From NCBI GenBank assembly GCA_045578245.1, contig JAZNJX010000098.1, positions 1,188 to 65,187 of the forward strand: 64,000 nt of DNA, in the 5' to 3' direction. How positions within the stretch are numbered: position 1 is the first letter of the stretch; each line of letters begins with the position of its first letter. Below, one piece after another: positions 1-64,000 of this stretch. The stretch comes from Candidatus Fimenecus sp. Its GTDB lineage: Bacteria; Bacillota; Clostridia; Oscillospirales; Acutalibacteraceae. Below the pieces are notes generated by a model that made no database searches, was not told the origin of the DNA, and saw only the letters and a program-made list of their open reading frames with translations. Both the position numbers and the translations under genes were made by a program.

Positions 1-1332
1 AATTTTTCTGGTTTCGCTTAAGAAACTTGCAAGATTAACTGCGTTGATTGCTCTCATTGCTGCAACAGCATTTCTTTCAATACAAGGAATTTGCACAAGG
101 CCACATATTGGGTCGCAAGTAAGTCCTAAATGGTGTTCGATTGCAATCTCAGCCGCATACTCAATCTTTCCTCTCTTAAGACCAAAAAGTTCACCTAACG
201 CAGCCGATGCCATAGCACAAGCAGTACCGATTTCAGCCTGACAACCACATTCTGCACCTGAGATGGATGCATTTGTTTTAATAAGATTACCAATAAGTCC
301 ACCTGTTGCAAGTGCTTGTAAAATCTGACGGTCAGTAAAGCCGTGTTTTAACTGCATATAATAAAGTACAGCAGGAACAACACCTGACGCACCACAGGTT
401 GGCGCAGTTACAATTTTGCCACCGGATGCATTTTGCTCACTTACAGCAAAGGCATAAGAGCAAACTTCTCTGTTTTCCCGGGTTTCGGCACTTTCACCGA
501 TATGTTCCATATTATAAAGATATTTTGCTTTTTTCTGAACATCAAGACCACCGGGGAGAACACCCTCGTCTTCAATACCTTTTTCAACAGCTGATTTCAT
601 GGTTTTCCACACATCAGCAAGGTAATCCCAGATGTATTCACCCTCAACCTCATTAACATATTGCCAGAGTCTGTATTTTTTCTCCTTACAGTATGCTTTA
701 ATGTCTTTAAATGTGCTTAATTTATAAACAATAGGTTCTTTCGCTGATGAACTGCCTTCAAACTCGATTCTGCCGCCACCAACGCTGAAAACACGAATAA
801 AGTCAACTTGTTCACCATTTTTGTATGCAAATAAATCCATTGTGTTAGGATGTTCAATATCTGTTTTTAGATAGTCGAATTCAACCTTGCAAGGAACAGG
901 TGCCAATGTGTTTTCTATAACGGAATCAGTACAGTGGCCTTTACCTGTTTTTGCAAGAGAACCGTAAAGAATCGCTTTGAATTCATCCGCATTAGGATTT
1001 TTTTCTTTAAAGAGAACACAAGCCTTTTCAGGACCCATTGTGTGTGAACTTGATGGACCTCTGCCTATTCTGTAAAGCTGATTTAAAGACTCCATTCCGT
1101 TAAGTGCTTCTCTTTCAGTTTTTGGCTGTTCAGCCTCGAAAAAAACGTCCATTGAAACTTCAAAGAGTTTTGCCATTTTATAAAATTCTTCGGCAGTAGG
1201 CACAGCTTCACCGTTTTCCCAAAGAATCACAGTTTGGGTGTCAGTATTAACACGGTCAGCAAGACCTGGCTGTGACATTCCACTCTTTTCACGGAGTTCA
1301 GTTATCTTTTTTGAATAAATATCCTTTATCAT
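1..1332 (-). CDS. sdaA: L-serine ammonia-lyase (Fe-S dependent, single chain) with N-terminal XRE-type HTH extension; C-terminus lies beyond the window
   Basis: Absent from the ORF track because there is no stop in the window. Hand translation from ATG 1332 gives MIKDIYSKKITELREKSGMSQPGLADRVNTDTQTVILWENGE (HTH). It continues with LYRIGRGPSSSHTMGP, GSLAKTGKGHCTD, VTAPTCGASGVVPAVL and SGAECGCQAEIGTACAMA, typical of L-serine dehydratases. ATGA overlap with the stop of the upstream gene. Confidence 0.85.
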   Translation of the reverse strand, partial: MIKDIYSKKITELREKSGMSQPGLADRVNTDTQTVILWENGEAVPTAEEFYKMAKLFEVSMDVFFEAEQPKTEREALNGMESLNQLYRIGRGPSSSHTMGPEKACVLFKEKNPNADEFKAILYGSLAKTGKGHCTDSVIENTLAPVPCKVEFDYLKTDIEHPNTMDLFAYKNGEQVDFIRVFSVGGGRIEFEGSSSAKEPIVYKLSTFKDIKAYCKEKKYRLWQYVNEVEGEYIWDYLADVWKTMKSAVEKGIEDEGVLPGGLDVQKKAKYLYNMEHIGESAETRENREVCSYAFAVSEQNASGGKIVTAPTCGASGVVPAVLYYMQLKHGFTDRQILQALATGGLIGNLIKTNASISGAECGCQAEIGTACAMASAALGELFGLKRGKIEYAAEIAIEHHLGLTCDPICGLVQIPCIERNAVAAMRAINAVNLASFLSETRKI

Positions 1333-1772
1333 ACTTTCACCTTCACTACAACTTTTCGACAAGTTTTTGGTTTGCTAACAGAGACACCAGGGCAATGCAA
1401 ATCATTTGGATAAAGCACCATAAAACTACCACTAAAAAGTGTCAATGGCTCTGTTTTGCATTCATAAAACCATACATCATTTTCAGGTTTTGCCTCGGTT
1501 TCAGTCTTTTCACAGGAAATAGGTGCAACACCTATGATTTCTTCACCATCAACCATAAATTGTATGTCAATATATTTCTTGTGTGCTTCAGAAACTGTCT
1601 TGTCCGGGTCGGTTTCATAAGCTTGTACCATATAGAAAATATTATCTCCGTCAAGTTCATATCTACCCAATTCTATTTGAGAAAAATCGGTTTTTGCAAG
1701 GAACTCAAGGGCTGTATAAACTCTGTCAAGACCTTCATAGTTTTTGATGTTTTCCAAAGTGTCGAAAATCAT
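1329..1772 (-). CDS. YhcH/YjgK/YiaL (DUF386) family protein
   Basis: ORF 1329..1790. Start chosen at MIFDTLENIKNY (ATG 1772), preceded by AAGGTG. Family-typical N-terminus and the LHCPG region. Confidence 0.65.
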   Translation of the reverse strand: MIFDTLENIKNYEGLDRVYTALEFLAKTDFSQIELGRYELDGDNIFYMVQAYETDPDKTVSEAHKKYIDIQFMVDGEEIIGVAPISCEKTETEAKPENDVWFYECKTEPLTLFSGSFMVLYPNDLHCPGVSVSKPKTCRKVVVKVKV

Positions 1773-1892
1773 AGTTTTCACCTTTTCCAAAAGTTGATTT
1801 TATAATGTCATTATATCATTACAATATGGCATTTTCAAGGGAAACAAGACAAAAAAGAAACCCCTATTTTCATAGGGGTAGTCACTGCTTTA

Positions 1893-3011
1893 TCAGATAT
1901 ATTTCTTTGTGATTTCCTGCATCTGGGTCCACTTGCGTTCCATATCTTTAACAAGTTCAAACTGTGTACGGCAACGGTCAAGGTTGTGCTCAGGATAACT
2001 AACTTGGAAATAAATATCACCATTAAGATAGTCAGTAAGGAATCGGATTCCACATTCGTAAGTCATCATTTTTGCACCCATAGGAAGCAATTCCTTCTCA
2101 AGGGTTGTCAAGGCGTCCTTTGCACTGCCAAGATAACCCTTAACATAAGCTTCATAAAGTGAAAGGCTAAGGCTTACCTTTGAAAGGTCTTTTTCATCCT
2201 CGGCTGCAGTGTTAGCACCAAAACGGATACTGTCACCAAAATCGTAAAGTGAAAGACCTGGCATAACAGTATCAAGGTCAATAATGCAGATACCCTTGTT
2301 AGTAATGTTATCAAAGAGAATATTGTTAAGTTTGGTGTCGTTATGGGTAACCCTCAATGGGAGTTTACCTTCGTCGATTAAATCAACAAGAACATGAGTT
2401 TCTTCTTCGTGGCTTAATGCAAATTCAACTTCGTCCTTTACAGTGTCCAGTCTTCCAGAACGGTTTTCTTTAATTGCTTTTTTAAGATTTTCGAAACGAG
2501 AAACTGTGTTGTGGAATTTCTCAATTGTTTCAAAAAGAGTTGAGCCATCAAAGTCAGAGAGGATTTTTTGAAATTCACCAAAAGCAACACCCGCATTACT
2601 GAAAACCTGTTCGTCATCAATGGAATTACAAGTATAAACATCCTCTATGTATTTATAAACTCTCCAACATTGATTTTTTTCGTCAATATAGAAGTATTTG
2701 CCATCTTTACAAGGAAGGAAATTGAGTGTTCCACGGTCAGCCCAAGGAATTTTCATTTCTTCGTTCTTTTTACGGATATGGCTTGTAACTGCAACAATGT
2801 TATCCATAAGACCCTGAGGATTTTTGAAAGCTTCAGTATTAATCATCTGGAGAACATATTTCGCAACCTCACCATTTTCTTCAAAAATTAAAGTAAATGT
2901 GCTGTTTACATGTCCGTTATTGATTTTTTCATATCCTGTAAATGTTCCATCAAGTGAAAACATACTACAGATTTTTTCTAAGTCAAAAGGAAAGTTTGAC
3001 AAAAGAAACAC
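1893..3011 (-). CDS. APH-family sugar kinase, N-acetylhexosamine 1-kinase (NahK)-like
   Basis: 372 aa. YEKINNGHVNSTF N-terminal motif, THNDTKLNNILF catalytic loop and IDLDT. Resembles Bifidobacterium NahK by recall. Confidence 0.55.
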   Translation of the reverse strand: MFLLSNFPFDLEKICSMFSLDGTFTGYEKINNGHVNSTFTLIFEENGEVAKYVLQMINTEAFKNPQGLMDNIVAVTSHIRKKNEEMKIPWADRGTLNFLPCKDGKYFYIDEKNQCWRVYKYIEDVYTCNSIDDEQVFSNAGVAFGEFQKILSDFDGSTLFETIEKFHNTVSRFENLKKAIKENRSGRLDTVKDEVEFALSHEEETHVLVDLIDEGKLPLRVTHNDTKLNNILFDNITNKGICIIDLDTVMPGLSLYDFGDSIRFGANTAAEDEKDLSKVSLSLSLYEAYVKGYLGSAKDALTTLEKELLPMGAKMMTYECGIRFLTDYLNGDIYFQVSYPEHNLDRCRTQFELVKDMERKWTQMQEITKKYI

Positions 3012-3145
3012 CCCATTATAACAAAATAATGCTGACTTTTTGTCAGCACAGGGAAAATAACCACACTAATTATACATCTTTTGTCAAATTAAGTCAATAT
3101 GCACTTTATAATAAGAAGATGGCTGTATTTTATTGAAAAAGACTC

Positions 3146-3174
3146 TTTACATAAAGGTTATTTTAATGTAAAAT
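3146..3174 (+). promoter_or_regulatory. candidate sigma-A promoter for pyrH operon
   Basis: TTTACA, 17-nt spacer, TAAAAT. A 7-bp hairpin (ggtaaac...gtttacc) follows before the RBS. Confidence 0.35.
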
Positions 3175-3225
3175 ATACTAAATATGGTAAACGGAAAATA
3201 GTGTTTACCGTGGAGGTGTTTTATT

Positions 3226-3939
3226 ATGGAACCAAAGTATAAAAGAGTGCTTTTAAAAGTTAGTGGTGAAGTTCTTGCTGGGGACAAGAAACACGGCTTT
3301 GATTTTGACACAGTAAACAGCGTTTGTTCTGCAGTAAAAGAAATGGCAGATATGGGTGCTGAAATTGCTATCGTTGTTGGTGGTGGTAACTTCTGGAGAG
3401 GACGTAGCAGTGGTGATATGGACAGAACAAGAGCTGACCATATCGGTATGCTTGCAACTGTAATGAACTCATTAGCACTTGCTGATTCACTTGAACAGTT
3501 AGGTGTTATTGTAAGAGTTCAGACTGCTATTGAAATGAATAAAATTGCTGAGCCATACATCAGCCATCGTGCAAAGCGTCATCTTGAAAAGGGCAGAGTT
3601 GTTATCTTCGGTTGTGGAACTGGTAACCCATTCTTCTCAACTGATACAGCAGCGGCTCTTCGTGCAGCAGAAATCGATGCTGACATTATTTTCAAGGCAA
3701 CAAATGTTGACGGCGTTTACGATAAAGACCCTAACCGTTTTGATGATGCAATCAAGTACGATGTAATCACACATCAGGATATTTTGAGCAAAGGCCTTGC
3801 AGTTATGGATAGTACAGCTGCTTCTCTTTGCCGTGATAATAAAATTCCACTTCTTGTTTTCAATCTTCAGCAGCCTGAAAATATGATTAAGGCTCTTAAG
3901 GGTGAAACAGTTGGTACACTCGTTGTAGACGAAAAATAA
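3226..3939 (+). CDS. pyrH: UMP kinase
   Basis: 237 aa. [10 protein letters not shown] and [10 protein letters not shown] motifs; conserved pyrH-frr synteny. Confidence 0.95.
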
Positions 3940-3957
3940 TCTTTAAGGAGAGTTACT

Positions 3958-4512
3958 ATGAATACAGTTTTTGACGCAATGAAAGAAAAAATGAACAAGA
4001 CTATTATGGCTCTTGAAAAAGAGTTTGCAGGTATGAAAGCAGGTCGTGCTACTCCTGCAGTTCTTGATAAAATTTCAGTTGATTATTACGGTGTTCCAAC
4101 ACCAATTCAGCAAATGGCTGCTGTTTCAGTAAGTGAAGGACGTAATCTTATTATTCAGCCTTGGGACGTTTCAACAATCAATCCGATTTCAAAGGCTATT
4201 CAGGCTTCTGACCTTGGCATTACTCCAATGAATGATGGTAAGGTTATTCGTCTTACATTCCCACCTCTTACAGAGGAACGCAGAAAGATGCTTTGTAAGG
4301 ATGTAAGCAAAACTGCTGAAGAATCAAAGGTTGCAATCCGTTCAATCCGCCGTGATGCAATTGATAAGATTAAAGCAATGAAGAAAAACAGCGAAATTAC
4401 TGAAGATGACCAGAAGAATGCAGAAACAAAAATTCAGAAAATTACTGATGAATTTATAAAAGAAATCGACAGTATCGCTGATAAGAAAGAAAAAGAAATT
4501 ATGGAGATATAA
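3958..4512 (+). CDS. frr: ribosome recycling factor
   Basis: 184 aa, typical RRF sequence (VDYYG.PTP, IRRDA); follows pyrH. Confidence 0.95.
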   Translation: MNTVFDAMKEKMNKTIMALEKEFAGMKAGRATPAVLDKISVDYYGVPTPIQQMAAVSVSEGRNLIIQPWDVSTINPISKAIQASDLGITPMNDGKVIRLTFPPLTEERRKMLCKDVSKTAEESKVAIRSIRRDAIDKIKAMKKNSEITEDDQKNAETKIQKITDEFIKEIDSIADKKEKEIMEI

Positions 4513-4563
4513 ACAAATCTAAGGGCGGTGTAATACCGCCTTGATTTGCTTATTTTTGAAATT

Positions 4564-5298
4564 ATGGATAAGAAAAACATTCCACAATTCTCTGTTTTAC
4601 CAAAGCATATCGGTATAATTATGGACGGTAATGGCAGATGGGCAAAGCAGAGAAATTTACCAAGATATAAGGGCCATATTGAGGGTGCGAAAACATTTCG
4701 TAGAATAGGCGAGTTTGCAGCTGATGTTGGTGTTAAATGCCTTACTTTCTATGCTTTTTCAACCGAAAACTGGAAAAGACCTCAAGAAGAGGTTGATGCT
4801 ATTATGCAACTCTTCCGTGAATATCTTATTGAAGCAGACGAAAGAACTGAAGAGAATAAGGAAAAAGGTATAACCTTAAGATTTATTGGTGACCGAACAG
4901 GAATTCCTGAGGATATTCAGGCTTTAATGGAGCATATTGAAAATGTAAGTAAATATGAAACTAAAGTTGTCTTGAATCTTGCGGTGAATTATGGTGGTCG
5001 TCACGAAATCACACAGGGTGTACAAGCTATTGCTCAAAAAGTAGCAAGTGGTGAGATTTCTCCTAGTGACATAACAGAAGAAATGATTTCACAAAGTCTT
5101 TATACAAAAAATATTCCTGACCCTGATTTGATTATCAGACCAAGCGGCGAATACAGGTTGTCCAATTTCTTAACATGGCAGTCAGCATATTCAGAATTCT
5201 GGTTTTCAAATGTATTGTGGCCGGATTTCACAGAGGAACACTTTTGTGAAGCATTGAGGGAATTTGAAAAACGCAACAGAAGATTTGGTGGAGTTTGA
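4564..5298 (+). CDS. uppS: isoprenyl transferase (undecaprenyl diphosphate synthase)
   Basis: IIMDGNGRWA and RFGG motifs. ATG 4564 preferred over the upstream TTG 4546. A weak hairpin (4521-4545) follows frr. Confidence 0.9.
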   Translation: MDKKNIPQFSVLPKHIGIIMDGNGRWAKQRNLPRYKGHIEGAKTFRRIGEFAADVGVKCLTFYAFSTENWKRPQEEVDAIMQLFREYLIEADERTEENKEKGITLRFIGDRTGIPEDIQALMEHIENVSKYETKVVLNLAVNYGGRHEITQGVQAIAQKVASGEISPSDITEEMISQSLYTKNIPDPDLIIRPSGEYRLSNFLTWQSAYSEFWFSNVLWPDFTEEHFCEALREFEKRNRRFGGV

Positions 5299-5332
5299 GG
5301 AAATATCAAATCAATTTGAAAGAGGATACTTT

Positions 5333-6202
5333 ATGGCAAAAAGAATAGTATTTGGCCTTTTATGGACAGCGATAGGAATTTCAGCTCTTGTGTTTATGCA
5401 CACGTGGTTTTTCCTTGTTTTTGCAATGTTTTTGTGCTTTATGGCTACCTATGAACTCAATCGTTCAATAGGTCTTAAAAACAAACCAATAATGATTTTG
5501 AGTCTTGTTGTTTCAACGATTTTCCCAATTTACTATGAGTATGGGCATTTGCTGGGACAATTTGAAGTGTTTAATTTGAAAGCAGAATATCTTATAACGG
5601 CATATGTTTTAGCACTCTGCTTCTTTATGCTTCATAATCACGAAAACACAAAATTCTCCGATGTCTCCTTTGTGGTTATGTCATCACTCTTCATGCCATT
5701 CTCATTTACAAGACTTATGTATTTCAGAGATATTGCGTTGCACCATCCAGGTAAGGGATATACAAATGCACACGGAATATTCTTGATTCTCTTCATCCTT
5801 TTCTCTGCTTGTATGACGGATACTTTCGCATACTTTGTGGGTAGTTTCCTTGGAAAACATAAGCTATGTCCGAAAATCAGTCCTAAAAAGACTGTTGAAG
5901 GTGCTATCGGTGGTGTGCTTGGTTGTGTTCTTGCAAATGTAATTCTTTATGCAGTTTATGATAATTTTATTTTTGCGACACCAATACACAACTATATTCC
6001 GATTGTTATTGCATCTGTCATAACTTCCATTGTGGGTATGTGTGGCGACCTTACAGCATCGCTTATTAAACGCAATTATGGAATAAAGGATTTTGGAAAC
6101 CTTATCCCCGGTCACGGTGGAATTATGGACCGATTTGACAGCATTATGTTTGTTTCAGCTGCTTTCTATGCAGTATTTAACATCTTTGAGGTGTCGATAT
6201 AA
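5333..6202 (+). CDS. cdsA: phosphatidate cytidylyltransferase
   Basis: Polytopic membrane protein with the GHGGIMDRFDS signature. ATG 5333 preceded by AGAGGA. Confidence 0.9.
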   Translation: MAKRIVFGLLWTAIGISALVFMHTWFFLVFAMFLCFMATYELNRSIGLKNKPIMILSLVVSTIFPIYYEYGHLLGQFEVFNLKAEYLITAYVLALCFFMLHNHENTKFSDVSFVVMSSLFMPFSFTRLMYFRDIALHHPGKGYTNAHGIFLILFILFSACMTDTFAYFVGSFLGKHKLCPKISPKKTVEGAIGGVLGCVLANVILYAVYDNFIFATPIHNYIPIVIASVITSIVGMCGDLTASLIKRNYGIKDFGNLIPGHGGIMDRFDSIMFVSAAFYAVFNIFEVSI

Positions 6203-7353
6203 TGACAAAAAATTTAAGTATATTAGGCTCAACCGGTTCAATCGGTACGCAGAGCCTTGAAACAGCAAGAAAGTGCGGTTACTCTGTCTCCGCGCTTTCG
6301 GCATATTCTAATGTAGGTTTAATTGAAGAACAAATTCGTGAGTTTAAGCCACAGGTTGCTGCTTTGGTTGACGAAAATGCTGCAAAAGAGCTTAAAAATC
6401 GTGTCGCTGATATAGATGTGAAAGTCCTTTCAGGTATTGAGGGCGTCTGCGAATGTGCAATGGTGGAAAGTGCGGATACTGTTATCAACTCAGTTGTTGG
6501 TATGGCAGGACTTAAACCTACTCTTTCTGCTATTGAAGCAGATAAAAAGATTGCCCTTGCTAATAAGGAAACTCTCGTTGCAGGTGGTTTGCTTGTTACA
6601 ACCAATGCAAAGGCAAAGGGTGTGGATATTCTTCCTGTTGACTCTGAACATTCAGCGATTTTCCAGTGCTTACAGGGTCAGCCTACTAACAAGGCATTAA
6701 AGAGAATTATCCTTACTGCAAGTGGTGGACCGTTCTTCGGCAAAACAAAGGAAGAACTCGAGAAGGTTACAGTTGCAGATGCACTTAAGCATCCAAACTG
6801 GAGTATGGGACAAAAAATAACCATTGACTCTGCTACAATGATGAATAAAGGTCTTGAACTTATAGAGGCTGTTTGGCTCTTTGATGTTCACCCATCAAAA
6901 ATCGAGATTGTGGTACACAGAGAGAGTATAATTCATTCTGCCGTTGAGTATGATGATAATGCAGTGATTGCGCAGATGGGACTTCCTGATATGAAAATCC
7001 CTATTCAGTATGCTCTCACATATCCAGAAAGAATTGAATCTCTTACAGGCGAATTGGATTTAACAAAATTAGGAACTCTTACATTCTATAAGCCCGATTA
7101 TGAAACATTCAGATGTATGGATATTTGCCGTGAGGCAATCACTCGCGGTGGACTTTATCCTGCATTTGCAAATTCTGCAAACGAACAGGCTAATCTTATG
7201 TTCAGAAAAGGTGAAATCGGATTTTTACAGATTGCAGAGTTGGTAGAAAAAGTTATGAACGAAGCACCAAAGGTGGATACATACACGGTGGATGATGTTT
7301 ATAACGCAGATATTGAAGCAAGAAACTTAGTAATCAAGTATTCAGGAAAGTAG
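6202..7353 (+). CDS. dxr: 1-deoxy-D-xylulose 5-phosphate reductoisomerase
   Basis: 383 aa. GSTGSIG NADPH motif and LANKE; start overlaps the cdsA stop. Confidence 0.95.
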   Translation: MTKNLSILGSTGSIGTQSLETARKCGYSVSALSAYSNVGLIEEQIREFKPQVAALVDENAAKELKNRVADIDVKVLSGIEGVCECAMVESADTVINSVVGMAGLKPTLSAIEADKKIALANKETLVAGGLLVTTNAKAKGVDILPVDSEHSAIFQCLQGQPTNKALKRIILTASGGPFFGKTKEELEKVTVADALKHPNWSMGQKITIDSATMMNKGLELIEAVWLFDVHPSKIEIVVHRESIIHSAVEYDDNAVIAQMGLPDMKIPIQYALTYPERIESLTGELDLTKLGTLTFYKPDYETFRCMDICREAITRGGLYPAFANSANEQANLMFRKGEIGFLQIAELVEKVMNEAPKVDTYTVDDVYNADIEARNLVIKYSGK

Positions 7354-7360
7354 TGATTTT

Positions 7361-8419
7361 TTGGAAATCTGGTCAAAGGTATGGCCATTTTTAGTGGCAA
7401 TATTATTCTTTGGACTTTTAATATCAATACATGAGTTGGGTCATTTTACCTTTGCTAAACTTTTCAAGGTCAAGGTCAATGAGTTTGCCCTTGGAATGGG
7501 ACCTGCAATCTTCAAAAAGAAAAAGGGTGACACAACCTATGCTCTCCGTCTTTTGCCCATTGGTGGCTATGTGAGTATGGAGGGTGAGGATGAAGAAAGC
7601 ACCGACGAAAATGCCTTTAACAAGAAAAAAGTGTGGCAGAAATTTATTATAGTTGCTGCAGGTGCCATTATGAACTTGATTTTAGGTGTTGTAATTGTAG
7701 GCACAATTCTTACAATGGATGATTTGATTGCAACAAATAAGGTGCTTTATTTCAATGATGGTGCAATCAGCCAACAAACAGGACTTAAAGAAAATGACGA
7801 GATTCTTTCTATTGACGGAAAAAAAGTGTTGTCAGGTATAGATGTCTCTTTCCTTATGACAAGAAGTGATGACGGCATTTTCGATATGACAGTCCGTCGT
7901 GATGGTGAAAAAGTAGAACTTAAAGATGTAACATTCAAGACTACAAAAGAGGGAAAATACACTCACATTGAATATGACTTTGTAATTCTTGGTGTAAAGC
8001 CAACAGTTTTAAATGTTATAACAAATTCCTTTAAGCAAACAGCATCAATGGCAAGACTTGTGTGGTTGAGTCTGTTTGACTTGGTGACAGGTCAGTATGG
8101 ATTAACCGACTTGTCTGGACCAGTGGGTACGGTGAATATAATCGCTGATGTAGCGTCAAGTGCTGTTCAGAGTAAAGAGGGACTTATAGCGACACTTAAT
8201 ATAATGGCTTTTATCACAATCAACATTGGTATTTTCAATCTTATGCCATTACCTGCTCTTGATGGTGGACGACTTTTCTTCTTAGTGATTGAGGGAATTC
8301 GCAGAAAGCCTATAAAGCCAAAATATGAGGGCTTTATACATGGCGCAGGACTTGCACTTTTATTGCTTTTAATGTTAGTTGTAACTTTTAATGATATTGT
8401 AAATTTAATCAAGAATTAA
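7361..8419 (+). CDS. rseP: RIP metalloprotease RseP (M50 site-2 protease with PDZ)
   Basis: HELGH in the first TM and LPALDGG near the C-terminus. TTG start as given in the track. Confidence 0.9.
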   Translation: MEIWSKVWPFLVAILFFGLLISIHELGHFTFAKLFKVKVNEFALGMGPAIFKKKKGDTTYALRLLPIGGYVSMEGEDEESTDENAFNKKKVWQKFIIVAAGAIMNLILGVVIVGTILTMDDLIATNKVLYFNDGAISQQTGLKENDEILSIDGKKVLSGIDVSFLMTRSDDGIFDMTVRRDGEKVELKDVTFKTTKEGKYTHIEYDFVILGVKPTVLNVITNSFKQTASMARLVWLSLFDLVTGQYGLTDLSGPVGTVNIIADVASSAVQSKEGLIATLNIMAFITINIGIFNLMPLPALDGGRLFFLVIEGIRRKPIKPKYEGFIHGAGLALLLLLMLVVTFNDIVNLIKN

Positions 8420-8433
8420 AGATGGTGTGATTT

Positions 8434-9486
8434 ATGATAGAACGTAGAAAAAGCCGTGTTGTAACGGCGGGAAATGTAAGAATTGGTGGAGATAATCCTA
8501 TCTCTGTTCAGTCAATGCTCAATGTTATTGCAGAAGATGCTGAGGGAAATGTAAGACAAGCTGTTGAACTTGAAAAAGCAGGTTGTCAGATTATCCGTCT
8601 TACTGTGCCAAATAAAGAGGCAGTTAACACTCTTTATGCAGTAAAAAATGCAGTTAAAATTCCTGTTGTTGCAGATATTCATTTTGACTATCGTTGTGCT
8701 TTGGAAAGTGTTGCTGCCGGAGTGGATAAAATCAGAATCAACCCAGGTAATATCGGTGATGATGAAAAAGTACGTGCTGTTGCAAATGCATGCAGACTTC
8801 ATAATGTGCCAATCCGTATTGGTGTAAACTCAGGTTCGCTTGAAAAGAACTTGCTTGCAAAATATGGTTCACCAACACCTGAAGCTATGGCAGAGAGTGC
8901 TATGTATCATATTTCGCTTCTTGAAAAATTCGACTTTAATGACATTGTGGTTTCAATTAAGTCGTCAGATGTGCAGAAAATGGTTAAAGCATACCGTCTT
9001 GTTGCTGATATGTGTGATTATCCGTTGCATTTGGGAGTTACTGAAGCTGGTACACACAATATGGCTCTTGTAAAATCAAGCATCGGTATTGGCTCACTTC
9101 TTCTTGACGGTATTGGTGATACAATCCGTGTTTCAATGACAGCTGACCCTGTAACAGAGGTTAAGGCAGGATATGATATTTTAAAAGCAGCAGGAATTAA
9201 GACTGACTGTGCACAGATTGTGTCCTGTCCAACTTGTGGACGAACAAAAATCGACCTTATAGGTCTTGCTGATAAAGTAGAAAAAGCACTTGTAAATTAT
9301 GACAAACCAATTAAGGTTGCAGTAATGGGTTGTGTTGTTAATGGACCTGGCGAAGCAAAAGAAGCTGACATCGGTGTTGCAGGTGGCGACGGTTGTGGTG
9401 TTATTTTTAAACACGGAGAGGTGCTTAAGAAAGTACCTGAAGAAGAAATTGTAACTGAACTTTTAAAAGAAATAGAAAAAATATAA
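8434..9486 (+). CDS. ispG: 4-hydroxy-3-methylbut-2-en-1-yl diphosphate synthase
   Basis: 350 aa, typical IspG/GcpE (VSCPTCGR, MGCVVNGPGE). Confidence 0.95.
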   Translation: MIERRKSRVVTAGNVRIGGDNPISVQSMLNVIAEDAEGNVRQAVELEKAGCQIIRLTVPNKEAVNTLYAVKNAVKIPVVADIHFDYRCALESVAAGVDKIRINPGNIGDDEKVRAVANACRLHNVPIRIGVNSGSLEKNLLAKYGSPTPEAMAESAMYHISLLEKFDFNDIVVSIKSSDVQKMVKAYRLVADMCDYPLHLGVTEAGTHNMALVKSSIGIGSLLLDGIGDTIRVSMTADPVTEVKAGYDILKAAGIKTDCAQIVSCPTCGRTKIDLIGLADKVEKALVNYDKPIKVAVMGCVVNGPGEAKEADIGVAGGDGCGVIFKHGEVLKKVPEEEIVTELLKEIEKI

Positions 9487-9499
9487 CGGTGAATTACAT

Positions 9500-12400
9500 A
9501 TGGCAGTAGTAAAATCACTTTTTGGTGAGTATTTTGACTGTGCGCAGAATCTTGATATTGCTTATGCAGATATCATTGGATTTTCTGTCTCACAGGAAAA
9601 AATGAGTGCAAAACTCACCATTAAGCCTTACAGAAAAATTGAAGAAAACCGTATTGAAGCTCTTGAAAGTCAACTTTCAAGGGCTGTCAATGTTAATATA
9701 ACCATTGTTTGTGATGAGTCAAGATTAGGTTTCCGTACAGAATTTATGGACCTTGTTGTTGAGATTTTAAGAGATAAAATTGTCGTTGCAAACGGATATT
9801 TTAATAATGCAGATTATGAAATCTTTGGCAGGGAACTGAAAGTATCTCTCAAAAAAGGTGGCAAAGATATTCTTCTTTCTGCAAACTGCGATAAGGAAAT
9901 TGAAAGAATTATCAGGGGTATTTTCGGCGTGGATTATACCGTAACTCTTAATCAGGAAGAGGACTTTAATACGGAAATAGCTCTCGACAGTATGCAGAAA
10001 AAGGCTGATGAAGAAATTCGAAGAGAAAAGAATATTCCTGAACCTTCAGCACCTGCTGAGGCAGGCGAGCCAAAACCTCATGTAATCAAAGAGGGCTTCC
10101 CACTCTATCTTGAAACACAAAAGCCAATTTACGGAAATCTTATCCGTACTGCAAACTTGCAGAATCTTTGTGATGTTTCAATTGAAAGTGGTGCTGTTGC
10201 TGTTTGGGGTGAAGTTTTCAGCCTTGATGTGCGTACAACACGAGATGGTAAGAATAATATTATAAATTTCAACATTACAGATAAAACATATTCATATACA
10301 GTAAAGATTTTTGAATCCTGTGCAAATGCAAAAACATTCCTTGGTGCTTTAAGTGAAGGCACAACTGTAATAGTTTATGGTAGAGTAAGCTTTGATAAAT
10401 ATTCAGGTGAGAATATTATTTCAGCAACTGCAGTTAATACTGTTACGCAGATTGAAAAGCAGGATAAAGCAGAGAAAAAACGTGTTGAATTGCATCTTCA
10501 TACGAATATGTCCGATATGGATGGTATGACTGGTGCTGACAAGCTTGTTAAACGAGCAATTCAGTGGGGACACCCTGCTATTGCTATTACTGACCACGGT
10601 AATGTTCAGGGTTATCCTGATGCTATGAAAGGCAAGGGTAAGGATGACATCAAGCTTATTTATGGTGTTGAGGGTTATCTTATTGACGATATTGCCGAGC
10701 CTGAAACCTCTTGGGAAAGATTACCAAGATATCATATTATTCTCCTTGTGCAGAATAAAGTTGGTCTCAAAAACTTATATAAACTTGTGTCACTTGCTCA
10801 TACAACATATTTCCACACAAGACCTTGTATTCCTCGTTCAAAACTTAATGAATTGAGAGAGGGAATTATTCTCGGCTCTGCATGTGAAGCAGGTGAGTTA
10901 ATTAAAGCAATTCTTCTGGAAAAAAGTGAAGAAGAAATTATAAAGATTGCTGAATATTACGATTATCTTGAAATTCAGCCTGACGGAAACAATCAGTTTA
11001 TGATTGCTTCCCATTCTGACCCGAATGCTAAGAACCCTGACAGAAATAAAGAATACAATCGCATTAAAACTCTTGAAGACATTCGTGATATTAACCGTAA
11101 AATCATTCACCTTGGCGATAAATTAGACAAATTAGTTTGTGCAACAGGTGATGTACATTTTATGGACCCTGAAGATGCAAAATTCCGTGCAATTCTTATG
11201 GCAGGTAAAGGCTTTGATGATGCCGACGACCAGGCACCACTTTACTTTAAAACAACTGACGAAATGCTCCAGGAATTCTCATATTTGGGTGAAGATACAG
11301 CATATGAAGTTGTTGTTACAAATACAAATAAAATTGCAGATATGATTGAACAGGTAAGGCCAATTCCTGAGGGAACATTCCAACCTTCCATTCCTGGTGC
11401 TGAAGACGAACTCCGTCAGATTTGCTGGGACAAGGCAAAAGATTGGTATGGTGACCCTGTTCCTGAGTATGTTGCAGACAGACTTACACGAGAACTCGAA
11501 TCAATTATCAAACATGGTTTCGCCGTGCTCTATATCATCGCACAGAAACTTGTCTGGGACTCGGAAGCACATGGCTACCATGTTGGTTCCCGAGGTTCAG
11601 TTGGTTCATCCTTCGTTGCTACAATGGCAGGTATTTCTGAGGTTAATCCGTTGGCACCTCATTACCGTTGCCCTAAATGTCGTCACAGTGAATTCTTCTT
11701 ACATGGTGAATATGGTTCAGGTTTCGATATGCCACCAAAGAATTGTCCGCATTGTGATATTCCAATGGTTCGTGACGGACACGAAATTCCGTTCGAAACT
11801 TTCCTTGGTTTCCATGGTGATAAGGCTCCCGATATTGACCTTAACTTCTCAGGTGATTATCAGGGTAATGCTCACCGATATACAGAAGAGCTTTTCGGTC
11901 GTGACCACGTGTTTAAAGCAGGAACAATCGCAACAGTTGCGGATAAAACTGCTTATGGCTATGTTAAGAAATACCTTGAAGAAAGAGGTAAGGTTGTAAC
12001 TCGTGCCGAAGAGGATAGATTGACAAAAGGATGTACCGGCATTAAGCGTACAACAGGTCAGCATCCCGGTGGTATGGTTGTTGTTCCCAATGAATTTGAT
12101 GTTTATGACTTTACTGCAGTTCAATTTCCTGCAAACGATACATCATCCGATATGGAAACAACTCACTTTGACTTCCATTTCTTGCACGATACAATTCTTA
12201 AACTTGATATTCTCGGTCATGATGTGCCTACACTTTATAAGCATCTTGAGGATATGACAGGAATTCCTGTTATGGATGTTGATGTTTGTGACCCTAAGAT
12301 TGTAAGTTTGTGTACAAGCCCTGAAGCGTTGGGACTTACACCTGACGATATCGGTGTTCAAACAGGTACACTCTCAATTCCTGAAATGGGTACGGATTTC

Positions 12401-13294
12401 GTTCGTGGAATGCTTATGGAAGCACAACCAAAATGCTTCTCCGACCTTTTGCAGATTTCAGGACTTTCACACGGTACTGACGTTTGGTTGGGCAATGCAC
12501 AGGAGCTTATTAAAGACGGTACTTGTACAATTTCTGATGTTATCGGTACTCGTGATAGTATTATGACTTACCTTATGCATAAGGGACTTGATTCAGGTCT
12601 TGCATTTAATATTATGGAAAAAACCCGTAAGGGTATTGTTGCAAAGGTTGGTTTCCCTGAGGGTGCTGAAGAAGCTATGAAAGCTTGTAATGTACCACAG
12701 TGGTATATGGATTCTTGTCGTAAAATCAAGTACATGTTCCCTAAGGCTCATGCTGCTGCTTATGTTATTGCTGCTCTTCGCCTTGGCTGGTACAAGATAT
12801 ATAAGCCTACCGAATACTACACAGCATTCTTAACCGTACGTGGTGGCGACCTTGATGCATTAACTGTTGCACAGGGTAGGGAGGCTGTTAAGCGTAAAAT
12901 GGTTGAACTCCATGGTCCTCTAAATGCAGAGCCAAAGGACCGAAAGCCAATGACAACAAAGGAAAAAGACCAGTTTACTGCTTTACAGGTTGTTAACGAA
13001 ATGATGGCAAGAGGAGTAGAACTTCTACCTGTTGATATTTATAAATCACGTGCAAGTGTTTATTACATAGAAGACGGAAAAATCAGAATGCCATTCTCTG
13101 CCCTTTCTGGCGTTGGTGAAAATGCTGCGAAAGCACTTGTTGAGGGTAGAGATAACAGTGATGGTGTCTTTGTTTCTATTGACGATTTCCAAGCAAAAAC
13201 AGGTGCATCAAGTGCAGTTGTTACTGCATTAAAAGAAATTGGTGCATTTGCAGATTTACCAGAAACTGCACAAATCTCTTTCTTTGGATTCTGA
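9500..13294 (+). CDS. polC: PolC-type DNA polymerase III alpha subunit, lacking the DEDDh exonuclease insert
   Basis: 1264 aa. PHP motif VELHLHT, zinc finger CPKCRHSEF...CPHC, GSRGSVGSSFVA and KIKYMFPKAHAAAY. Between YGVEGYLIDD and YHIILLVQNKVGLKNLYKLVS there are only about 15 residues. In B. subtilis PolC (recalled sequence) a ~190-aa exonuclease domain sits there. Confidence 0.9.
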   Translation: MAVVKSLFGEYFDCAQNLDIAYADIIGFSVSQEKMSAKLTIKPYRKIEENRIEALESQLSRAVNVNITIVCDESRLGFRTEFMDLVVEILRDKIVVANGYFNNADYEIFGRELKVSLKKGGKDILLSANCDKEIERIIRGIFGVDYTVTLNQEEDFNTEIALDSMQKKADEEIRREKNIPEPSAPAEAGEPKPHVIKEGFPLYLETQKPIYGNLIRTANLQNLCDVSIESGAVAVWGEVFSLDVRTTRDGKNNIINFNITDKTYSYTVKIFESCANAKTFLGALSEGTTVIVYGRVSFDKYSGENIISATAVNTVTQIEKQDKAEKKRVELHLHTNMSDMDGMTGADKLVKRAIQWGHPAIAITDHGNVQGYPDAMKGKGKDDIKLIYGVEGYLIDDIAEPETSWERLPRYHIILLVQNKVGLKNLYKLVSLAHTTYFHTRPCIPRSKLNELREGIILGSACEAGELIKAILLEKSEEEIIKIAEYYDYLEIQPDGNNQFMIASHSDPNAKNPDRNKEYNRIKTLEDIRDINRKIIHLGDKLDKLVCATGDVHFMDPEDAKFRAILMAGKGFDDADDQAPLYFKTTDEMLQEFSYLGEDTAYEVVVTNTNKIADMIEQVRPIPEGTFQPSIPGAEDELRQICWDKAKDWYGDPVPEYVADRLTRELESIIKHGFAVLYIIAQKLVWDSEAHGYHVGSRGSVGSSFVATMAGISEVNPLAPHYRCPKCRHSEFFLHGEYGSGFDMPPKNCPHCDIPMVRDGHEIPFETFLGFHGDKAPDIDLNFSGDYQGNAHRYTEELFGRDHVFKAGTIATVADKTAYGYVKKYLEERGKVVTRAEEDRLTKGCTGIKRTTGQHPGGMVVVPNEFDVYDFTAVQFPANDTSSDMETTHFDFHFLHDTILKLDILGHDVPTLYKHLEDMTGIPVMDVDVCDPKIVSLCTSPEALGLTPDDIGVQTGTLSIPEMGTDFVRGMLMEAQPKCFSDLLQISGLSHGTDVWLGNAQELIKDGTCTISDVIGTRDSIMTYLMHKGLDSGLAFNIMEKTRKGIVAKVGFPEGAEEAMKACNVPQWYMDSCRKIKYMFPKAHAAAYVIAALRLGWYKIYKPTEYYTAFLTVRGGDLDALTVAQGREAVKRKMVELHGPLNAEPKDRKPMTTKEKDQFTALQVVNEMMARGVELLPVDIYKSRASVYYIEDGKIRMPFSALSGVGENAAKALVEGRDNSDGVFVSIDDFQAKTGASSAVVTALKEIGAFADLPETAQISFFGF

Positions 13295-13386
13295 TAATCT
13301 TATGAAATATTGTGCTTGACTTATATACTTTATTATGGTAGCATAGTAGCACGCTAAAGCGAATACATAAAAAGGATACTTAGCAA

Positions 13387-14583
13387 ATGAAGAATTATTC
13401 TAAAATTACACCCGAGGGAACAAAAGACTATCTTGCAATGGAAAGCCGTGCAATCCGTTGTGCTGAAAAAAGATTGTCAACAGTTTTTAAATCCAAGGGT
13501 TATGAAAAGGTAATGACACCTACAATAGAATTTTTTGATGTGTTTAACCGTGAAAGTTCAGGTTATAACCCAGAAGACCTATACAGTTTGACCGATTCTT
13601 ACGGACGACTTTTAGTACTTCGTCCTGATTCAACCTTGCCTATTGCAAGACTTGTTTCAACACGATTCCAGAATGCTCGTCTTCCACTTCGCCTTTACTA
13701 TAATCAGAATGTTTTTGTAAGACAGAAGAATCTGACAGGCAGAAACGACGAGGCAACTCAGAGTGGTATTGAGCTTATGGGTGCATATGGACTTCGTGCA
13801 GATTTAGAGGTTATCACAACTGCAGTTGAGGCTATTGAAAACTGCACGTCTGCAGATTTCAAACTTGAAATCGGTCACGCAGGTTTCTTTAAAGAGCTTT
13901 GCAAAAAACTCAATGTAAGTGATGAGGTTGTAAGTGAAATATATGATTGTGTTGAAAGCAGAAACTTCGTTTCTCTCAACAATATTCTTGATAAAATCGG
14001 TAAATCTGAAGTAACAGACTGTATCCGTAATCTTCCTCGTTTCTTCGGTGGACTTGAAATTATTGAAAAAGCAAAATCTATTGATTTAGATGAAGAAGGG
14101 CAAAAGAGCCTTGATTACTTAAAGGAATTGTATATACTTTTATGTGATGCTGGTCTTTCGGATAAAATCGTTATCGATTTAAGTCTTGTTAATCGTACAA
14201 ATTATTATACAGGCATTATCTTTAAAGGATATTTACAAGGTAGTGGTGTTTCCGTTGTTTCAGGTGGTCGTTATGATTGCCTTGGCGCTGAATTCGGTCG
14301 CGAAATGCCGTCAACTGGTTTTGGTATTGAAACAGGTGCATTGGCTTCAGTTATGCTTTCACGAAATGAACTTGATGAAGAAAAGCTTCCTGAAATTATC
14401 GTTTTTGGTGAGCAGAATTTCATAATCAAAGCTCTTGAATATTCAAAGAAACTCCGTGCGGAGGGTGTTTACTGTGAAAACAGTACCTTCGAAACACTTG
14501 AAGAAACAAAAGAATACGCACTTTCAAAGGGAATTAAAAAAGTTTGTATTGTTGGTGAAAAGGTAAGGGAGGAAATCTTATGA
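13387..14583 (+). CDS. hisZ: ATP phosphoribosyltransferase regulatory subunit
   Basis: 398 aa HisRS paralogue immediately upstream of a short-form hisG. Confidence 0.85.
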   Translation: MKNYSKITPEGTKDYLAMESRAIRCAEKRLSTVFKSKGYEKVMTPTIEFFDVFNRESSGYNPEDLYSLTDSYGRLLVLRPDSTLPIARLVSTRFQNARLPLRLYYNQNVFVRQKNLTGRNDEATQSGIELMGAYGLRADLEVITTAVEAIENCTSADFKLEIGHAGFFKELCKKLNVSDEVVSEIYDCVESRNFVSLNNILDKIGKSEVTDCIRNLPRFFGGLEIIEKAKSIDLDEEGQKSLDYLKELYILLCDAGLSDKIVIDLSLVNRTNYYTGIIFKGYLQGSGVSVVSGGRYDCLGAEFGREMPSTGFGIETGALASVMLSRNELDEEKLPEIIVFGEQNFIIKALEYSKKLRAEGVYCENSTFETLEETKEYALSKGIKKVCIVGEKVREEIL

Positions 14584-15209
14584 AAAAATTAAGAATTGCC
14601 CTTACAAAAGGCAGACTTGAAAAGAAGAGCGTTGAACTTTTCCAGAAAATGGGAATTGACTGTGATGAACTTATTAATAAAGGCAGACGCTTAATTCTCA
14701 ATGCAGGTGACTATGAAGTTGTCCTTGCAAAAGCAGCCGATGTTATTACTTATGTTGAGCATGGTGTTTGCGATATCGGTATCGTTGGTAAGGACACAAT
14801 CGTAGAAAACGGAAAAAGCTTCTATGAAATGATGGATTTGAACCTTGGTAAATGTGATTTTGCACTTGCAACACAAAAGGGTGTGGACTTTTACGATGGT
14901 TTTAATACAAAACGAATTGCAACAAAATATCCAAATATTACAAAGGCATATTTTGAAGGCAAGGGAATGGATATTAAGATTATTAAAATCGAAGGTTCCG
15001 TTGAATTAGCTCCACTTCTTAATCTTGCCGATGGTATTGTGGATATCGTCGAAACAGGTACAACACTTAAGGAAAACGGACTTGAAGTAAAAGAAAAGAT
15101 TATGCCGGTTTCTGCACGAGTAATTGTGAATATGGCAAGTATGAAACTTCGCCGTGAGGAAATTGATAAATTCCTTGAAGAAATAGAAAAAGTTATCCCA
15201 AAGGATTGA
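14580..15209 (+). CDS. hisG: ATP phosphoribosyltransferase (short form)
   Basis: 209 aa. LRIALTKGRL N-terminus and IVETGTTL motif. Confidence 0.9.
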   Translation: MKKLRIALTKGRLEKKSVELFQKMGIDCDELINKGRRLILNAGDYEVVLAKAADVITYVEHGVCDIGIVGKDTIVENGKSFYEMMDLNLGKCDFALATQKGVDFYDGFNTKRIATKYPNITKAYFEGKGMDIKIIKIEGSVELAPLLNLADGIVDIVETGTTLKENGLEVKEKIMPVSARVIVNMASMKLRREEIDKFLEEIEKVIPKD

Positions 15210-15214
15210 TAGAT

Positions 15215-16504
15215 ATGATAAATACCGTTTTTGCAGATGGTAAGGCAGATGTTTGCCTTATCGCACAACTTAAAGAAAGAAGTGGCGAGGTTGACAAAAA
15301 AGTAACTCTCGCCGTTACTGACATTCTTGAAAATGTAAAAGCAAATGGAGACAAAGCCGTTCTTGAATATACAATTAAATTTGATGGTAAAGCACCTGAA
15401 AATGCCGAAATCTCAAAGGAAGAAATCGAGAATTCGATTAAAGAATGTGACCCATTCTTCATAAAAGCTTTGGAAGATGCTGCCGAGAATATTCGTGATT
15501 TCCATGCTCGTCAGAAGCAACAGAGTTGGCTTACAACAAAGGAAAATGGCGTTATTACGGGACAGCGCGTACGTGGACTAGAAAGAGTTGGTATCTATGT
15601 GCCAGGAGGCACGGCAGCCTATCCATCAAGCGTACTTATGAATGCTATCCCTGCAAAAATCGCAGGTGTTAAAGAAATTATAATGGTAACCCCTCCTGCA
15701 AAGGATGGTAAACCAAACCCTGATATTCTTGCTGCTGCTAAAATTGCAGGAGTTGATAGAGTTTTCTTAATGGGTGGTGCACAGGCTGTTGCAGCATTGG
15801 CTTACGGTACAGAAACAGTACCTAAGGTTGATAAAATCGTAGGTCCTGGTAATATTTTTGTTGCTACAGCCAAGAAACTTCTCTATGGTACAGTTGATAT
15901 TGATATGGTTGCAGGTCCAAGCGAAATCTTGATTGTTGCAGACGAAACTGCAAATCCAAAATTCCTTGCAGCCGACCTTATGAGTCAGGCTGAACATGAT
16001 GTTCTGGCATCTGCAATTCTCATTACAACAAGTGATAGAATCGCAGAAGAAACAAAGAAAGAACTTGCTCGTCAATGTGCAACACTTTCAAGAAAAGAGA
16101 TTATCGAAAAATCGCTTAAGGATTACAGTGCAATTATCATCTGTGACAGTATGGACAAGGCTGTGGATTTTGCTAATAAATTAGCACCTGAACACCTTGA
16201 AATGTGTGTCCGTAATCCACTTGAATATATCGGCAGAATGGATAATGCAGGTAGCGTTTTCCTTGGTAATTACTCACCTGAACCATTGGGTGACTATTTT
16301 GCAGGTCCTAACCATGTTCTTCCAACAAGTGGTACTGCAAGATTCTTTTCCCCTTTGTCAGTTGACAGTTTTATTAAGAAGTCAAGTTTTATTTATTATA
16401 CAGAAGATGCACTCCGTGAGTGCAAGGATAAAGTTGTTTCTCTTGCAGAAACAGAGGGCTTAACAGCTCATGCAAACTCAATTAAGGTTAGATTTGAGGA
16501 TTAG
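15215..16504 (+). CDS. hisD: histidinol dehydrogenase
   Basis: AGPSE, SQAEHD and APEHLE motifs. ATG 15215 preferred (AAAGGA 9 nt upstream) over TTG 15206. Confidence 0.93.
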   Translation: MINTVFADGKADVCLIAQLKERSGEVDKKVTLAVTDILENVKANGDKAVLEYTIKFDGKAPENAEISKEEIENSIKECDPFFIKALEDAAENIRDFHARQKQQSWLTTKENGVITGQRVRGLERVGIYVPGGTAAYPSSVLMNAIPAKIAGVKEIIMVTPPAKDGKPNPDILAAAKIAGVDRVFLMGGAQAVAALAYGTETVPKVDKIVGPGNIFVATAKKLLYGTVDIDMVAGPSEILIVADETANPKFLAADLMSQAEHDVLASAILITTSDRIAEETKKELARQCATLSRKEIIEKSLKDYSAIIICDSMDKAVDFANKLAPEHLEMCVRNPLEYIGRMDNAGSVFLGNYSPEPLGDYFAGPNHVLPTSGTARFFSPLSVDSFIKKSSFIYYTEDALRECKDKVVSLAETEGLTAHANSIKVRFED

Positions 16505-16506
16505 TA

Positions 16507-17562
16507 ATGTTTCAATTAAATGAAAAAGTAAAGAATTTAACACCATATGAGCCAATCAGCGGCACTTATGAAATCCGTCTTGATGCTAACGAGTCTTTTC
16601 TGACTGTTCCAAAGAACATTGAGAATGAGATGGTCGAAGCACTTAAAACTTCTGCTCTTAATCGTTACCCTGACCCAAATGCTACAAAACTTGTGAAAGG
16701 TTTTGCAGATTATTTCAGGGTGGATGCTGATTGTGTAACAGCAGGTAATGGCTCGGATGAAATTATTTCAGTTATAATGAATGCGTTTTTGCAGAAGGGT
16801 GACAGGATTTTAACCCTTGAGCCTGATTTCTCAATGTATCGTTTTTATGCTGAAATCGCAGAGTGTGAAAGTGTAAAATATCAGAAAGATGATAATCTTG
16901 ATGTGAATATAGATGATGTAATTGCACTTGCAAACAGGGAAAATGTAAGAATTGTTATTTTCTCAAATCCTTGTAATCCAACATCAAGAATTGTTACAAA
17001 AGATGATGTTAGAAAACTTATAAACAGCACAGATGCTTTTGTTGTCCTTGACGAAGCTTATATGGATTTTGCAGAGGATGAAAGCCTTTTAGGTGAATTC
17101 GAGAATTACGATAATCTCATTATTTTAAAGACTTGTTCAAAGGCTCTTGGTTGTGCTGCACTCCGTTTAGGCTTTGCAGTAGCAAATAAGACACTTACAA
17201 ATGTTATCCGTGCAGTGAAATCTCCATATAATGTAAACTCTGTTTCACAGGCTCTTGGTGAAGTGCTTTTCTCGCATCACGATTACATTGATAACTGTAT
17301 CGAAACAGTTGTGAATTCACGAAAAGAGCTTTACAACGAAATTCTTAAAATAGAAAACGAAAAGATTGAAAAAATATATGAGACTCATACAAACTTTGTG
17401 TTTATGAAAGTTAAGAATGCAAAGGAAATATTTGAGAAGATGAAAGAAAGTAGCATTATCATCCGTAACATGGGTGACTACTTACGAATTACTGCAGGTA
17501 GCAAAGAAGAAAATGAAAAAATGCTTGAAACTTTCAAAAAAGTGTTGGAGGAATTAGAATGA
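16507..17562 (+). CDS. hisC: histidinol-phosphate aminotransferase
   Basis: 351 aa class-II aminotransferase (NPCNPT, TCSKA lysine motif) in the his operon. Confidence 0.9.
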   Translation: MFQLNEKVKNLTPYEPISGTYEIRLDANESFLTVPKNIENEMVEALKTSALNRYPDPNATKLVKGFADYFRVDADCVTAGNGSDEIISVIMNAFLQKGDRILTLEPDFSMYRFYAEIAECESVKYQKDDNLDVNIDDVIALANRENVRIVIFSNPCNPTSRIVTKDDVRKLINSTDAFVVLDEAYMDFAEDESLLGEFENYDNLIILKTCSKALGCAALRLGFAVANKTLTNVIRAVKSPYNVNSVSQALGEVLFSHHDYIDNCIETVVNSRKELYNEILKIENEKIEKIYETHTNFVFMKVKNAKEIFEKMKESSIIIRNMGDYLRITAGSKEENEKMLETFKKVLEELE

Positions 17563-18131
17563 GAACTGCAACAATAGCTAGAAAAACAAAAGAAACAGAT
17601 ATTAACTTGACACTCTGTCTTGATGGTGGTGAAGTTAAAGTCTGCACAGGTGTTGGTTTTTTTGACCATATGCTTACAGCATTTGCAACTCATGCTGGTT
17701 ATGGACTCAATGTAACTTGTAAAGGTGACACAGAGGTCGATTGTCACCATACAGTTGAAGATATCGGAATTGTCCTTGGTCAGGCACTTTTTGAGTGTTT
17801 GGGTGACAAATCAAACCTTGTTCGTTATGGTAGCTTCTTTGTACCAATGGATGAGGCACTTGGTTTTTGTGCAGTTGATATCTGCAATCGTGCATACACA
17901 GTTTTCGAAGCTGATTTTCCACAGGAAAAATGTGGAGATTTCGATGCTTGTATGTGTGTGGAATTCTTCCGTGCAGTTGCTGACAATGCAAAAATTACTG
18001 TTCATCTTCGTGCACCTTATGGCGACAATTCTCACCATATTGCTGAAGCAATTTTCAAGGCATTTGGTCATGCAATGAGTATTGCAACAGAAAAAACAGA
18101 CAAAACACTTTCAACAAAGGGGACTCTTTAA
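17559..18131 (+). CDS. hisB: imidazoleglycerol-phosphate dehydratase
   Basis: 190 aa. RKTKETDI start and HH..EA motifs. Confidence 0.93.
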   Translation: MRTATIARKTKETDINLTLCLDGGEVKVCTGVGFFDHMLTAFATHAGYGLNVTCKGDTEVDCHHTVEDIGIVLGQALFECLGDKSNLVRYGSFFVPMDEALGFCAVDICNRAYTVFEADFPQEKCGDFDACMCVEFFRAVADNAKITVHLRAPYGDNSHHIAEAIFKAFGHAMSIATEKTDKTLSTKGTL

Positions 18132-18134
18132 AAT

Positions 18135-18848
18135 ATGATTATTTTTCCGGCAATAGATATAAAAGATAAAGAATGCGTCCGCCTTTATAAAGGTGACTTT
18201 GCAACAGCCGGTAAAGTGGCAGACAGTTATATGGAAACTGCACTTAATTTCAAAAAAGCAGGTGCTGAGTGGATACATATGGTAGATTTGAATGGTGCAC
18301 TTGATGGTGTCCGTATCAATTCCGACATTTTCCTTGATGTTGCAAAAAACAGTGGACTTAAGGTCGAAGTCGGCGGTGGCATCCGTACAATGAAGGATGT
18401 TGATTTCTACATTCAGAATGGCATCGAGAGAGTAATTATCGGCTCTGCAGCTCTTAAGAATCCACAGCTTGTAAAAGAAGCTTGTAAGGAATTCGGTGAT
18501 AGAATCGCAGTTGGAATTGATGCTAAAAACGAGATGGTTGCAACTGAGGGTTGGACGGAAAAAAGTGATATTCACTACATTGACCTTGCAAAAAGAATGG
18601 AAGATTTCGGTGTAAAATATATCATCTTTACGGATATCGACTGTGATGGTATGCTTTCAGGTCCAAATCTTGAACAATTAGAAAAACTCAACGACGTGGT
18701 TTCATGCAACATTACTGCGAGTGGTGGTATTAAGGATATACAGAATATCATTGACCTCAAAAACGCTAATATGTATGGTGCAATATGCGGTCGATCAATT
18801 TACAGTGGCACATTGAATTTAGCTGAGGCTATCAAGGAGTGTGAATAA
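18135..18848 (+). CDS. hisA: ProFAR isomerase
   Basis: [22 protein letters not shown] start is typical of HisA, not HisF. Confidence 0.88.
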
Positions 18849-18849
18849 T

Positions 18850-19164
18850 ATGAACCTTGATAAATATTTTGTAAAGGCAGAGTTAATCCCTGCAATTATC
18901 CAGGAAGAAAGCACAGGAGAAATCTTAATGCTTGCCTATATGAATAAAGAATCAATGGCAAAAACTCTCGAAACAGGCTACACTTGGTTCTGGAGTCGCT
19001 CTCGTCAGGAACTCTGGAACAAAGGTGCAACGTCAGGTCATTTACAGAAGGTTATTTCAATTCATGGGGACTGTGATGACGATACGTTATTAATAAAAGT
19101 TGAACAGACAGGTCCTGCTTGTCATACAGGCAGTAAATCTTGTTTTTTTAATAAAATCAAATGA
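18850..19164 (+). CDS. hisI: phosphoribosyl-AMP cyclohydrolase
   Basis: LIPAIIQ, WSRSR and CHTG motifs. ATG 18850 sits after AAGGAG. Confidence 0.9.
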
Positions 19165-19174
19165 GGGATAAACA

Positions 19175-19501
19175 ATGAACGATACTTTAGTAAATCTTTA
19201 TGAAACAATCCTTGAAAGAAGAGAGAATAAACAAGAGGGTTCATACACTTGCTATCTTTTTGAAAAAGGACTTGATAAAATCCTTAAAAAAGTCGGTGAG
19301 GAATGCTCCGAAACTATAATTGCTGCAAAAAATGGTAATAAGGAAGAGACTGTCGGCGAAATCAGTGACCTTATTTTCCACCTCTTTGTTATGATGGCAA
19401 ACGAGGGTATTGCAGTAGAAGATGTCATGGCAGAACTCGACAAGAGAAGCAATAAAACAGGAAATTTAAAGACATTCCATCAGGTTGATAAAAATTCATA
19501 A
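19175..19501 (+). CDS. hisE: phosphoribosyl-ATP pyrophosphatase
   Basis: 108 aa MazG-like (SYTCYLFEKG, KVGEE..E). Confidence 0.9.
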   Translation: MNDTLVNLYETILERRENKQEGSYTCYLFEKGLDKILKKVGEECSETIIAAKNGNKEETVGEISDLIFHLFVMMANEGIAVEDVMAELDKRSNKTGNLKTFHQVDKNS

Positions 19502-19513
19502 GGAGAGAAAGAT

Positions 19514-20980
19514 ATGAAAATTTTGTGGATTATCCTTGGACTTTTAGGACTCTTTATTATTGTAACACTTATCCGTGCTGCTTTCTTTAAGGAGAAAAAA
19601 CAACAGACAGAAAAGCTTCTCCCGGAAATGATTAACATGGAAAAGTACTGTCAGGATTTAAGTGATGCAATTAAAATCAAGACTATTTCAAACTATGACA
19701 GAGAACTTGTTGACTGGGCAGAATTTGAAAAGTTCCATGTATTTTTGGAAGAAAGATTCCCATTGGTACATAAAACTATGACACGTACAAAGATTGCAGA
19801 TGCAAGCCTTGTTTACAAGTGGGAAGGTACAGACCCAAGCCTTGATGGTATTGCAATGCTTGCACATCAGGACGTTGTGCCAATTACTGCTGGTACGGAG
19901 CAGGATTGGGAACACGAACCATTCAGCGGTTACAATGACGGTGAGTTTATCTGGGGCAGAGGCGCAATGGATATGAAAAATCACCTTATTGCTGTAATGG
20001 AATGCATGGAGGAACTTATCAACGAGGGCTTCCGTCCAAAGAGAACAGTTTATATCTGTTTAGGTCACAATGAAGAAGTGGTTGCTGCACCTGACAATGG
20101 TGCAAAGCAGATTGCAGCTTATCTCAAAGAACAGGGTGTTCACCTTGAAGCAGTCCTTGATGAAGGTGGAGCAATTCTTCCGGTTAAACTTGGAAAACTC
20201 CTTGACATCAACCTTACAGGTGTTGGTATTGCTGAAAAAGGTAGTGTAAACTATAAAGTTAGTGTAAATGCAAAGGGTGGTCACTCATCACAGCCACCTA
20301 AGCATACTGCAGTGGGTAAGCTTGCTGATGTAATCAAGGATATTGAAAATCATCAGTTCAAGGCAACAATGCCTGATTATCTCAAACAGCTCATTAAACG
20401 AGTTGGTATGAATGCAGGTTATCCTTTGAGAGTAGTCCTTGTAAATGCTCCGATTTTACAGCCACTCATCCTTGCCATTGCGAAAAATATCCCTGCAGCA
20501 GCTTCTCTTATCCGTACTTGTACAGCTGTTACAATGGCAGAAGGTAGCCCACAGTTTAATGTTCTTCCTCAGAAGGCAAGTGTAACAGTTAACTTCCGTA
20601 CAATGCCTGGCGTTACAATTAAGGATGTTGAAAAGCATATCCGTGACAGCGTAAGAAATAAGGATATTGAAGTGGAGTTCCTCGTTGGTAAAGAGTCATC
20701 ACAGGTTTCTCCAACTGACTCAAAAGCATTCCAGACAATTAAGGAATTAGCAGAAGCACAGAACAGCAAAAATCTTGTTACACCATTCCTTGTAATGGGT
20801 GGCACAGATGCTTATAACTATGAGCCTGTATGTGAAAATATTTACAGATTTGCTCCTTTCGTTGCAGATACAAAGCTTCTTCTCTGTACTCATGGTACAA
20901 ATGAAAGAATCCCAATTGCTTGTTGTGAAGATGCAATTGCATTCTTTAAGAGATATGTACGCAAAATGACCCAAGACTAA
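19514..20980 (+). CDS. membrane-anchored M20/M25/M40 family metallopeptidase
   Basis: N-terminal TM helix. HQDVVP, GRGAMDMK and NEE motifs. Confidence 0.8.
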   Translation: MKILWIILGLLGLFIIVTLIRAAFFKEKKQQTEKLLPEMINMEKYCQDLSDAIKIKTISNYDRELVDWAEFEKFHVFLEERFPLVHKTMTRTKIADASLVYKWEGTDPSLDGIAMLAHQDVVPITAGTEQDWEHEPFSGYNDGEFIWGRGAMDMKNHLIAVMECMEELINEGFRPKRTVYICLGHNEEVVAAPDNGAKQIAAYLKEQGVHLEAVLDEGGAILPVKLGKLLDINLTGVGIAEKGSVNYKVSVNAKGGHSSQPPKHTAVGKLADVIKDIENHQFKATMPDYLKQLIKRVGMNAGYPLRVVLVNAPILQPLILAIAKNIPAAASLIRTCTAVTMAEGSPQFNVLPQKASVTVNFRTMPGVTIKDVEKHIRDSVRNKDIEVEFLVGKESSQVSPTDSKAFQTIKELAEAQNSKNLVTPFLVMGGTDAYNYEPVCENIYRFAPFVADTKLLLCTHGTNERIPIACCEDAIAFFKRYVRKMTQD

Positions 20981-20990
20981 TTCTTTTTGG

Positions 20991-21130
20991 CATATTTTCC
21001 GTAAAACTGCCTTGCTTTCGACTCGCAGTATACTTGATACAGCTTCGTCTTCGCAAGATTGTTTTACAAAAAATCTGCTTAAAAAAGGAGTAAGGGTCCA
21101 TATTTTCCGTAAAACTGCTTTGCTTTTGAC
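20991..21130. repeat. two copies of a 32-bp intergenic direct repeat
   Basis: catattttccgtaaaactgccttgctttcgac at 20991-21022 and catattttccgtaaaactgctttgcttttgac at 21099-21130 (2 mismatches). Confidence 0.9.
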
Positions 21131-21144
21131 CAAGGGTATATTTC

Positions 21145-21173
21145 TTGACAATGAAGCGATAATATGATTTAAT
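21145..21173 (+). promoter_or_regulatory. candidate promoter of the LRR-dockerin gene
   Basis: TTGACA, 17 nt, TTTAAT. Confidence 0.4.
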
Positions 21174-21221
21174 AGACTTGTAAGTTTTCTTATTTTTATG
21201 AAAATTTAGGAGGAAATTATT

Positions 21222-22511
21222 ATGAAAAAGACAATTTCTATTCTTTTAGCATTGGTAATGGCATTGTCAGTATTTTCTGTAATGGCATTAGCAGAAGAAA
21301 CACCTGATATAACTTATGAAGTTCTTTCAGAAGAAGAGAAAACTTGTAAAGTTACAGGTGCGAAAGCAGGCACAGTTAATTTAGTAATTCCTGCTGAAAT
21401 TGATGGATATAAGGTTGTTTATATTGACAATCGCGCTTTCTCATCAAACAAGGAAATTAAGACAGTTCAGATTGCTGATACAGTAGAAAGAATCGGACAA
21501 TACGTTTTCTCAACAACAGAATTCTATAAAGATGAAGCAAACTGGGAAGATGGTGTTCTTTATGTTGGTAAGTTTGTTATAGTTGCAAAATCAACTCTTG
21601 AGGGTGAATATGCAATTAAAGCAGGTACAACTGTAATGGCAGATGGTGCGTTTAGAAGCTGTAAAAAACTTACTAAAATCACAATTCCTGAGGGAATGAA
21701 AGCGATAAGCCTTTTGGCATTTAGAGATTGTGAGACATTAGCAGAAGTTGTATTCCCATCGACACTTAAGTCTATTGGCTCATATGCATTTCTTCATTGT
21801 ACAGCACTTAAAGCTGTAACTCTTCCAGAAAGCTTGGAAAAGATAGGCTCATATTCATTTAATGATTCTGGTCTTACAGATGTTACAATTCCTGCAAGTG
21901 TTAAAGAAATTGATAAATATGCTTTTTGCCATTGCGCTGATTTGACAGCAATCAATGTTGCAGAAGCAAATGAAAATTATTCATCAGCATCAGGAATTCT
22001 TTACAATAAGGATAAAACAACAGTTGTTTATGTTCCATACAAGGTTGATTATTCAACCTTTGAACTCCCAGAAACAGTAACAACTATTGGTAAAGGTGCT
22101 TTTGAGGGCGCAACCTTTGAAGAGTTTGAAATTCCAGAAACTGTAACAACTATTGAGAATGCAGCATTTGAGGGCTGTGCAAATCTTAAAAAAGTTAAGA
22201 TTCCTGCAAGTGTAACAGAAATTGCTGACAATGCTTTTGCGAAATGTCACGCTCATTTTGTTATCGAGGCACCAGAGGGGTCATATGCATATTCGTATGC
22301 ATTAGAGAATGGTTACATTTTAAATGGTATCATGGGCGATGTAACAGGTGACGGTAAAGTAACTGCTATCGATGCAAGACAGATATTACAATGTGCTGCT
22401 TCGAATGCAGAGTTTTCTCCTGAACAAATTAAGTTAGCAGATTTAAATGGGGATGGAAAAGTTACTGCATTTGATGCGCGCTTAGCACTTCAAGTAGCTG
22501 CGAACTCATAA
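21222..22511 (+). CDS. secreted BspA-type leucine-rich-repeat protein with C-terminal type I dockerin
   Basis: Signal peptide MKKTISILLALVMALSVFSVMALA. Repeated AF..C..L..V.IP motifs. Duplicated Ca-binding segments GDVTGDGKVTAIDAR and DLNGDGKVTAFDAR. Confidence 0.8.
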   Translation: MKKTISILLALVMALSVFSVMALAEETPDITYEVLSEEEKTCKVTGAKAGTVNLVIPAEIDGYKVVYIDNRAFSSNKEIKTVQIADTVERIGQYVFSTTEFYKDEANWEDGVLYVGKFVIVAKSTLEGEYAIKAGTTVMADGAFRSCKKLTKITIPEGMKAISLLAFRDCETLAEVVFPSTLKSIGSYAFLHCTALKAVTLPESLEKIGSYSFNDSGLTDVTIPASVKEIDKYAFCHCADLTAINVAEANENYSSASGILYNKDKTTVVYVPYKVDYSTFELPETVTTIGKGAFEGATFEEFEIPETVTTIENAAFEGCANLKKVKIPASVTEIADNAFAKCHAHFVIEAPEGSYAYSYALENGYILNGIMGDVTGDGKVTAIDARQILQCAASNAEFSPEQIKLADLNGDGKVTAFDARLALQVAANS

Positions 22512-22528
22512 TTTTAACGAGTAAAAAA

Positions 22529-22561
22529 GTAGGGCAGGTGAAAACTTGTCCTACTTTTTTT
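22529..22561 (+). terminator. rho-independent terminator
   Basis: 10-bp stem gtagggcagg/cttgtcctac (2 G-U pairs), 6-nt loop, T7 run. Confidence 0.7.
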
Positions 22562-22570
22562 GTAGTTAAG

Positions 22571-22599
22571 TTGACAATTGAAAGATAATCGTTTATACT
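22571..22599 (+). promoter_or_regulatory. candidate sigma-A promoter
   Basis: TTGACA, 17 nt, TATACT. Confidence 0.45.
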
Positions 22600-22630
22600 A
22601 ACTATGATTAATGTATAATGGAGTAGTTTA

Positions 22631-23746
22631 ATGTTGATGAAGTTTTCCGCACCATGCCTTTTAGGGTTGGAAGGATTGGTCGCTCAGGAATTGCGTGATA
22701 TGGACGCCATAAATGTTGTGGCAAATAATGGTAGAGTTGATTTTGAGGGCGATGAAAGTATTCTTGCTCGTGCAAATATTGGCTCACGTTATAGTGAAAG
22801 AATATTAATTCGAATGGGTGAGTTTAAGGCAGTAACCTTTGAACAACTTTTTCAAGGAGTAAAGAAAATACCTTGGGAAAAATGGATTTCTAAAACAGAT
22901 GCTTTCCCTGTAAAAGGATATTCACTTAATTCAAAGCTTTTTTCCGTAAGTGACTGTCAGGCAATTATTAAAAAAGCAGTTGTTGAAAGACTTAAAGAAA
23001 AATATAAAATATCTTGGTTTGAGGAAACAGGACCTATTCATCAGATTCAGTTTTCAATAATGAAAGATGTTGTTACTGTATTTATTGATACATCCGGTGT
23101 GGGATTGCACAAGAGAGGTTATCGACCTGTTGCGAATTCAGCTCCGATTAAAGAAACCCTTGCGGCAGCAATGGCTGACCTTGCAAGACTTCGTCATTAT
23201 CACACACTTTATGATGTGTGTTGTGGTTCAGGCACAATTCTTATTGAGGGTGCTATGAAAGCACTTAATATTGCACCCGGACTTAAACGGTCCTTTATCT
23301 CTGAAAGATTTGAGAATATCGATTCTAAATTCTGGCAACAGGAAAGAATGAGAGCTGCTGATATGGTTATTCAGGATGCTGATTTTATGGCTTATGGCTC
23401 CGATATTGATTTCCGTGCTCTTGAGGTTGCAAGAGAAAATGCAAGACGTGCCGGAGTAGGAATGAAAATCGACCTTTCAAAAAGAGATTTAAAAGATTTT
23501 ACAAGAAAAAGTGAGAAAGGCACTGTCATTTGCAACCCACCTTATGGTGAGCGAATGTTAGATATAAAAGCAGCCGAGGATATTTACAAAACAATGGGGA
23601 ACATCTTTACTCCTGAAAGAGGTTGGGCATACTATATTATAAGTCCCGACGAGGAATTTGAAAAAGTCTTTGGCAGAAAAGCAGACAAAAGACGTAAACT
23701 ATATAACGGTATGATAAAATGCCAGTTATATATGTATTACAAGTAA
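22631..23746 (+). CDS. THUMP-domain class I SAM-dependent RNA methyltransferase (RlmL/YpsC-like)
   Basis: 371 aa. NPPYGER motif and DVCCGSGT SAM motif. Confidence 0.8.
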   Translation: MLMKFSAPCLLGLEGLVAQELRDMDAINVVANNGRVDFEGDESILARANIGSRYSERILIRMGEFKAVTFEQLFQGVKKIPWEKWISKTDAFPVKGYSLNSKLFSVSDCQAIIKKAVVERLKEKYKISWFEETGPIHQIQFSIMKDVVTVFIDTSGVGLHKRGYRPVANSAPIKETLAAAMADLARLRHYHTLYDVCCGSGTILIEGAMKALNIAPGLKRSFISERFENIDSKFWQQERMRAADMVIQDADFMAYGSDIDFRALEVARENARRAGVGMKIDLSKRDLKDFTRKSEKGTVICNPPYGERMLDIKAAEDIYKTMGNIFTPERGWAYYIISPDEEFEKVFGRKADKRRKLYNGMIKCQLYMYYK

Positions 23747-23759
23747 TTAGGAGAACGAT

Positions 23760-24686
23760 ATGAAACACATTTTTATAGTTAACCCTGTTTCGGGTAAAGG
23801 AAAAAATGCGAAAAATTATATCCCTACAATTGAAAAGTATATTAAAGAAAAAAATCTTAATGCGGATATTTATGTAACAAGTGCAAGCCGTGACGGTATG
23901 CGTTATGTTGAGGAAGTTGCAAAAAAAGGTGAACCGGTAAGATTCTATTCTTGTGGGGGAGATGGAACTCTCTACGAAATCGTAAACGGATGCTATAAAT
24001 ATCCAAATTGTGAAGTTGCAAATATTCCATTAGGCTCAGGTAATGATTTTAGCCGCCTTTTCGGTAGAAATACAAATATTGACGACCATGTAAATGGTGT
24101 TCCTGTAAAACTTGACCTTATTGAAACAGATGGTCAGGTTGCAATTAATGAATGTGCAATGGGTATCGACTCTGAAGTTTGTGCAAGACAAGTTAAGTAT
24201 AAGCAGTTGCCATTAGTTAATGGTGAGTTGGCATATACTCTTTCCGCACTTCGTTGTGTTGTTTTCAGTAAGGTTAATAATAAATTCAGAATAACAATCG
24301 ACCACGACAAGGTTTATGAGGATGATTTCCTTTTCTGCTATATCGGAAATTCACGATGGTATGGTGGTGGATATATGGCGGCGCCGGGTGCTATGCCTAA
24401 CGATGGTCTTATTGACTGTGTTATGGTAAGATACACAAAGGAAATTGCTAAAAAAGGTCCTCTTGGTTTACTTCCACTTTTGGATAAATATAAGAATGGC
24501 GAACACCTTAATTGGGACTTTACAAAACTTGTTCATTGTAAGCATGTTAAGATTGAGAGTCAGAACCCTGCAGCAGTTAATGTTGATGGTGAATGTGCTT
24601 ATGTTACAGAACGTGAGTTCCAACTTTTAGAGGGTGCAATTACATTTATTGTGCCTCGTGGCTCAAAATTTCTTGAATTGATATAG
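23760..24686 (+). CDS. diacylglycerol/lipid kinase family protein (YegS/BmrU type)
   Basis: GGDGT motif and GSGNDF. Confidence 0.8.
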   Translation: MKHIFIVNPVSGKGKNAKNYIPTIEKYIKEKNLNADIYVTSASRDGMRYVEEVAKKGEPVRFYSCGGDGTLYEIVNGCYKYPNCEVANIPLGSGNDFSRLFGRNTNIDDHVNGVPVKLDLIETDGQVAINECAMGIDSEVCARQVKYKQLPLVNGELAYTLSALRCVVFSKVNNKFRITIDHDKVYEDDFLFCYIGNSRWYGGGYMAAPGAMPNDGLIDCVMVRYTKEIAKKGPLGLLPLLDKYKNGEHLNWDFTKLVHCKHVKIESQNPAAVNVDGECAYVTEREFQLLEGAITFIVPRGSKFLELI

Positions 24687-24747
24687 TAAAAAACAGGATG
24701 GTGGATGAGGAAAGTCTTATCCACCATTTTTTAGAGGATAATGCAAG

Positions 24748-25497
24748 GTGTATAATTTTTTTGTTAATGAAAATCAGAGATTAAACGATAAATACGTGAT
24801 AAAAGATTCGGATTTTAACCACATAAAAAATGTGCTTAGAATGACTGTTGGTGACACTTTTCTTGTGAGTGATAATGGTGTCAGCAACCTTTGTGAAATT
24901 GAAGGATTTGAAAGTGAATCTGTAATAGCAAGGATAATTGAGGAGAATTATAACGACACGAGTCTTCCAATCAGTATTTATCTTTTCCAAGGGCTTCCCA
25001 AAGGGGATAAAATGGAATTGATTATTCAAAAAACTGTGGAATTAGGTGTCGAGAGTGTAATTCCTGTGGAAATGAATCGTTGTGTTGTGAAACTTGATGA
25101 TAAGAAAAAGAGAAGCAAGGTTTCTCGTTGGCAATCTATTTCCGAAAGCGCAGCAAAGCAGAGTAAATGCAATAAAATTCCAGAGATTACGGATGTGCTT
25201 ACATACAAACAGGCGTTGGAAAAAGCAAAAGAACTTGATTTGCTTTTAGTTCCTTATGAAAGCAAAAACGGAATGGAAGATACAAAAGAGGCACTTTCAC
25301 AAATCAAAAAAGGTATGTCCGTAGGTATCCTAATCGGTCCAGAGGGCGGATTTGACGAGAAAGAAATTGAACTTGCAACAGAAAACGGAGGAAAGACCGT
25401 ATCCTTAGGCAAGAGAATTCTCCGTACCGAAACTGCTGCAATCACATCTGTTGGAATGTGTATGCTGCATGCTGAAATGTTTTTGGGTGAGGAATAA
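24748..25497 (+). CDS. rsmE: 16S rRNA (uracil1498-N3)-methyltransferase
   Basis: 249 aa. IGPEGGF and LG.RILR.ETA motifs; GTG start. Confidence 0.85.
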   Translation: MYNFFVNENQRLNDKYVIKDSDFNHIKNVLRMTVGDTFLVSDNGVSNLCEIEGFESESVIARIIEENYNDTSLPISIYLFQGLPKGDKMELIIQKTVELGVESVIPVEMNRCVVKLDDKKKRSKVSRWQSISESAAKQSKCNKIPEITDVLTYKQALEKAKELDLLLVPYESKNGMEDTKEALSQIKKGMSVGILIGPEGGFDEKEIELATENGGKTVSLGKRILRTETAAITSVGMCMLHAEMFLGEE

Positions 25498-26849
25498 TGA
25501 AGCAATTACCAGTTGAATTTCAGGAAAGAATGAGAAAGCTTTTGGGTGATGAATACCAAAAGTTTATAGAATCTTATGACGAAAAACCTGTAAGAGCATT
25601 TCGTGTAAATACGGACAAGATTTCACTTGAGGATTTTGAAAAAATCAACCCATTCTCAACAGAGAGAATTCCATATGTTGAAAACGGTTTTTATTTTGAT
25701 TACGATGGTATTGGCAACCACCCATATCACCATGCAGGTATGATTTATATTCAGGAACCAGCTGCAATGGTGCCTGTTGAGAGTATAGATATTCAACCTG
25801 ATTGGAAAATTCTTGATTTGTGTGCAGCCCCTGGTGGGAAGAGTAGCCAGATTAAGAATAAGTTGGGGGAAGATGGCGTTCTTGTATCCAATGAAATTGT
25901 TCCGTCAAGATGTAAGATTTTGACAGGCAATATAGAGCGAATGGGCTTCAGAAATGTTGTAACAACTTGCATGCATCCACAGAAACTACAAAAGGTTTTT
26001 CCAAAAACATTTGATATGATTATGGTTGATGCACCTTGTTCAGGAGAGGGAATGTTCCGTAAAGAAGAAGTTGCAATTGACGAGTGGACTCCTGAAAATG
26101 TGAAAATGTGTGCAGAGCGCCAGGAAGAGATTTTGGATTGTGCAGTGAAAATGCTTAAAGACGGTGGATATATTGTTTATTCAACCTGCACTTTCTCCCT
26201 TGAAGAAAACGAAATGACGGTTGATACCTTTTTACAACATCACCCTGATTTTGAGTTGATTCCAACAACACAAAGAGTGACAGAAAATACTGTTGACGGA
26301 ATTAACTTTGAGGGTTGTAATTGTAAAAATCTTGATTTTACAAGACGATGCTACCCACACAAAACAAAGGGTGAAGGACAATTTGTAGCAGTGCTTCACA
26401 ATACTTTAGAAGACTATACAAGTAATGTATCATCAATAAATATAGAAAAAATTGATAAAGCTGTTACAGATTTCCTTGACGACACACTATCCACGTATGA
26501 TAAAAACAATGTGATTATGTATAAAGGAAATCCCGTTTACTTTACACCTCGTTTCCCGGTTGCTAAAGGTACTGCCTTTTCCTGTGGTGTGACAATCGGT
26601 GAAATTCGCAAAAATTATATTCAGCCACATCACCAATTTTTTATGGCTATGGGTACAGATTTTAAACGAAAAATTGAACTTTCGGCTGGTAGTGATGAAA
26701 TAAAGAAATATCTTCATGGTGAAGAGCTTGAAACCGACTGCAAAAATGGTTGGGCAGTAGTAATGGTTGACGGATGCACAGTGGGTGGTGTAAAGGTATC
26801 AAACGGCAGAGCAAAAAACCACTATCCAAAAGGCCTCAGGACAAAATAA
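25497..26849 (+). CDS. NOL1/NOP2/Sun-family rRNA cytosine-C5 methyltransferase (RsmF/RsmB-like)
   Basis: DLCAAPGGKS, DAPCSGEG and YSTCT motifs. Confidence 0.85.
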   Translation: MKQLPVEFQERMRKLLGDEYQKFIESYDEKPVRAFRVNTDKISLEDFEKINPFSTERIPYVENGFYFDYDGIGNHPYHHAGMIYIQEPAAMVPVESIDIQPDWKILDLCAAPGGKSSQIKNKLGEDGVLVSNEIVPSRCKILTGNIERMGFRNVVTTCMHPQKLQKVFPKTFDMIMVDAPCSGEGMFRKEEVAIDEWTPENVKMCAERQEEILDCAVKMLKDGGYIVYSTCTFSLEENEMTVDTFLQHHPDFELIPTTQRVTENTVDGINFEGCNCKNLDFTRRCYPHKTKGEGQFVAVLHNTLEDYTSNVSSINIEKIDKAVTDFLDDTLSTYDKNNVIMYKGNPVYFTPRFPVAKGTAFSCGVTIGEIRKNYIQPHHQFFMAMGTDFKRKIELSAGSDEIKKYLHGEELETDCKNGWAVVMVDGCTVGGVKVSNGRAKNHYPKGLRTK

Positions 26850-26863
26850 AATTATTTTTTCGC

Positions 26864-26900
26864 AATACCGCGTGTCTTTCAGCTCGCGGTATTTACTTTT
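26864..26900 (+). terminator. rho-independent terminator
   Basis: Perfect 9-bp stem aataccgcg/cgcggtatt, 12-nt loop, then T-rich tacttttgtg. Confidence 0.5.
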
Positions 26901-26931
26901 GTGATATTATATTTTATTCTTCTCATTCACC

Positions 26932-26960
26932 TTGACAAACCTCTAAAACATTTGTATAAT
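26932..26960 (+). promoter_or_regulatory. consensus sigma-A promoter of tRNA-Thr
   Basis: TTGACA, exactly 17 nt, TATAAT; 20 nt upstream of the tRNA 5' end. Confidence 0.65.
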
Positions 26961-26980
26961 AACCCTTGCAAATTTAATAT

Positions 26981-27056
26981 GCTGCTATGGCTCAGGTGGC
27001 AGAGCACGTCCTTGGTAAGGACGAGGTCACCGGTTCGAATCCGGTTAGCAGCTCCA
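26981..27056 (+). tRNA. tRNA-Thr (anticodon GGU), CCA encoded
   Basis: Hand-folded cloverleaf. Acceptor GCTGCTA/TAGCAGC, D stem GCTC/GAGC, anticodon stem CGTCC/GGACG with loop TTGGTAA, T arm ACCGG-TTCGAAT-CCGGT. Confidence 0.9.
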
Positions 27057-27057
27057 A
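27012..27057. repeat. attL core (3' part of tRNA-Thr)
   Basis: ttggtaaggacgaggtcaccggttcgaatccggttagcagctccaa, identical to 62387-62432. Confidence 0.9.
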
Positions 27058-27210
27058 CTGAAAAACCGTTGAAACCCTTGTAAATAAAGGATTTTAGCGG
27101 TTTTTTGTGTTTTATATGTTATTTCTTTTAAATACCTCTTTTAAATTTAAAACGATTTAAAACGGTGTGAAATTGTTTAGGTTGCAAACATAATTACAAA
27201 CATTTTTGCA

Positions 27211-27240
27211 AGAAAAAAGCTCACTTTTTACAGTGAGCTT
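27211..27240 (-). terminator. rho-independent terminator downstream of integrase
   Basis: Perfect 9-bp stem aagctcact/agtgagctt. On the minus strand it is followed by TTTTTTC. Confidence 0.6.
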
Positions 27241-27246
27241 AACTTT

Positions 27247-28437
27247 TTAAACGGATAATTTTTTCATTTCTTCCTGTAAATCTTTGATTTCAAAATGCTC
27301 ATAATAATTTACGGTAGTTGAATAATCTTCGTGTCCCATAATTTCTTGTAATACTTCAGCCTTCATACCCGACTTGGAAGCAAGTGAAGCGAAAGTGTGT
27401 CTTGTGCTATAAGGTGTTAATCTTGGTGGATGCTCTTTTGAAAACTTTTCTTCACCTTCAGGCAGTTCCAGTATACCTAATTCCAATAGTAATGGATAAA
27501 AGTTTCTTGAACGAAAATTTTTCAAATCATATTTCTTTCCTTTTGAATTTGAAATCAGCGGAGAATTTAGTTCAACAACTTTTTTGCTACGAGCTTCTTT
27601 ATACCATTGTTCAATATATGGTCTGATGAAAGGATGTATAGGAACTTTGCGATTCATTCCTGCTTCTGTTTTGCTACCACCAACAATATACCCTTCTTCA
27701 AGATTTACATTATCAGTGGTTACAGCAAAAAGTTCGTTAGGCCTGAACCCGGTGTAAATAAAAGTTAAAATAATTCTTGCAGTTTCCTCTTTATCATTAT
27801 CTTTTAAAAGTTTTATTTCTTCATCGGTGAAAATAGACTTTTCTTTTTGCTGTGCTTTGGGTAACACAAGGAACTGGGCATAGTTTTTATTAAGCAGGTC
27901 ATATTCCATAGCTTTTTTACAAAGCTGGCTACAAAGTTGTTTTACTTTGTCACACTGGTCTCTTGAATATTTTTCTGCACAAAGGTCAATGCATTCTTGA
28001 AAGTGCACTGTGCGTAATTCTCTAACTTTCATATTTGCAATTGATTGCAAATATTTCCATGCAGTTTTATATCCCTGCTCACCTGATGCAGATAATTCTC
28101 TGAAATGAACATCTGACCATTCGCCATAAAGTTTTTGTAGAGTATATGTATTTCTATCACTGATACCATTTATCTGTGCCTCAAGGATTGCTTTTTTCGC
28201 CTCAGTTTCCGTTGCAAAAGAACCGATGAATATTCGCTTTTTATTAACAGTAATTGAAGCTGACCACGGCCGTGACTTTCTTCCCTTTTGTTTATAGATG
28301 CTTCCCTCACCGTTTGCTCTTTTTTTAGAACGCGGGTCTGCAATTTGTTTTCTGCCACACCATTGACAGAATAGAGCATCATCGGGAATTTCCTTTTTAC
28401 ACTTTTTGCAAAGCATTATATCACTCCTTTTGGGCAT
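27247..28437 (-). CDS. int: tyrosine-type site-specific integrase with N-terminal zinc ribbon
   Basis: 396 aa. CKKCKKEIPDDALFCQWCG at the N-terminus. C-terminal RHTFASL...GHEDYSTTVNYYEH catalytic region. Confidence 0.9.
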   Translation of the reverse strand: MPKRSDIMLCKKCKKEIPDDALFCQWCGRKQIADPRSKKRANGEGSIYKQKGRKSRPWSASITVNKKRIFIGSFATETEAKKAILEAQINGISDRNTYTLQKLYGEWSDVHFRELSASGEQGYKTAWKYLQSIANMKVRELRTVHFQECIDLCAEKYSRDQCDKVKQLCSQLCKKAMEYDLLNKNYAQFLVLPKAQQKEKSIFTDEEIKLLKDNDKEETARIILTFIYTGFRPNELFAVTTDNVNLEEGYIVGGSKTEAGMNRKVPIHPFIRPYIEQWYKEARSKKVVELNSPLISNSKGKKYDLKNFRSRNFYPLLLELGILELPEGEEKFSKEHPPRLTPYSTRHTFASLASKSGMKAEVLQEIMGHEDYSTTVNYYEHFEIKDLQEEMKKLSV

Positions 28438-28571
28438 AAAAATGCCCGAGACTTGATTTTTCAGTCCGGGTGTGATACAATATAACCGCTTTGGAGAGCC
28501 GGTTTGTTTGTATCACACTCAGACCGTATATGAACCGTTCATCTGCGCCAAAAGATGGGCGGTTTTTATTT

Positions 28572-29555
28572 TTAAATCCAATTTTGCATATATGAACTAC
28601 AAATTTCATCGATAGTCATTGAATAATCATAATACTCAAAACTATCCTTTTTAGGCCTAAAGACATAGCCTTTTTCTTTCTTTTTATATAAATCTTGCAA
28701 TTTGCTATCAATACAAGTATCAAAACATGAATATGGTGCAGGATTTGTATAAAATTTACTGTTTTTTGCTTTTTCTAAAAATTCCATTGCTTCATCTAAT
28801 TTGTTTTGCTTTCTTAAACAGGTTGCTATTTCGACATATCCAGCAGGTAATTGTGGTTGTAGTTCAATTGATTTTTTATAAAAACTTATTGCTTTTTCAA
28901 AATCATGACACTGTTCATACAGAGAACCTAGAGAAGTGTTAATACTATTAAAGAAAACAGCGTTTTCATTTAATTCAAAGCATTTTTCATAATGATGAAT
29001 AGCTAATATACGATATTTAGCACCCCAAAATTCGTAGATGCGAGCACATTCCCATTGAGATGCAAAATTGTTGATATCGTAGCAATCCTTTAAAATTTTA
29101 CATTGTTGCTCTGTTTCCGTTCTGCGAAGTTTTTTATATTCTTCAGCGGTAAATGGTGGACCGTGTCCAATAATATCATCAAATGATGAATTAACAGAAA
29201 CAGATACTTCAAGAGGAAGTTCGATAGTTTCTTCTGCAATAACTTCTTGTTCAATCGATTCAGCAGGAATTTGAATTATTTTATTGTTATTCGTTTCTAA
29301 TGTTGTTTGTATTATCTTATTCTTTTCTTGTTTATCTTTTTTCTCATTTTCTCGTTCTTGTTTAAGCTTTTCAGCATTCCTTTCCATTTCAGCGGACTTT
29401 TCCTTTATATATTTTTTTATTGCGGGAAAAACATCATACTGCAAAAAGGGGATAAAGGTATCAACAATCCAATTAAATAGTAACGGAATAAGTTGACACA
29501 ATATCCAGATAGGTAATGCTATTGGAAAAAAAAGAATAAATAAAAATGTCTTCAT
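28572..29555 (-). CDS. membrane-anchored coiled-coil/TPR-repeat protein (lysogeny-module cargo)
   Basis: N-terminal hydrophobic segment, a K/E-rich coiled coil and C-terminal TPR-like helices (AISFYKKSIELQPQLPAGYVEIATCLRKQNKLDEAMEFLEKA). Confidence 0.6.
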   Translation of the reverse strand: MKTFLFILFFPIALPIWILCQLIPLLFNWIVDTFIPFLQYDVFPAIKKYIKEKSAEMERNAEKLKQERENEKKDKQEKNKIIQTTLETNNNKIIQIPAESIEQEVIAEETIELPLEVSVSVNSSFDDIIGHGPPFTAEEYKKLRRTETEQQCKILKDCYDINNFASQWECARIYEFWGAKYRILAIHHYEKCFELNENAVFFNSINTSLGSLYEQCHDFEKAISFYKKSIELQPQLPAGYVEIATCLRKQNKLDEAMEFLEKAKNSKFYTNPAPYSCFDTCIDSKLQDLYKKKEKGYVFRPKKDSFEYYDYSMTIDEICSSYMQNWI

Positions 29556-29568
29556 ACTTTAACCGACC

Positions 29569-30189
29569 TTAAAACTTTGCTCTTAATTCGACTACCTTTC
29601 CAAGAATTTGGACAGGTAGTTTTTCTATTTGTTCATTTGTATAGGTCATAACATCGTAAGCGGGGTTGCTTGGAATAAGATTTATACCGCCGTTGAATTT
29701 CTGTACCTTTTTAATTGTAGCTTCGTCACCGTTTACAAGAACAATAGCAATCTCTCCGTTCTCAACATCTGGCTGTTTGCGAACTATAACAACATCACCA
29801 TCGCTGATTTTAGGCTCCATACTGTCACCCTTAATCTGCAAACCAAAGAATTCGCCCTGATGTGCCATATCCTCACTAATTTCTTCATAATCAATTATGT
29901 ATTCAACTGCATCCATTGGAATACCAGCACGAACTAAACCGAGAACGGGAACCTTGACAGCGGATTTTTTACTGAAATCTTTTCTATATGAATCATAACC
30001 AGCTATTACACCAGGTGTAATTTTTAAAATTTGGGACAACAATGCGATTTTATCTCGACCCATATTTGCAATATTACCTGATTCCCACCGTGAAACAGTT
30101 GCTTCACTTACTCCAACATAGTCTGCGACCTGCTTCATTGTCAATTTTAGTTCTTTTCTTCTGCTTCGAAGCAACTCATTTGTATTCAC
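29569..30189 (-). CDS. CI/LexA-like repressor (XRE HTH + S24 peptidase domain)
   Basis: HTH LTMKQVADYVGVSEATVSRWESG, with GDSMEP and the downstream K of the S24 autoprotease. GTG 30189 preferred, since the first GTG (30198) lies inside the SD AAGAGGTG. Confidence 0.85.
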   Translation of the reverse strand: MNTNELLRSRRKELKLTMKQVADYVGVSEATVSRWESGNIANMGRDKIALLSQILKITPGVIAGYDSYRKDFSKKSAVKVPVLGLVRAGIPMDAVEYIIDYEEISEDMAHQGEFFGLQIKGDSMEPKISDGDVVIVRKQPDVENGEIAIVLVNGDEATIKKVQKFNGGINLIPSNPAYDVMTYTNEQIEKLPVQILGKVVELRAKF

Positions 30190-30221
30190 TTTTTTCACCT
30201 CTTATTATGTATTGTAATCGT

Positions 30222-30250
30222 ATTATAACTATTTTTTTGCGAAAATGCAA
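30222..30250 (-). promoter_or_regulatory. candidate repressor (PRM-like) promoter
   Basis: Minus strand reads TTGCAT, 17 nt, TATAAT; the -35 overlaps operator O1. Confidence 0.5.
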
Positions 30251-30289
30251 GTTTTTTTGAAGAAAAAAGAAAAAACTTGCGAAAATGTA

Positions 30290-30318
30290 TTGACAAGGCA
30301 AAATTGATTTGATATTAT
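30290..30318 (+). promoter_or_regulatory. candidate early rightward (PR-like) promoter
   Basis: TTGACA, 17 nt, TATTAT; the -35 abuts operator O2. Confidence 0.55.
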
Positions 30319-30352
30319 TAACTTACGGAAACGCAAGAAAGAGGTGAAAAGA

Positions 30353-30571
30353 ATGAAAGTAGGCGAGTTTAGACCTGAATTATTGGAATCTGAAATGGTA
30401 AAGAAAAAAATGAATCCAGAATCTTTATCAAACGAATTAGGCATTAATCCAAGTACATATTACCGAAAGATTAATGGCGAGAGCGAATTTAATCGTCAAG
30501 AAATGGCTATTATTAGATATGTATTAGGTCTATCTAGTGATGATATGGATTCTATTTTTTTTGCTTCGTAA
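30353..30571 (+). CDS. Cro-like small HTH regulator
   Basis: 72 aa. SLSNELGINPSTYYRKINGE HTH; divergent from the repressor; ATG 30353 follows GAGGTG. Confidence 0.7.
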   Translation: MKVGEFRPELLESEMVKKKMNPESLSNELGINPSTYYRKINGESEFNRQEMAIIRYVLGLSSDDMDSIFFAS

Positions 30572-30595
30572 CTTACGGAAACGCAAGAAACCGCA

Positions 30596-30801
30596 TCACA
30601 GGGCTTTTCCGCCGTATAGGCTGAAAACATTTTTCTTAATTAATTTTTTGCAAAAATTTGTACAACTTGTGTGAATCTGCCACCGACTCTCCAGAGTTGC
30701 TTATCTGCTTTATGACCTGAGCAATCATAAAGTGAGAATCTCCTTAAATTATATATAACATTTTACATAGCATCAGTCTGTACGGTGGAAAAGCTCTGTG
30801 A
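30596..30801 (+). promoter_or_regulatory. highly structured leader / possible ncRNA: 29-bp long-range stem enclosing 148 nt
   Basis: 30596-30624 pairs with 30773-30801. That is 25 Watson-Crick pairs plus 4 G-U (602/795, 611/786, 617/780, 620/777). An internal 8-bp hairpin lies at 30708-30732. Confidence 0.4.
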
Positions 30802-30826
30802 AGAAAAAGAAAAGGAAGGTGAATTT

Positions 30827-31027
30827 ATGCCTGGTCCAATAATGACACCACAAGAGGTGTGTGAAGAACTGCGAGAACTGGGAGTGTCAACATCAGCTGA
30901 CAAGATAAGAGCCGGTATTGAGCAAGGCGCTTATGATTTTGGTGTAGTTATTCACTTAACTTCACCCTGTTTTGAAATCTATAGAAAGAAGTTTGAACAG
31001 TGGGTTAAGGAAAATATTAAGCAATAA
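30827..31027 (+). CDS. small excisionase/MerR-like HTH protein
   Basis: MTPQEVCEELRELGVSTSADKIRAGIEQG pattern. ATG 30827 follows AAGGAAGGTG. Confidence 0.4.
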   Translation: MPGPIMTPQEVCEELRELGVSTSADKIRAGIEQGAYDFGVVIHLTSPCFEIYRKKFEQWVKENIKQ

Positions 31028-31038
31028 GGAGTGACTAA

Positions 31039-31245
31039 ATGCGGAAATTTGTAAATTATCAAGGTGAAACGGTTGAAATTTTTGCAGAGCCTTTCCGAAC
31101 AAAAACAAAATCACCAAAGTGGATATTGAGGTTTAAATCACCAAAAGGTGATGTTACCAGTATTGAAACAGTTGACTCTGAAGATGAAATCGGTGGGGTA
31201 CTCAATAAACACGGTGACGGTATATGGATAGAAAAGGCAACGTGA
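31039..31245 (+). CDS. hypothetical protein
   Basis: 68-aa ORF with RBS AAGGAG, in the early operon. Confidence 0.5.
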   Translation: MRKFVNYQGETVEIFAEPFRTKTKSPKWILRFKSPKGDVTSIETVDSEDEIGGVLNKHGDGIWIEKAT

Positions 31246-31454
31246 TACCGCATTCAAAAAAATATGCCGGATGCACAGCCAAAATTCAAACCTTAAGAAA
31301 CGGAAGAGTCACGTTAACTGTTTATGATAAGGAAATGAAGATGGTTCTGCATAGGGAATGTGAGTCTAAAGAAGATGCTAAACGTCTTCTACAGCTCAGC
31401 GGTCAGCAGTTCCAAAAGGTGCAGGAAACAATAATTTATGTAGTAAAGGAGTGA
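31224..31454 (+). CDS. hypothetical protein
   Basis: 76-aa ORF contiguous with its neighbours; start uncertain. Confidence 0.45.
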   Translation: MDRKGNVIPHSKKYAGCTAKIQTLRNGRVTLTVYDKEMKMVLHRECESKEDAKRLLQLSGQQFQKVQETIIYVVKE

Positions 31455-31867
31455 AAGGGACAATGCGTTTTATTATTATATTGCTTGTAGGTTTACTCTT
31501 TGGTGTGCCTCTAATATATGGATATACCAAAGAAGATGAAATTAAAGCATGGGAACAACGAACCAAAATAAAGTTGTTTCGCTACGTATACAACAAAATA
31601 GTTGCTTATGAGAATCGGCGAGATATGAAAAAGTCAGGTGTCAAGCCACAAGATGTAACAAGTGCTTTATTTGAAGATGCTTATCATTATTATGATGGCT
31701 ACAAAACAGTTAAAAACTTTATAGGTAATGAAGACCATGAGTTAGTCGCAGGTGTAAGAAATAAGTGTTTTGCCTGCTTTAGGGTTATCAAAGACAGTGG
31801 TTTAGGCGACCTGTTTTTGGAATTCGTTGAAAAGAAGCAAAAAAATAACCGTGTCAGCGGGAACTAA
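31451..31867 (+). CDS. hypothetical membrane-anchored protein
   Basis: 138 aa with an N-terminal TM (FIIILLVGLLFGVPLIYGY). Confidence 0.55.
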   Translation: MKGTMRFIIILLVGLLFGVPLIYGYTKEDEIKAWEQRTKIKLFRYVYNKIVAYENRRDMKKSGVKPQDVTSALFEDAYHYYDGYKTVKNFIGNEDHELVAGVRNKCFACFRVIKDSGLGDLFLEFVEKKQKNNRVSGN

Positions 31868-31879
31868 CACGGCTATATA

Positions 31880-31924
31880 AAGGAAGTCATAATAAACCTC
31901 ACAAATTTATTATAACTTCCTTTT
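31880..31924 (+). terminator. rho-independent terminator-like hairpin
   Basis: 17-bp stem aaggaagtcataataaa/tttattataacttcctt (1 mismatch), 9-nt loop, followed by tt. Confidence 0.45.
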
Positions 31925-31970
31925 ACAAATTTGTCAAATAAAAAACGCATCAGCGGAAAGAAGGAAGATT

Positions 31971-32528
31971 ATGAAAATTAAAAAGATTATTGATTTAATC
32001 AAAAAAAGCGGAGTCCTTGCTATTTATGAAAGTAAGGATTGTCAGTGGTTATCAGACGGACATGCAACATATCCTGTGACGGACCTTCCTGAGATTTGTT
32101 CGGTTACATTATGTGCGATGTATGATATCACGGCTAAACAAGCAGATAAGTTAAGAATCATTGACCGAATTGCTTTACCAACAACATGTAATTATGCAGA
32201 CACAGTTGAAGATGAAAAGATTATTCCGGAGTGTCCTATTGAATTTGTTGTAGGTGATAAAAGACTTGTTGCCTATGCAACATCACAAGGTATTGCATTT
32301 TTAGATAAAAGATATTTAACACCGTTCTCTGATATGAATGAAAATATGCTTCGTGTGTATGAGAGATATACAGCTGATGGTGATTTATATTTTGTTGTTA
32401 AAAATGGCTTTATGTTAGTAGGTGTTATCGAACCTGCAAAAGTCATTAACGTTGATTTTGTGGCAAGTATTAAATCAATGGCAACCGCCTGTGAAATTGC
32501 CCTGCAGAATGTGAAAGAAGAGGTGTAG
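31971..32528 (+). CDS. hypothetical protein
   Basis: 185-aa ORF, RBS GAAGGAAG, no recognisable motif. Confidence 0.55.
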   Translation: MKIKKIIDLIKKSGVLAIYESKDCQWLSDGHATYPVTDLPEICSVTLCAMYDITAKQADKLRIIDRIALPTTCNYADTVEDEKIIPECPIEFVVGDKRLVAYATSQGIAFLDKRYLTPFSDMNENMLRVYERYTADGDLYFVVKNGFMLVGVIEPAKVINVDFVASIKSMATACEIALQNVKEEV

Positions 32529-32531
32529 GGT

Positions 32532-32894
32532 ATGTATAGAGAAAAAGCTATAGAGAAGCTCAATAACGAGCTTAAAAACTTTAAGAGCAATGATAGATAT
32601 GCAAAAGCGGTTAAAAAAGAAGTTGCAAGTACCTTAAAAATATTTTGTCAGCAGGATGAAGAGTTTGCACAAGCTATTGTGCAGACAGATAAAACACTTT
32701 CAGACTGTTGTGAGACAATTATGAAAGGTACCGGGAATAGTGTTTCTGATATTGAAGTATATAAAAAAGCAGTCAATTTTTATTTTGCCGGCGCAGATAT
32801 TAAAGTGACAATGGAAATCGACCTTATAGGTTCAGCTGCCGAAAGCAAACCACAGGGCAAGGTTATCAAATTGTCTATTAATGATTTATTTTAA
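32532..32894 (+). CDS. PcfK-like protein (family containing the Cas9 inhibitor AcrIIA9, by recall)
   Basis: 120 aa. The pattern LKIFCQQDEEFAQAIVQTDKTLSDCCETIMKG...IEVYKKAVNFYF matches my memory of PcfK-like sequences. Followed by a PcfJ-like gene, as on conjugative elements. Confidence 0.5.
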   Translation: MYREKAIEKLNNELKNFKSNDRYAKAVKKEVASTLKIFCQQDEEFAQAIVQTDKTLSDCCETIMKGTGNSVSDIEVYKKAVNFYFAGADIKVTMEIDLIGSAAESKPQGKVIKLSINDLF

Positions 32895-32899
32895 GGTGG

Positions 32900-34569
32900 G
32901 TGGAAGAAATGACTGACACAAATTCAAAACAATATATTATGGATAACCTTCCTGAGCTTACAGACGAAGACTATCAAGAAATAAACGCCTTATTTCCTGC
33001 GTATCTGTTTTTCAAAGATGACAGAAAAGAAGAACATTTTGAGTGTTATTGTAGTGCTTGTAGAGAGCAATTTAATTATGATTACACCCAAAGAACAGAA
33101 ACACAACAACATTATGATTTTTTGCAGATTCAGCATAATCAAAAAATTGCTTGCCCTAAATGCGGTAAGTTTGTTATTGCTAAAGAAATATGTAAAGCAA
33201 AACAGTGTATTTCATTAAAATCGTGGAGAAGAACTGTAGTTATTAAGCGAATCAGCGAAAGTGAAGTGTATCTCATAAGTTATGAGTGCAAAAAAGATTA
33301 CTCATATAAACACTATCTTACAAAACCACATTGTTATTTAACTGCAGTATATATTTTAAAACCGGAACAGGTAAGAATCATACTGAGAAATTGGTACAAC
33401 GACTGGGAAAATCCAAAAATAATTGAACCATTTTTCAACGGATATGGCAGCAATACAACAAATATGGAAGAGCGAAAGTATAGGTTACTTGGTCAAGATA
33501 GGTTAAAAGACACGTTTTTAAAATATGCTCCAATTAAACTCTTCCACGAAACATATATTAGATGGTATTACGGAGTACATGCAGGATATTATTTGGCGGC
33601 GGATTCAGGATATGTGCCATTTACTAAATTTTTATGTTACTACACATTATACCCAAGTACCGAAAAACTTTTGAAAATTGATTTGGGTGGTTTTGTATGT
33701 CAGTTGATAGATGGTAAACCGATGAAAAGATACATTAATTGGAACGCGGAAAAGCCACAAGAAATGTTCAAAATGAATAGAGTACAGTTCAAAGATTTCA
33801 GAGAACATTATTCTGGTGAAATGGATTTTAAAGTGTATCAAAACTTAAAAAAAGTAAAAAGCAATATTTCATATTCTTATGTTGCCGAGATAGTAAAAAA
33901 ATACAGAGGAGTTTCTGTGGAACGTGTGTCTGTGATGGTAAAAAGTACAAGCTTAATGTTACACGAACCTTTAATTATCTTGAAAAAATTGTTTCTTCAG
34001 AAATTGCAAAGATGTGTAAACCGCTATATACAGCTCAGGTATATGAAAATATAGCAATTCAGTGGGTTGATTATTTAACTTTTGCTAAAGAGTTAAAGTA
34101 TGATTTGACTCGTGATGATGTTATTTACCCAAAGAATTTAATTGAAGCCCATGACCAAGCAAACGCCAATCTTACTGTTAAAAGAGATGAAAAGGCTTTT
34201 GAGCAGTATAAGAAAAGATATGAAACATTAAAGAAAAAATATGAGTTCTCTGATGATACATATCAAATTGTTATACCTACTGGAGTAAACGACATTATAG
34301 AAGAAGGGCAAAAACTTTTTCATTGCGTTAAGGGTTATGCAGAAAGACATATGAAAGGTGAAACTACTATTTTGTTTATGCGTGAGTGTTGTCTTCATAA
34401 TGCTCGTCTTATAACAATTGAAATTAAGGATAAAACGATTGTTCAAAATCGTGGTATGGCCAATCGACCACCAACAAAACAAGAGCAAGCCTTTATTGAT
34501 AAATGGATTGCGTGGGTTCAGGCAGGTAGCAAACGACCTAAAAAGAAAAAGACCGCATCAGCGGCATAA
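32900..34569 (+). pseudogene. PcfJ-like protein interrupted by a frameshift (ORFs 32900-34054 and 34012-34569)
   Basis: The C-terminal ORF carries EEGQKLFHCVKGYAERHMKGETTILFMR...IVQNRGMANRPPT (PcfJ-like core). The downstream frame is open from 33820, so the shift lies in 33820-34054. A-runs occur at 33895-33901 and 33940-33944. Confidence 0.55.
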
Positions 34570-34581
34570 AGGAGATTTATT

Positions 34582-35622
34582 ATGAGTGACATTATAAATA
34601 TTGAAGCAAAAGATGTGACAGAAGTATATGAAGATGCTTTGCAGACACATCAACGTATTATGGCAAACAGTGAAATTTGTGCACGTTCTCTTCTTGAGGT
34701 GTGCAAGGACCTTAAAAAGATGCGAGATGAAAAGCTGTATGAACAGTTCGGATATGAAACATTTGATAACTACTGCGAAAACATGGCAGGCATCAAATCT
34801 CGTATGGCATATAACTACATATCTACATTTGAACGTCTTGGTGCTACAGTTTTGCAATCAAATGCAAATCTCGGTATTACAAAGCTTGAACTTATAGCCG
34901 GGATGAATCCTGTGGAACGTGCTGAAGGTCTTCATGACGGTACCTTTGAGGGTATGTCAGTTTCTGAAATTAAAGAGTTAGTTAAAAAGAACAAAGAAAT
35001 GGGAGAACAGATTGACCTTCTTAAAGAACAACTTGAAGAAATACAGTCAACGGACAATGTATCAGAAGATTGTAATGAGTCAGCGGATGAAGATACCGAA
35101 AAGGAAGATTTAAAGCGAAAGAACGAAGAACTTATTAAAATTCTTCACGAAAAAGATAGTCAACATGAAAAAGAGCTTAATTCTATGCGTGAAAAAATTG
35201 AGGACGAGCTTCGTGAAGAGATTGAAAAAGAATATCAGCAGGTAGTTGATGAGGTAACAGATACCGCAGAAATGAATGCTGATGTTCAAAAGCAGATTGA
35301 TGCAGCTGTTGCTAATGCTAAAAAGGAAACCGAGAAAGAGTTGAAGGCAAAGTATTCTGAAAAGGATAAAAAGCAGAAAGAAAAAATCAAGGAACTTGAA
35401 GAAGCTATGTCTGTTGCAGATGCTGACAAAAAGACACTTGAAAAGCAGTTGGCTTTGTCCGATACAACTTCTGCAAAGGCTATGGTGTATATCCAGTCCA
35501 TTCAGGATAACTTTAACTCTCTCTTTAATCTTATATCTGAAATGGACGAAGAGCAGCAGAACAAGTTCAAGGGTGCAGTTGTTAAACTCACCAATGTCAT
35601 GCAGGAAAAAGCAGAGTCTTGA
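34582..35622 (+). CDS. DUF3102-like N-terminal domain / long acidic coiled-coil protein
   Basis: 346 aa. N-terminal LLEVCKDLKKMRDEKLYEQFGYETFDNYCENMAGIKSRMAYNYISTFERLG, then E/K-rich coiled coil. Confidence 0.45.
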   Translation: MSDIINIEAKDVTEVYEDALQTHQRIMANSEICARSLLEVCKDLKKMRDEKLYEQFGYETFDNYCENMAGIKSRMAYNYISTFERLGATVLQSNANLGITKLELIAGMNPVERAEGLHDGTFEGMSVSEIKELVKKNKEMGEQIDLLKEQLEEIQSTDNVSEDCNESADEDTEKEDLKRKNEELIKILHEKDSQHEKELNSMREKIEDELREEIEKEYQQVVDEVTDTAEMNADVQKQIDAAVANAKKETEKELKAKYSEKDKKQKEKIKELEEAMSVADADKKTLEKQLALSDTTSAKAMVYIQSIQDNFNSLFNLISEMDEEQQNKFKGAVVKLTNVMQEKAES

Positions 35623-35855
35623 CTATGAATTACATAAGACTGATGGAACTGAATAAAGGAAATGACCTGTTGGTACAGAATAATAAGTATGGATATAGAT
35701 TAAATCTTAAACATCCTACTGTTCTTCAGTTATATAAAAAGTACCGGGAGTGGTTAAAGATTCCTGCAGGTTTTCCTTTATCCGATAATGAACGCTTTGA
35801 TTTCGAGGATAAGGCTATAGCAAAACTTATAAAGCATGAATTATTGATTATTTAA
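35619..35855 (+). CDS. hypothetical protein
   Basis: 78-aa ORF overlapping the upstream stop (ATGA-type coupling). Confidence 0.5.
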   Translation: MTMNYIRLMELNKGNDLLVQNNKYGYRLNLKHPTVLQLYKKYREWLKIPAGFPLSDNERFDFEDKAIAKLIKHELLII

Positions 35856-35905
35856 AGATAACCTGCATCTTTTTATAGAAGGTGCAGGTTTCAATAGGTG
35901 AAAGT

Positions 35906-36511
35906 ATGAAAAAAGCAGTTTTAATAAGTGTACAACCTTATTGGTGTCAAAATATATGCTATCGAATTGGTGAGTATGCAGAAGACTTACCAATTTATAA
36001 AAAAGGTGTTGAAATCAGAAAAACAAGACCAAAAATTGAAACACCTTTTAAGGCATATATTTATTGTACAAAAGACAAAAAGCACACATTTTTTCCACCA
36101 ATATCGCAACAAGTCTTAAATGAAACTCCACATATAGATAGACGAGGTAACGGCAAAGTCATAGGTGAGTTTATTTGTGATGATATTGCAAAGATTATCA
36201 AGGATGGTAGTCGTTTTATTGCTGAAGGTCGTACTGAAGCAGAAACAAACCGTATTGCTCGTTTTTCTTGTCTTGATTTTGATGCTATGAAAAAGTATCT
36301 CGGTGTGAAAGATGGATATGCTTGGCATATATCAAAGCTTGTAATCTATGACAAACCCAAAGAGTTGAATAAGTTTAAGAAAATCAATCAGCCGTGTTGG
36401 TATGGTGAAATGGGAATTTCAAAAAGAGATTGTCCCGAATGTAAAAACAAAGAGTGTTTTATACAAAGACCGCCACAGTCTTGGTGTTATGTAGAGGAGT
36501 TGAGCGAATGA
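35906..36511 (+). CDS. ASCH (PUA-like) domain protein with C-terminal Cys cluster
   Basis: MKKAVLISVQPYWCQNI...GVEIRKTRPK is typical of the ASCH N-terminus. CPECKNKEC near the end. Confidence 0.5.
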   Translation: MKKAVLISVQPYWCQNICYRIGEYAEDLPIYKKGVEIRKTRPKIETPFKAYIYCTKDKKHTFFPPISQQVLNETPHIDRRGNGKVIGEFICDDIAKIIKDGSRFIAEGRTEAETNRIARFSCLDFDAMKKYLGVKDGYAWHISKLVIYDKPKELNKFKKINQPCWYGEMGISKRDCPECKNKECFIQRPPQSWCYVEELSE

Positions 36512-37113
36512 CACCAGAAAAAGCAATTGAAGCAATAAAAATTGAAAAAATCAGTATCGAAGGAAAAGCTGAAAGAGTTGCAGAATTTTTTGAAGGATTA
36601 TCTGTTGCAAAAACCGCCCTTGAAAAGATGATGGCGAAAAAGCCCTCTTGGGTTGACAGCGTTCCACATAGTAGATGCCCGGTTTGTCACAATGCAGTAG
36701 CAGTTTATATTGACAGTCCAAAACTACCTTGTTATTGGTGTGGTCAAGAATTAGATTGGGGTGATGTAGTAGAACCCAAAAAGGAAGTATATATCAACGT
36801 TGATAAATTGAGTAAATTATTTGCGAGTCATTCTGATTATCATGGTGATACGATTCTCTCTTTGATTTCTTGTGTGTCTGAAGGTAAGGAAGTTTCTTCA
36901 GCAAGACCATTAGATACAGATAGAATTAAACTCGAAGCGATAAAAGAGTACCAGAAAAAACTGATTTATGAAATTGTAAACAGACCGCCTGAAAAGGCTC
37001 CTAACGGTATTTTCTATATGAACGGTCGTGTGGACCGTCAAAGTGAAATAATTGATATTATAAACGAATTGGCAGGTGCATATTTTGAAAATCAAAAAGA
37101 AAATAAAACCTAA
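36508..37113 (+). CDS. hypothetical zinc-ribbon protein
   Basis: ATG 36508 overlaps the upstream stop. CPVCHNAV...CYWCGQEL. Confidence 0.55.
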   Translation: MTPEKAIEAIKIEKISIEGKAERVAEFFEGLSVAKTALEKMMAKKPSWVDSVPHSRCPVCHNAVAVYIDSPKLPCYWCGQELDWGDVVEPKKEVYINVDKLSKLFASHSDYHGDTILSLISCVSEGKEVSSARPLDTDRIKLEAIKEYQKKLIYEIVNRPPEKAPNGIFYMNGRVDRQSEIIDIINELAGAYFENQKENKT

Positions 37114-37294
37114 AAAATCGGTTTTAATCAGATACAAAAAGCGTTGTAACAATTGTGTACATAAAGACACAAGCTGTTTTGTGGATTGGTCTGACAAAAC
37201 AGTTCGCACAAAGTTTTTTAACTTCGGACAAGCTGAGGACATTAAAGACGTTGACCACTGCCGATTCTATTCAAGAAAGTTGGGGGATAAATGA
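37076..37294 (+). CDS. small basic Cys-rich hypothetical protein
   Basis: 72-aa ORF; start uncertain (TTG 37085 is also possible). Confidence 0.4.
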   Translation: MHILKIKKKIKPKKSVLIRYKKRCNNCVHKDTSCFVDWSDKTVRTKFFNFGQAEDIKDVDHCRFYSRKLGDK

Positions 37295-37599
37295 GCAAAT
37301 ATCAGTATCATAGAGGTTATTGCATTCTGTGTGGCAAGGATTTGCCTAAAAGGGATATGAATAAAATAATGATTTCATATTCGCATAGTAGTGTAACTTA
37401 TCCGAGAATGGTGTGTTCTGTTTGTGATGATTGTTTACCTCAACTCTTTGATAATTTAGGGGTCAAAGAACCTGAAAGAGAGATAAACTTTGGTAAACCA
37501 CCGGCATACTGCTTTGAGTGCGGAACAACAACCAGCAAGACAGCTTTGTACTGTAAGAATTGCGGTGCGAAGTTAAACAGAGGTGACAACAATGATTAA
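37291..37599 (+). CDS. double zinc-ribbon hypothetical protein
   Basis: CILCGKDL, CSVCDDC and CFECG...YCKNCGAKL. Confidence 0.55.
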   Translation: MSKYQYHRGYCILCGKDLPKRDMNKIMISYSHSSVTYPRMVCSVCDDCLPQLFDNLGVKEPEREINFGKPPAYCFECGTTTSKTALYCKNCGAKLNRGDNND

Positions 37600-37777
37600 A
37601 ACCTATTGTGACATCTGCGGTAAGCAGATAAATATGAAAGATGATGGCGTAACGGTCAGCTTCAAAACAGACAGCATGCATAATCATAATTTAGTTTATG
37701 AGGACAAGCAGTTGTGTGTTACCTGCACACAGAAGGTAAAAGTCTTTATCCGCGATTCGGCGGAAAACCATAAATAA
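37583..37777 (+). CDS. small zinc-ribbon hypothetical protein
   Basis: CDICGKQI...CVTC. Confidence 0.5.
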   Translation: MTTMIKTYCDICGKQINMKDDGVTVSFKTDSMHNHNLVYEDKQLCVTCTQKVKVFIRDSAENHK

Positions 37778-37961
37778 AAAAGACGGTGGAGCTCAAATGA
37801 ACTTCACCGTCAAGAGTACATTATATATGCACTTTTTCTAACAGCAATAGTATATCATAATGTACTTCAAAAGTCAATCGAAACGGGGACGGAAGGAGTC
37901 CCTTGACGGCCTCGTATTGTATAGTAACAACTCAACCATTTTTATATTAGGAGTACATGAA

Positions 37962-38369
37962 ATGAATTCTTTTGAAAATAGTCAGGTCAAAGTCATGTCA
38001 GGGGGATTTATATCTACCTTACAGAGTGTAAAGGAACAAATTAATTTCAAATACTTGGTGAGAGAATTTGAAAAAGACGAAATAAAACAGATAATCGAGT
38101 TCTGCAATATTATGGCAGATGTTCTTACTCTTCCACCCAAAGCTCTGATAGTTATTGGCAAAGAGCAAAGGTATGCAGCAAATGTTCAGGAAGTTTATAA
38201 ACTGCTTGATGAAAGACATATTGAAACAGTGCTTGAGAATTTCAACAACATAGCATATAAAATCAAAAACCCAAAAACATATCTCCGCACTGCATTGTAT
38301 AATTCATTCTTTGAGATTGAAAACAAAAGTGCAAATGAAACAAACGTGAGGATTGCAGAAAATGATTAA
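37962..38369 (+). CDS. hypothetical protein (possible replication accessory protein)
   Basis: ATG 37962 follows AGGAG. The C-terminal IKNPKTYLRTALYNSF resembles DnaD-like C-terminal motifs (weak). Confidence 0.45.
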   Translation: MNSFENSQVKVMSGGFISTLQSVKEQINFKYLVREFEKDEIKQIIEFCNIMADVLTLPPKALIVIGKEQRYAANVQEVYKLLDERHIETVLENFNNIAYKIKNPKTYLRTALYNSFFEIENKSANETNVRIAEND

Positions 38370-39273
38370 AGAGAAAATCACCAAAGCCGGTAAGCTTTTA
38401 AATACAGACTTTTATCCTTGTTTTGATAACGGCCGAAAAATACCAACAGGACCTGCTAAAGCTCAAGGTTCAACCGAGGCACAGAAAAAATATAACGATA
38501 ACCAAGCACAAAAGAATGCAATTTATCTTATAAACGAGAACTTTGACGAACACGACCTTATCGGGCATCTTACCTATGCTCCTGAGCATGCTCCACAGAG
38601 TGAAAATGAAGCAAGACGTGACATGGTTAACGCTCTTCGCAGAATCAAAAGGATGCGCGAAAGAGAATCAATCAAAGTCGTTGCTGCCTTGAAGAAACTT
38701 CCTGATGTAGAAGAATTTACAGAGATGAGAAAAAAACTTGAACTTAAAAGAGAAAAACTCTCTGCACCGTTTAAGTACATGTACGTTATTGAAAAGGTTA
38801 CATATCAACGTGGCCCATTCAAGGGTAATGATAACTGGCATTTTCATATCTTCATGACAGGTGGATTGGAGCGTTCAGAAGTTGAGACAATATGGAAAAA
38901 AGGCATCCGTTCAAATGTTGACCAATTCCAGCCTGACAGATTCGGTCCAGAAGCTATGGCTAAGTATATGGCAAAAGACCCACAGGGAACAAAGCGTTTT
39001 GTGTGTTCTCGTAATATGAGTCGTACATATAAGCAACCAAAAGTCAAAAACGCAAGATTTTCAGCGGGATACCTTGCAAAACTCTCACAAGAGAGATGTG
39101 ATGATAAGCAGTATTGGGAGAAGAAATATCCCGGATACAACTTCGTTCGTGCGTTTCCACGTTTCAACGAGTATAACGGTCATTGGTATTTGACTGTGGT
39201 GATGTATGCTGCAGGTGATGGTCCTGTTCCGAAGTGGGATATGGATAACTGGGTCAATGATGACTGGGAGTAA
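38353..39273 (+). CDS. HUH-superfamily rolling-circle replication initiator (Rep)-like protein
   Basis: Three ordered motifs: GHLTYA (motif 1), NWHFHIFMTG (HUH) and AMAKYMAKD (catalytic Y..K). Confidence 0.5.
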   Translation: MQKMIKEKITKAGKLLNTDFYPCFDNGRKIPTGPAKAQGSTEAQKKYNDNQAQKNAIYLINENFDEHDLIGHLTYAPEHAPQSENEARRDMVNALRRIKRMRERESIKVVAALKKLPDVEEFTEMRKKLELKREKLSAPFKYMYVIEKVTYQRGPFKGNDNWHFHIFMTGGLERSEVETIWKKGIRSNVDQFQPDRFGPEAMAKYMAKDPQGTKRFVCSRNMSRTYKQPKVKNARFSAGYLAKLSQERCDDKQYWEKKYPGYNFVRAFPRFNEYNGHWYLTVVMYAAGDGPVPKWDMDNWVNDDWE

Positions 39274-39309
39274 TAATTTATAACAATTCAGCGGAAAGGT
39301 TAAAGCATT

Positions 39310-39480
39310 ATGTTTGAAGAAGATTTGAAAGTTTTAGAAAATCAAATAGCAAGAGCTAAAAGGCAACTGAAAGGTAAGGCAAATACCATTGAGGGGTATT
39401 ATCTTGCGCGAAAAATTCAAATCTTTGAAGAAATGCGTATTGACCTTCTAATTCAGATTGAGCACGCACGGGAGGATTGA
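39310..39480 (+). CDS. small hypothetical coiled-coil protein (56 aa, below the ORF-track cutoff)
   Basis: Hand translation MFEEDLKVLENQIARAKRQLKGKANTIEGYYLARKIQIFEEMRIDLLIQIEHARED; RBS GGAAAGG. Confidence 0.4.
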   Translation: MFEEDLKVLENQIARAKRQLKGKANTIEGYYLARKIQIFEEMRIDLLIQIEHARED

Positions 39481-39485
39481 TATAG

Positions 39486-39878
39486 TTGACTTTAGAAAGA
39501 CTTAACAAACTGCGTGATGAACTAATTGCGTTGAGAAATGAAAAAGAAGAGTGTGAAATAAAAGCGGATAGCATACCAGGAGGACAATTCAACGGTATGC
39601 CTTCCGCTAAAAGTTCTGGTAATAGCAAAGAACAAAGATATATTTCTTTAATTCATGACAAAGAAACAATTCTTGAGGTGAAGTGTAAAAGAATTGAATT
39701 GAAGTACGCTGAAGAAATTAAGTACATAGCAAACATAAACGATGAAACATTACACAGAATTTTCATGTATCGCTTCCTTTATGGATGGGAATATAAAAGA
39801 GTAGCAGAAAAGATAAGTGAAAAAATGTCAGCGGATAGTGTCAGGATGCACGTAACAAGATATTTAAAAAATAATTAA
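39486..39878 (+). CDS. late-gene transcriptional regulator, sigma-70 region-4-like (RinA/ArpU/DUF1492 type)
   Basis: C-terminal RIFMYRFLYGWEYKRVAEKISEKMSADSVRMHVTRYLK HTH. Lies immediately upstream of terS. Confidence 0.5.
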   Translation: MTLERLNKLRDELIALRNEKEECEIKADSIPGGQFNGMPSAKSSGNSKEQRYISLIHDKETILEVKCKRIELKYAEEIKYIANINDETLHRIFMYRFLYGWEYKRVAEKISEKMSADSVRMHVTRYLKNN

Positions 39879-39884
39879 TAATTG

Positions 39885-39913
39885 TTGCTGTTCGGTCATT
39901 TATCTGCTATAAT
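39885..39913 (+). promoter_or_regulatory. candidate late promoter
   Basis: TTGCTG, 17 nt, TATAAT. Confidence 0.35.
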
Positions 39914-39945
39914 ATAAAATAGAAGATAAAAAGATATTGATTTTC

Positions 39946-39975
39946 AAGCACTCTGCAAAGGGTGCTTTTATTTTG
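39946..39975 (+). terminator. terminator-like hairpin in the late-operon leader
   Basis: aagcactc tgcaaa gggtgctt followed by ttattttg; 22 nt upstream of the terS start. Confidence 0.45.
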
Positions 39976-39996
39976 CAAAAAAAGGAGGGAATATCC

Positions 39997-40479
39997 GTGA
40001 GTGATGAAAAGGAAAAGAAGTTAACACCCCAACAAGATAGATTTTGTCGTGAATATGTTTTGAATGGTGGTAAACAAAAACAAGCAGCAATTAGTGCCGG
40101 ATATTCCAAAAAGACTGCAAGTGCACAGGCATCGAGGCTGTTAACAAATGTTAACATTCTCTCGCGCGTACACGCGATACAGATTGAAGAGTTAAAAAAA
40201 GCCTCCATTACACCTGAATTTGTTATGTTGCAGTATTTAAAAGTTTATAATCGTTGTATGCAGAATGAACCTGTTACGGAGTGGGATTATAGCGAGCATA
40301 AACTTGTTGAAACAGGTGAATATACTTTTAATTCAAAGGGTGCTAACGATGCTCTTAAGCAAATGGGTGAATATCTCGCTATGTTTACAAAGAATGTTAA
40401 CCACAGTGGACAAGTTGAAGCAAGTCCTGAATTGGTAGCAATTTTACAACAGTTACAAGCTCGGAATGATGCTAAATGA
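39997..40479 (+). CDS. terminase small subunit (Terminase_2/P27 family)
   Basis: LTPQQDRFCREYVLNGGKQKQAAISAGYSKKTASAQASRLL. GTG 39997 follows AAGGAGGG. Confidence 0.85.
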   Translation: MSDEKEKKLTPQQDRFCREYVLNGGKQKQAAISAGYSKKTASAQASRLLTNVNILSRVHAIQIEELKKASITPEFVMLQYLKVYNRCMQNEPVTEWDYSEHKLVETGEYTFNSKGANDALKQMGEYLAMFTKNVNHSGQVEASPELVAILQQLQARNDAK

Positions 40480-41801
40480 TATTAAGTGATAAATATTTAG
40501 ACTTTTTGCAATCGAATGCAAAGGTTGAAGTGCTTGAAGGAACGACATTTGCCGGTAAAACAACGGTGGGTGTCGTTAAATTTATGCTTCGGATTGCTCA
40601 AAGTAATAAAAGATTCCATGTCTTGTCTGCATTGGACCTGGGAACTCTCGAAAAGAATATTATAAATGCAGAACTCGGAATCCTTGATGTTTTTAAAAGC
40701 AATGTTGATTATAGGTCAAATGGTGATGGCGAAATCACTCTTCCTCACATAAAGTACAGCACACCTAATGGAACAAAGATTATATATACCCTTGGATACG
40801 ACAACAAAGCCCGATGGAAAAAAGCTCTTGGTGGTCAGTATGGTTGTGTTTATATTGACGAAGCTAACATTGCTGATATGGAATTCATCAGAGAAGTGTC
40901 TATCAGATATGATTATATGATGATGACACTGAACCCTGATGACCCGTCATTACCGATATATGAAGAATACATAAATCACTGCAGACCCTTGCCTGAATGG
41001 AGAGACGGCACACCACCCGAAATGCTTGAACAACTTAAAGAAGATGTGAGAGAAGGCTGGGTGCATTGGTATTTTACATTTGATGATAATGCAGGTCTGA
41101 CACCTGAAAAGAGAGAACAACTCCTCAGCGGTACTCCCAAAGGAACAAAGCTTTACAAAAACAAGATTTTAGGACTTCGTGGCCGTGCAACCGGTCTTGT
41201 ATTTGACCTGCAGGATAAAAACATTATCAGCATTGATGAAGCTAAAAAGTACAAGTATTCTATATTTTCCTGTGGTGTGGATACTTCATATTCACAGCAA
41301 AGTGAAGATACATTTGCGTTTATATTTACTGGAATCACTGAAGACAGAAGGAAAATCACACTCGATTGTGAAGTGCACAACAATAAAACAAGAAAAACAC
41401 CATTAACTCCAAGTGATATCCCAAAATTATTGGTTCATTTCCTTGAAAGAAATAATGAGTTGTGGGGCTTTGCAAAGAATGTTTTTATAGATTCAGCGGA
41501 CCAAGGCACGATTTTGGAATGTCAGAAGTATAAAAGGCAACATGGTTTGATTTACAGTTTTAATCCTGCATGGAAAAAGACTACCATTATCAACAGAATT
41601 AAACTACAAAGTGGTTGGATGGCTCACAATGATTATCTTATAGTTGAGAACTGTAAGGCAAACATTGATGAGCTTAATTTATATTCTTGGAAAGAGGATA
41701 AGAACGAGCCAGAGGATGGCCACGACCACACAATAAATGCTGACCAATATTCCTGGTTGCCGTATAAAGATAAAATCGGAGGAACTGAAATATATGAGTA
41801 A
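40476..41801 (+). CDS. terminase large subunit
   Basis: 441 aa. Walker A GTTFAGKTT and Walker B VYIDEA; position after terS. Confidence 0.85.
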   Translation: MILSDKYLDFLQSNAKVEVLEGTTFAGKTTVGVVKFMLRIAQSNKRFHVLSALDLGTLEKNIINAELGILDVFKSNVDYRSNGDGEITLPHIKYSTPNGTKIIYTLGYDNKARWKKALGGQYGCVYIDEANIADMEFIREVSIRYDYMMMTLNPDDPSLPIYEEYINHCRPLPEWRDGTPPEMLEQLKEDVREGWVHWYFTFDDNAGLTPEKREQLLSGTPKGTKLYKNKILGLRGRATGLVFDLQDKNIISIDEAKKYKYSIFSCGVDTSYSQQSEDTFAFIFTGITEDRRKITLDCEVHNNKTRKTPLTPSDIPKLLVHFLERNNELWGFAKNVFIDSADQGTILECQKYKRQHGLIYSFNPAWKKTTIINRIKLQSGWMAHNDYLIVENCKANIDELNLYSWKEDKNEPEDGHDHTINADQYSWLPYKDKIGGTEIYE

Positions 41802-43281
41802 GATAGGAGATAAGGTTAAGAAGATGATTGTGAACTGGTTAAACATACAACCTGCACCAATACAAACAGTAACATTACTGGAACGAGTGCCGTTTGAATT
41901 AAGAGTAATTGAAAATCAAATATGGTACAGAGGCGAAGCTACGGAATTAGACCAATTCTACAAGCAAACAAAAAATGATATTGTAACAGGTTCTCGTTTT
42001 TGGGGAGCAACGGTAAGCCAAAGTACTCGAAAGATACACACAGGACTACCTGCGATGATTGTTGATTCATTGGCTTATCTTGTAAAAACTGATATGGATA
42101 AGGTCAAATTCAAGAACAAAAACGGTGAAGAAAAGTGGAATACAATATGCAAGAACAAACATTTTGATTTTACTGATATTGTTGGCGCCGGTGTTGTTGG
42201 TGCGTTATATTCAGGCGATGGTGCTTGGAAAATATCTGCAAACAAGGAAGTTTGTGATGTGCCGATTGTCGAATTCTATTCAGCGGACCGTGTAGAGTAT
42301 GAAATCAAGCATGGCATTATATGTGGAATTGACTTTATAACAGATGTGCCCCATAAAAGAAAGGTACTTAAACTCAAAGAAAAATACCGTAATGGCTATG
42401 TATCTTATGAGCTTTACGATAACGATAGACTTCTTGGTGAACAGGAACTTCAAGAGATAACGGGACTTAATAATGTTTCCTATGAGGAAAAAAGCAAGTT
42501 TAGCATGGCCGTGCCATTTAAAATATACAATAATCCAAAGTATAAAAATCGCGGAAAAAGTATTTTTGAAGATAAGCTTGATGATTTTGATGCGTTTGAT
42601 GAGATTGTTTCTCAATGGTTACAAGCATACAGAATGGGAAGAGCCCAAAAGTATATTCCTGATAATCTTATAGCTCGAAATAAATTTGATGGTACTCTGA
42701 AACAACATAATCCTTTTGACAATGAATATGTGACTGTTGATGAAGCAATAAATGAAATGGGCGTTAAAGAAAGTCAGATTCAAGTAGTACAGCCTGAAAT
42801 TCGTTATGAAGCATTTCTTGAAGGATACAAGTATTATCTTGATTTGTGCTTGCAGGGCATTATATCTCCTGCAACATTAGGCATTGACCTTGGAAAAATG
42901 TCTTCAGCGGATGCACAACGCGAAAAGAAGGATGTTACAGGAGTTACAAGAAACACCATAACTGAAAGGCTTGAGAAGGTTCTGCCAGACCTTATTTGTG
43001 CTATTTTAAATACATACGACATTATGCAGAACAATGCAGTTGAAGACTATGAACCGGAAGTGTCTTTTGGTGAATATGGTGCTCCTGACTTCGATAGCCG
43101 TGTGGAAACTGTAGGTAAAGCAGCAACAAACAACACAATGTCTATCGAAACACAGGTAAGGGAACTCTGGGGTTCAAGCAAGGATGAAGAATGGATTCAA
43201 AAAGAAGTCCAGCGAATAAAGAATGAAAGAGGTATTGAAACTGTTGATGAGCCGAAAGTAGGCGAGGATTTTGACATCTAA
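41794..43281 (+). CDS. portal protein (SPP1 gp6-like)
   Basis: About 495 aa, directly after terL and before a gp7-family gene. Confidence 0.75.
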   Translation: MSKIGDKVKKMIVNWLNIQPAPIQTVTLLERVPFELRVIENQIWYRGEATELDQFYKQTKNDIVTGSRFWGATVSQSTRKIHTGLPAMIVDSLAYLVKTDMDKVKFKNKNGEEKWNTICKNKHFDFTDIVGAGVVGALYSGDGAWKISANKEVCDVPIVEFYSADRVEYEIKHGIICGIDFITDVPHKRKVLKLKEKYRNGYVSYELYDNDRLLGEQELQEITGLNNVSYEEKSKFSMAVPFKIYNNPKYKNRGKSIFEDKLDDFDAFDEIVSQWLQAYRMGRAQKYIPDNLIARNKFDGTLKQHNPFDNEYVTVDEAINEMGVKESQIQVVQPEIRYEAFLEGYKYYLDLCLQGIISPATLGIDLGKMSSADAQREKKDVTGVTRNTITERLEKVLPDLICAILNTYDIMQNNAVEDYEPEVSFGEYGAPDFDSRVETVGKAATNNTMSIETQVRELWGSSKDEEWIQKEVQRIKNERGIETVDEPKVGEDFDI

Positions 43282-45148
43282 AGAACTTGCTGAAATCTTT
43301 GAAAAGATAGAATTAGAGATAATATCGTCCTTAAAAAGGAACTTAAAGAAACACCAAGAATGGGAAAAGGACCTTGATATTGAGTGGACTGCTTGGCAGG
43401 CATTAAAAATTAAAGGTATTGAGAGATTCCGAAAAGAAAACAGTGAAATTCTTTCACAATACACAGACCTTATATCAGCGGAAACCCGTAAGATGATTGA
43501 AGAACAGTTTGATGAAGGTGAAGACCTTGAAGCAGAACAGTTATCAGAATACGGTTTTACTGAAACAACAAACGATAATTTCTTTGAAATCTTTGATGAG
43601 AAGATTGAAAGTATTATTGAAGAAATACAGGGTAAAGAAACAACAGCGGAAAAAGCTGCTTTGCGAATGATGGATGATGTTTACCGTCAGACTCTCTTAA
43701 AAGCTGAAACTGCAGTTGCAACAGGCTCACAGACTATACCAAAGGCAATTGAGGAAGCAGTAAGAGAATTTGCAAAGAAGGGTATAAACTGTATTGAGTA
43801 CCGTGACGGCCGTAGAGTGAATATTGCTGATTATGTTTATATGGCTCTTCGTACTGCTAACACCAGAGCAAACTTATTAGGTCAAGCAAAGCAAAGAATG
43901 GCATTGGGAATTGACACCGTGCGTGTAAGCTCCTATAATGCGTGTTCTGAAACTTGCTTACCTTGGCAGGGTGGAATCTATATTGATGATGTTTTTGCTA
44001 CATTTGATGGTGAAATCAGCGGTGATAAGGGTAAAAGTAACAATGGCAAGTGGTACACTCTTCTGTCAGTCGCAGTCAGGGCAGGGCTGTTTCATCCAAA
44101 TTGCCGTCATAGTCTTACTACATACACCGGGAACGGCAAGGACTCTCCAATTGTTGATGAAGAAAAAGCAAGAGAGAATTATAAACTCGAACAGCAGCAG
44201 AGAACGTTAGAACGAAAACTGCGTTATTGGAAGCGCCGTCTTGAAGCAGAGAGCGACCCTGTATTAAAAGAAGGCTTGAAAAATCAAGTTAAAAAGGCTC
44301 GTGATAATCTTAAAAGCTTTGTTGATGAGCACAAGGAAGTTCTTCGCCGTGACCCATGGAGAGAAAAGACATACGATACTCCTGAAAGCACACGGAAACG
44401 GAATCCTAACGAAAAGCAATTTTTACGGTATCGTGAAAGACTTGGAGAAAAAGTTCCTCAAACACTTGCTGAATTTGAAAAGATTAAATATGGCAGTAAT
44501 GAAGAGTGGATTAAACTTCAAACGGAATATAGATATAAGGGTGTTGTGGACCGCCTTTTAGCTAAAAATCCAAATCTCAAAGTATTCTCAAAGGCTTCAG
44601 AAATACCTGACGAGTATAATAAAGCGGCAAGATTACTTACTTATAATCAAAGAGATGGTATTTATCATTATACGCACTATGAAGAGGGTATAAGGATGAA
44701 TAAATATCTTGGTGGTGACCCTGAAACTGTATTGTCAGCGGATGAGATGAGAAATCTTCAAAATACGCAAGATGCATTGGAAAATAGTTCGTTACCTTAT
44801 GACACAGTCCTTTGGCGAGGAACAGAAGCATGGTTGCTTGATGGTTTTGATGATTTGCCACATTCCATAAAGGATTGGAAAAAGGGACGATTATCGTATA
44901 AGGGATTTTCTTCAACAAGTATTATTAGAGATGCATCCTATATCAATTTATCAGACAAGGATGTACAACTTATATTAGTTAAAAAAGGAAATCAAAATGG
45001 AGCGGCTTATGTAGAAAAAATTTCATATAATTATTTCAATAATCTTAAATCAGAGCAAGAAGTACTATTGCAAAATCATGTAGAATTGAGTATAATAGAA
45101 GCACAGAGATTTAAAGGTAAAACAATAATTGTAGCGGAGGTGTTATAA
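43271..45148 (+). CDS. head morphogenesis protein (SPP1 gp7/Mu F family) fused to a C-terminal C3-like ADP-ribosyltransferase domain
   Basis: gp7-type region (LRTANTRANLLGQAK...HPNCRHSL). The C-terminal ~190 aa carry the R-S-E triad: VLWRGT, GFSSTS and SEQEVLL. Confidence 0.75.
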   Translation: MTSKELAEIFEKIELEIISSLKRNLKKHQEWEKDLDIEWTAWQALKIKGIERFRKENSEILSQYTDLISAETRKMIEEQFDEGEDLEAEQLSEYGFTETTNDNFFEIFDEKIESIIEEIQGKETTAEKAALRMMDDVYRQTLLKAETAVATGSQTIPKAIEEAVREFAKKGINCIEYRDGRRVNIADYVYMALRTANTRANLLGQAKQRMALGIDTVRVSSYNACSETCLPWQGGIYIDDVFATFDGEISGDKGKSNNGKWYTLLSVAVRAGLFHPNCRHSLTTYTGNGKDSPIVDEEKARENYKLEQQQRTLERKLRYWKRRLEAESDPVLKEGLKNQVKKARDNLKSFVDEHKEVLRRDPWREKTYDTPESTRKRNPNEKQFLRYRERLGEKVPQTLAEFEKIKYGSNEEWIKLQTEYRYKGVVDRLLAKNPNLKVFSKASEIPDEYNKAARLLTYNQRDGIYHYTHYEEGIRMNKYLGGDPETVLSADEMRNLQNTQDALENSSLPYDTVLWRGTEAWLLDGFDDLPHSIKDWKKGRLSYKGFSSTSIIRDASYINLSDKDVQLILVKKGNQNGAAYVEKISYNYFNNLKSEQEVLLQNHVELSIIEAQRFKGKTIIVAEVL

Positions 45149-45432
45149 TGGCAATTTTTAGCGAAGAAAAAATGAACCGATATAGAAAAGCGTGTGATAA
45201 GGCTAAAAGCCATTTAGAAGCTCCAATGCTGGGTGAAGTTTTAACACCTTTGTGTAAATCTTGTAAGCATATTGATATGAAATATGGAACATGGGATGAA
45301 CCTGTGTGTGATATTTATGGTGAAAATCCATCATATTTAGATTGCCACCATTTTGATTGCCCGCATTATGACCAAATTCCTAACATTGATGATGCATACT
45401 TACCGCAACACATGAGAAAAAAGAATAAATAA
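45148..45432 (+). CDS. Cys/His-rich hypothetical protein translationally coupled to the gp7-ART gene
   Basis: 94 aa. CKSCKH...CDIYG...CHHFDCPHY. The ATG overlaps the upstream TAA. Confidence 0.55.
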   Translation: MAIFSEEKMNRYRKACDKAKSHLEAPMLGEVLTPLCKSCKHIDMKYGTWDEPVCDIYGENPSYLDCHHFDCPHYDQIPNIDDAYLPQHMRKKNK

Positions 45433-45438
45433 CTTTTA

Positions 45439-45466
45439 AGCACTTGCTTTTGCAGGTGCTTTTTTA
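45439..45466 (+). terminator. rho-independent terminator (first of a tandem pair)
   Basis: agcacttgc tttt gcaggtgct followed by TTTTT. Confidence 0.65.
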
Positions 45467-45485
45467 ATGCTTATTTACTGATTCA

Positions 45486-45514
45486 AGCACTTATCGGAAG
45501 GTAGGTGCTTTTTT
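45486..45514 (+). terminator. rho-independent terminator (second of a tandem pair)
   Basis: agcactta tcggaagg taggtgct followed by TTTTT. Confidence 0.6.
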
Positions 45515-45545
45515 CATACCCAATTTTAAGAAAGGAGGCATTATA

Positions 45546-46115
45546 ATGCCAGGCGATGAGAAAAAGAAGCCCGAAGAACAGCAGGATAATAATGAGCCTG
45601 AAAAGAAACAGGACGGTGTAAATCCTACTGATACGGACACAAAGTCAGAAGACAAACCAGAGGATAAGCCTGCAGGTGATGATGGCAAGAAGGAAGAACC
45701 TGAAAAGAAAGAGGAAAAACCTACCGAAGAGCCATCGGACAAAGAGCAAGGTGATGAAAACGGTGAGGGTGCAGATGCACCACCAGCTGATACTACACCT
45801 GTGGCAAACGACAAACCTGCGGTAGATTCAGTCAATTTGGAATTACTCAATACAAAGGCACAGCTTGCAGCTATTAAAAGTGGCATTCGTGTTGATGTGG
45901 TTGAGGATGCAGTTTGTCTTGCAATGCACGACGCTAAAAAGAACGGTGAATTAACCGAAGAAAGCGTTGCAGAAGCTCTTTCGGGAGTGTTGAGCCGACA
46001 TCCCGAATGGAAAAACGCACCTGAGAACACAAACAATTTCCGTGTAGGTGCAGATGGCTCAAGAGAAAGTCAGTCTTCTAATGAAGATATTTCAAGAATT
46101 TTTGGCAATGTATAA
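45546..46115 (+). CDS. scaffolding protein
   Basis: 189 aa, acidic E/K/P-rich N-terminus, immediately upstream of the capsid gene. Confidence 0.65.
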   Translation: MPGDEKKKPEEQQDNNEPEKKQDGVNPTDTDTKSEDKPEDKPAGDDGKKEEPEKKEEKPTEEPSDKEQGDENGEGADAPPADTTPVANDKPAVDSVNLELLNTKAQLAAIKSGIRVDVVEDAVCLAMHDAKKNGELTEESVAEALSGVLSRHPEWKNAPENTNNFRVGADGSRESQSSNEDISRIFGNV

Positions 46116-46128
46116 GGAGGAATAAACT

Positions 46129-47013
46129 ATGCCAGGAAACACAGTAAACTATGCTATTCAGTTTGCACCTGATATTATGCAGAAGTACACTCGTGAACTT
46201 CTCTCATCAGACCTTACAACACAGAACATCAATTTTGTTCGTGCAAACGAAATTAAAATTCCATTTGTAACAATGTCTGGTTACAAGGACCACAGCAGAA
46301 ATGGCGGTTTCAACGAAGGTACAGTTGAAAACGACAATATGACAAAGAAACTCGGTTTTGACCGTGATATTGAATTCTTTGTTGATTCAATGGATGTGGA
46401 TGAGACAAATTACGCACTTTCAGCGGCAAACATCACAAACACATTCATTACAGAAAAAGCAATTCCTGAAACAGACTGTTATCGTTTCTCAAAACTTTAT
46501 ACAGATTTGGTAACTCTCGGCGGAATTGCTTCACAGGAGGCTGTTACAGCAGCAAACATTCTTGATTGGCTTGATACCATGATGGAAGAAATGGATGACG
46601 ACGAGGTTCCAGCAGAAGGCAGAATCTTATATCTCATCCCAAGCAGATACAAACTCATCAAACAGGCAGAAAAAATTCTTCGTAACCTTGATGTTACAAG
46701 AAGTGCAACCGTAAATCGTAACATCACAAATCTTGATGATGTTATTATCAAGAAAATTCCAAGTGCAAGAATGAAAACTGCTTATAACTTTACTGATGGC
46801 TATGCTCCTGCAACAACTGCAAAGCAGATGGATATGATTCTCGTTCATCCAAAATCAGTCCTTGCAACTGATAAGCATGCTTATATCAAGCTTTGGGCTC
46901 CAGGTACACATACAAAGGGCGATGGTTATCTTTATCAGAACCGTAAATACGGTGACTTGTTCGTTGTTGATAACCGTATGGAAGGTATCAAAATCAATCT
47001 TTCAGCAGAATAA
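46129..47013 (+). CDS. major capsid protein
   Basis: 294 aa with a strong RBS AAGGAGG; position after the scaffold gene. Confidence 0.7.
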   Translation: MPGNTVNYAIQFAPDIMQKYTRELLSSDLTTQNINFVRANEIKIPFVTMSGYKDHSRNGGFNEGTVENDNMTKKLGFDRDIEFFVDSMDVDETNYALSAANITNTFITEKAIPETDCYRFSKLYTDLVTLGGIASQEAVTAANILDWLDTMMEEMDDDEVPAEGRILYLIPSRYKLIKQAEKILRNLDVTRSATVNRNITNLDDVIIKKIPSARMKTAYNFTDGYAPATTAKQMDMILVHPKSVLATDKHAYIKLWAPGTHTKGDGYLYQNRKYGDLFVVDNRMEGIKINLSAE

Positions 47014-47026
47014 GGAGGGCTGAATT

Positions 47027-47284
47027 ATGCAGAAATACGCAGTTAAAGGCAATCGTGAGATTGCTATTACAAACGAAGCTGAAGAGAAAGCACTCGTTAA
47101 GCAGGGATACGACATCCTTGATGGTGACGGTAAACTTCTTACCGCAGGCAGAGGCAAAACAGTGCCTTATGAACAACATGAGGAAGTTAAGGCTGAAAAC
47201 GAAACACTTAAGGCTGAAAACAAGAAACTTGAGGCAAAAATCAAGGAACTTGAAAAAGAACTCAAGGAATTGAAGAAGGCTTAA
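47027..47284 (+). CDS. hypothetical coiled-coil protein (head-associated by position)
   Basis: 85 aa; KAENETLKAENKKLEAKIKELEKELKELKK. Confidence 0.5.
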   Translation: MQKYAVKGNREIAITNEAEEKALVKQGYDILDGDGKLLTAGRGKTVPYEQHEEVKAENETLKAENKKLEAKIKELEKELKELKKA

Positions 47285-47297
47285 GGAGCTGATAAGA

Positions 47298-47672
47298 ATG
47301 TCAGCTTATGTAAGCAAGATAGATTTTTCGAAAATGTTTCCTAATTCACAGATACCAAGTGAAGAAATTGAATTATATTTAAAAACCGCAAGTGTCGATA
47401 TTGATTCTCTCACATTTAATCGTATCGTTGCCTGCGGTTTTGATTCACTTACTCAATTTCAAAAGGAAAAAGTTCAGAATGCTGTATGTCGTCAAGCAGA
47501 ACTGAGATTTCAAAACAAGGAACTGTTTGAAAGTGTTATACAGTCTTATAGCATTAATGGTGTTTCAGTAACCCTTGACAAAAGCAGACTTATAACAATT
47601 TGTGGTGCTACCACCTCGACGGATATATATTCAGAACTTAAACAAAGTGGTCTTTGTGTAAGGAGGCTGTAA
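47298..47672 (+). CDS. head-tail connector (gp6-like) protein
   Basis: Size and position. Confidence 0.45.
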   Translation: MSAYVSKIDFSKMFPNSQIPSEEIELYLKTASVDIDSLTFNRIVACGFDSLTQFQKEKVQNAVCRQAELRFQNKELFESVIQSYSINGVSVTLDKSRLITICGATTSTDIYSELKQSGLCVRRL

Positions 47673-47673
47673 T

Positions 47674-48009
47674 ATGCAATATCCTAAGCTGGTACCACCA
47701 AGATTATGTCATACTGAAGTCAAAGTAAAATTCCTTGGTGATTTGGATGTCGAAGGTGCTGAAGAAATCCTTTGTGAGTTCAGCGGAAAGTGTAATATCA
47801 AAATTAAAACAAAGCAACGGCTTACAGCGGATAAACGCCTTGTGACCATAAATGCTGTTGCTTTGTTTGATGGGGATATTGCTCCTGATATATCAAATCC
47901 AAAAGGAACACTTGAACTGAATGCTAAAGAATATCATATTTACAGTATTGCGAAAGAACTTAATCCGGATGGAACTGTGAATTACACACGATTGGAGTTG
48001 ACAGAATGA
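47674..48009 (+). CDS. head closure/adaptor protein
   Basis: Size and position in the neck module. Confidence 0.4.
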   Translation: MQYPKLVPPRLCHTEVKVKFLGDLDVEGAEEILCEFSGKCNIKIKTKQRLTADKRLVTINAVALFDGDIAPDISNPKGTLELNAKEYHIYSIAKELNPDGTVNYTRLELTE

Positions 48010-48434
48010 GTTGTCAGGTGAAGGTTAATGTTAAACTTGACCCTCAATTTAAGAGTATGCTTCGTGAACAAATTAAAGAGGCAGCTATGTTGACGATTGG
48101 TGATGCAAGAAATGATTTAGTTCAATCTCAAACAGTGCCGAGAGATAGTAATGCAACAATGCAAAACGATGCTTTTACAATGGTTAATGAGGACGGTCCT
48201 AATATTTCTGCTACACTTGTTTTTGGAGTACCGTATGCTCGTTATCAGTATTTCGGTTTAATACGACACGGTAAAAAACCAAATTATAAGTATTACGGTA
48301 ATATTAAATATCAAAAAGGATATAATCCACACGCACGGTCTCATTGGTTAGAGCCATACAAGGACGGTGTATTCTTAACGGAACATTTCAAGGAAAATCT
48401 AAAACAGATAAGACAAGGAAAGCTTAAAAAGTAA
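48006..48434 (+). CDS. neck/minor capsid protein (HK97 gp10-like)
   Basis: GVPYARYQYFG motif; position. Confidence 0.45.
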   Translation: MSCQVKVNVKLDPQFKSMLREQIKEAAMLTIGDARNDLVQSQTVPRDSNATMQNDAFTMVNEDGPNISATLVFGVPYARYQYFGLIRHGKKPNYKYYGNIKYQKGYNPHARSHWLEPYKDGVFLTEHFKENLKQIRQGKLKK

Positions 48435-48447
48435 GGGAGGGCGGTTA

Positions 48448-48846
48448 ATGTTATATTTATCTGATGTTGCTAAATACATAAAAGAGAAAAAACCAACAAT
48501 TAAAAACATTTCATCAGGTATTATTGATGTAAAAAAGAAACAATGCGTTGGTGTTTTTGATAATAATCGTTCTCCAAGTACACGTATTGCTTTAGGTGGG
48601 GCTGAAAACACCCGCTATTATAAGCAACAAATTACAATTTTAGTGCATTGGGGCAAGACACAAAAAGAGTGCTTTAATAAGGCCACAGAGCTTTATAAAC
48701 TGTTTTTCGGTGTATCTGATGTTACAATCAATGACAACCATATCGCCTTTTTTACGGCGTATGAGCCCCAAAGCATAGGCTTTACACAGGATATGATATA
48801 TGAATACCTTATACCTGTGGATATTTATATTAACAAGGAGGAATAA
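48448..48846 (+). CDS. tail completion protein
   Basis: Position immediately before the major tail gene. Confidence 0.4.
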   Translation: MLYLSDVAKYIKEKKPTIKNISSGIIDVKKKQCVGVFDNNRSPSTRIALGGAENTRYYKQQITILVHWGKTQKECFNKATELYKLFFGVSDVTINDNHIAFFTAYEPQSIGFTQDMIYEYLIPVDIYINKEE

Positions 48847-48848
48847 AA

Positions 48849-49286
48849 ATGGCAGAAATTCCAAAAACTGGTGTATTTCCTGTGTTTAAACATAAGTTTA
48901 AACTTGGTGCAACCGCAGATGCAGTAAAAAACATTGCAGAAATGGAAAACTTTTCTGTTGCTATTGACGGTAAGGTTGAAGAATGGTCTCCTTTTGAAGA
49001 AGAAGGCTGGGTAAAACGCCTTGTTACAGGTAAGAGCATTTCAATCTCGCTTAAGGGTAAGCGTTGTGTAGGCGATGCCGGAAATGACTATGTACACAAC
49101 TGTGCTTTTAAAACTGGTCAGGATTGCAATGGTGCGTTTGAATGGGAGTTCCCTTCAGGTGCAAAAATCACAATGAATTGTGTGATTAATGTCACTAACC
49201 CCGGTGGTGGTGACAGCACTGGGGTTGATGGACTTGAGTTTGATGTTTTGTCAAACGGAAAGCCTACATTCACACCAGCAGCTTAA
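48849..49286 (+). CDS. major tail protein
   Basis: 145 aa, upstream of the chaperone pair and the tape measure gene. Confidence 0.55.
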   Translation: MAEIPKTGVFPVFKHKFKLGATADAVKNIAEMENFSVAIDGKVEEWSPFEEEGWVKRLVTGKSISISLKGKRCVGDAGNDYVHNCAFKTGQDCNGAFEWEFPSGAKITMNCVINVTNPGGGDSTGVDGLEFDVLSNGKPTFTPAA

Positions 49287-49296
49287 ATGAAAAAGT

Positions 49297-49330
49297 GCGC
49301 CCTCTATCTTAATTGACGGAGGGCGTTATT
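49297..49330 (+). terminator. possible attenuating hairpin after the major tail gene
   Basis: gcgccctc ... gagggcg stem, 14-nt loop, ttatta tail. Confidence 0.3.
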
Positions 49331-49349
49331 ATATCGGAGGTAAATAAAA

Positions 49350-49694
49350 ATGGCTAAAATGTACACATTTGATAAGAAACTACTTTGTGATGGTCCTGAA
49401 ATCAGAATAGCAAAGAAAGTGTATCCTATTGATGACCGAAAAAAGACGGTAAAGAAACTTTTAAAAGAACTTAACAAACTCGATAAAAACGATGATTCTG
49501 TAATCGATAGTGACGAACTTATTATTAAATATGCATTTGGTGAGAATGCAAAAGAAATTCTTGAAATGGATATGAGTTTTAAAGCACAGCAAAAACTCTC
49601 CGAAGATGTCTTGGCAATTATGACCGGTGAAGACCCTGAAACAAAAGGTGACACAGAGGGTCGATTTCACGACGAAGAACAAAAAGAAGAATAA
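49350..49694 (+). CDS. tail assembly chaperone (gpG-like)
   Basis: 114 aa, acidic, directly upstream of the tape measure gene. Confidence 0.6.
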   Translation: MAKMYTFDKKLLCDGPEIRIAKKVYPIDDRKKTVKKLLKELNKLDKNDDSVIDSDELIIKYAFGENAKEILEMDMSFKAQQKLSEDVLAIMTGEDPETKGDTEGRFHDEEQKEE

Positions 49695-50028
49695 ATACGA
49701 CGACTTTTACGACCTTGAATATGATGCTGTTTTAATTGAGCAATCTATAGCAAAACAATATCACATTTTACCATCTCAACAAGAAGAATTGTCATATAGT
49801 GACTGGGCAAAACTTGTGTCCGGTTTGATGAATGATACTCCTTTGGGAAAAGTTGTTGAGATTCGCAGTGAAGATGATGCTGAGATTATAAAGAATATGA
49901 CAAAAGAACAACTTGCTATTAGAAGTGAATGGCAAAGCTTTGTTAATTCCAACATTACATATTCTGAAGAAGATATGCAAAAGCAGTCTGAAATGCTTGA
50001 AAAGATGATGGCATCACTATTCGGTTGA
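49627..50028 (+). CDS. tail assembly chaperone extension (gpT-like), overlapping in the +1 frame
   Basis: This frame is open only from 49624 and overlaps the last 70 nt of the upstream ORF. Confidence 0.45.
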   Translation: MKTLKQKVTQRVDFTTKNKKKNKYDDFYDLEYDAVLIEQSIAKQYHILPSQQEELSYSDWAKLVSGLMNDTPLGKVVEIRSEDDAEIIKNMTKEQLAIRSEWQSFVNSNITYSEEDMQKQSEMLEKMMASLFG

Positions 50029-50061
50029 TTTTAATATTTCATTTATAAAGGAGGTGATTGT

Positions 50062-52584
50062 GTGTCAGAAAAAGACAGTGCTGGTATAGTTTCTCTTGAC
50101 CTGGTTATCGAAGATACTGCGGAAAAGCAAATTGAAAAGATTGCAAAATCAGCGGTTAAACCTGCACAAAAGCATTTTTCTAATGTAGGTAAGACTATTG
50201 AAAATGCTATAACAAAACAAACCTCAAAAATACATAAATCTATTGAGAAAAATATCAATTCCGTCAAAGAACCAAAGAGTTTTAAGGTTGCAAACGATGC
50301 AATCGGTCTTATGGAACAGAAACTCGGTAATATAGGTTCACAGATGGGTAGCGTTAGCGAGAAAATCGCAAAGGTTGAGTCTCAATATGAAAAATTAGGT
50401 AAGGAAAAAGGCTTTGATGACGAAGATGTTATCAAACTTGAAAATGAACTTACTTCATTACAAGCAAAACTTATCTCTTTGCAATCGACTGCAAATTCAA
50501 CAGAAGATAAATTAAATAAAGCACTTTCAGGACCAGCCCAAAAAGCACAGCAGGCATATCAAAAAGCCTATGATGATATCGTCAATCGTGCTGCAAATGC
50601 TTCAAAGCAGGCCGAACAATGGGCATTAAAGGCAGAACGTGCTCATAGTAAATCAGCATCACGTGCAGCAAAGCACGCTGTGGCTGCTTATAACAAGCAA
50701 GCGAAGGCAGCGAGAACCTATGCAAACAAATATGCCGATGCACAATCCGATGCAAACGACAAATCCATAAAGGCTGTTGAACGAGCCTATAAGAAAATGG
50801 AAAGCACAGCGAAGAAGTGTGCCAATGCATCTTCAAATGCTATGCACAAAATGGCGAAAGATTCGTCAAAGAGTACATCCGGCATGGGCAGGGCTTTCCA
50901 TAAACTTGGTAAGACAATTAAAGGCTCTCTAAAAGCTGTTTTCGTTACAGCAGTGTTATATAAATTCTTTAAAGCATTTAAGGATAATATAACTGGAGCC
51001 TTGGGCCAAAACAAGCAGTTCGCTAAGTCTCTTAATGAGATAAAAGCAAATCTGTCGGTAGCCTTTACACCAATCATTGAAGCAATAATGCCGATGATTA
51101 CCCGTCTTGCGCAAGGCTTGGCCACAATCACAAAATATATTGCTACATTTATTGCTGCAATATTTGGAAAAACTTATAAGCAGGCTGTAAATTCTACAAA
51201 GAAGATGCAGGCTCAGGCTGAAAAAGCCAAGGCAAGTACAAGCCGTGATTTCGATGAGTTACATAATGTTGATGAAGATAGTGGAAGTGGTTCCGATGGT
51301 TCATCAATAAATTATGATGCTCTTGATACAAGTCAGCTTGATACAGGTCCAATGAAAAAGTTTCAAGAGATTCTTGATAAGGTCAAGGATACTATTGAAA
51401 AGGTATCTCCTGCTTTCAAAAATCTTTATGAAAAAGGTATTAAACCCATCATTGACTGGTTAGGCGGAAAAGTAAAAGATGCATTTGCATTTTTAGGCAA
51501 ACAGCTTGAAAAAGTTGGGAACTGGTTTGTTGATAATAAAGACAGAATATCAAAATTTGGTGACTCTCTTGGTAAACTGTGGGGTTGGTTGGAACCTATT
51601 CTTGATGCAGCGTGGGAGACACTAAAAAATACTCTTGGTAATTTATTTGATGGCTTCCTTGTTGGATGTAGTACCGCATTAGATGTAGCATCAGGTATTA
51701 TTGACCTAATAGTTTCTCTTTTCACAGGTGACTGGGAAGGTGTTAAACAAGCAGGCGAAGACATTATCAATGGTTTGTGGGAAGGCATCAAAAAGAGTTG
51801 GGAAAACACAAAGAAATATCTTACCGACTTGTGGAACGGAATTATCGATACTGTTAAGGCTATTTTCGGTATTCATTCTCCATCAACCGTTTTCTCTGAT
51901 ATCGGTAAAAATATTATTGAGGGTCTTAAAAACGGTATTATCGCTATTTGGGAAACTCTTACATCAGTGGTTAAGGAAAAACTTGATAAACTCAAGACAA
52001 CCTTTACTGAAAAACTCACTAATGCCAAAGATTCCGCAATTAACAAGTTTGCTGAAATTAAAGACGGAATTAAGGAAAAATTATCAGGAATATGGACTGA
52101 TTTCAAAGAGTTTATCAATAAACTTCTTGGTGGCATAGAAAATATGCTTAACAAGCCTATAACAGCAATCAACAAGTTAATTGATAAATTGAACTCTCTG
52201 AAGGTGAAAATGCCTGAAATACTTGGTGGTGGAGAGATAGGGTTCAATATTAGCAGATTCTCAAAAATTTCCATCCCACGTCTTGCAAAAGGTGGTATTG
52301 TTGATAAACCTACACTTTCTCTTATAGGTGAAGCTGGTAAGGAAGCAGTTGTTCCACTTCAAAATAATACAGAATGGATGGAAAAGCTTGTTACAATGCT
52401 TGCTAATGCCCTTGTGAGTGTTTTAGCACCAATGATGATGCGTAATCCTACACAGGAAGTACAAGATGATTTAGAGAAAGTTATAAACATCAATGTTGAC
52501 GGTAGAACTGCATTCTCAATACTTTTAAATTTATTTAAAAAGTATGCAAGTGATGCCGATTTGAGATTAATTACAGGAGGTTAA
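50062..52584 (+). CDS. tape measure protein
   Basis: 840 aa, long alpha-helical A/K-rich protein with central hydrophobic segments; GTG start after AGGAGGTG. Confidence 0.85.
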   Translation: MSEKDSAGIVSLDLVIEDTAEKQIEKIAKSAVKPAQKHFSNVGKTIENAITKQTSKIHKSIEKNINSVKEPKSFKVANDAIGLMEQKLGNIGSQMGSVSEKIAKVESQYEKLGKEKGFDDEDVIKLENELTSLQAKLISLQSTANSTEDKLNKALSGPAQKAQQAYQKAYDDIVNRAANASKQAEQWALKAERAHSKSASRAAKHAVAAYNKQAKAARTYANKYADAQSDANDKSIKAVERAYKKMESTAKKCANASSNAMHKMAKDSSKSTSGMGRAFHKLGKTIKGSLKAVFVTAVLYKFFKAFKDNITGALGQNKQFAKSLNEIKANLSVAFTPIIEAIMPMITRLAQGLATITKYIATFIAAIFGKTYKQAVNSTKKMQAQAEKAKASTSRDFDELHNVDEDSGSGSDGSSINYDALDTSQLDTGPMKKFQEILDKVKDTIEKVSPAFKNLYEKGIKPIIDWLGGKVKDAFAFLGKQLEKVGNWFVDNKDRISKFGDSLGKLWGWLEPILDAAWETLKNTLGNLFDGFLVGCSTALDVASGIIDLIVSLFTGDWEGVKQAGEDIINGLWEGIKKSWENTKKYLTDLWNGIIDTVKAIFGIHSPSTVFSDIGKNIIEGLKNGIIAIWETLTSVVKEKLDKLKTTFTEKLTNAKDSAINKFAEIKDGIKEKLSGIWTDFKEFINKLLGGIENMLNKPITAINKLIDKLNSLKVKMPEILGGGEIGFNISRFSKISIPRLAKGGIVDKPTLSLIGEAGKEAVVPLQNNTEWMEKLVTMLANALVSVLAPMMMRNPTQEVQDDLEKVININVDGRTAFSILLNLFKKYASDADLRLITGG

Positions 52585-52585
52585 C

Positions 52586-52948
52586 GTGGAAACATTACTT
52601 AAAACAATAAACGGATGGACTCCACCTTCTCTTGTAAAGTGTAATCCAATCCGTATAACTCAGGTTAAAAGTGAAACAGATTCCGTTGGTAATCTGCAGA
52701 TTAAAAAGATTTTATCAGTTAAGATGAAATTTGAATTAGAATGGCAATTTATATCAAAGAGTACAGCTCAGCGGATAATGAAAGAATTGTCAGACTTTAA
52801 CGCTCTGGTGACTTATGAAGATATTGTAACAGGTGCAACAAAATCAGGAAGATTTTATCCCGGCGATTTTCAACCTGTTCCGTCTTTGACATATAAAAAC
52901 GGTGAAATGCTTTACAAGTCTTTTCCTCTTAACATAATCGAAAAATAA
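52586..52948 (+). CDS. small tail protein in the distal-tail (Dit) position
   Basis: 120 aa; position only. Confidence 0.35.
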   Translation: METLLKTINGWTPPSLVKCNPIRITQVKSETDSVGNLQIKKILSVKMKFELEWQFISKSTAQRIMKELSDFNALVTYEDIVTGATKSGRFYPGDFQPVPSLTYKNGEMLYKSFPLNIIEK

Positions 52949-52961
52949 AGTAGGAGTAGAA

Positions 52962-54998
52962 ATGTATAATACAACACAACTTTATAAAGACCAGGTTAAT
53001 AAGTTACCACAGAAATACATAATGAATCTAAATTGTATCATTGACGGTGGTTTGAGTATCATTTTTCTTGAAACAGAAAATAACGAACCTCTTACCACCG
53101 AGGATGATGAGATACTTGAATTTCCATCGGCTGCACCTGTTGAGATTCTTCCGAATGATATATTTGAAGCTGGTTATTCTGAAAATATGTTTATAAATGC
53201 TTTTTCAATAGGTACAGCTGTAAAACCAAGTATGTGGGTTCGTATCTTCAACAAAGATAGCAAGTTTAGAAATGAATTGTTATCAACAGCAGAGTATAAA
53301 CCAACATTCGCTCTTTTGGATGATGAAGAGAATACAACAGATGTTGTCCCTGTGGGTGTGTTTTATGCAAATAAACTTATAGTTCAGGATACGGATATTC
53401 GTATTGAATTAAGCGATAAGATGGCGTTTATGGAAAAACCGTTTAAACCTCAAGGTGCACCACGTTCCTTATATGAAATTGCTACTGGTATTGCTCTTGA
53501 TGTTTTTGCAACCGTTGTAACCACGCCGGACGAGTTATCTGTTCTCTCTTTAGTGGTAAACGATGATATTTTTAGCGGATATTCCAAAAAGCAGGTACTT
53601 GAATGTATTGCTCAGGTTTGTGGTAGCTTTGTGAGATTTAATCGTGAAGGCAATCTTGAATTCAAATGGTTTATTGAAACAGATGTTAAACTGAATGGAG
53701 ATACTGCAAAAGTTCCTCTTGAACTTAACGGTAATACTTTCTATCTTAATGATAATTCTCTTCGAGTAACAGGAGTAAAAATAGTTTTTGAAGATACTGA
53801 ATTGTGTTCAGTAGGTACCGATGATTATCTGTTGACTATCAGTGAGAATCCTATTACAGAAACACATTCAGCGGAAATCGCAGAGTTTATACTCAACAGA
53901 CTTTCAACCACAAAATACATTCCTTGCCGTTATGACCGAATTGGTGGTGACCCATCGTTACAAGTAGGAGATATTCTTACTGTAGTTGACAATAAGGAAA
54001 AATACATTCCTGAAATGTATGACAGTTATGACAAATATCCACTTTATATCACAAGCTTTAACTGGCATTACAATTGTGGTGGCTTCTCTGATACATACAT
54101 TGCCTCAGGAAACACGGATGATATGGATACCGATAGAGGAATGACCACTTCTAAAAAGACTGCACAATTAGCAAAGAAGATTAAAGAGACCAAAAAAGAT
54201 GTTCTGGATGAGTTAGATTCAAGAGAAAAATTCTTGTTGGCATTTAATCAAACCATTGCAGGTTCTATGGGATATTATATGACCGAATTACCAGGAGAAG
54301 CAGGCGGAGTAGTGCGGTATATGCACGACAAACCTAATCTTGAGGAAAGCAAAGTTATATACACCCAGACTGTTGATGGTTTCGCTTGGACCACAGATGG
54401 ATGGAATGATGGTGAACCACTCTGGAAATATGGTTTTGATAAAAATGGTAATGCGATTTTAAATCAAATCTATGCTTATACACTTACTGCGGATGTAATC
54501 GTTTCAGGACTATTAAAATCTAAAAATGGTGCATCATGGATTAATTTAGATAATGGGACATTTCAGTTTGGAGAAAGTTCTACTTCACCAAAATTAGCAT
54601 TAAATAAGGCAGGTCAACTTCTTATTGACGGTATTTTGAGAAATATTAATTATCCAACACTTTCAGCATCTGTTGGTGAGTCTGAAAATAATACATTTGG
54701 TGCTTTTACAGTTACGGACAATACAAGTGGTTGGGGTGATATTTTTCAAGTTTACAGAGTTGCGAGTGGCAGCGAAAAGGGTGTAACAATAACATCACCT
54801 TTTTTGATTAATGGTGCTAAGACAAATAGAAAAGGAATAACCATTTTGCCTGATGGCATTACAATGTTTAATAATGGTGGAGGTTCAGTAAGAATTGACG
54901 ATACCGAAGGAACGATAATTGATGGATATGCCGTTATTAAAAGATTTGAAAATATTGAAGAGAGAATTGAAGAACTTAGTAACCTTATTAATGGATGA
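52962..54998 (+). CDS. tail-associated (Tal-like / prophage tail endopeptidase family) protein
   Basis: 678 aa; position after TMP and Dit. Confidence 0.5.
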   Translation: MYNTTQLYKDQVNKLPQKYIMNLNCIIDGGLSIIFLETENNEPLTTEDDEILEFPSAAPVEILPNDIFEAGYSENMFINAFSIGTAVKPSMWVRIFNKDSKFRNELLSTAEYKPTFALLDDEENTTDVVPVGVFYANKLIVQDTDIRIELSDKMAFMEKPFKPQGAPRSLYEIATGIALDVFATVVTTPDELSVLSLVVNDDIFSGYSKKQVLECIAQVCGSFVRFNREGNLEFKWFIETDVKLNGDTAKVPLELNGNTFYLNDNSLRVTGVKIVFEDTELCSVGTDDYLLTISENPITETHSAEIAEFILNRLSTTKYIPCRYDRIGGDPSLQVGDILTVVDNKEKYIPEMYDSYDKYPLYITSFNWHYNCGGFSDTYIASGNTDDMDTDRGMTTSKKTAQLAKKIKETKKDVLDELDSREKFLLAFNQTIAGSMGYYMTELPGEAGGVVRYMHDKPNLEESKVIYTQTVDGFAWTTDGWNDGEPLWKYGFDKNGNAILNQIYAYTLTADVIVSGLLKSKNGASWINLDNGTFQFGESSTSPKLALNKAGQLLIDGILRNINYPTLSASVGESENNTFGAFTVTDNTSGWGDIFQVYRVASGSEKGVTITSPFLINGAKTNRKGITILPDGITMFNNGGGSVRIDDTEGTIIDGYAVIKRFENIEERIEELSNLING

Positions 54999-55031
54999 GG
55001 TTATAGCTCACGGTATAAAAGGAGATAAAAA

Positions 55032-57044
55032 ATGAAAATTAGCAATTTACCACTGGCCACAGAATTAAACGATGAAGATGTGCTTCCCGTCGTTCAAGAA
55101 GGTAAAACAAAAAAGGTACCAGTAAAGAAATTTTTTAAAAAACAACCCACAGATGTAATTGTTGCTGAAGATGGTAAAGTACATTTAATGGTGAATGGTG
55201 AACCTATTGGTGATGGTATTCCTTTACCAAATTACGAAGAAGAATTATTTAATTTTCGTAACCAAGTAGGACAAATATCGGAAGTTGCAGAAACTTTACC
55301 GGATGAAACTAACCTCTGGAGCCTTGGTGATGTTGAGGTTACTGGATATACACAAATACCTGTTGAGTTACCAGCAGGAAGTTATAAACTAACTGCTACG
55401 GTCTCATCTACTGATACAGACAAGACTTATTCTTGTGTACGACTATATAGCGACACAACGTTAATTGAAACTCTTACATTTTATCGTAATGTTGAGACTG
55501 TAAAAACAATAGAACCTTCAGAGCCGATAACAAGAATTGTTTTTTATGCTTCAAGTGGTGTGGCTGACAGCACAGGAGATAATGCGACATATTCAAATAT
55601 AATTGTTATAGACAGCAATGCTACTATTCCTGTATTGACTGCAAAAGATGATGTTGCTCGTGGTGATGTTTCTAAAATCAGTTACGATATGAAGTATTTG
55701 CAAAATCCCAACCTTTACAATCCAATTGATAACTGGATTGTTGGCAAATATAATTATACTACTGGCAATGCAGATTTAAGTGAAACAAATCACGTTCGTA
55801 ATATAATTCCAATTGAGTTGAGTTCTGATAAAGAATATAACATACGAACGAAATCAAGAGCAGGCAATTTGTATGTGTTTACTTATGATGCAGATATGAA
55901 TTATCTTGGATATAAAAGCGTATCAGCAAGCGAGACAATACCTTTATATCATATTACAGATGTGAGTTATGTTAATTTTGTTGTAGCCGATTGGGCAAGT
56001 AGATATCCAAACGAACCACCTCAGGTGATGATATGGGAATGTGAAGATGCAACTGATTATGGTGTGTGGTTGGAATATGGCGACAAAGGAAAGTATGTAA
56101 AAGAAAAACAAACTTTCACAAATGAACAGATTGCAGATATACAAAACAAAATGAACATACAAAAGTTTAACAGAGCACGTTTTGATGATAGATTTAATTT
56201 TATTGCATACTCGGTAATTAACAATGATAAAGGACCTATCAACACAGCGGAGCATTTTGAGTATTGTGGTTCGTTGGATTGTTTTACAGCATTGAAAGGT
56301 GATGTTCAGCCTACAAGTGACGGTGGTGTAATTATGTGCCACGATAAGGGATTTACACTTGACGAAAACGGAAGAATAACCACTTTTAACGCAGATGATT
56401 GTGTGCTTATTCACGATATGACAACAGAGCAATGTCAGGCTTTGGAACATAGAACACCATATAATGGTGAATATTGCAAAGTCATTACTTTTGAAAAGTA
56501 TATTCAAAGATGTAAAAGAACAGGAAAAATTGCTTTCATTACAGTTCGTGACCAATACATCCCTGAAGTAATAGCACACATTATGCCTATCTTGGAAAAA
56601 TATCGTATGATTGACAGAAGTATTATAAACAGTTTTACACTTTCAACATTACAAGCATTCAGAGAAGCAAACGAAAGTATTATGTTATCTAATGTGTTAG
56701 ATTTTGGAAAAGTTCTGACAAAAGCACATATAAATAACGCAGTGTCACTTGGCAACTGTTTGATTAACTGTTTCCATTTTCCATCTGATAGTGGTTGGGA
56801 TTTGTTAGACCAATCGAAAGAAGCAATCGATTATGCTATTGAGAATGACATCAGAATTTATGAGGGACAAACAGGCTCTGTTGCTGATGTTGATTTACTT
56901 ATGGAATATGGTGTTATGGGTACACAAATGATTGCAAAGCTCGATACAGGAAGCACTTCTAATGATGAAACCTTAAATCAAATTGAAGCACAACTTGACG
57001 AAATCATAGAAACACAAAATTCATATATAGGGGGCAACGAGTAA
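55032..57044 (+). CDS. tail fibre/receptor-binding protein with C-terminal glycerophosphodiester phosphodiesterase (GDPD)-like domain
   Basis: N-terminal ISNLPLATELNDEDVLPVVQEGKTKK. The C-terminal region INTAEHFEYCGSLDCFTALKGDVQPTSDGGVIMCHDKGF fits the GDPD pattern ENT..A...G.d..E.DV..T.DG..V..HD. Confidence 0.55.
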   Translation: MKISNLPLATELNDEDVLPVVQEGKTKKVPVKKFFKKQPTDVIVAEDGKVHLMVNGEPIGDGIPLPNYEEELFNFRNQVGQISEVAETLPDETNLWSLGDVEVTGYTQIPVELPAGSYKLTATVSSTDTDKTYSCVRLYSDTTLIETLTFYRNVETVKTIEPSEPITRIVFYASSGVADSTGDNATYSNIIVIDSNATIPVLTAKDDVARGDVSKISYDMKYLQNPNLYNPIDNWIVGKYNYTTGNADLSETNHVRNIIPIELSSDKEYNIRTKSRAGNLYVFTYDADMNYLGYKSVSASETIPLYHITDVSYVNFVVADWASRYPNEPPQVMIWECEDATDYGVWLEYGDKGKYVKEKQTFTNEQIADIQNKMNIQKFNRARFDDRFNFIAYSVINNDKGPINTAEHFEYCGSLDCFTALKGDVQPTSDGGVIMCHDKGFTLDENGRITTFNADDCVLIHDMTTEQCQALEHRTPYNGEYCKVITFEKYIQRCKRTGKIAFITVRDQYIPEVIAHIMPILEKYRMIDRSIINSFTLSTLQAFREANESIMLSNVLDFGKVLTKAHINNAVSLGNCLINCFHFPSDSGWDLLDQSKEAIDYAIENDIRIYEGQTGSVADVDLLMEYGVMGTQMIAKLDTGSTSNDETLNQIEAQLDEIIETQNSYIGGNE

Positions 57045-57769
57045 TGGGAATTGCTGAAATAAACAACAAGACTTCATTGATAAAATCAAATGTTCCCAAA
57101 GTATATGAAGCAGGTCAAATCACAGGTGGTGGCGGTGGTGTTGACTATGACGAAGCATATAACGATGGGTATCAAGCAGGTTACATAGACGGACAAGAAA
57201 GTGTGCCTAATATACTAGAACATGCTACGAAGCTTAACGATATGTATAATAAAGCCGTTTTCCCTTCAGATTTTGAGTTGAATTTGAACATTCCTTTAGT
57301 CGATTCTATTCGTTATGCATTCATCAAAACAAACATCAAAAAAGTAATACTTAAGGGAAACAATAATGGATATGCAATTGATGCTTATAGTGCGTTTCAA
57401 GAGTCGAGTGTTAAGACCATTGATTTAACTGAATATAATGCAAAAATAGACAAAGGAACCATGATGTTTTTTTCTGCAACATCTTTACAAGAAATTTTAG
57501 GTGAATTGGATTTTACAGAGTGCACTAGTACAGCTTCTATGTTTAATTACTGTAACGAACTCGTAACAATTAAAGTTAAAGCAAATTCTATTAAACTTTC
57601 AATCAGTTTTGCACAGTCTTCAAAGTTATCAGCAACCTCAATACAATCAATTATTGACGGGCTTGCAACGGTTGAAACTGCACAGACTGTTACATTCCAC
57701 AGTTCTATTGTTTTAACAGACGAGCAAAAAGCAACAATATCAAGCAAAGGTTGGACTTTGGCACAGTAA
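57044..57769 (+). CDS. tail-module protein with BspA/DUF285-like leucine-rich repeats
   Basis: SAFQESSVKTIDL, MMFFSATSLQEI and ASMFNYCNELVTI repeats; G-rich linker after the N-terminus. Confidence 0.45.
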   Translation: MGIAEINNKTSLIKSNVPKVYEAGQITGGGGGVDYDEAYNDGYQAGYIDGQESVPNILEHATKLNDMYNKAVFPSDFELNLNIPLVDSIRYAFIKTNIKKVILKGNNNGYAIDAYSAFQESSVKTIDLTEYNAKIDKGTMMFFSATSLQEILGELDFTECTSTASMFNYCNELVTIKVKANSIKLSISFAQSSKLSATSIQSIIDGLATVETAQTVTFHSSIVLTDEQKATISSKGWTLAQ

Positions 57770-57783
57770 AAGAGGTGTTATAA

Positions 57784-57948
57784 ATGACAGTTGAAAATCA
57801 AACAGTTTTAAAAGCAGATGAGGGTAAAATGCTTACCAATGGTGAAACATTTGCAACGGTAGTTTATCTTGGTAAAAACGATAGTGCCGATAATTGGCAC
57901 GAAATCACCGAAGAAGAATACGAAGAAACAACAAAAGCATCACCTTAA
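57784..57948 (+). CDS. small conserved-looking phage protein (54 aa, below the ORF-track cutoff)
   Basis: Hand translation MTVENQTVLKADEGKMLTNGETFATVVYLGKNDSADNWHEITEEEYEETTKASP; RBS AGAGGTG. Confidence 0.45.
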   Translation: MTVENQTVLKADEGKMLTNGETFATVVYLGKNDSADNWHEITEEEYEETTKASP

Positions 57949-57966
57949 TTGGTGGTGCTTTTGTTG
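57937..57966 (+). terminator. rho-independent terminator
   Basis: gcatcacc ttaatt ggtggtgc followed by TTTTGTTGTT. Confidence 0.55.
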
Positions 57967-57995
57967 TTAGCTTTTAAAGAGTGGAGGTGAACCCT

Positions 57996-58295
57996 GTGAT
58001 AGATAAAATAATTCTCATAGCATCTCTTTTAACTGCTTTGGGTGTAATTGTTGCTACTGCAATTAAAGTATATAAATTTGTCCGAAAATGCGAAAAGTGG
58101 ATTGAGAAAAAAGACAAGCACGATATAGAACAGTACAAAGATATTCTGCGAATAAAAATAATGATGCCTGAAATGCCACTTTCGGAAAGAATTGCAGCAG
58201 GCGATATATATGTCAATACTCTACACGAAAATGGTGGAGTCAAGAAAAAGTATGAAGAATTGCTAAACCGATTTAGCGAAGAACATAAGGAGTGA
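57996..58295 (+). CDS. single-pass membrane protein, possible holin/lysis accessory
   Basis: VIDKIILIASLLTALGVIVATAIKVY TM helix. GTG 57996 follows GGAGGTGA. Confidence 0.4.
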   Translation: MIDKIILIASLLTALGVIVATAIKVYKFVRKCEKWIEKKDKHDIEQYKDILRIKIMMPEMPLSERIAAGDIYVNTLHENGGVKKKYEELLNRFSEEHKE

Positions 58296-58300
58296 TAATT

Positions 58301-59128
58301 ATGAAAAATTATCTTACATACCCTTGTAAAGTGATGAATATCACACAGGGGTACACAGGAAACTATAGCCATGGACCACACAATACAGGTGCACCGAAGG
58401 ATTATCCATGGGATGAAGCATGTGAGAACTCTGGAAGAAGCCCTATGTATTGTCCTTGTGATGAAATGATTGTTAAAAGGGTCTATATCAAAGGCACGAA
58501 CACCATCTGGCTTGAAAGTACAACACCAGTGTATTTTGCTGATGGAACAAGCGATTATGTTACCTTAATGGTGATGCACCCTAATGACAGTGATGTTGCA
58601 AAACTTAAAGAGGGACAGAAGTTCAAGAGAGGAAAACTTATCTGTCACGAAGGCACTGATGGTAATGCAACAGGTAATCACTTCCATTTTGCTGTTGGTA
58701 AAGGCAAGATGAAAGGCAATGGCTGGGTTAAAAACTCAAAAGGTAAATGGGTATTATCTACCGTGAATGGCTCAAAGAAACCTGAAACAATGTTCTACAT
58801 TGACCCGAAATTCACAACAGTTAAGAACCAAAAGGGATTAAGGTTTAAAGAACTTCCAAAGGAAGATAACTTCTTCCCACCACACGGATATTTCCGTAAA
58901 GGTGACAAAGGCGAAAATGTTGAGAAAATCAATCAGTTCTATCATGATGTTTTCCCTGTGTATGAGAAAACATTGAATCGTAATGCCGATGATGTTTTAG
59001 GTGTTCTTTTTGGTGACAATAGCGTTGCCTGGACTAAAGAGTTTCAAATACGTACCGGATTAACGCCAGACGGCAATTTTGGACCAAAAACATATGCAAA
59101 AGCCCAAGAGTTTGGGTTTGAATTTTAA
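58301..59128 (+). CDS. endolysin: metallopeptidase (M23-like HxH) domain + PG_binding_1 domain
   Basis: GNHFHFAVGKG, and C-terminal GDKGENV...TKEFQIRTGLTPDGNFGPKTYAKA. Confidence 0.7.
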   Translation: MKNYLTYPCKVMNITQGYTGNYSHGPHNTGAPKDYPWDEACENSGRSPMYCPCDEMIVKRVYIKGTNTIWLESTTPVYFADGTSDYVTLMVMHPNDSDVAKLKEGQKFKRGKLICHEGTDGNATGNHFHFAVGKGKMKGNGWVKNSKGKWVLSTVNGSKKPETMFYIDPKFTTVKNQKGLRFKELPKEDNFFPPHGYFRKGDKGENVEKINQFYHDVFPVYEKTLNRNADDVLGVLFGDNSVAWTKEFQIRTGLTPDGNFGPKTYAKAQEFGFEF

Positions 59129-59144
59129 TTAAAGGAGAATTATT

Positions 59145-59474
59145 ATGGAAATCATTAAGAATTACATTATCATCCCTATTATTTTAGTGTGCCTCATTGT
59201 AGGTTACATCCTTAAAAACATTGTCTCCACAGACAAAATCAACAAGTTCATTCCACTTATTATGGCCGTTCTTGGTGTTCTTCTAAGCCTCTGGCTAAAC
59301 GACTGGCAGTTCACTGTGAATGTGATGCTCGGTGGTCTTGTCTCTGGTCTTGCATCTTCAGGTACATACGATGGATATAAAGGACTTAAAGAATACTTTG
59401 GCAATATTAAAGGATTTAAAGATTTTTTTGTTGATATTGTTGATAAATACTTTTTCAACAAAAAAAACGAATGA
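59145..59474 (+). CDS. holin (phi LC3/Hol44-like, multi-TM)
   Basis: 109 aa, three hydrophobic helices and a GGLVSGLASSGTYDG motif. Confidence 0.65.
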   Translation: MEIIKNYIIIPIILVCLIVGYILKNIVSTDKINKFIPLIMAVLGVLLSLWLNDWQFTVNVMLGGLVSGLASSGTYDGYKGLKEYFGNIKGFKDFFVDIVDKYFFNKKNE

Positions 59475-59555
59475 TTTTTTATTTAAAAAACTGAATTGAT
59501 ACAATCAAATAAAGAAACACGTATTTTTTTATTACTTTATATAGGAGCTGTAAAT

Positions 59556-60050
59556 ATGAAATTTAATGAAGCTTTAAATCTTATGAAACAAGGTTTCAAA
59601 GTAAAACTTCCATCCTGGGGTGGATATTGGTGCTGGGACGAAGAAAAACAGACCATTATGATGCACTGCAAGGAAGGTAACGTTCTCGATATTAGAAAGA
59701 CACAGAGAGTTGAATACACTCTTGGAAACATCATGTCAGATGAGTGGATTGTTGCTGATGAAAATAACACTCCAATTCTTGGTGGTGTTGCTACATTTAA
59801 CTTCGGTGAAGCAATCAAATACCTCAAGCGTGGATTCAAGGTGAAACGTCTTGGATGGAATGGTAAGAATCAGTATATTGAACTTGCCAAAGGTATCAGC
59901 TACGTAAACCCTAACGGTGTAGTGATAAACTGCGAACACAAAGATATCGGAAATATGGCAATTGCCTTTAACGGTACATCAGGCGTACAAATGGGCTGGC
60001 TTGCCTCACAGTCAGACATGCTTGCCGAAGACTGGATTTTCGCAGAATAA
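59556..60050 (+). CDS. tandem DUF2829 (Tad2-like) protein
   Basis: Two DUF2829-type modules: MKFNEALNLMKQGFKVKLPSWGG...SDEWIVADE and FNFGEAIKYLKRGFKVKRLGWNGKNQYIEL...LAEDWIFAE. ATG 59556 follows AGGAG. Confidence 0.65.
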   Translation: MKFNEALNLMKQGFKVKLPSWGGYWCWDEEKQTIMMHCKEGNVLDIRKTQRVEYTLGNIMSDEWIVADENNTPILGGVATFNFGEAIKYLKRGFKVKRLGWNGKNQYIELAKGISYVNPNGVVINCEHKDIGNMAIAFNGTSGVQMGWLASQSDMLAEDWIFAE

Positions 60051-60121
60051 CCATTTTGCAATCAAATGCAAAATGATATAATGATATCATAATATCAAAA
60101 TTGAATATTTAGAATCATTTT

Positions 60122-60161
60122 TCCCCCTGTAGAACTCAAGGCTCTTAAGGGGGGATTTTTT
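60122..60161 (+). terminator. rho-independent terminator ending the late/lysis operon
   Basis: tccccct ... aggggga stem followed by TTTTTT. Confidence 0.6.
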
Positions 60162-60318
60162 AATGCAAAAAAATTGTTGCAACACTAACAAAAAGTCAAA
60201 TATTTTCGATTAAAGCTGTAAAGTCAAAAATAAAGAAGAAAATTATCGAAAACATGAAAAATAATGCAAGAAACATTATTTATAGTACTATTTTGGATAA
60301 AATTGGAAATAAACTTCC

Positions 60319-60347
60319 TTGATATATTTGAAAAAGCAAATTAAAAT
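60319..60347 (+). promoter_or_regulatory. candidate promoter of the cargo XRE gene
   Basis: TTGATA, 17 nt, TAAAAT. Confidence 0.45.
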
Positions 60348-60368
60348 TATTTCAAAAGAGGTCGGGCT

Positions 60369-60611
60369 ATGAAAGAAAAAGAGAAGTTTGGAAAATTGAT
60401 TAGAGATAGCAGAGAGAATAAAAACTTATCTCGAGAACAACTTGCCGAGAGGTGCAAAGTCACAGACAAAAGTATAAGTAATATAGAACTCGGCAAATCC
60501 GACCCTAAGTTAAGTACGGTTATGCGCATATGCAATGTACTTGAAATTGATGTGAAAGCTTTAGCTGAATTCACATTTATGGAAGAGGATGCTGATGTTG
60601 AGTCGTTTTAA
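60369..60611 (+). CDS. XRE-family HTH regulator (cargo cassette)
   Basis: 80 aa; LSREQLAERCKVTDKSISNIELGKSDP. Confidence 0.75.
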   Translation: MKEKEKFGKLIRDSRENKNLSREQLAERCKVTDKSISNIELGKSDPKLSTVMRICNVLEIDVKALAEFTFMEEDADVESF

Positions 60612-60708
60612 TTTAATAAATGTTGGGTTTTGTCAATCAGTGTTGTACTTTCAGTAAAAGAGAAGAAAACTTATTGGACAATACGGGTATATTTTTTCTG
60701 TTTCCGTA

Positions 60709-60737
60709 TTGTATTTAATTTTATGTTTTGTTATAAT
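60709..60737 (+). promoter_or_regulatory. candidate extended -10 promoter of the three-gene cargo operon
   Basis: TTGTAT, 17-nt spacer ending in TGt, then TATAAT. Confidence 0.45.
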
Positions 60738-60874
60738 TAGCGAAAGGGGTTAGCGTTTTTACACAAACTAATAACATACTTTAAGTTCATTTGTAAACTG
60801 TACAAGCGTATAAGCATAGTATTAAGTAGGTTGTATTTTCTAATACAGATAGGGTTTGTGTATTAAGAAAAAAT

Positions 60875-61273
60875 ATGGAGCAACACCTTAAAAATCATTT
60901 TAAAAAAACATATCAAATAATTCACTGTATAGAAATAGTTTTATTCATTGTGGGACTTTTTTTTGAATGCTATAATGTATATAATGAAACTAATGTGAAT
61001 CTGTTTTTTCTTGCTACCACAATATATATACTTAATAATTATTTCCAAATAATAAAAATGACACAAGAGACTAATGGCATATTGCCATATGTATTTCTTG
61101 GGTCCATTTCTGCTTTGGGAATAATTATTGTTATAGAATTTTTGAGTTATGTTGTTGCCAATGTTGGAACTAGTATTTTGCCAATAAAGACACCAGTATA
61201 TGTGTTGTATTTTGTGGTTTTTATTAGTGAAATATACAAATTAACTATAGAATATAAACCGCCTTCAAAATAA
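60875..61273 (+). CDS. four-TM membrane protein, no recognisable family
   Basis: 132 aa, four hydrophobic helices. Confidence 0.55.
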   Translation: MEQHLKNHFKKTYQIIHCIEIVLFIVGLFFECYNVYNETNVNLFFLATTIYILNNYFQIIKMTQETNGILPYVFLGSISALGIIIVIEFLSYVVANVGTSILPIKTPVYVLYFVVFISEIYKLTIEYKPPSK

Positions 61274-61311
61274 AAACTAATTATGAAATTAAGAATATGG
61301 TGGAGAAAATT

Positions 61312-61677
61312 ATGAGTTTTATAGAAGTATTAGCTATTATATTAATGATTGCATTTGGAGCTTGTTCTTTGTTCGGTTTGATACTTGTTGTCAAGAAAGT
61401 AATTAATTACCTGCTTTCCAATAAAAAGGTTTTTATAGGGAACGAAGTACAGCTCAATAGTTGCATGATTAATGATTCGTATGTGTTCCTTGAAATGAAT
61501 AACACTATTGAAAAACAGATATCAACAATTTTGTACTATTTGCGATTAAGTGAAAATGGTAGGTTGTATAGGGAACATCCGTTTTTTCTAATGCAGAATA
61601 ATGGTGCAAATCCATGTGAAATAGACAAGGTTATTGAGATAAGACATAACTTTACGGAAGAACAATTATATATTTAA
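61312..61677 (+). CDS. single-pass membrane protein with ~85-aa soluble domain, no recognisable family
   Basis: ATG 61312 follows GGTGGAG; TM helix FIEVLAIILMIAFGACSLFGLILVV. Confidence 0.55.
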   Translation: MSFIEVLAIILMIAFGACSLFGLILVVKKVINYLLSNKKVFIGNEVQLNSCMINDSYVFLEMNNTIEKQISTILYYLRLSENGRLYREHPFFLMQNNGANPCEIDKVIEIRHNFTEEQLYI

Positions 61678-61710
61678 TATATAAAACAATGTGTATAAGG
61701 AAGTAATAGC

Positions 61711-62295
61711 GTGGAAAAAACTGCAGAATACTCTTGGGATGCATTAGAAAAATGTTTTGAAAAAGATATTCATCCTAAGTACCCAGAAATAGAATTTAAT
61801 AAAATCAAGAAAGAACAGTTTAAAAGAACTTTTTGTGAATCTTATAAATATGTCAAAGCCAAATACATGACGGAAGATACAGAATGTTTAGACAGACATA
61901 AGCAGGCAGCAATCTTGATTTGCTGTGTACTAAAGGAAGATATTTTGGTTTCGCAAAAAATTCCTGAAGGTAAAGAATTTGTAGGAAAGTATTCATTAGC
62001 TCTATCATTAGGATTAGCTTTTATGTTGGACCGTTTAAAGGAAAGATTTGATGAAACTGGTATTGAAGAAGAAATAAACGATTTAACTGATATTATTGCT
62101 TTTGCGTGTCCAACAAATTATTTTGATGTTCTTTTTAGAAATCTGTACTTTGAGGAAAAGGAACAGGGCTCAGTGTTTGTATTGACTTTAGCAAACACCT
62201 TGTTTCTGTTGGAGTATATTGCGTTAATGAAAAAAAATATACCATTTGAAAAGTTAAGAGAATATAATGATGATGGTACCGAAAAAGAGATTTAA
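61711..62295 (+). CDS. cytoplasmic helical protein, no recognisable family
   Basis: 194 aa, GTG start after AAGGAAG; last gene before attR. Confidence 0.55.
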   Translation: MEKTAEYSWDALEKCFEKDIHPKYPEIEFNKIKKEQFKRTFCESYKYVKAKYMTEDTECLDRHKQAAILICCVLKEDILVSQKIPEGKEFVGKYSLALSLGLAFMLDRLKERFDETGIEEEINDLTDIIAFACPTNYFDVLFRNLYFEEKEQGSVFVLTLANTLFLLEYIALMKKNIPFEKLREYNDDGTEKEI

Positions 62296-62353
62296 AGATG
62301 TAAAAAGCATTATGTTTCAGAAAAGATTACAAACGTTTCACAAACATTAATCA

Positions 62354-62388
62354 AAATCCCCTTAATATACAAGGGGATTTGTTTATTT
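62354..62388 (+). terminator. rho-independent terminator abutting attR
   Basis: Perfect 10-bp stem aaatcccctt/aaggggattt, 7-nt loop, then gtttattt. Confidence 0.65.
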
Positions 62389-62432
62389 GGTAAGGACGAG
62401 GTCACCGGTTCGAATCCGGTTAGCAGCTCCAA
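62387..62432. repeat. attR core (displaced 3' tRNA-Thr fragment)
   Basis: 46/46 identical to 27012-27057. Lacks the 5' half of the tRNA. Confidence 0.9.
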
Positions 62433-62552
62433 AAATACAACTAAGTCGAAAGATTTGGTTGTATTTTTTTATGTATTTCCTACTTGCAACAAATCATTGC
62501 GTGACTTTTTCGTATTATTATGTAATAATAAACTTGTAAGGAGGCGATACGA

Positions 62553-64000
62553 ATGTCCAAAGTTTCAAAAAATCTCAAAAAAATCAGAACAGAGAAAAAA
62601 CTTACGCAGGATACCTTGGCTGAAAAACTTCATGTTACACGTCAGGCAATCTCAAATTGGGAGAATGATAAAACCAAACCGGATATAGAATCCCTTGAAA
62701 TGTTGGCAGAAGTGCTGGAAGTCGATATTGAAGAATTGATTTACGGAGAGAAAAAGTCTGTCATAAATTCACAGGATAAAACAAAGCAGAAAAACCGTAT
62801 TAAGATTACACTTGCTGTTGTGGGTTCGATTTTCGTGGCTTCGGGTCTTGCAATTCTGTTTTTTGGCTTCTGGAAAGATTTCAGCATTTCTTTACAAACT
62901 GCATTTTCAGTAGTTCCTATGCTTGCAGGTCAGTGTGTTGCACTCTATACATATTTCAAGAAGAAAGACAGTGCAAGCTGGCGTGAAAGTGCAAGTGTTA
63001 TCTGGACTATCGGTACAGTTGCAACCATAGCACTTGTGGACGGAATTCATAATATAAGTTGGGTATATACCGATTACCTTGTGATTGAATCTATGCTCTT
63101 AATTCCGATATTGTTTGTATTTGGTTCAGTAGTGCCTCTTGTATTTTATTATTATATGACAGTTCATATTGCAACTATTGGCAACTGGCAGAATTTACTG
63201 TTTTCACTACTCTTTTTTGCAGTGGGAATATTGTTCACATATTATTTGTCCCGTGACAAGGATGATGTGAGAGGTAAACTTGCACAATGGATAACAATGA
63301 TTTCAGCGATTCCAGAAATGGTAGTTCTGATTATTGCAGGCTTTAGGACAGGCATTTTAGCAGAATCAATGTCCGTTCTGTTTGCAGGACTACTTGCATT
63401 CTTCTTGTGTATATACATTGTATCGATTGATAATAAAGTTGTTACATCACCATTTAAGCCAATTTCAGCAATCGGTATCTGTGTCACAATGTTGGCACTT
63501 TCAATATACACAATACTTGATGCACCAAGTATGATAGGTTATGATTTAATCGGCTTTATAATATCGATTGTTTTATGTGTTGTTGTACCTGTAATTGTTG
63601 TAACCATAAAAAGAGAGGATTTTGAAGACGAACCATTCAAAATTGCAAAAATTGCAATGCCTTTTTCTATGATTGGATTGGTTTATTTATATTCCATTCT
63701 TGATAATCAGTATTGGGAAGGGGCTGCAGATTGGATTCTGACGGCTGCTACATATGATACGATAAACTTTTTCGTTACTTGTGTTTCATCAGCATTGACA
63801 ATTGCTTTTGGTGGTATGCTGGTGTATCAAGGCATAAAGGAAATTAAAATACTGACTATAAACTTAGGTCTTTTAACTGTGTTTATACAGATGATAGGTT
63901 TCTATAGTAGTATAAATCATAACATCTTTGTCTTTGGCACATTATTGCTTGCTTTTGGTGCAATAATTATTTTCATTAATTGGAAAATGCTTTCGATTAA
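62553..64000 (+). CDS. XRE-HTH domain fused to a large polytopic membrane domain; 3' end beyond the window
   Basis: Not in the ORF track (no stop in the window). Hand translation MSKVSKNLKKIRTEKKLTQDTLAEKLHVTRQAISNWENDKTKPDIESLEMLAEVL, then at least 10 hydrophobic segments. RBS AGGAGG. Confidence 0.75.
   Translation, partial: MSKVSKNLKKIRTEKKLTQDTLAEKLHVTRQAISNWENDKTKPDIESLEMLAEVLEVDIEELIYGEKKSVINSQDKTKQKNRIKITLAVVGSIFVASGLAILFFGFWKDFSISLQTAFSVVPMLAGQCVALYTYFKKKDSASWRESASVIWTIGTVATIALVDGIHNISWVYTDYLVIESMLLIPILFVFGSVVPLVFYYYMTVHIATIGNWQNLLFSLLFFAVGILFTYYLSRDKDDVRGKLAQWITMISAIPEMVVLIIAGFRTGILAESMSVLFAGLLAFFLCIYIVSIDNKVVTSPFKPISAIGICVTMLALSIYTILDAPSMIGYDLIGFIISIVLCVVVPVIVVTIKREDFEDEPFKIAKIAMPFSMIGLVYLYSILDNQYWEGAADWILTAATYDTINFFVTCVSSALTIAFGGMLVYQGIKEIKILTINLGLLTVFIQMIGFYSSINHNIFVFGTLLLAFGAIIIFINWKMLSI

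Follow-up and report, generated by a model that had tools for sequence, protein, structure and literature searches.

The prophage and its genes

The window, meaning the whole 64,000-nucleotide stretch of DNA analyzed here, comes from an uncultured gut bacterium, Candidatus Fimenecus (Acutalibacteraceae, Clostridia). It contains a 35.4-kb prophage (27058-62432, plus strand) inserted in a tRNA-Thr(GGT) gene that lies at 26981-27056. A 46-bp exact direct repeat provides the att pair, with attL at 27012-27057 and attR at 62387-62432. Late and early genes are on the plus strand and the lysogeny genes on the minus strand, and genes for an integrase, repressor, terminase, portal, capsid, tape measure, and endolysin can be recognized. 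The phage is of the temperate siphophage type. It also encodes an early protein of 346 amino acids, modeled as a ParB-like HTH plus a coiled coil, and an HUH-type replication initiation protein, Rep (38353-39273, plus strand). The genes terS (39937-40479) and terL (40476-41801), together spanning 39937-41801 on the plus strand, are presumed to mark the pac, or packaging-start, region.

What about recombination functions? Searches of Pfam, PHROGs, NCBIfam, and the PDB found no recombinase, exonuclease, SSB, or Gam-like protein in the prophage, in agreement with an earlier sequence-only reading of this DNA, which had recognized neither a Gam-like inhibitor nor a recombinase. It is possible that a recombinase or inhibitor is hidden among the early ORFs.

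A heptamer locked to one strand

By exact counting, TCAGCGG occurs 23 times on the plus strand of the prophage (from 27555 to 53868) and never on the minus strand; CCGCTGA occurs 0 times, and even CCGCTG is absent from the plus strand. Shorter words give plus-to-minus counts of 30:0 (CAGCGG) and 40:4 (AGCGG). Markov models of orders 0 to 2 predict 0.6 to 1.05 copies of TCAGCGG per strand, an enrichment of 22- to 38-fold (Poisson P ~1e-22), and the strand lock has a P value of 1.2e-7. The top words of the prophage are CAGCGG among 6-mers, TCAGCGG, far ahead, among 7-mers, and TCAGCGGA among 8-mers. The density of TCAGCGG is ~0.65 per kb over the whole prophage and 0.85 per kb across 27.0-54.0 kb. 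The sequence-only reading, made by eye, had reported the over-representation and the lack of minus-strand copies. Its coordinates for 23 prophage and 2 host copies, as well as for ACAGCGG at 29957, 43643, 47824, and 56244, were all reproduced.

Where do the copies lie? All are on the plus strand. Those in the lysogeny region are antisense to minus-strand genes: one (27555-27561) lies in the integrase gene (27247-28437), two (29143-29149 and 29389-29395) in a TPR gene (28572-29555), and an ACAGCGG variant (29957-29963) in a gene for a CI-like S24 repressor (29569-30198). There follow a copy outside all main ORFs tabulated (31396-31402), one in the ORF at 31451-31867 (31854-31860, frame gTC-AGC-GGg), an intergenic one (31950-31956), one at the 3' end of a PcfJ-like ORF (34558-34564, TCA-GCG-GCA), and one in the ORF of the 346-amino-acid protein (35080-35086, TCA-GCG-GAT). 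Near the terminase genes, copies are found in the Rep gene (39061-39067), in intergenic DNA directly 3' of it (39288-39294), in the ORF at 39486-39878 directly 5' of terS (39828-39834), in terL at offsets +649 (41125-41131) and +1017 (41493-41499), in the portal gene (42280-42286 and 42904-42910), and in the minor head protein gene (43475-43481, 44016-44022, and 44735-44741, with an ACAGCGG variant at 43643-43649). Further to the right are copies in the major capsid gene (46420-46426), the ORF at 47674-48009 (47780-47786, tTC-AGC-GGa, with a variant at 47824-47830), the tape-measure gene (50149-50155), the ORF at 52586-52948 (52768-52774, gcT-CAG-CGG), and the tail gene at 52962-54998, which holds the last copy (53868-53874). 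An ACAGCGG variant at 56244-56250 lies in the ORF at 55032-57044.

Eleven copies had initially been placed in a cluster at 39.0-44.8 kb. The clustering holds (P = 0.002), but a recount over 39.06-44.74 kb gives 10 copies of TCAGCGG, and 11 only when ACAGCGG at 43643 is included. The observation that TCAGCGG is missing beyond 53.9 kb also stands, the gap at 53.9-62.4 kb being significant (P = 0.002). Across six genomes, motif density peaks at 1.5-1.8 per kb, versus ~0.6, no more than 2 kb from the terL start in either direction.

Could such an array arise from composition or codon usage, from repeated amino acids, or from a dispersed repeat? That 12 of the 17 genic sites share the frame TCA-GCG-G (Ser-Ala) would suit an artifact of this kind. 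However, 12 of 17 Ser-Ala-(Gnn) tripeptides (71%) are spelled TCA-GCG-G, versus 2.2% expected from codon usage (P = 6e-17), and 12 of the 57 GCG codons, GCG being rare, fall within the motif. Other sites are in other frames, outside the main ORFs (three), or antisense to lysogeny genes (three), and Markov models up to order 3 expect at most 1.6 copies. TCAGCGG is not a dispersed repeat, because the flanks are unrelated; the sole biased flank position is the base 3' of the motif, an A in 14 of 25 copies. On the unrelated flanks, the Markov expectation, and the codon-usage test, an artifact has a negligible probability and was rejected. Selection on TCAGCGG acts at the level of DNA, not protein, and a site-by-site frame check agrees with the earlier description of a DNA-level signal in all three frames, intergenic DNA, and antisense DNA.

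A short, asymmetric word whose reverse complement is wholly absent also brings to mind a restriction-modification footprint, either Type III immunity by single orientation or a methylation target. Meisel et al. are said to have described in 1992 a strand bias of EcoP15I (Type III) sites in phage T7, where a short asymmetric word likewise has all its copies in one orientation. Some relatives of the prophage do encode DNA methyltransferases. Yet none is recognizable in the window phage, and while avoidance of one orientation suffices in T7, it predicts neither the 22- to 38-fold excess nor the way in which rare GCG codons have been used here to create sites actively. The host chromosome, moreover, shows a one-strand excess of the word instead of a depletion (described below). 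We consider such a footprint extremely improbable.

A strict one-strand motif on the Rep-sense strand of a phage with an HUH Rep might instead signal priming or lagging-strand initiation on the strand that Rep rolling-circle replication displaces, with a primase or primosome reading it as single-stranded DNA. The bias of the host copies toward leading-strand sequence would suit lagging-strand-template signals. Nevertheless, the recognition sites known for primases are trinucleotides, the prophage encodes no primase, and in L091, a relative discussed below, GAAGCGG is found 24:0 and the 8.4 kb upstream of the portal gene holds no Rep. As priming signals would also leave unexplained both the packaging-gene peak and the AGCGG core in common with the Chi of AddAB, this role is very unlikely.

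Related phages and the host chromosome

TCAGCGG is also the top 7-mer in portal relatives (73-89% identity, GC 0.36-0.39) and in L184. Six relatives carry it at 18:0, 19:0, 13:0, 14:0, 13:0, and 8:0, and pooling seven phage genomes of the low-GC Candidatus Fimenecus host clade, window included, gives 108:0. The sequence-only reading had proposed trying the motif on related prophages, and the outcome favors it, with repeated independent gains: alignment reveals many lineage-specific ones, from tcagcag, tcaacgg, and tcagtgg. The sites at 41125, 41493, and 42280 are kept in 6 of 6 aligned TCAGCGG-type genomes, the first reading tcacagg in GAAGCGG-type relatives, and the site directly 3' of Rep is kept in L082, L086, and L088. 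Elsewhere the columns vary. The second portal site is tcagctg in L083 and L084, the variant at 43643 is TCAGCGG in L082, the capsid site is a synonymous tcagcag or tcagctg in relatives, and the site at 52768 is GCAGCGG in L094. Two minor head sites, at 44016 (tcaacgg or tcagtgg in relatives) and 44735, are found in the window only.

In relatives from other hosts the flanks of the motif differ, while the AGCGG core is kept, nearly always on one strand. CGAAGCGG is found 24-35:0-1 in L090, L091, L185, and L229, CGCAGCGG 10:0 in L094, and GCAGCGG 5-13:0-2 across ~30 loci. Further core-bearing motifs are GGAGCGG (19:0), CGAGCGG (19:0), GAGCGGC (18:1), GAGCGGG (15:0), and CAGCGGC (20:1). Among the 34 phage loci in which the top 7-mer reaches P <= 1e-8, the core is present in 21, versus 0.3% for a random 7-mer. 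Other relatives have strand-locked motifs without AGCGG, namely ACGGCAA (24:2), CCGGAGG (19:0), and AACGGTC (16:1), which either belong to further kinds of Chi or mean that such arrays can be driven by something besides AddAB. Distant relatives with PolA, a PD-(D/E)XK exonuclease, and an ssDNA-binding protein, or with SSB and RusA, have no standout motif.

Might the reader be a protein of the phage family, such as Rep, DUF6017, or the small terminase, acting in replication, packaging, or genome organization, so that the likeness to AddAB Chi is coincidental? The array is far denser in phage than in host, its peak adjoins Rep, terS, and terL, Rep and DUF6017 are common to most motif-bearing relatives, and the locked motifs without AGCGG would fit as well. 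However, phages with quite different early gene sets can carry one motif, and phages with the same early genes can carry different ones. L084, covered over its whole early region, lacks PcfJ, PcfK, and the 346-amino-acid protein and yet has TCAGCGG at 13:0, while L093 has these three genes in common with the window but uses GAAGCGG; both support a motif independent of the early proteins. Different phages show at least eight variants of the flanks, all with exactly the AGCGG core found in known AddAB Chi sites. Terminase and Rep sites, in addition, are normally local clusters, not ~1 per kb through 27 kb of coding sequence, and the word is enriched and skewed in the chromosome of the host clade and not in outgroups. 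A phage-encoded reader is therefore unlikely.

The host signal was measured in one ~24-kb chromosomal neighborhood, around polC, in Fimenecus clade genomes with GC<0.40. There TCAGCGG is found 79:15 and CAGCGG 160:24, skewed to the gene-rich, presumed leading, strand. The skew of CAGCGG ranks 1 among about 47-60 composition-matched permutations, and the count of TCAGCGG ranks 8 of 420; in the polC neighborhoods of outgroup genera there is no TCAGCGG signal (rank 196 of 420). With orthologous sites collapsed, TCAGCGG has 34 distinct plus sites versus 16 minus (rank 15 of 420) and CAGCGG 93 versus 50. Host enrichment and skew were thus found, but the collapsed signal is modest and counts against a Chi reading, as does a host density ~1/8 that of the phage. 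The claim that the motif is confined to the prophage holds in that the phage is far denser. It fails in that related hosts are enriched too and that the left host flank has the two reported copies, versus 0.5 expected (16556-16562, in the same orientation as the host genes, and 19923-19929, both plus strand). The FtsK/SpoIIIE motifs KOPS and SRS are also short, strand-skewed chromosomal words, but those known are G-rich 7- to 8-mers unrelated to AGCGG (PMC3384302). They do not predict an ~8-fold higher density in phage, and the phage has no translocase gene.

TCAGCGG as a candidate Chi site

Taken together, the DNA-level signal, site conservation, host-linked switching that keeps the core, host skew, lack of a recombinase, and packaging-region cluster support the hypothesis of the sequence-only reading that this is the host AddAB/RexAB Chi. 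We put at roughly three in four the probability that TCAGCGG, with its core (C)AGCGG, is the Chi of a presumed Fimenecus AddAB, accumulated by a phage without a recombination module of its own. The Chi sequences named in that reading agree with the literature: AGCGG is the Chi of B. subtilis AddAB, bound by AddB on the 3'-terminated strand, and GAAGCGG that of S. aureus (PMC4824097, PMC5959072, bioRxiv 10.1101/2021.07.08.451572). TCAGCGG, like GAAGCGG, has AGCGG at its 3' end, and one group of relatives uses GAAGCGG itself. For Lactococcus and streptococci, the sequence given is GCGCGTG (PMC4824097; PMC5959072, table 3; Halpern et al. 2007 therein). S. aureus Chi is given as 89.7% co-oriented with replication (PMC4824097; PMC5959072; Halpern et al. 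2007 therein), a skew that TCAGCGG resembles in its host. Unlike these Firmicutes sites, it is a predicted Chi, with host statistics from one chromosomal neighborhood.

How might the sites work? Most were gained by synonymous codon choice and by point mutation of near-cognate words. The presumed reader, AddAB, would enter at a free double-strand end and degrade both strands until its AddB scanner met 5'-Chi-3' on the 3'-ended strand, whose degradation would then be attenuated, leaving a recombinogenic 3' tail. Because all copies are on the plus strand, they would act on a leftward-travelling enzyme, one entering from the right, as the sequence-only reading had proposed. If packaging runs from terS through terL to portal, as in SPP1/P22-like pac phages, the left-facing ends would be the unpackaged pac-cut side and the last-packaged, first-injected headful end, the latter belonging to each permuted headful molecule. 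Such ends would be located at pac or rightward of it, where site density is highest. The benefit to the phage would be 2-fold: (i) concatemers and injected DNA would be protected, and (ii) RecA-dependent circularization or concatemer formation could proceed via host enzymes. Against this, an enzyme entering at the left end would meet no Chi, since there are no minus-strand sites. The earlier link to the HUH Rep holds for Rep itself, which was confirmed, but rolling-circle ends are its weakest part: if Rep nicks the plus strand (phiX174-type), the sigma tail would need minus-strand Chi, and protection of a rolling-circle tail is then no simple fit.

Phage P1, another pac/headful phage with terminally redundant DNA circularized by host recombination, has 50 Chi sites, which are crowded close to the headful ends, downstream of pac (Subramaniam & Smith, bioRxiv 10.1101/2021.07.08.451572). 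As proposed here, Chi is densest where packaged ends fall, at 2-3 times host density in P1 (bioRxiv 10.1101/2021.07.08.451572). Unlike the single orientation of the prophage copies, P1 Chi is in both orientations, each facing the nearer end, and the host enzyme is RecBCD. Chi-rich, Rec-less phages have been published (PMC12315714), and the prophage matches their pattern. Chi accumulation is already known in E. coli and Pseudomonas phages and here probably occurs in a host presumed to be of the AddAB type. [quoted passage not shown] Like the prophage with its candidate Chi, phages of this type lack a recombination module and a nuclease inhibitor, have host Chi as their most frequent or most over-represented oligomer, far less prominent in the host, and cluster their sites near the nuclease-entry end; near-cognate words suggest continuing gain and loss. 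They are, however, cos-type lambdoids of RecBCD hosts with an experimentally defined 8-mer Chi, whereas our phage, a pac-type siphophage that encodes an HUH Rep, has a Clostridia host, a presumed AddAB reader, and a predicted Chi. The prophage additionally has a series of relatives in which the flanks of the motif depend on the host.

TCAGCGG in the window and its prophage

The prophage is delimited by an exact 46-bp direct repeat (27012-27057 and 62387-62432) that forms the 3' end of tRNA-Thr(GGT). The left 27 kb of the window is chromosomal and encodes polC, hisS, dxr, rRNA methyltransferases, and a dockerin/BspA-LRR protein. Leftward (minus-strand) prophage genes encode an integrase, a TPR protein, and a CI-like S24 repressor. 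The rightward (plus-strand) genes comprise an early set (a cro-like repressor, PcfK-like and PcfJ-like proteins, a 346-amino-acid [aa] protein, a DUF6017 protein, and an HUH Rep) and a late set (terS, terL, an SPP1-type portal, minor head protein, major capsid, tape measure, tail proteins, and endolysin). A megablast search of GenBank phages with 20 kb of the prophage gave no match, and viral contigs gave none to a 31-nt att/tRNA-Thr pattern. The divergent repressor/cro-like region contains an exact 22-bp direct repeat, TAACTTACGGAAACGCAAGAAA, at 30319-30340 and 30569-30590, 250 bp apart and operator-like in appearance. The PcfJ-like gene is present as two overlapping open reading frames (ORFs) in different frames (32900-34054 and 34012-34569), to which the intact 559-aa homologue in a related phage, L093, aligns over residues 10-368 and 385-559, respectively; the split is a frameshift, whether it reflects a pseudogene, an error in sequencing, or programmed frameshifting.

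Exact counting finds TCAGCGG 25 times on the plus strand of the window and never on the minus strand, with 2 copies in host DNA (16556 and 19923) and 23 in the prophage (27555 to 53868). ACAGCGG adds four plus-strand copies, and the shorter words CAGCGG and AGCGG stand at 30:0 and 40:4 (plus:minus strand). The positions listed by eye in the sequence-only reading proved free of error. By Markov models of order 0 to 2, each strand of the prophage should carry 0.6-1.05 copies, against 23:0 observed, a 22- to 38-fold over-representation (P about 1e-22). TCAGCGG is by a wide margin the most over-represented 7-mer of the prophage, and its subwords and extensions head the 6-mer and 8-mer lists; motif words are likewise the top-ranked 6-, 7-, and 8-mers of the window and of the relatives that carry TCAGCGG. 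The observation is genuine, with very high statistical significance. In the literature, searching for the heptamer brought up primer sequences and nothing else.

Does the signal belong to the proteins or to the DNA? Seventeen of the 23 prophage copies lie inside plus-strand genes; of the other six, three fall beyond the main ORFs and the rest run antisense to the integrase and TPR genes. The genic copies use all frames (12 read TCA-GCG-Gnn, 4 nTC-AGC-GGn, and 1 nnT-CAG-CGG). TCA-GCG spells 12 of the 17 Ser-Ala-(Gnn) tripeptides in the rightward genes, where 2.2% would be expected from the codons used outside the motif (P = 6e-17), and one-fifth of all GCG codons fall within the motif. A codon artifact was rejected on weighing the explanations considered, and the earlier suggestion of a DNA-level signal is borne out by this spelling bias and by the nongenic and antisense copies: the phage writes TCAGCGG wherever the encoded protein permits. 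Promoter or terminator elements were rejected because sites occur within genes in every reading frame and, across the lysogeny genes, in antisense orientation. As the flanks of the copies are unrelated, except that A is favored right after the motif, the repeated unit is the short word TCAGCGG itself. Copies of a dispersed repeat or of a mobile miniature element would have more flanking sequence in common than one biased base, and both were rejected. KOPS/SRS were also among the explanations considered and rejected.

Related phages and the AGCGG core

Do related phages carry the same word? Relatives were prophages and phage contigs from metagenome-assembled genomes (MAGs) and metagenomes, reached via portal homologues; in IMG/VR, a single-protein portal scan gave no relative and an alignment-based scan was required. 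Among those with 73-89% portal identity and a GC content of 0.36-0.39, TCAGCGG is always the top 7-mer and is confined to one strand, with counts of 18:0 (L082), 19:0 (L083), 13:0 (L084, a prophage remnant within a Fimenecus-clade MAG), 14:0 (L086), 13:0 (L088), and 8:0 (L184, located through an early gene). Pooled over the window and these six relatives, the ratio is 108:0, which answers the earlier call to look for the motif in related prophages. In a terS-to-tape-measure synteny alignment, a few sites are fixed across the TCAGCGG-type genomes (terL +649, terL +1017, and one portal site), and many others are confined to one or two lineages. At the lineage-specific sites, other genomes have the one-step neighbors tcagcag, tcaacgg, tcagtgg, and ccagctg, which points to continuing gain of sites under selection rather than inheritance alone.

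This gain bears on a further candidate, a Type III orientation bias of the T7/EcoP15I type. There, avoiding one orientation suffices and over-representation of the other is unneeded, whereas here over-representation is strong. A one-stranded word is what such a bias would leave; it was nevertheless rejected because of the 22- to 38-fold over-representation and the active creation of sites, evident in the use of the rare codon GCG and in lineage-specific point changes.

Two contigs with a Rep 70% identical to that of the window (L079 and L080) each carry GTGGCGG at 5:0 plus 2-4 TCAGCGG, and a second strand-locked word may be present in them. The early region of L086 encodes, at 2260-3860, a diversity-generating-retroelement-like pair of bAvd and reverse transcriptase.

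What of phages at greater distance? In L090-L093 (69% portal identity, GC 0.47-0.49), TCAGCGG is lost, window-type sites reading tcacagg or tcggcag. These phages carry (C)GAAGCGG in different alignment columns, with 16-25 copies on the plus strand versus 0-2 on the minus, and L094 (64% identity, GC 0.40) carries CGCAGCGG at 10:0. Searching with the 346-aa early protein added phages with GAAGCGG (35:0), GGAGCGG (19:0), CGAGCGG (19:0), CAGCGGC (20:1), GAGCGGC (18:1), and GAGCGGG (15:0), together with some 30 contigs from the human gut in which GCAGCGG stands at 5-13:0-2. Nearly all members of this GCAGCGG group are motif positive, leaving no motif-negative set for a gene-content contrast. At least 8 flank variants surround the AGCGG core among the phages examined. 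A top 7-mer at P<=1e-8 was found in 34 of the 163 phage loci of at least 10 kb, and 21 of these 34 words contain or overlap AGCGG, which a random 7-mer contains in about 0.3% of cases. The motif changes, presumably with the host, and AGCGG is retained.

Some arrays lack this core, so the phenomenon need not always involve AGCGG. (G)ACGGCAA(G) (18-24:1-3; 24:2 for ACGGCAA), CCGGAGG (19:0), AACGGTC (16:1), and CCCGATG (7-8:0) were observed in other phages of this structural family, among L143-L182 (IMG/VR, GC ~0.46), L224, L243, and L139-L141, and these strand-locked words are candidate Chi-like signals of those phages' hosts. They may represent other Chi classes, as does GCGCGTG, the Chi of lactococci (PMC5959072 table 3). 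A stranger subcase is that the non-AGCGG arrays (ACGGCAAG, CCGGAGG, and AACGGTC) would be Chi of new specificity classes, or signals for another end-processing or defense nuclease. In an Anaeromassilibacillus senegalensis prophage (L100), the overlapping 8-mers CACGCCCC, CCACGCCC, and CCCCGTAA each occur at 6:0. They point to a word of roughly 12 nt near CACGCCCCGTAA that is present in six copies on a single strand, and these copies may be iterons close to the Rep gene of that prophage.

The host chromosome and the Chi reading

By polC comparison with species-representative genomes, the host belongs with Candidatus Fimenecus and its near kin, Acutalibacteraceae/Oscillospirales MAGs from ruminant hindgut whose polC is up to 98% identical. 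The host sample is the polC neighborhood of 78 species, with about 24 kb from each. Where polC identity is at least 70% (1.1 Mb), TCAGCGG and CAGCGG occur at 139:31 and 294:79; in the low-GC Fimenecus members, counted on the polC-sense strand, at 79:15 and 160:24; and in the closest group at 33:4 and 72:8. Other genera (polC <70%) give 20:22 and 159:119. Orthologous redundancy and conserved coding words dominate an all-k-mer ranking of the pooled loci, which was dropped; because the loci are orthologous, composition-matched permutation controls and site de-duplication took its place. Within the clade, CAGCGG is the most strand skewed of its permutations and 6th of 60 by count, and TCAGCGG comes 8th by count among 420 composition-matched words (~24-kb polC neighborhood, about 60 species); the corresponding outgroup ranks are 14th of 60 and 196th of 420. 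Once orthologous sites are collapsed, TCAGCGG retains 34 distinct plus-strand versus 16 minus-strand sites (rank 15 of 420) and CAGCGG 93 versus 50, a signal that is weaker but persists. Around polC, the clade, unlike the outgroups, leans toward the enrichment and strand skew expected of a host Chi, less strongly after de-duplication.

In this one chromosomal neighborhood, plus-strand TCAGCGG stands at about 0.1 per kb versus about 0.02 expected, CAGCGG stands at about 0.2-0.27 per kb, and enrichment on the gene-rich strand is about 3- to 5-fold. The phage motif density is about eight times that of the host. These values are compatible with a Chi without proving one. In the polC loci L029-L032 and L055 (polC ~76% identity, GC 0.38), bare AGCGG is extremely skewed, with 16-19 copies on the plus strand versus 1-5 on the minus, so the host signal may be AGCGG/CAGCGG rather than the full heptamer. 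A second host region, approached via the GH38 gene in the host flank of L084, led mostly to human-gut organisms that were 52-54% identical and gave no signal; the GH38 metagenome scan is uninformative for the Fimenecus host.

Firmicutes almost universally encode AddAB. In B. subtilis, the Chi of AddAB is AGCGG, which the AddB scanner binds on the 3'-terminated strand (PMC4824097), and TCAGCGG, being TC plus AGCGG, is related to the experimentally defined AddAB sites (PMC5959072, PMC4824097). GAAGCGG, the S. aureus Chi, which protects rolling-circle DNA in that species (PMC5959072; bioRxiv 10.1101/2021.07.08.451572), is itself carried by some relatives of the window phage. The closest known systems are this AGCGG-type AddAB Chi and the Chi-rich phages of RecBCD hosts that lack a recombination module (LLS, MD8, and P1). 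In the latter class, the top over-represented oligomer is typically the host Chi, with copies mostly in one orientation, although P1 has both. The copies in the window phage are uniform in orientation, and its top oligomer would be of this kind provided that TCAGCGG is the host Chi. A host AddAB Chi, as proposed in the sequence-only reading, is the best-supported interpretation, given the AGCGG core, the skew in the host clade, and the arrays of the relatives.

What does this add? The use of host Chi by phages of E. coli and Pseudomonas and by P1 is already published, and the present case extends it without introducing a new principle; limited literature searches found no comparable report for Firmicutes phages. 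New are (i) the host type, presumed to be an AddAB-type uncultured gut Clostridium, (ii) the predicted Chi, (T)CAGCGG, and (iii) a phage family with a one-strand motif whose flanks vary by host and whose AGCGG is constant. Experimentally known Chi sites come from a handful of bacteria, and none was found for Clostridia; if the Chi reading is right, (T)CAGCGG as the Chi of Candidatus Fimenecus is a testable prediction. The words TCAGCGG, CGAAGCGG, CGCAGCGG, GGAGCGG, CGAGCGG, and others would form a natural series for changes in AddB recognition across hosts, as well as a sequence-only handle for phage-host assignment, and the rule that phages without recombination genes hijack host Chi would reach beyond RecBCD to AddAB hosts of the gut microbiome. 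We put at about even odds (0.5) that dense, host-tuned, one-strand AGCGG arrays are general in temperate gut-Clostridia phages without recombination genes. Were this so, phage and prophage sequences could reveal the Chi of hundreds of uncultured AddAB-bearing bacteria, and the arrays could help to assign phages to hosts and to trace the evolution of AddB specificity.

Site polarity, presumed packaging direction, and phage gene content

Why would the sites lie on one strand, and where? Across six genomes, the sites are densest in the 2 kb on each side of the terL start (1.5-1.8 per kb, versus about 0.6 elsewhere). In the window, terS (39937-40479) and terL (40476-41801) mark the presumed pac region; 10 of the 23 copies fall in 39.06-44.74 kb (P = 0.002), and the last 8.5 kb (53.9-62.4 kb), with tail-fiber, lysis, and accessory genes, has none (P = 0.002). 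In SPP1 and P22, packaging begins in or near terS and proceeds from terS to terL, and in SPP1 the last-packaged end goes in first on injection. AddAB responds to Chi on the 3'-ended strand (PMC4824097), so plus-strand copies would act on a leftward-moving enzyme entering from an end at their right. If packaging is assumed to run rightward from near terS, as in SPP1/P22, the left-facing ends would be of two kinds, namely the side of the pac cut that stays unpackaged and the ends of permuted headful molecules that enter the cell first. Such ends would fall at and just right of pac, the zone of densest sites, and the site-free region would be the farthest from any such entry point. Should the SPP1/P22 direction hold, the single orientation would be the active one for an enzyme at an exposed packaging end. 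In the LLS/MD8/P1 class, sites likewise lie near a DNA end or packaging start, a parallel (bioRxiv 10.1101/2021.07.08.451572; PMC12315714) to the peak at the terL start. The sequence-only reading had also pointed to rolling-circle ends, as suggested by the HUH Rep; protection of a Rep-generated sigma tail does not simply fit if Rep nicks the plus strand.

Which phage genes go with the motif? Searches of Pfam, PHROGs, and NCBIfam with the early ORFs returned no recombinase, exonuclease, SSB, or Gam/Abc2-like inhibitor, with about ten ORFs left without an assigned function, and PDB sequence searches with two early proteins were empty. The AlphaFold model of the 346-aa protein (pLDDT 75) is all-helical, with a weakly ParB/Spo0J-like N-terminal domain followed by a long coiled coil, and shows no recombinase fold. 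Motif presence does not track this protein or PcfJ/PcfK in a comparison of L084, L093, L094, and the window: L084, with a full early region from repressor to terS, lacks all three and has the TCAGCGG array, and L093 and L094 have the three genes, like the window, but carry GAAGCGG and CGCAGCGG. Motif type follows base composition and not the mosaic early modules; presumably, it is the host that sets it. Among more distant structural relatives, some carry genes for DNA polymerase A together with a PD-(D/E)XK nuclease and an ssDNA-binding protein, and others for SSB with RusA and DnaB. This small sample has no standout strand-locked word, a trend that points the same way as the one described in lambdoid phages (PMC3784561, PMC12315714).

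A second conserved element is the 18-bp imperfect palindrome TTTGCAATC-N-AATGCAAA, with five prophage sites (28034-28051, 34851-34868, 40505-40522, 50478-50495, and 60055-60072) versus 0.2 expected by chance. It also occurs in L082-L088, L093, L094, and L184, with positions kept at terL start +29 and in the tape-measure gene; one copy lies within the 346-aa gene, likewise in the homologues of L093, L094, and L184. Since the 346-aa protein models as a ParB/Spo0J-like helix-turn-helix plus coiled coil, the palindromes could be parS-like sites. Finally, the C-terminal ~90 aa of the minor head protein (SPP1-gp7-like; 43271-45148) consist of interchangeable toxin-type domains, ADP-ribosyltransferase-like in the window, L088, and L090-L093 and a PF14424 Toxin-deaminase domain in L082, L083, L086, and L094, a swapping that suggests an injected effector cassette.

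Follow-up and report, generated by a model that had tools for sequence, protein, structure and literature searches.

The conserved unit of an AT-rich cassette at the end of a clostridial prophage is a three-gene operon, g2-g3-g4, which encodes a polytopic membrane protein, a single-pass membrane anchor, and a cytosolic protein. We tentatively read the cassette as a mobile moron whose products may form a membrane-bound g2-g3-g4 complex for defense against phages or other mobile elements, and we hold this reading at a little under even confidence. The original prediction, made from the letters of the window (the whole stretch of 64,000 nucleotides from a Candidatus Fimenecus sp. contig that was analyzed), had described a four-gene cargo unit. 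All four open reading frames are present as claimed, encoding an 80-aa XRE regulator (g1), a 132-aa protein with about four transmembrane (TM) segments, a 121-aa single-pass protein, and a 194-aa helical protein. Comparison with other loci upheld the association of g2, g3, and g4, but the XRE gene proved to be an add-on confined to the closest clade, and distant clades keep the trio without it.

Location and limits of the cassette

The window holds a 35.4-kb prophage integrated in tRNA-Thr, and the cassette abuts its attR. The att sites form a perfect 46-bp direct repeat: the left copy, attL (27012-27057), lies inside tRNA-Thr-GGT (26981-27056), whose 3' part carries it, and the right copy, attR (62387-62432), is a fragment of the tRNA-Thr 3' end. 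These sites, like the genes and control elements described below, are given on the + strand. With its terminator, the cassette occupies positions 60279 to 62380, at the prophage end, and 5' of it lies a late/lysis operon with an endolysin, a holin (59145-59474), and a Tad2-like gene. Blastn homology to copies in two non-phage contexts, a chromosomal island (L001) and the cargo of a Tn7-like element (L007), starts at 60279/60280 and ends at 62233-62274, which places the mobile cassette at 60279-62270. The start proposed earlier, 60319, was close to this limit, but the homology begins about 40 bp before it. The region had also been described as more AT-rich than the rest of the phage, and its GC content is indeed 0.29 at 60 to 62 kb versus 0.34 to 0.39 across the remaining prophage (~36%). 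GC content is 28 to 30% in all six homologous cassettes, independent of their flanks.

Divergence among the six cassettes is uneven, with amino acid identities of 77 to 100% for XRE, 50 to 89% for g4, 20 to 77% for g2, and 17 to 65% for g3. At the DNA level, blastn found no homology between the cassette center (60777-61567) and L001, L007, or L012. Because identity is mosaic and the central DNA lacks detectable homology, the pattern fits diversifying selection or allele shuffling, either of which may have acted on the membrane parts.

Control of expression

The cassette had been predicted to be insulated by terminators and to carry its own promoters, and both claims were borne out. On its 5' side, the late/lysis operon terminator (60121-60161) consists of a hairpin (60121-60155) with an 8-bp G/C stem and a fold of -17 kcal/mol followed by a U-run, which at the sequence level separates the cassette from that operon. 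On its 3' side, an intrinsic terminator of the g2-g4 operon (62354-62380; 10-bp stem, then a T-rich tail; z-score, -2.5) ends 6 nt before attR, and the prophage L017 has the same arrangement. Terminator-like sites were enriched overall, with 7 found versus 1.8 expected from shuffled sequences. Promoter-like sites were not, with 16 found in the scan versus 19 expected. Since the scan performed no better than shuffles, our promoter calls rest on conservation across loci. Promoter 1, which precedes the XRE gene (60319-60347; TTGATA-17-TAAAAT; 10/12 matches), is kept in 5 loci. Promoter 2, which precedes g2-g3-g4 (60709-60737), was missed by the scan because its -35 is weak; its extended -10, TGTTATAAT at 60729-60737, belongs to a TG-n-TA(A/T)AAT element that is kept in all six XRE-clade loci.

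Two further elements flank the XRE gene. The sequence TTGGAAATAAACTTCCTTGA (60303-60322), of the form GGAA-N6-TTCC, overlaps the -35 of promoter 1, is nearly invariant in 5 loci, and occurs once in the window versus 0.06 times expected by chance; we infer that it is a candidate XRE operator. A hairpin, CAATACGG...CCGTATTG, with a T-rich run after it (60679-60711) probably terminates the XRE transcript and overlaps the -35 of promoter 2. This hairpin has a fold z-score of -4.4. An alignment of 6 loci shows all of its cells (100%) paired, and the hairpin covaries between these loci, with compensatory double changes at two pairs. The g1 product (60369-60611) is an XRE-family helix-turn-helix (HTH) protein (Pfam HTH_3, 5.4e-13; HTH_19, 1.3e-12) that scores 49.2 bits against the HTH_3 gathering cutoff of 23. 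Its PADLOC matches (HTH_VI, 2e-15; restriction-modification "Control_protein," 1.8e-9; capH, 2.9e-8) reflect the generic HTH fold. With its own promoter and terminator, XRE most probably regulates itself and either represses the operon promoter or sets its timing, by analogy with the controller proteins of mobile restriction-modification systems. Those proteins and CapH of CBASS are likewise products of small XRE HTH genes 5' of a mobile, potentially toxic operon, and a conserved inverted-repeat element over the XRE gene's own promoter is a further point of likeness. In contrast to CapH, the cassette has no CapP-like protease partner, and the match is to a generic HTH fold.

Other clades carry a different device. 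In two sister clades, a ribosomal L10 leader RNA stands in place of XRE; L019, L115, and L022 are loci with such a leader. Control would be exerted, depending on the clade, either by XRE with a terminator and a separate promoter or by an L10-leader attenuator. In the window, shuffled sequences fold as well as the 135-nt leader does (z-score, +0.5), and Rfam gave no match for the cassette's own leader and intergenic region. Expression control looks tight in every clade examined, which would fit a costly or toxic product. To our knowledge, ribosomal-protein leaders are considered specific to ribosomal operons. A literature search returned nothing relevant on the co-option of L10 leaders.

Tight regulation would also suit a toxin-antitoxin (TA)-like addiction or stabilization module, with toxic membrane proteins that XRE or g4 neutralizes or represses. 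The XRE HTH resembles HipB/Y4mF-type antitoxins (TIGR03070, 7e-11, below the model cutoff), the module is always on mobile elements, and the TA-type genes RelB, SocA_Panacea, and AbiEii lie near trio copies. However, XRE is 264 bp from g2, with the covarying terminator and the second promoter in this gap, unlike overlapping TA pairs; type II systems are adjacent or overlapping, co-transcribed pairs with a constant antitoxin, and XRE-g2 is not such a pair. Most trio-bearing clades have no XRE, and a three-gene order with g3-g4 fusions is unlike a two-part TA system. We therefore consider an addiction module decidedly improbable.

Distribution of the trio among mobile elements

Co-occurrence of the genes elsewhere, which had been named as a check on the cassette, was strong. 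The order multi-TM gene, single-TM gene, g4 homolog is kept at about 15 distinct loci (window, L017, L011, L012, L001, L007, L013, L014, L015/16, L019, L021, L022/23, L111/112, L113, L115-117, L118, and L120), all in gut and rumen Clostridia. The family appears to be limited to uncultured members of this group. Blastn and tblastn searches of 50,697 sequenced phages and 72,556 plasmids found no copy, nor did a pattern scan of IMG/VR, so that these collections offer no cultured system in which to check the defense reading. Four different prophages carry the cassette directly before attR, those other than the window being L017, L011, and L012. The original description as phage cargo therefore holds for these prophage ends, but the cassette is not phage specific. 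In the Tn7-like element L007, the trio takes the first cargo gene position, beside tniQ, and Tn7-like cargo is rich in defense systems (bioRxiv 10.1101/2021.08.23.457393). Conjugative elements carry the trio beside ArdC-N and TTRAP accessory genes. In the chromosomal island L001, which also holds a ThsB-like TIR gene, the cassette has RHS toxin genes on both sides, and another island with a trio has a PD-T4-6-like kinase (3e-38), SocA_Panacea, and Fic. Such defense genes are neighbors at only some loci, which counts against a defense function.

The predicted moron architecture was supported by the terminators, the conserved promoters, the deviant composition, the four positions before attR, and the absence of the cassette from 80 IMG/VR phage contigs chosen for a homolog of the neighboring Tad2-like gene, which have that gene in common but may differ in phage backbone. 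Because the genome position of Tad2 varies among these contigs, the region 3' of it is uninformative on what replaces the cassette. At the sequence level, the cassette thus has the features of classical phage morons: its own promoter and terminator, insulation, deviant GC content, a location between the late operon and the att site, and a patchy presence among related phages. It differs from them in being common to non-phage elements and in having a hypervariable center.

The neighboring genes also bear on a host-modulating or offensive role, such as anti-defense, immunity to a membrane-targeting bacteriocin or a polymorphic toxin, or a link between membrane and translation. A Tad2-like anti-Thoeris gene adjoins the cassette in the window, L011, and L017; conjugative copies lie beside ArdC-N genes, which are of the anti-restriction type, and TTRAP genes; the L001 copy is flanked by RHS toxin genes; and the L10 leader in two sister clades hints at a link to ribosome status. 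Yet the Tad2 neighbor is missing in L012 and in all non-phage contexts, and known anti-defense proteins are mostly small, soluble products of single genes. Immunity genes normally lie directly 3' of their toxin, whereas L001 has a 161-aa gene, a beta-lactamase-like gene, and XRE in between. Weighing these points, we regard such a role as rather unlikely.

The trio proteins have no known homologs

The earlier statement that the last three proteins belong to no known family withstood searches of Pfam, PHROGs, NCBIfam, PADLOC, PDB sequence profiles (nothing below E of 0.1 for the cassette proteins), and Foldseek against PDB and BFVD; none of these libraries linked the three proteins to ordinary phage or host proteins. 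For g2, g3, and g4, PADLOC-DB v2 (5027 models, including Kiwa, Zorya, and Rst systems and PDC candidates) gave zero families at E of ≤1. Homologs scanned singly along with the window protein gave no Pfam, PHROGs, NCBIfam, or PADLOC match for g2 (13 homologs) or g4 (73 homologs).

The 194-aa g4 protein (61711-62295) is predicted to be cytosolic and all-alpha, with an AlphaFold2 (AF2) pLDDT of 89; in the fusion protein P0034, modeled with a 51-sequence alignment, this domain reaches about 95. It is the founding member of a family that, at E of ≤1e-3, numbers at least 310 clusters at 50% identity. Residues H63 and E168 are invariant, and W9, M53, L60, D61, K64, C133, R143, and L145 are nearly so. 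This conservation (H63 and E168, together with D61, K64, C133, and R143) suggests a defined ligand-binding or catalytic site. Foldseek searches with g4 models, two against PDB and one against BFVD, returned nothing below E of 0.9. The best lead was the Fic/Doc fold (Doc, 3kh2_C; E of 2.2; probability, 0.33), which we rejected because the HxFx(D/E)GNxR motif is absent from the g4 alignment and the lead did not recur with the P0034 model.

The g2 protein (60875-61273) has 3 to 4 hydrophobic segments in its hydropathy profile, or about four TM segments, and the positive-inside rule predicts an N-in/C-in topology. All canonical loci have a multi-TM gene in this slot. The g3 protein (61312-61677) is a single-pass anchor with its TM segment at about residues 5 to 27 and a predicted N-out/C-in orientation; its ATG start at 61312 follows a GGTGGAG ribosome-binding site and agrees with the 121-aa NCBI call. 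Its predicted cytoplasmic C terminus carries the conserved motif PFFLMQNNGANPCEI, shared by 13 of the 15 g3 proteins in the alignment. Neither g2 nor g3 matched a PHROG or Pfam holin, a search in which the genuine holin at 59145-59474 was detected, and the trio is found on transposons, on conjugative elements, and in chromosomes as well; we accordingly rejected a lysis-protein identity.

These results leave practically no probability to the notion that the cassette is no functional unit and consists of chance ORFs in AT-rich junk DNA at the prophage end. AT-rich DNA gives many spurious ORFs, and promoter-like matches are at shuffle level, but homologs of all four proteins keep frame, length, and order down to 17 to 30% identity, which already refutes this notion, and g4 has both its large family and a confident fold prediction.

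A changing partner of the g3 motif

Natural fusions of g3 and g4 (P0012, P0032, P0034, P0048, P0060, and P0149) have an N-terminal TM segment, then an FFKMxNxG motif, and then the g4 domain. They indicate that g3 and g4 work together and that the g3 tail is cytoplasmic. In the AF2 model of P0034, the g3 motif is not docked on g4, and the linker and motif have a pLDDT of 40 to 45, a point against the complex proposed below. The partner of the motif swaps between loci, like the effectors of conflict systems. L024, the only variant with a DUF4062 domain (PF13271, 7e-28), has the motif at the end of a TM-less protein that carries this domain and directly precedes g4; Pfam detected no DUF4062 in the window cassette. 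L025 has a PLDc_2 gene (2.7e-22) followed by a gene for a TM protein with the motif, and AbiEii (2e-42) lies nearby. According to two preprints (bioRxiv 10.64898/2026.05.01.722283 and 10.64898/2026.06.25.731849), DUF4062 acts as a TIR-like NADase effector in abortive-infection systems.

On these grounds, we propose that g2, g3, and g4 form a three-protein membrane complex in which g4 would be held at the membrane through the g3 tail motif. In this complex, g4 would be the conserved sensing or regulatory core, and the g3 motif would be an adaptor coupling it to an effector, which in the window may be a membrane pair consisting of g2 and the g3 TM segment. Expressed from the lysogen as an anti-phage or anti-mobile-element defense, the activated g2/g3 pair might cause abortive infection by compromising the membrane, or it might keep DNA from entering.

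A complex of the three proteins in the cytoplasmic membrane could instead block the injection of phage or conjugative DNA without killing the cell, as a non-abortive superinfection or entry exclusion system. P22 SieA and T4 Imm act in this way. Of the three proteins, two are membrane embedded and the third would be membrane tethered, the cassette has a prophage-end moron position in four phages, and conjugative elements, which also carry copies, commonly encode entry exclusion. Against this, the usual exclusion proteins are element specific and the trio family is common to unrelated element types, and the DUF4062 NADase-type and PLD-like variants speak for effectors that kill the cell. Both g2 and g3 have only tiny outward-facing loops, leaving almost no extracytoplasmic mass, which argues against receptor masking. 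A literature search found nothing relevant on membrane-type prophage exclusion in Lachnospiraceae. Exclusion without killing is, in our estimate, unlikely.

Comparison with known systems

Under the defense reading, the closest parallel in layout may be among prophage-encoded systems such as lambda RexAB, which shares with the cassette a presumed expression in the lysogen, an HTH regulator close by, a small (about 130 to 145 aa) 4-TM protein with a cytosolic partner, and a predicted cytosolic sensor acting on a membrane effector. Mycobacteriophage Sbash gp30/gp31 is reportedly analogous to RexAB. Homology to RexAB was rejected, with hhalign probabilities of 2% for the g2 profile against RexB and 0.1% for the g4 profile against RexA. 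Unlike RexAB, the cassette adds the g3 anchor/adaptor and is also found on transposons and conjugative elements. Kiwa (4-TM KwaA plus KwaB), Rst_2TM_1TM_TIR, and Zorya are likewise multigene systems of small TM and cytosolic proteins in defense islands or on mobile elements, but g2 to g4 matched none of the PADLOC models, and g4 has no DUF4868 or TIR domain.

The DUF4062 systems Swarozyc and Evangelion resemble L024, which joins DUF4062 to the g3 motif beside a g4 homolog; the window cassette differs in lacking the domain. Evangelion is described as a single-gene system in which one protein combines the DUF4062 core with an auxiliary region (10.64898/2026.06.25.731849). By analogy, L024 suggests that abortive infection would work alike here, with g4 supplying the "auxiliary/sensor" region in trans. 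The accessible parts of the Evangelion (10.64898/2026.06.25.731849) and Swarozyc preprints do not mention g4.

A bolder version of the defense reading, which we think has a small chance of being right, is that the trio is a new mobile immune family in which g4, with a new fold, recruits swappable effectors via FFxMxNxGxxPC. These effectors would include the membrane pair, the DUF4062 NADase, and the PLD-like nuclease. In the sister clades, the L10 leader would sense infection or translation stress, with the free L10(L7/L12)4 pool read as the signal. If this is true, it would be the first ribosomal-protein autoregulatory RNA co-opted by a mobile defense operon.

Implications for gut and rumen Clostridia

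The family is open to experiment: g4 has a confident model with no fold neighbor and few invariant polar residues, the adaptor motif is short and its partner changes, and the XRE clade offers a regulatory contrast to the L10-leader clades. If the trio protects against phage, it would be a defense family invisible to PADLOC-type HMM sets. The phage-host biology of gut and rumen Clostridia, to which the trio appears to be confined, is poorly charted, and an L10 leader in front of such a mobile operon of membrane proteins points to a way in which elements in these hosts may read the state of the host ribosome.

Boundaries of the prophage and its terminal cassette

The prophage in the window spans 35.4 kb and lies between the two copies of a perfect 46-bp direct repeat. 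One copy, attL (27012-27057), covers the 3' part of a tRNA-Thr-GGT gene (26981-27056), and the other, attR, is at 62387-62432. An integrase-sized ORF on the minus strand (27247-28437) adjoins attL. The late region ends with genes for an M23/PG-binding endolysin (58292-59128), a Hol44-type holin (59145-59474) and, on the plus strand, a Tad2-like protein (59496-60050; PF11195, 7e-25, in two matched stretches; PHROG 1048, 3e-57), followed by a terminator with a strong hairpin and U-run (60121-60161). The original prediction placed a cassette of four ORFs between two terminators at this end of the prophage. All four (here g1 to g4) are present, flanked by the terminator that follows the Tad2-like gene and by one at 62354-62380, 6 nt from attR. 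The region is also AT rich as described, with a GC content of 0.29 versus 0.34-0.39 in the remaining prophage. Because nucleotide homology to nonphage copies begins at 60279 and stops at ~62270, we set the limits of the mobile unit at these positions.

The Tad2-like gene directly 5' of the cassette encodes a candidate anti-Thoeris sponge; it also neighbors the cassette in the prophages L011 and L017 and not in the prophage L012. A stretch of ~47 nt (TTTTGCAATCAAATGCAAAATGATATAATGATATCATAATATCAAAA) is common to the window (60054-60100, after the Tad2-like gene) and L012 (2891-2937, after the holin gene), phages that differ in their lysis genes. Within it lies TTTGCA-16-TATAAT, which resembles a promoter and includes a TG dinucleotide, and the terminator hairpin comes next. 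A short RNA gene (~75 nt) and a recombination joint are both conceivable explanations. The first host gene past attR (62554 to the window end, plus strand, extending beyond it) has an N-terminal XRE-type HTH joined to a long polytopic membrane portion. This is a further HTH-membrane pairing, with no relationship to the cassette.

The regulator and the g2-g3-g4 operon are predicted to be transcribed separately

The first gene, g1 (60369-60611), encodes an 80-amino-acid protein consisting of an XRE-type HTH domain alone (HTH_3, 5e-13). Promoter hexamer matches by themselves mean little, since they are no commoner in the window than in shuffled sequence. Both promoters originally assigned to the cassette are, nevertheless, kept base for base in homologous cassettes of unrelated contexts. 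A near-invariant element, TTGGAAATAAACTTCCTTGA, overlaps the g1 promoter and is a candidate operator. The 264-bp gap 3' of g1 holds a hairpin, CAATACGG...CCGTATTG, with a T-run; it folds much more strongly than shuffled versions (z of -4.4) and is 100% paired in six loci, two pairs showing compensatory changes. Directly 3' of it lies the g2-g3-g4 promoter, with a conserved extended -10 element, TGTTATAAT. Given this hairpin and the second promoter after g1, g1 and the g2-g4 operon are predicted to be separate transcription units, and the cassette as a whole fits the definition of a moron, as proposed.

A palindrome, TTTTGTCACAAAA, is conserved ~150 bp 5' of the XRE promoter in four cassettes (L001, L007, L011, and L012), and its counterpart in the window (~60180-60195) is degenerate. 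The half-site TTTTGTCA occurs again just past the XRE stop codon (60640-60647), and these sites may constitute a second operator.

The cassette recurs in unrelated mobile contexts

The four-gene cassette was found in L017, a related prophage that occupies the same tRNA-Thr site; in L011 and L012, which have different endolysins and where it ends ~90 bp short of a different tRNA fragment; in L001, a 275-kb chromosomal contig, where RHS toxin genes flank it and a TIR gene adjoins it; and in L007 to L010, as the first cargo gene beside tniQ of a Tn7-like element. Distant g4 homologs (25 to 45% identity) retain the order multi-TM gene, single-TM gene, g4 without the XRE gene. Such trios lie on conjugative elements (L013, L111/112, and L118), in an integrase island (L113), in an island with a PD-T4-6-like kinase, SocA_Panacea, and Fic (L115 to L117), in Lachnospiraceae chromosomes (L014 to L016), and on other contigs (L019, L021 to L023, and L120). 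We therefore regard the trio as the core and the XRE gene as an accessory of one clade. Co-occurrence, suggested as a check in the original prediction, is thus strong across prophage, transposon, conjugative, and chromosomal loci. No copy of the cassette was present on 80 IMG/VR phage contigs that have a homolog of the adjacent Tad2-like gene, nor in the whole of IMG/VR, 50,697 sequenced phages, or 72,556 plasmids.

In L001 (8814-9371), as well as L003 and L004, a fifth gene, in the same orientation as g4 and immediately 3' of it, encodes 185 amino acids with three TM segments; the prophage copies lack this gene.

Sister clades carry a ribosomal L10 leader

In the next-closest clade (g4 44 to 45% identical; one protein, P0192, found on >70 contigs), no XRE gene accompanies the operon. 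The operon is instead preceded by a full-length ribosomal L10 leader (RF00557) immediately 5' of the g2-like gene, ending ~25 nt from it, in L019 (1827-1939), L115 (5367-5481), and L116 and L117 (3596-3710). These leaders score 65.7 to 70 bits (gathering score, 44), with the L10-binding core and terminator both intact. A diverged full-length leader was found in a second clade (L022, 2754-2869) at 32.4 bits, below threshold, with an E value of 9e-4 in a local search; none was found in the window or in L111. The leader implies that operon expression would be attenuated by free L10(L12)4, possibly tying it to ribosome status. It is unusual for a ribosomal autoregulatory attenuator to precede a nonribosomal operon on a mobile island, and our literature search found no report of co-option of this sort. 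Tight control, by XRE or by L10 leader, is apparent in every clade examined.

g2, g3, and g4 belong to unannotated families

The g2 protein (132 amino acids) has about four hydrophobic segments and, by the positive-inside rule, both termini in the cytoplasm. The g3 start at 61312 has a good ribosome-binding site and agrees with a 121-amino-acid database call. Its single N-terminal TM segment leaves only about four residues outside and is followed by lysines, a variable linker, and a conserved tail motif, PFFLMQNNGANPCEI. The g4 protein (194 amino acids; GTG start at 61711 with AAGGAAG upstream as ribosome-binding site) has a high-confidence all-helical structure prediction (AF2; pLDDT 89, pTM 0.87). 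An exhaustive profile search grouped its family into 310 clusters (50% identity) at an E value of ≤1e-3, 182 of them at ≤1e-10. H63 and E168 do not vary across 73 diverse members, and W9, M53, L60, D61, K64, C133, R143, and L145 are nearly invariant, a pattern resembling that of a defined site for binding or catalysis.

As anticipated, none of the three could be assigned to a known family in Pfam, PHROGs, NCBIfam, PADLOC, or PDB sequence profiles, nor could 73 g4 and 13 g2 relatives scanned singly against Pfam. Foldseek searches of PDB (two confident models) and BFVD (one) gave a best E value of ~1, and database names offer nothing beyond "hypothetical protein."

Fusions, partner swapping, and mosaic divergence

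In six family members, an N-terminal TM segment, the FFKMxNxG motif, and a g4 domain follow one another in a single, naturally fused protein, which suggests that g3 and g4 act together and that the g3 tail is cytoplasmic. In L024 (2684-3397), the gene before g4 lacks a TM segment and encodes a DUF4062 domain (7e-28), a coiled coil, and the g3 motif FLKMKNSGKNPCD. Two 2026 preprints describe DUF4062 as a TIR-like NADase effector in abortive-infection defense (10.64898/2026.05.01.722283; 10.64898/2026.06.25.731849). In L025 (6332-7924), a PLD-like gene is followed by a 3-TM protein with the g3 motif at its end, and an AbiEii toxin gene lies ~1.4 kb upstream. A constant core with exchangeable TM, NADase, and nuclease partners is a signature of conflict systems such as CBASS, Pycsar, Thoeris, and Avs. 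Upstream of the L024 DUF4062 gene are a nucleoside 2-deoxyribosyltransferase-domain gene and a methyltransferase gene.

Amino acid identity between cassettes is 77 to 100% for XRE, 50 to 89% for g4, 20 to 77% for g2, and 17 to 65% for g3. Positions 60777-61567 (g2 and the first two-thirds of g3) have no detectable DNA homology to L001, L007, or L012, and the flanking arms are both 70 to 75% identical to those copies. Between L011 and L001, XRE is 100% identical and the g2 proteins 29%. This mismatch and the homology-free center point to recombination between cassette alleles.

A candidate membrane-linked defense system

Lambda RexAB and Kiwa resemble the cassette in pairing a 4-TM protein with a cytosolic partner and in being prophage encoded; homology to their proteins was tested for and is absent. 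A standard toxin-antitoxin pair was ruled out because the regulator and operon form separate units and XRE is dispensable across clades, and a lysis function because the cassette occurs outside phages. Anti-defense, addiction, or other host-modulating roles, taken jointly, seem rather unlikely.

From the fusions, partner swapping, mosaic divergence, and tight control, we infer that g2, g3, and g4 would form a complex at the membrane. In it, g4 would be the conserved sensing or regulatory core, the g3 motif would dock g4 onto an effector in the membrane consisting of g2 together with the TM segment of g3, and XRE would behave as a controller protein. That the cassette is a defense system acting in this way is a tentative reading, somewhat short of an even call; defense becomes reasonably probable once nonabortive exclusion is included. 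The original prediction stands, both as an observation and in its guarded interpretation. The cassette is a genuine, conserved, mobile module of unannotated protein families and makes a plausible candidate for a new defense system linked to the membrane.
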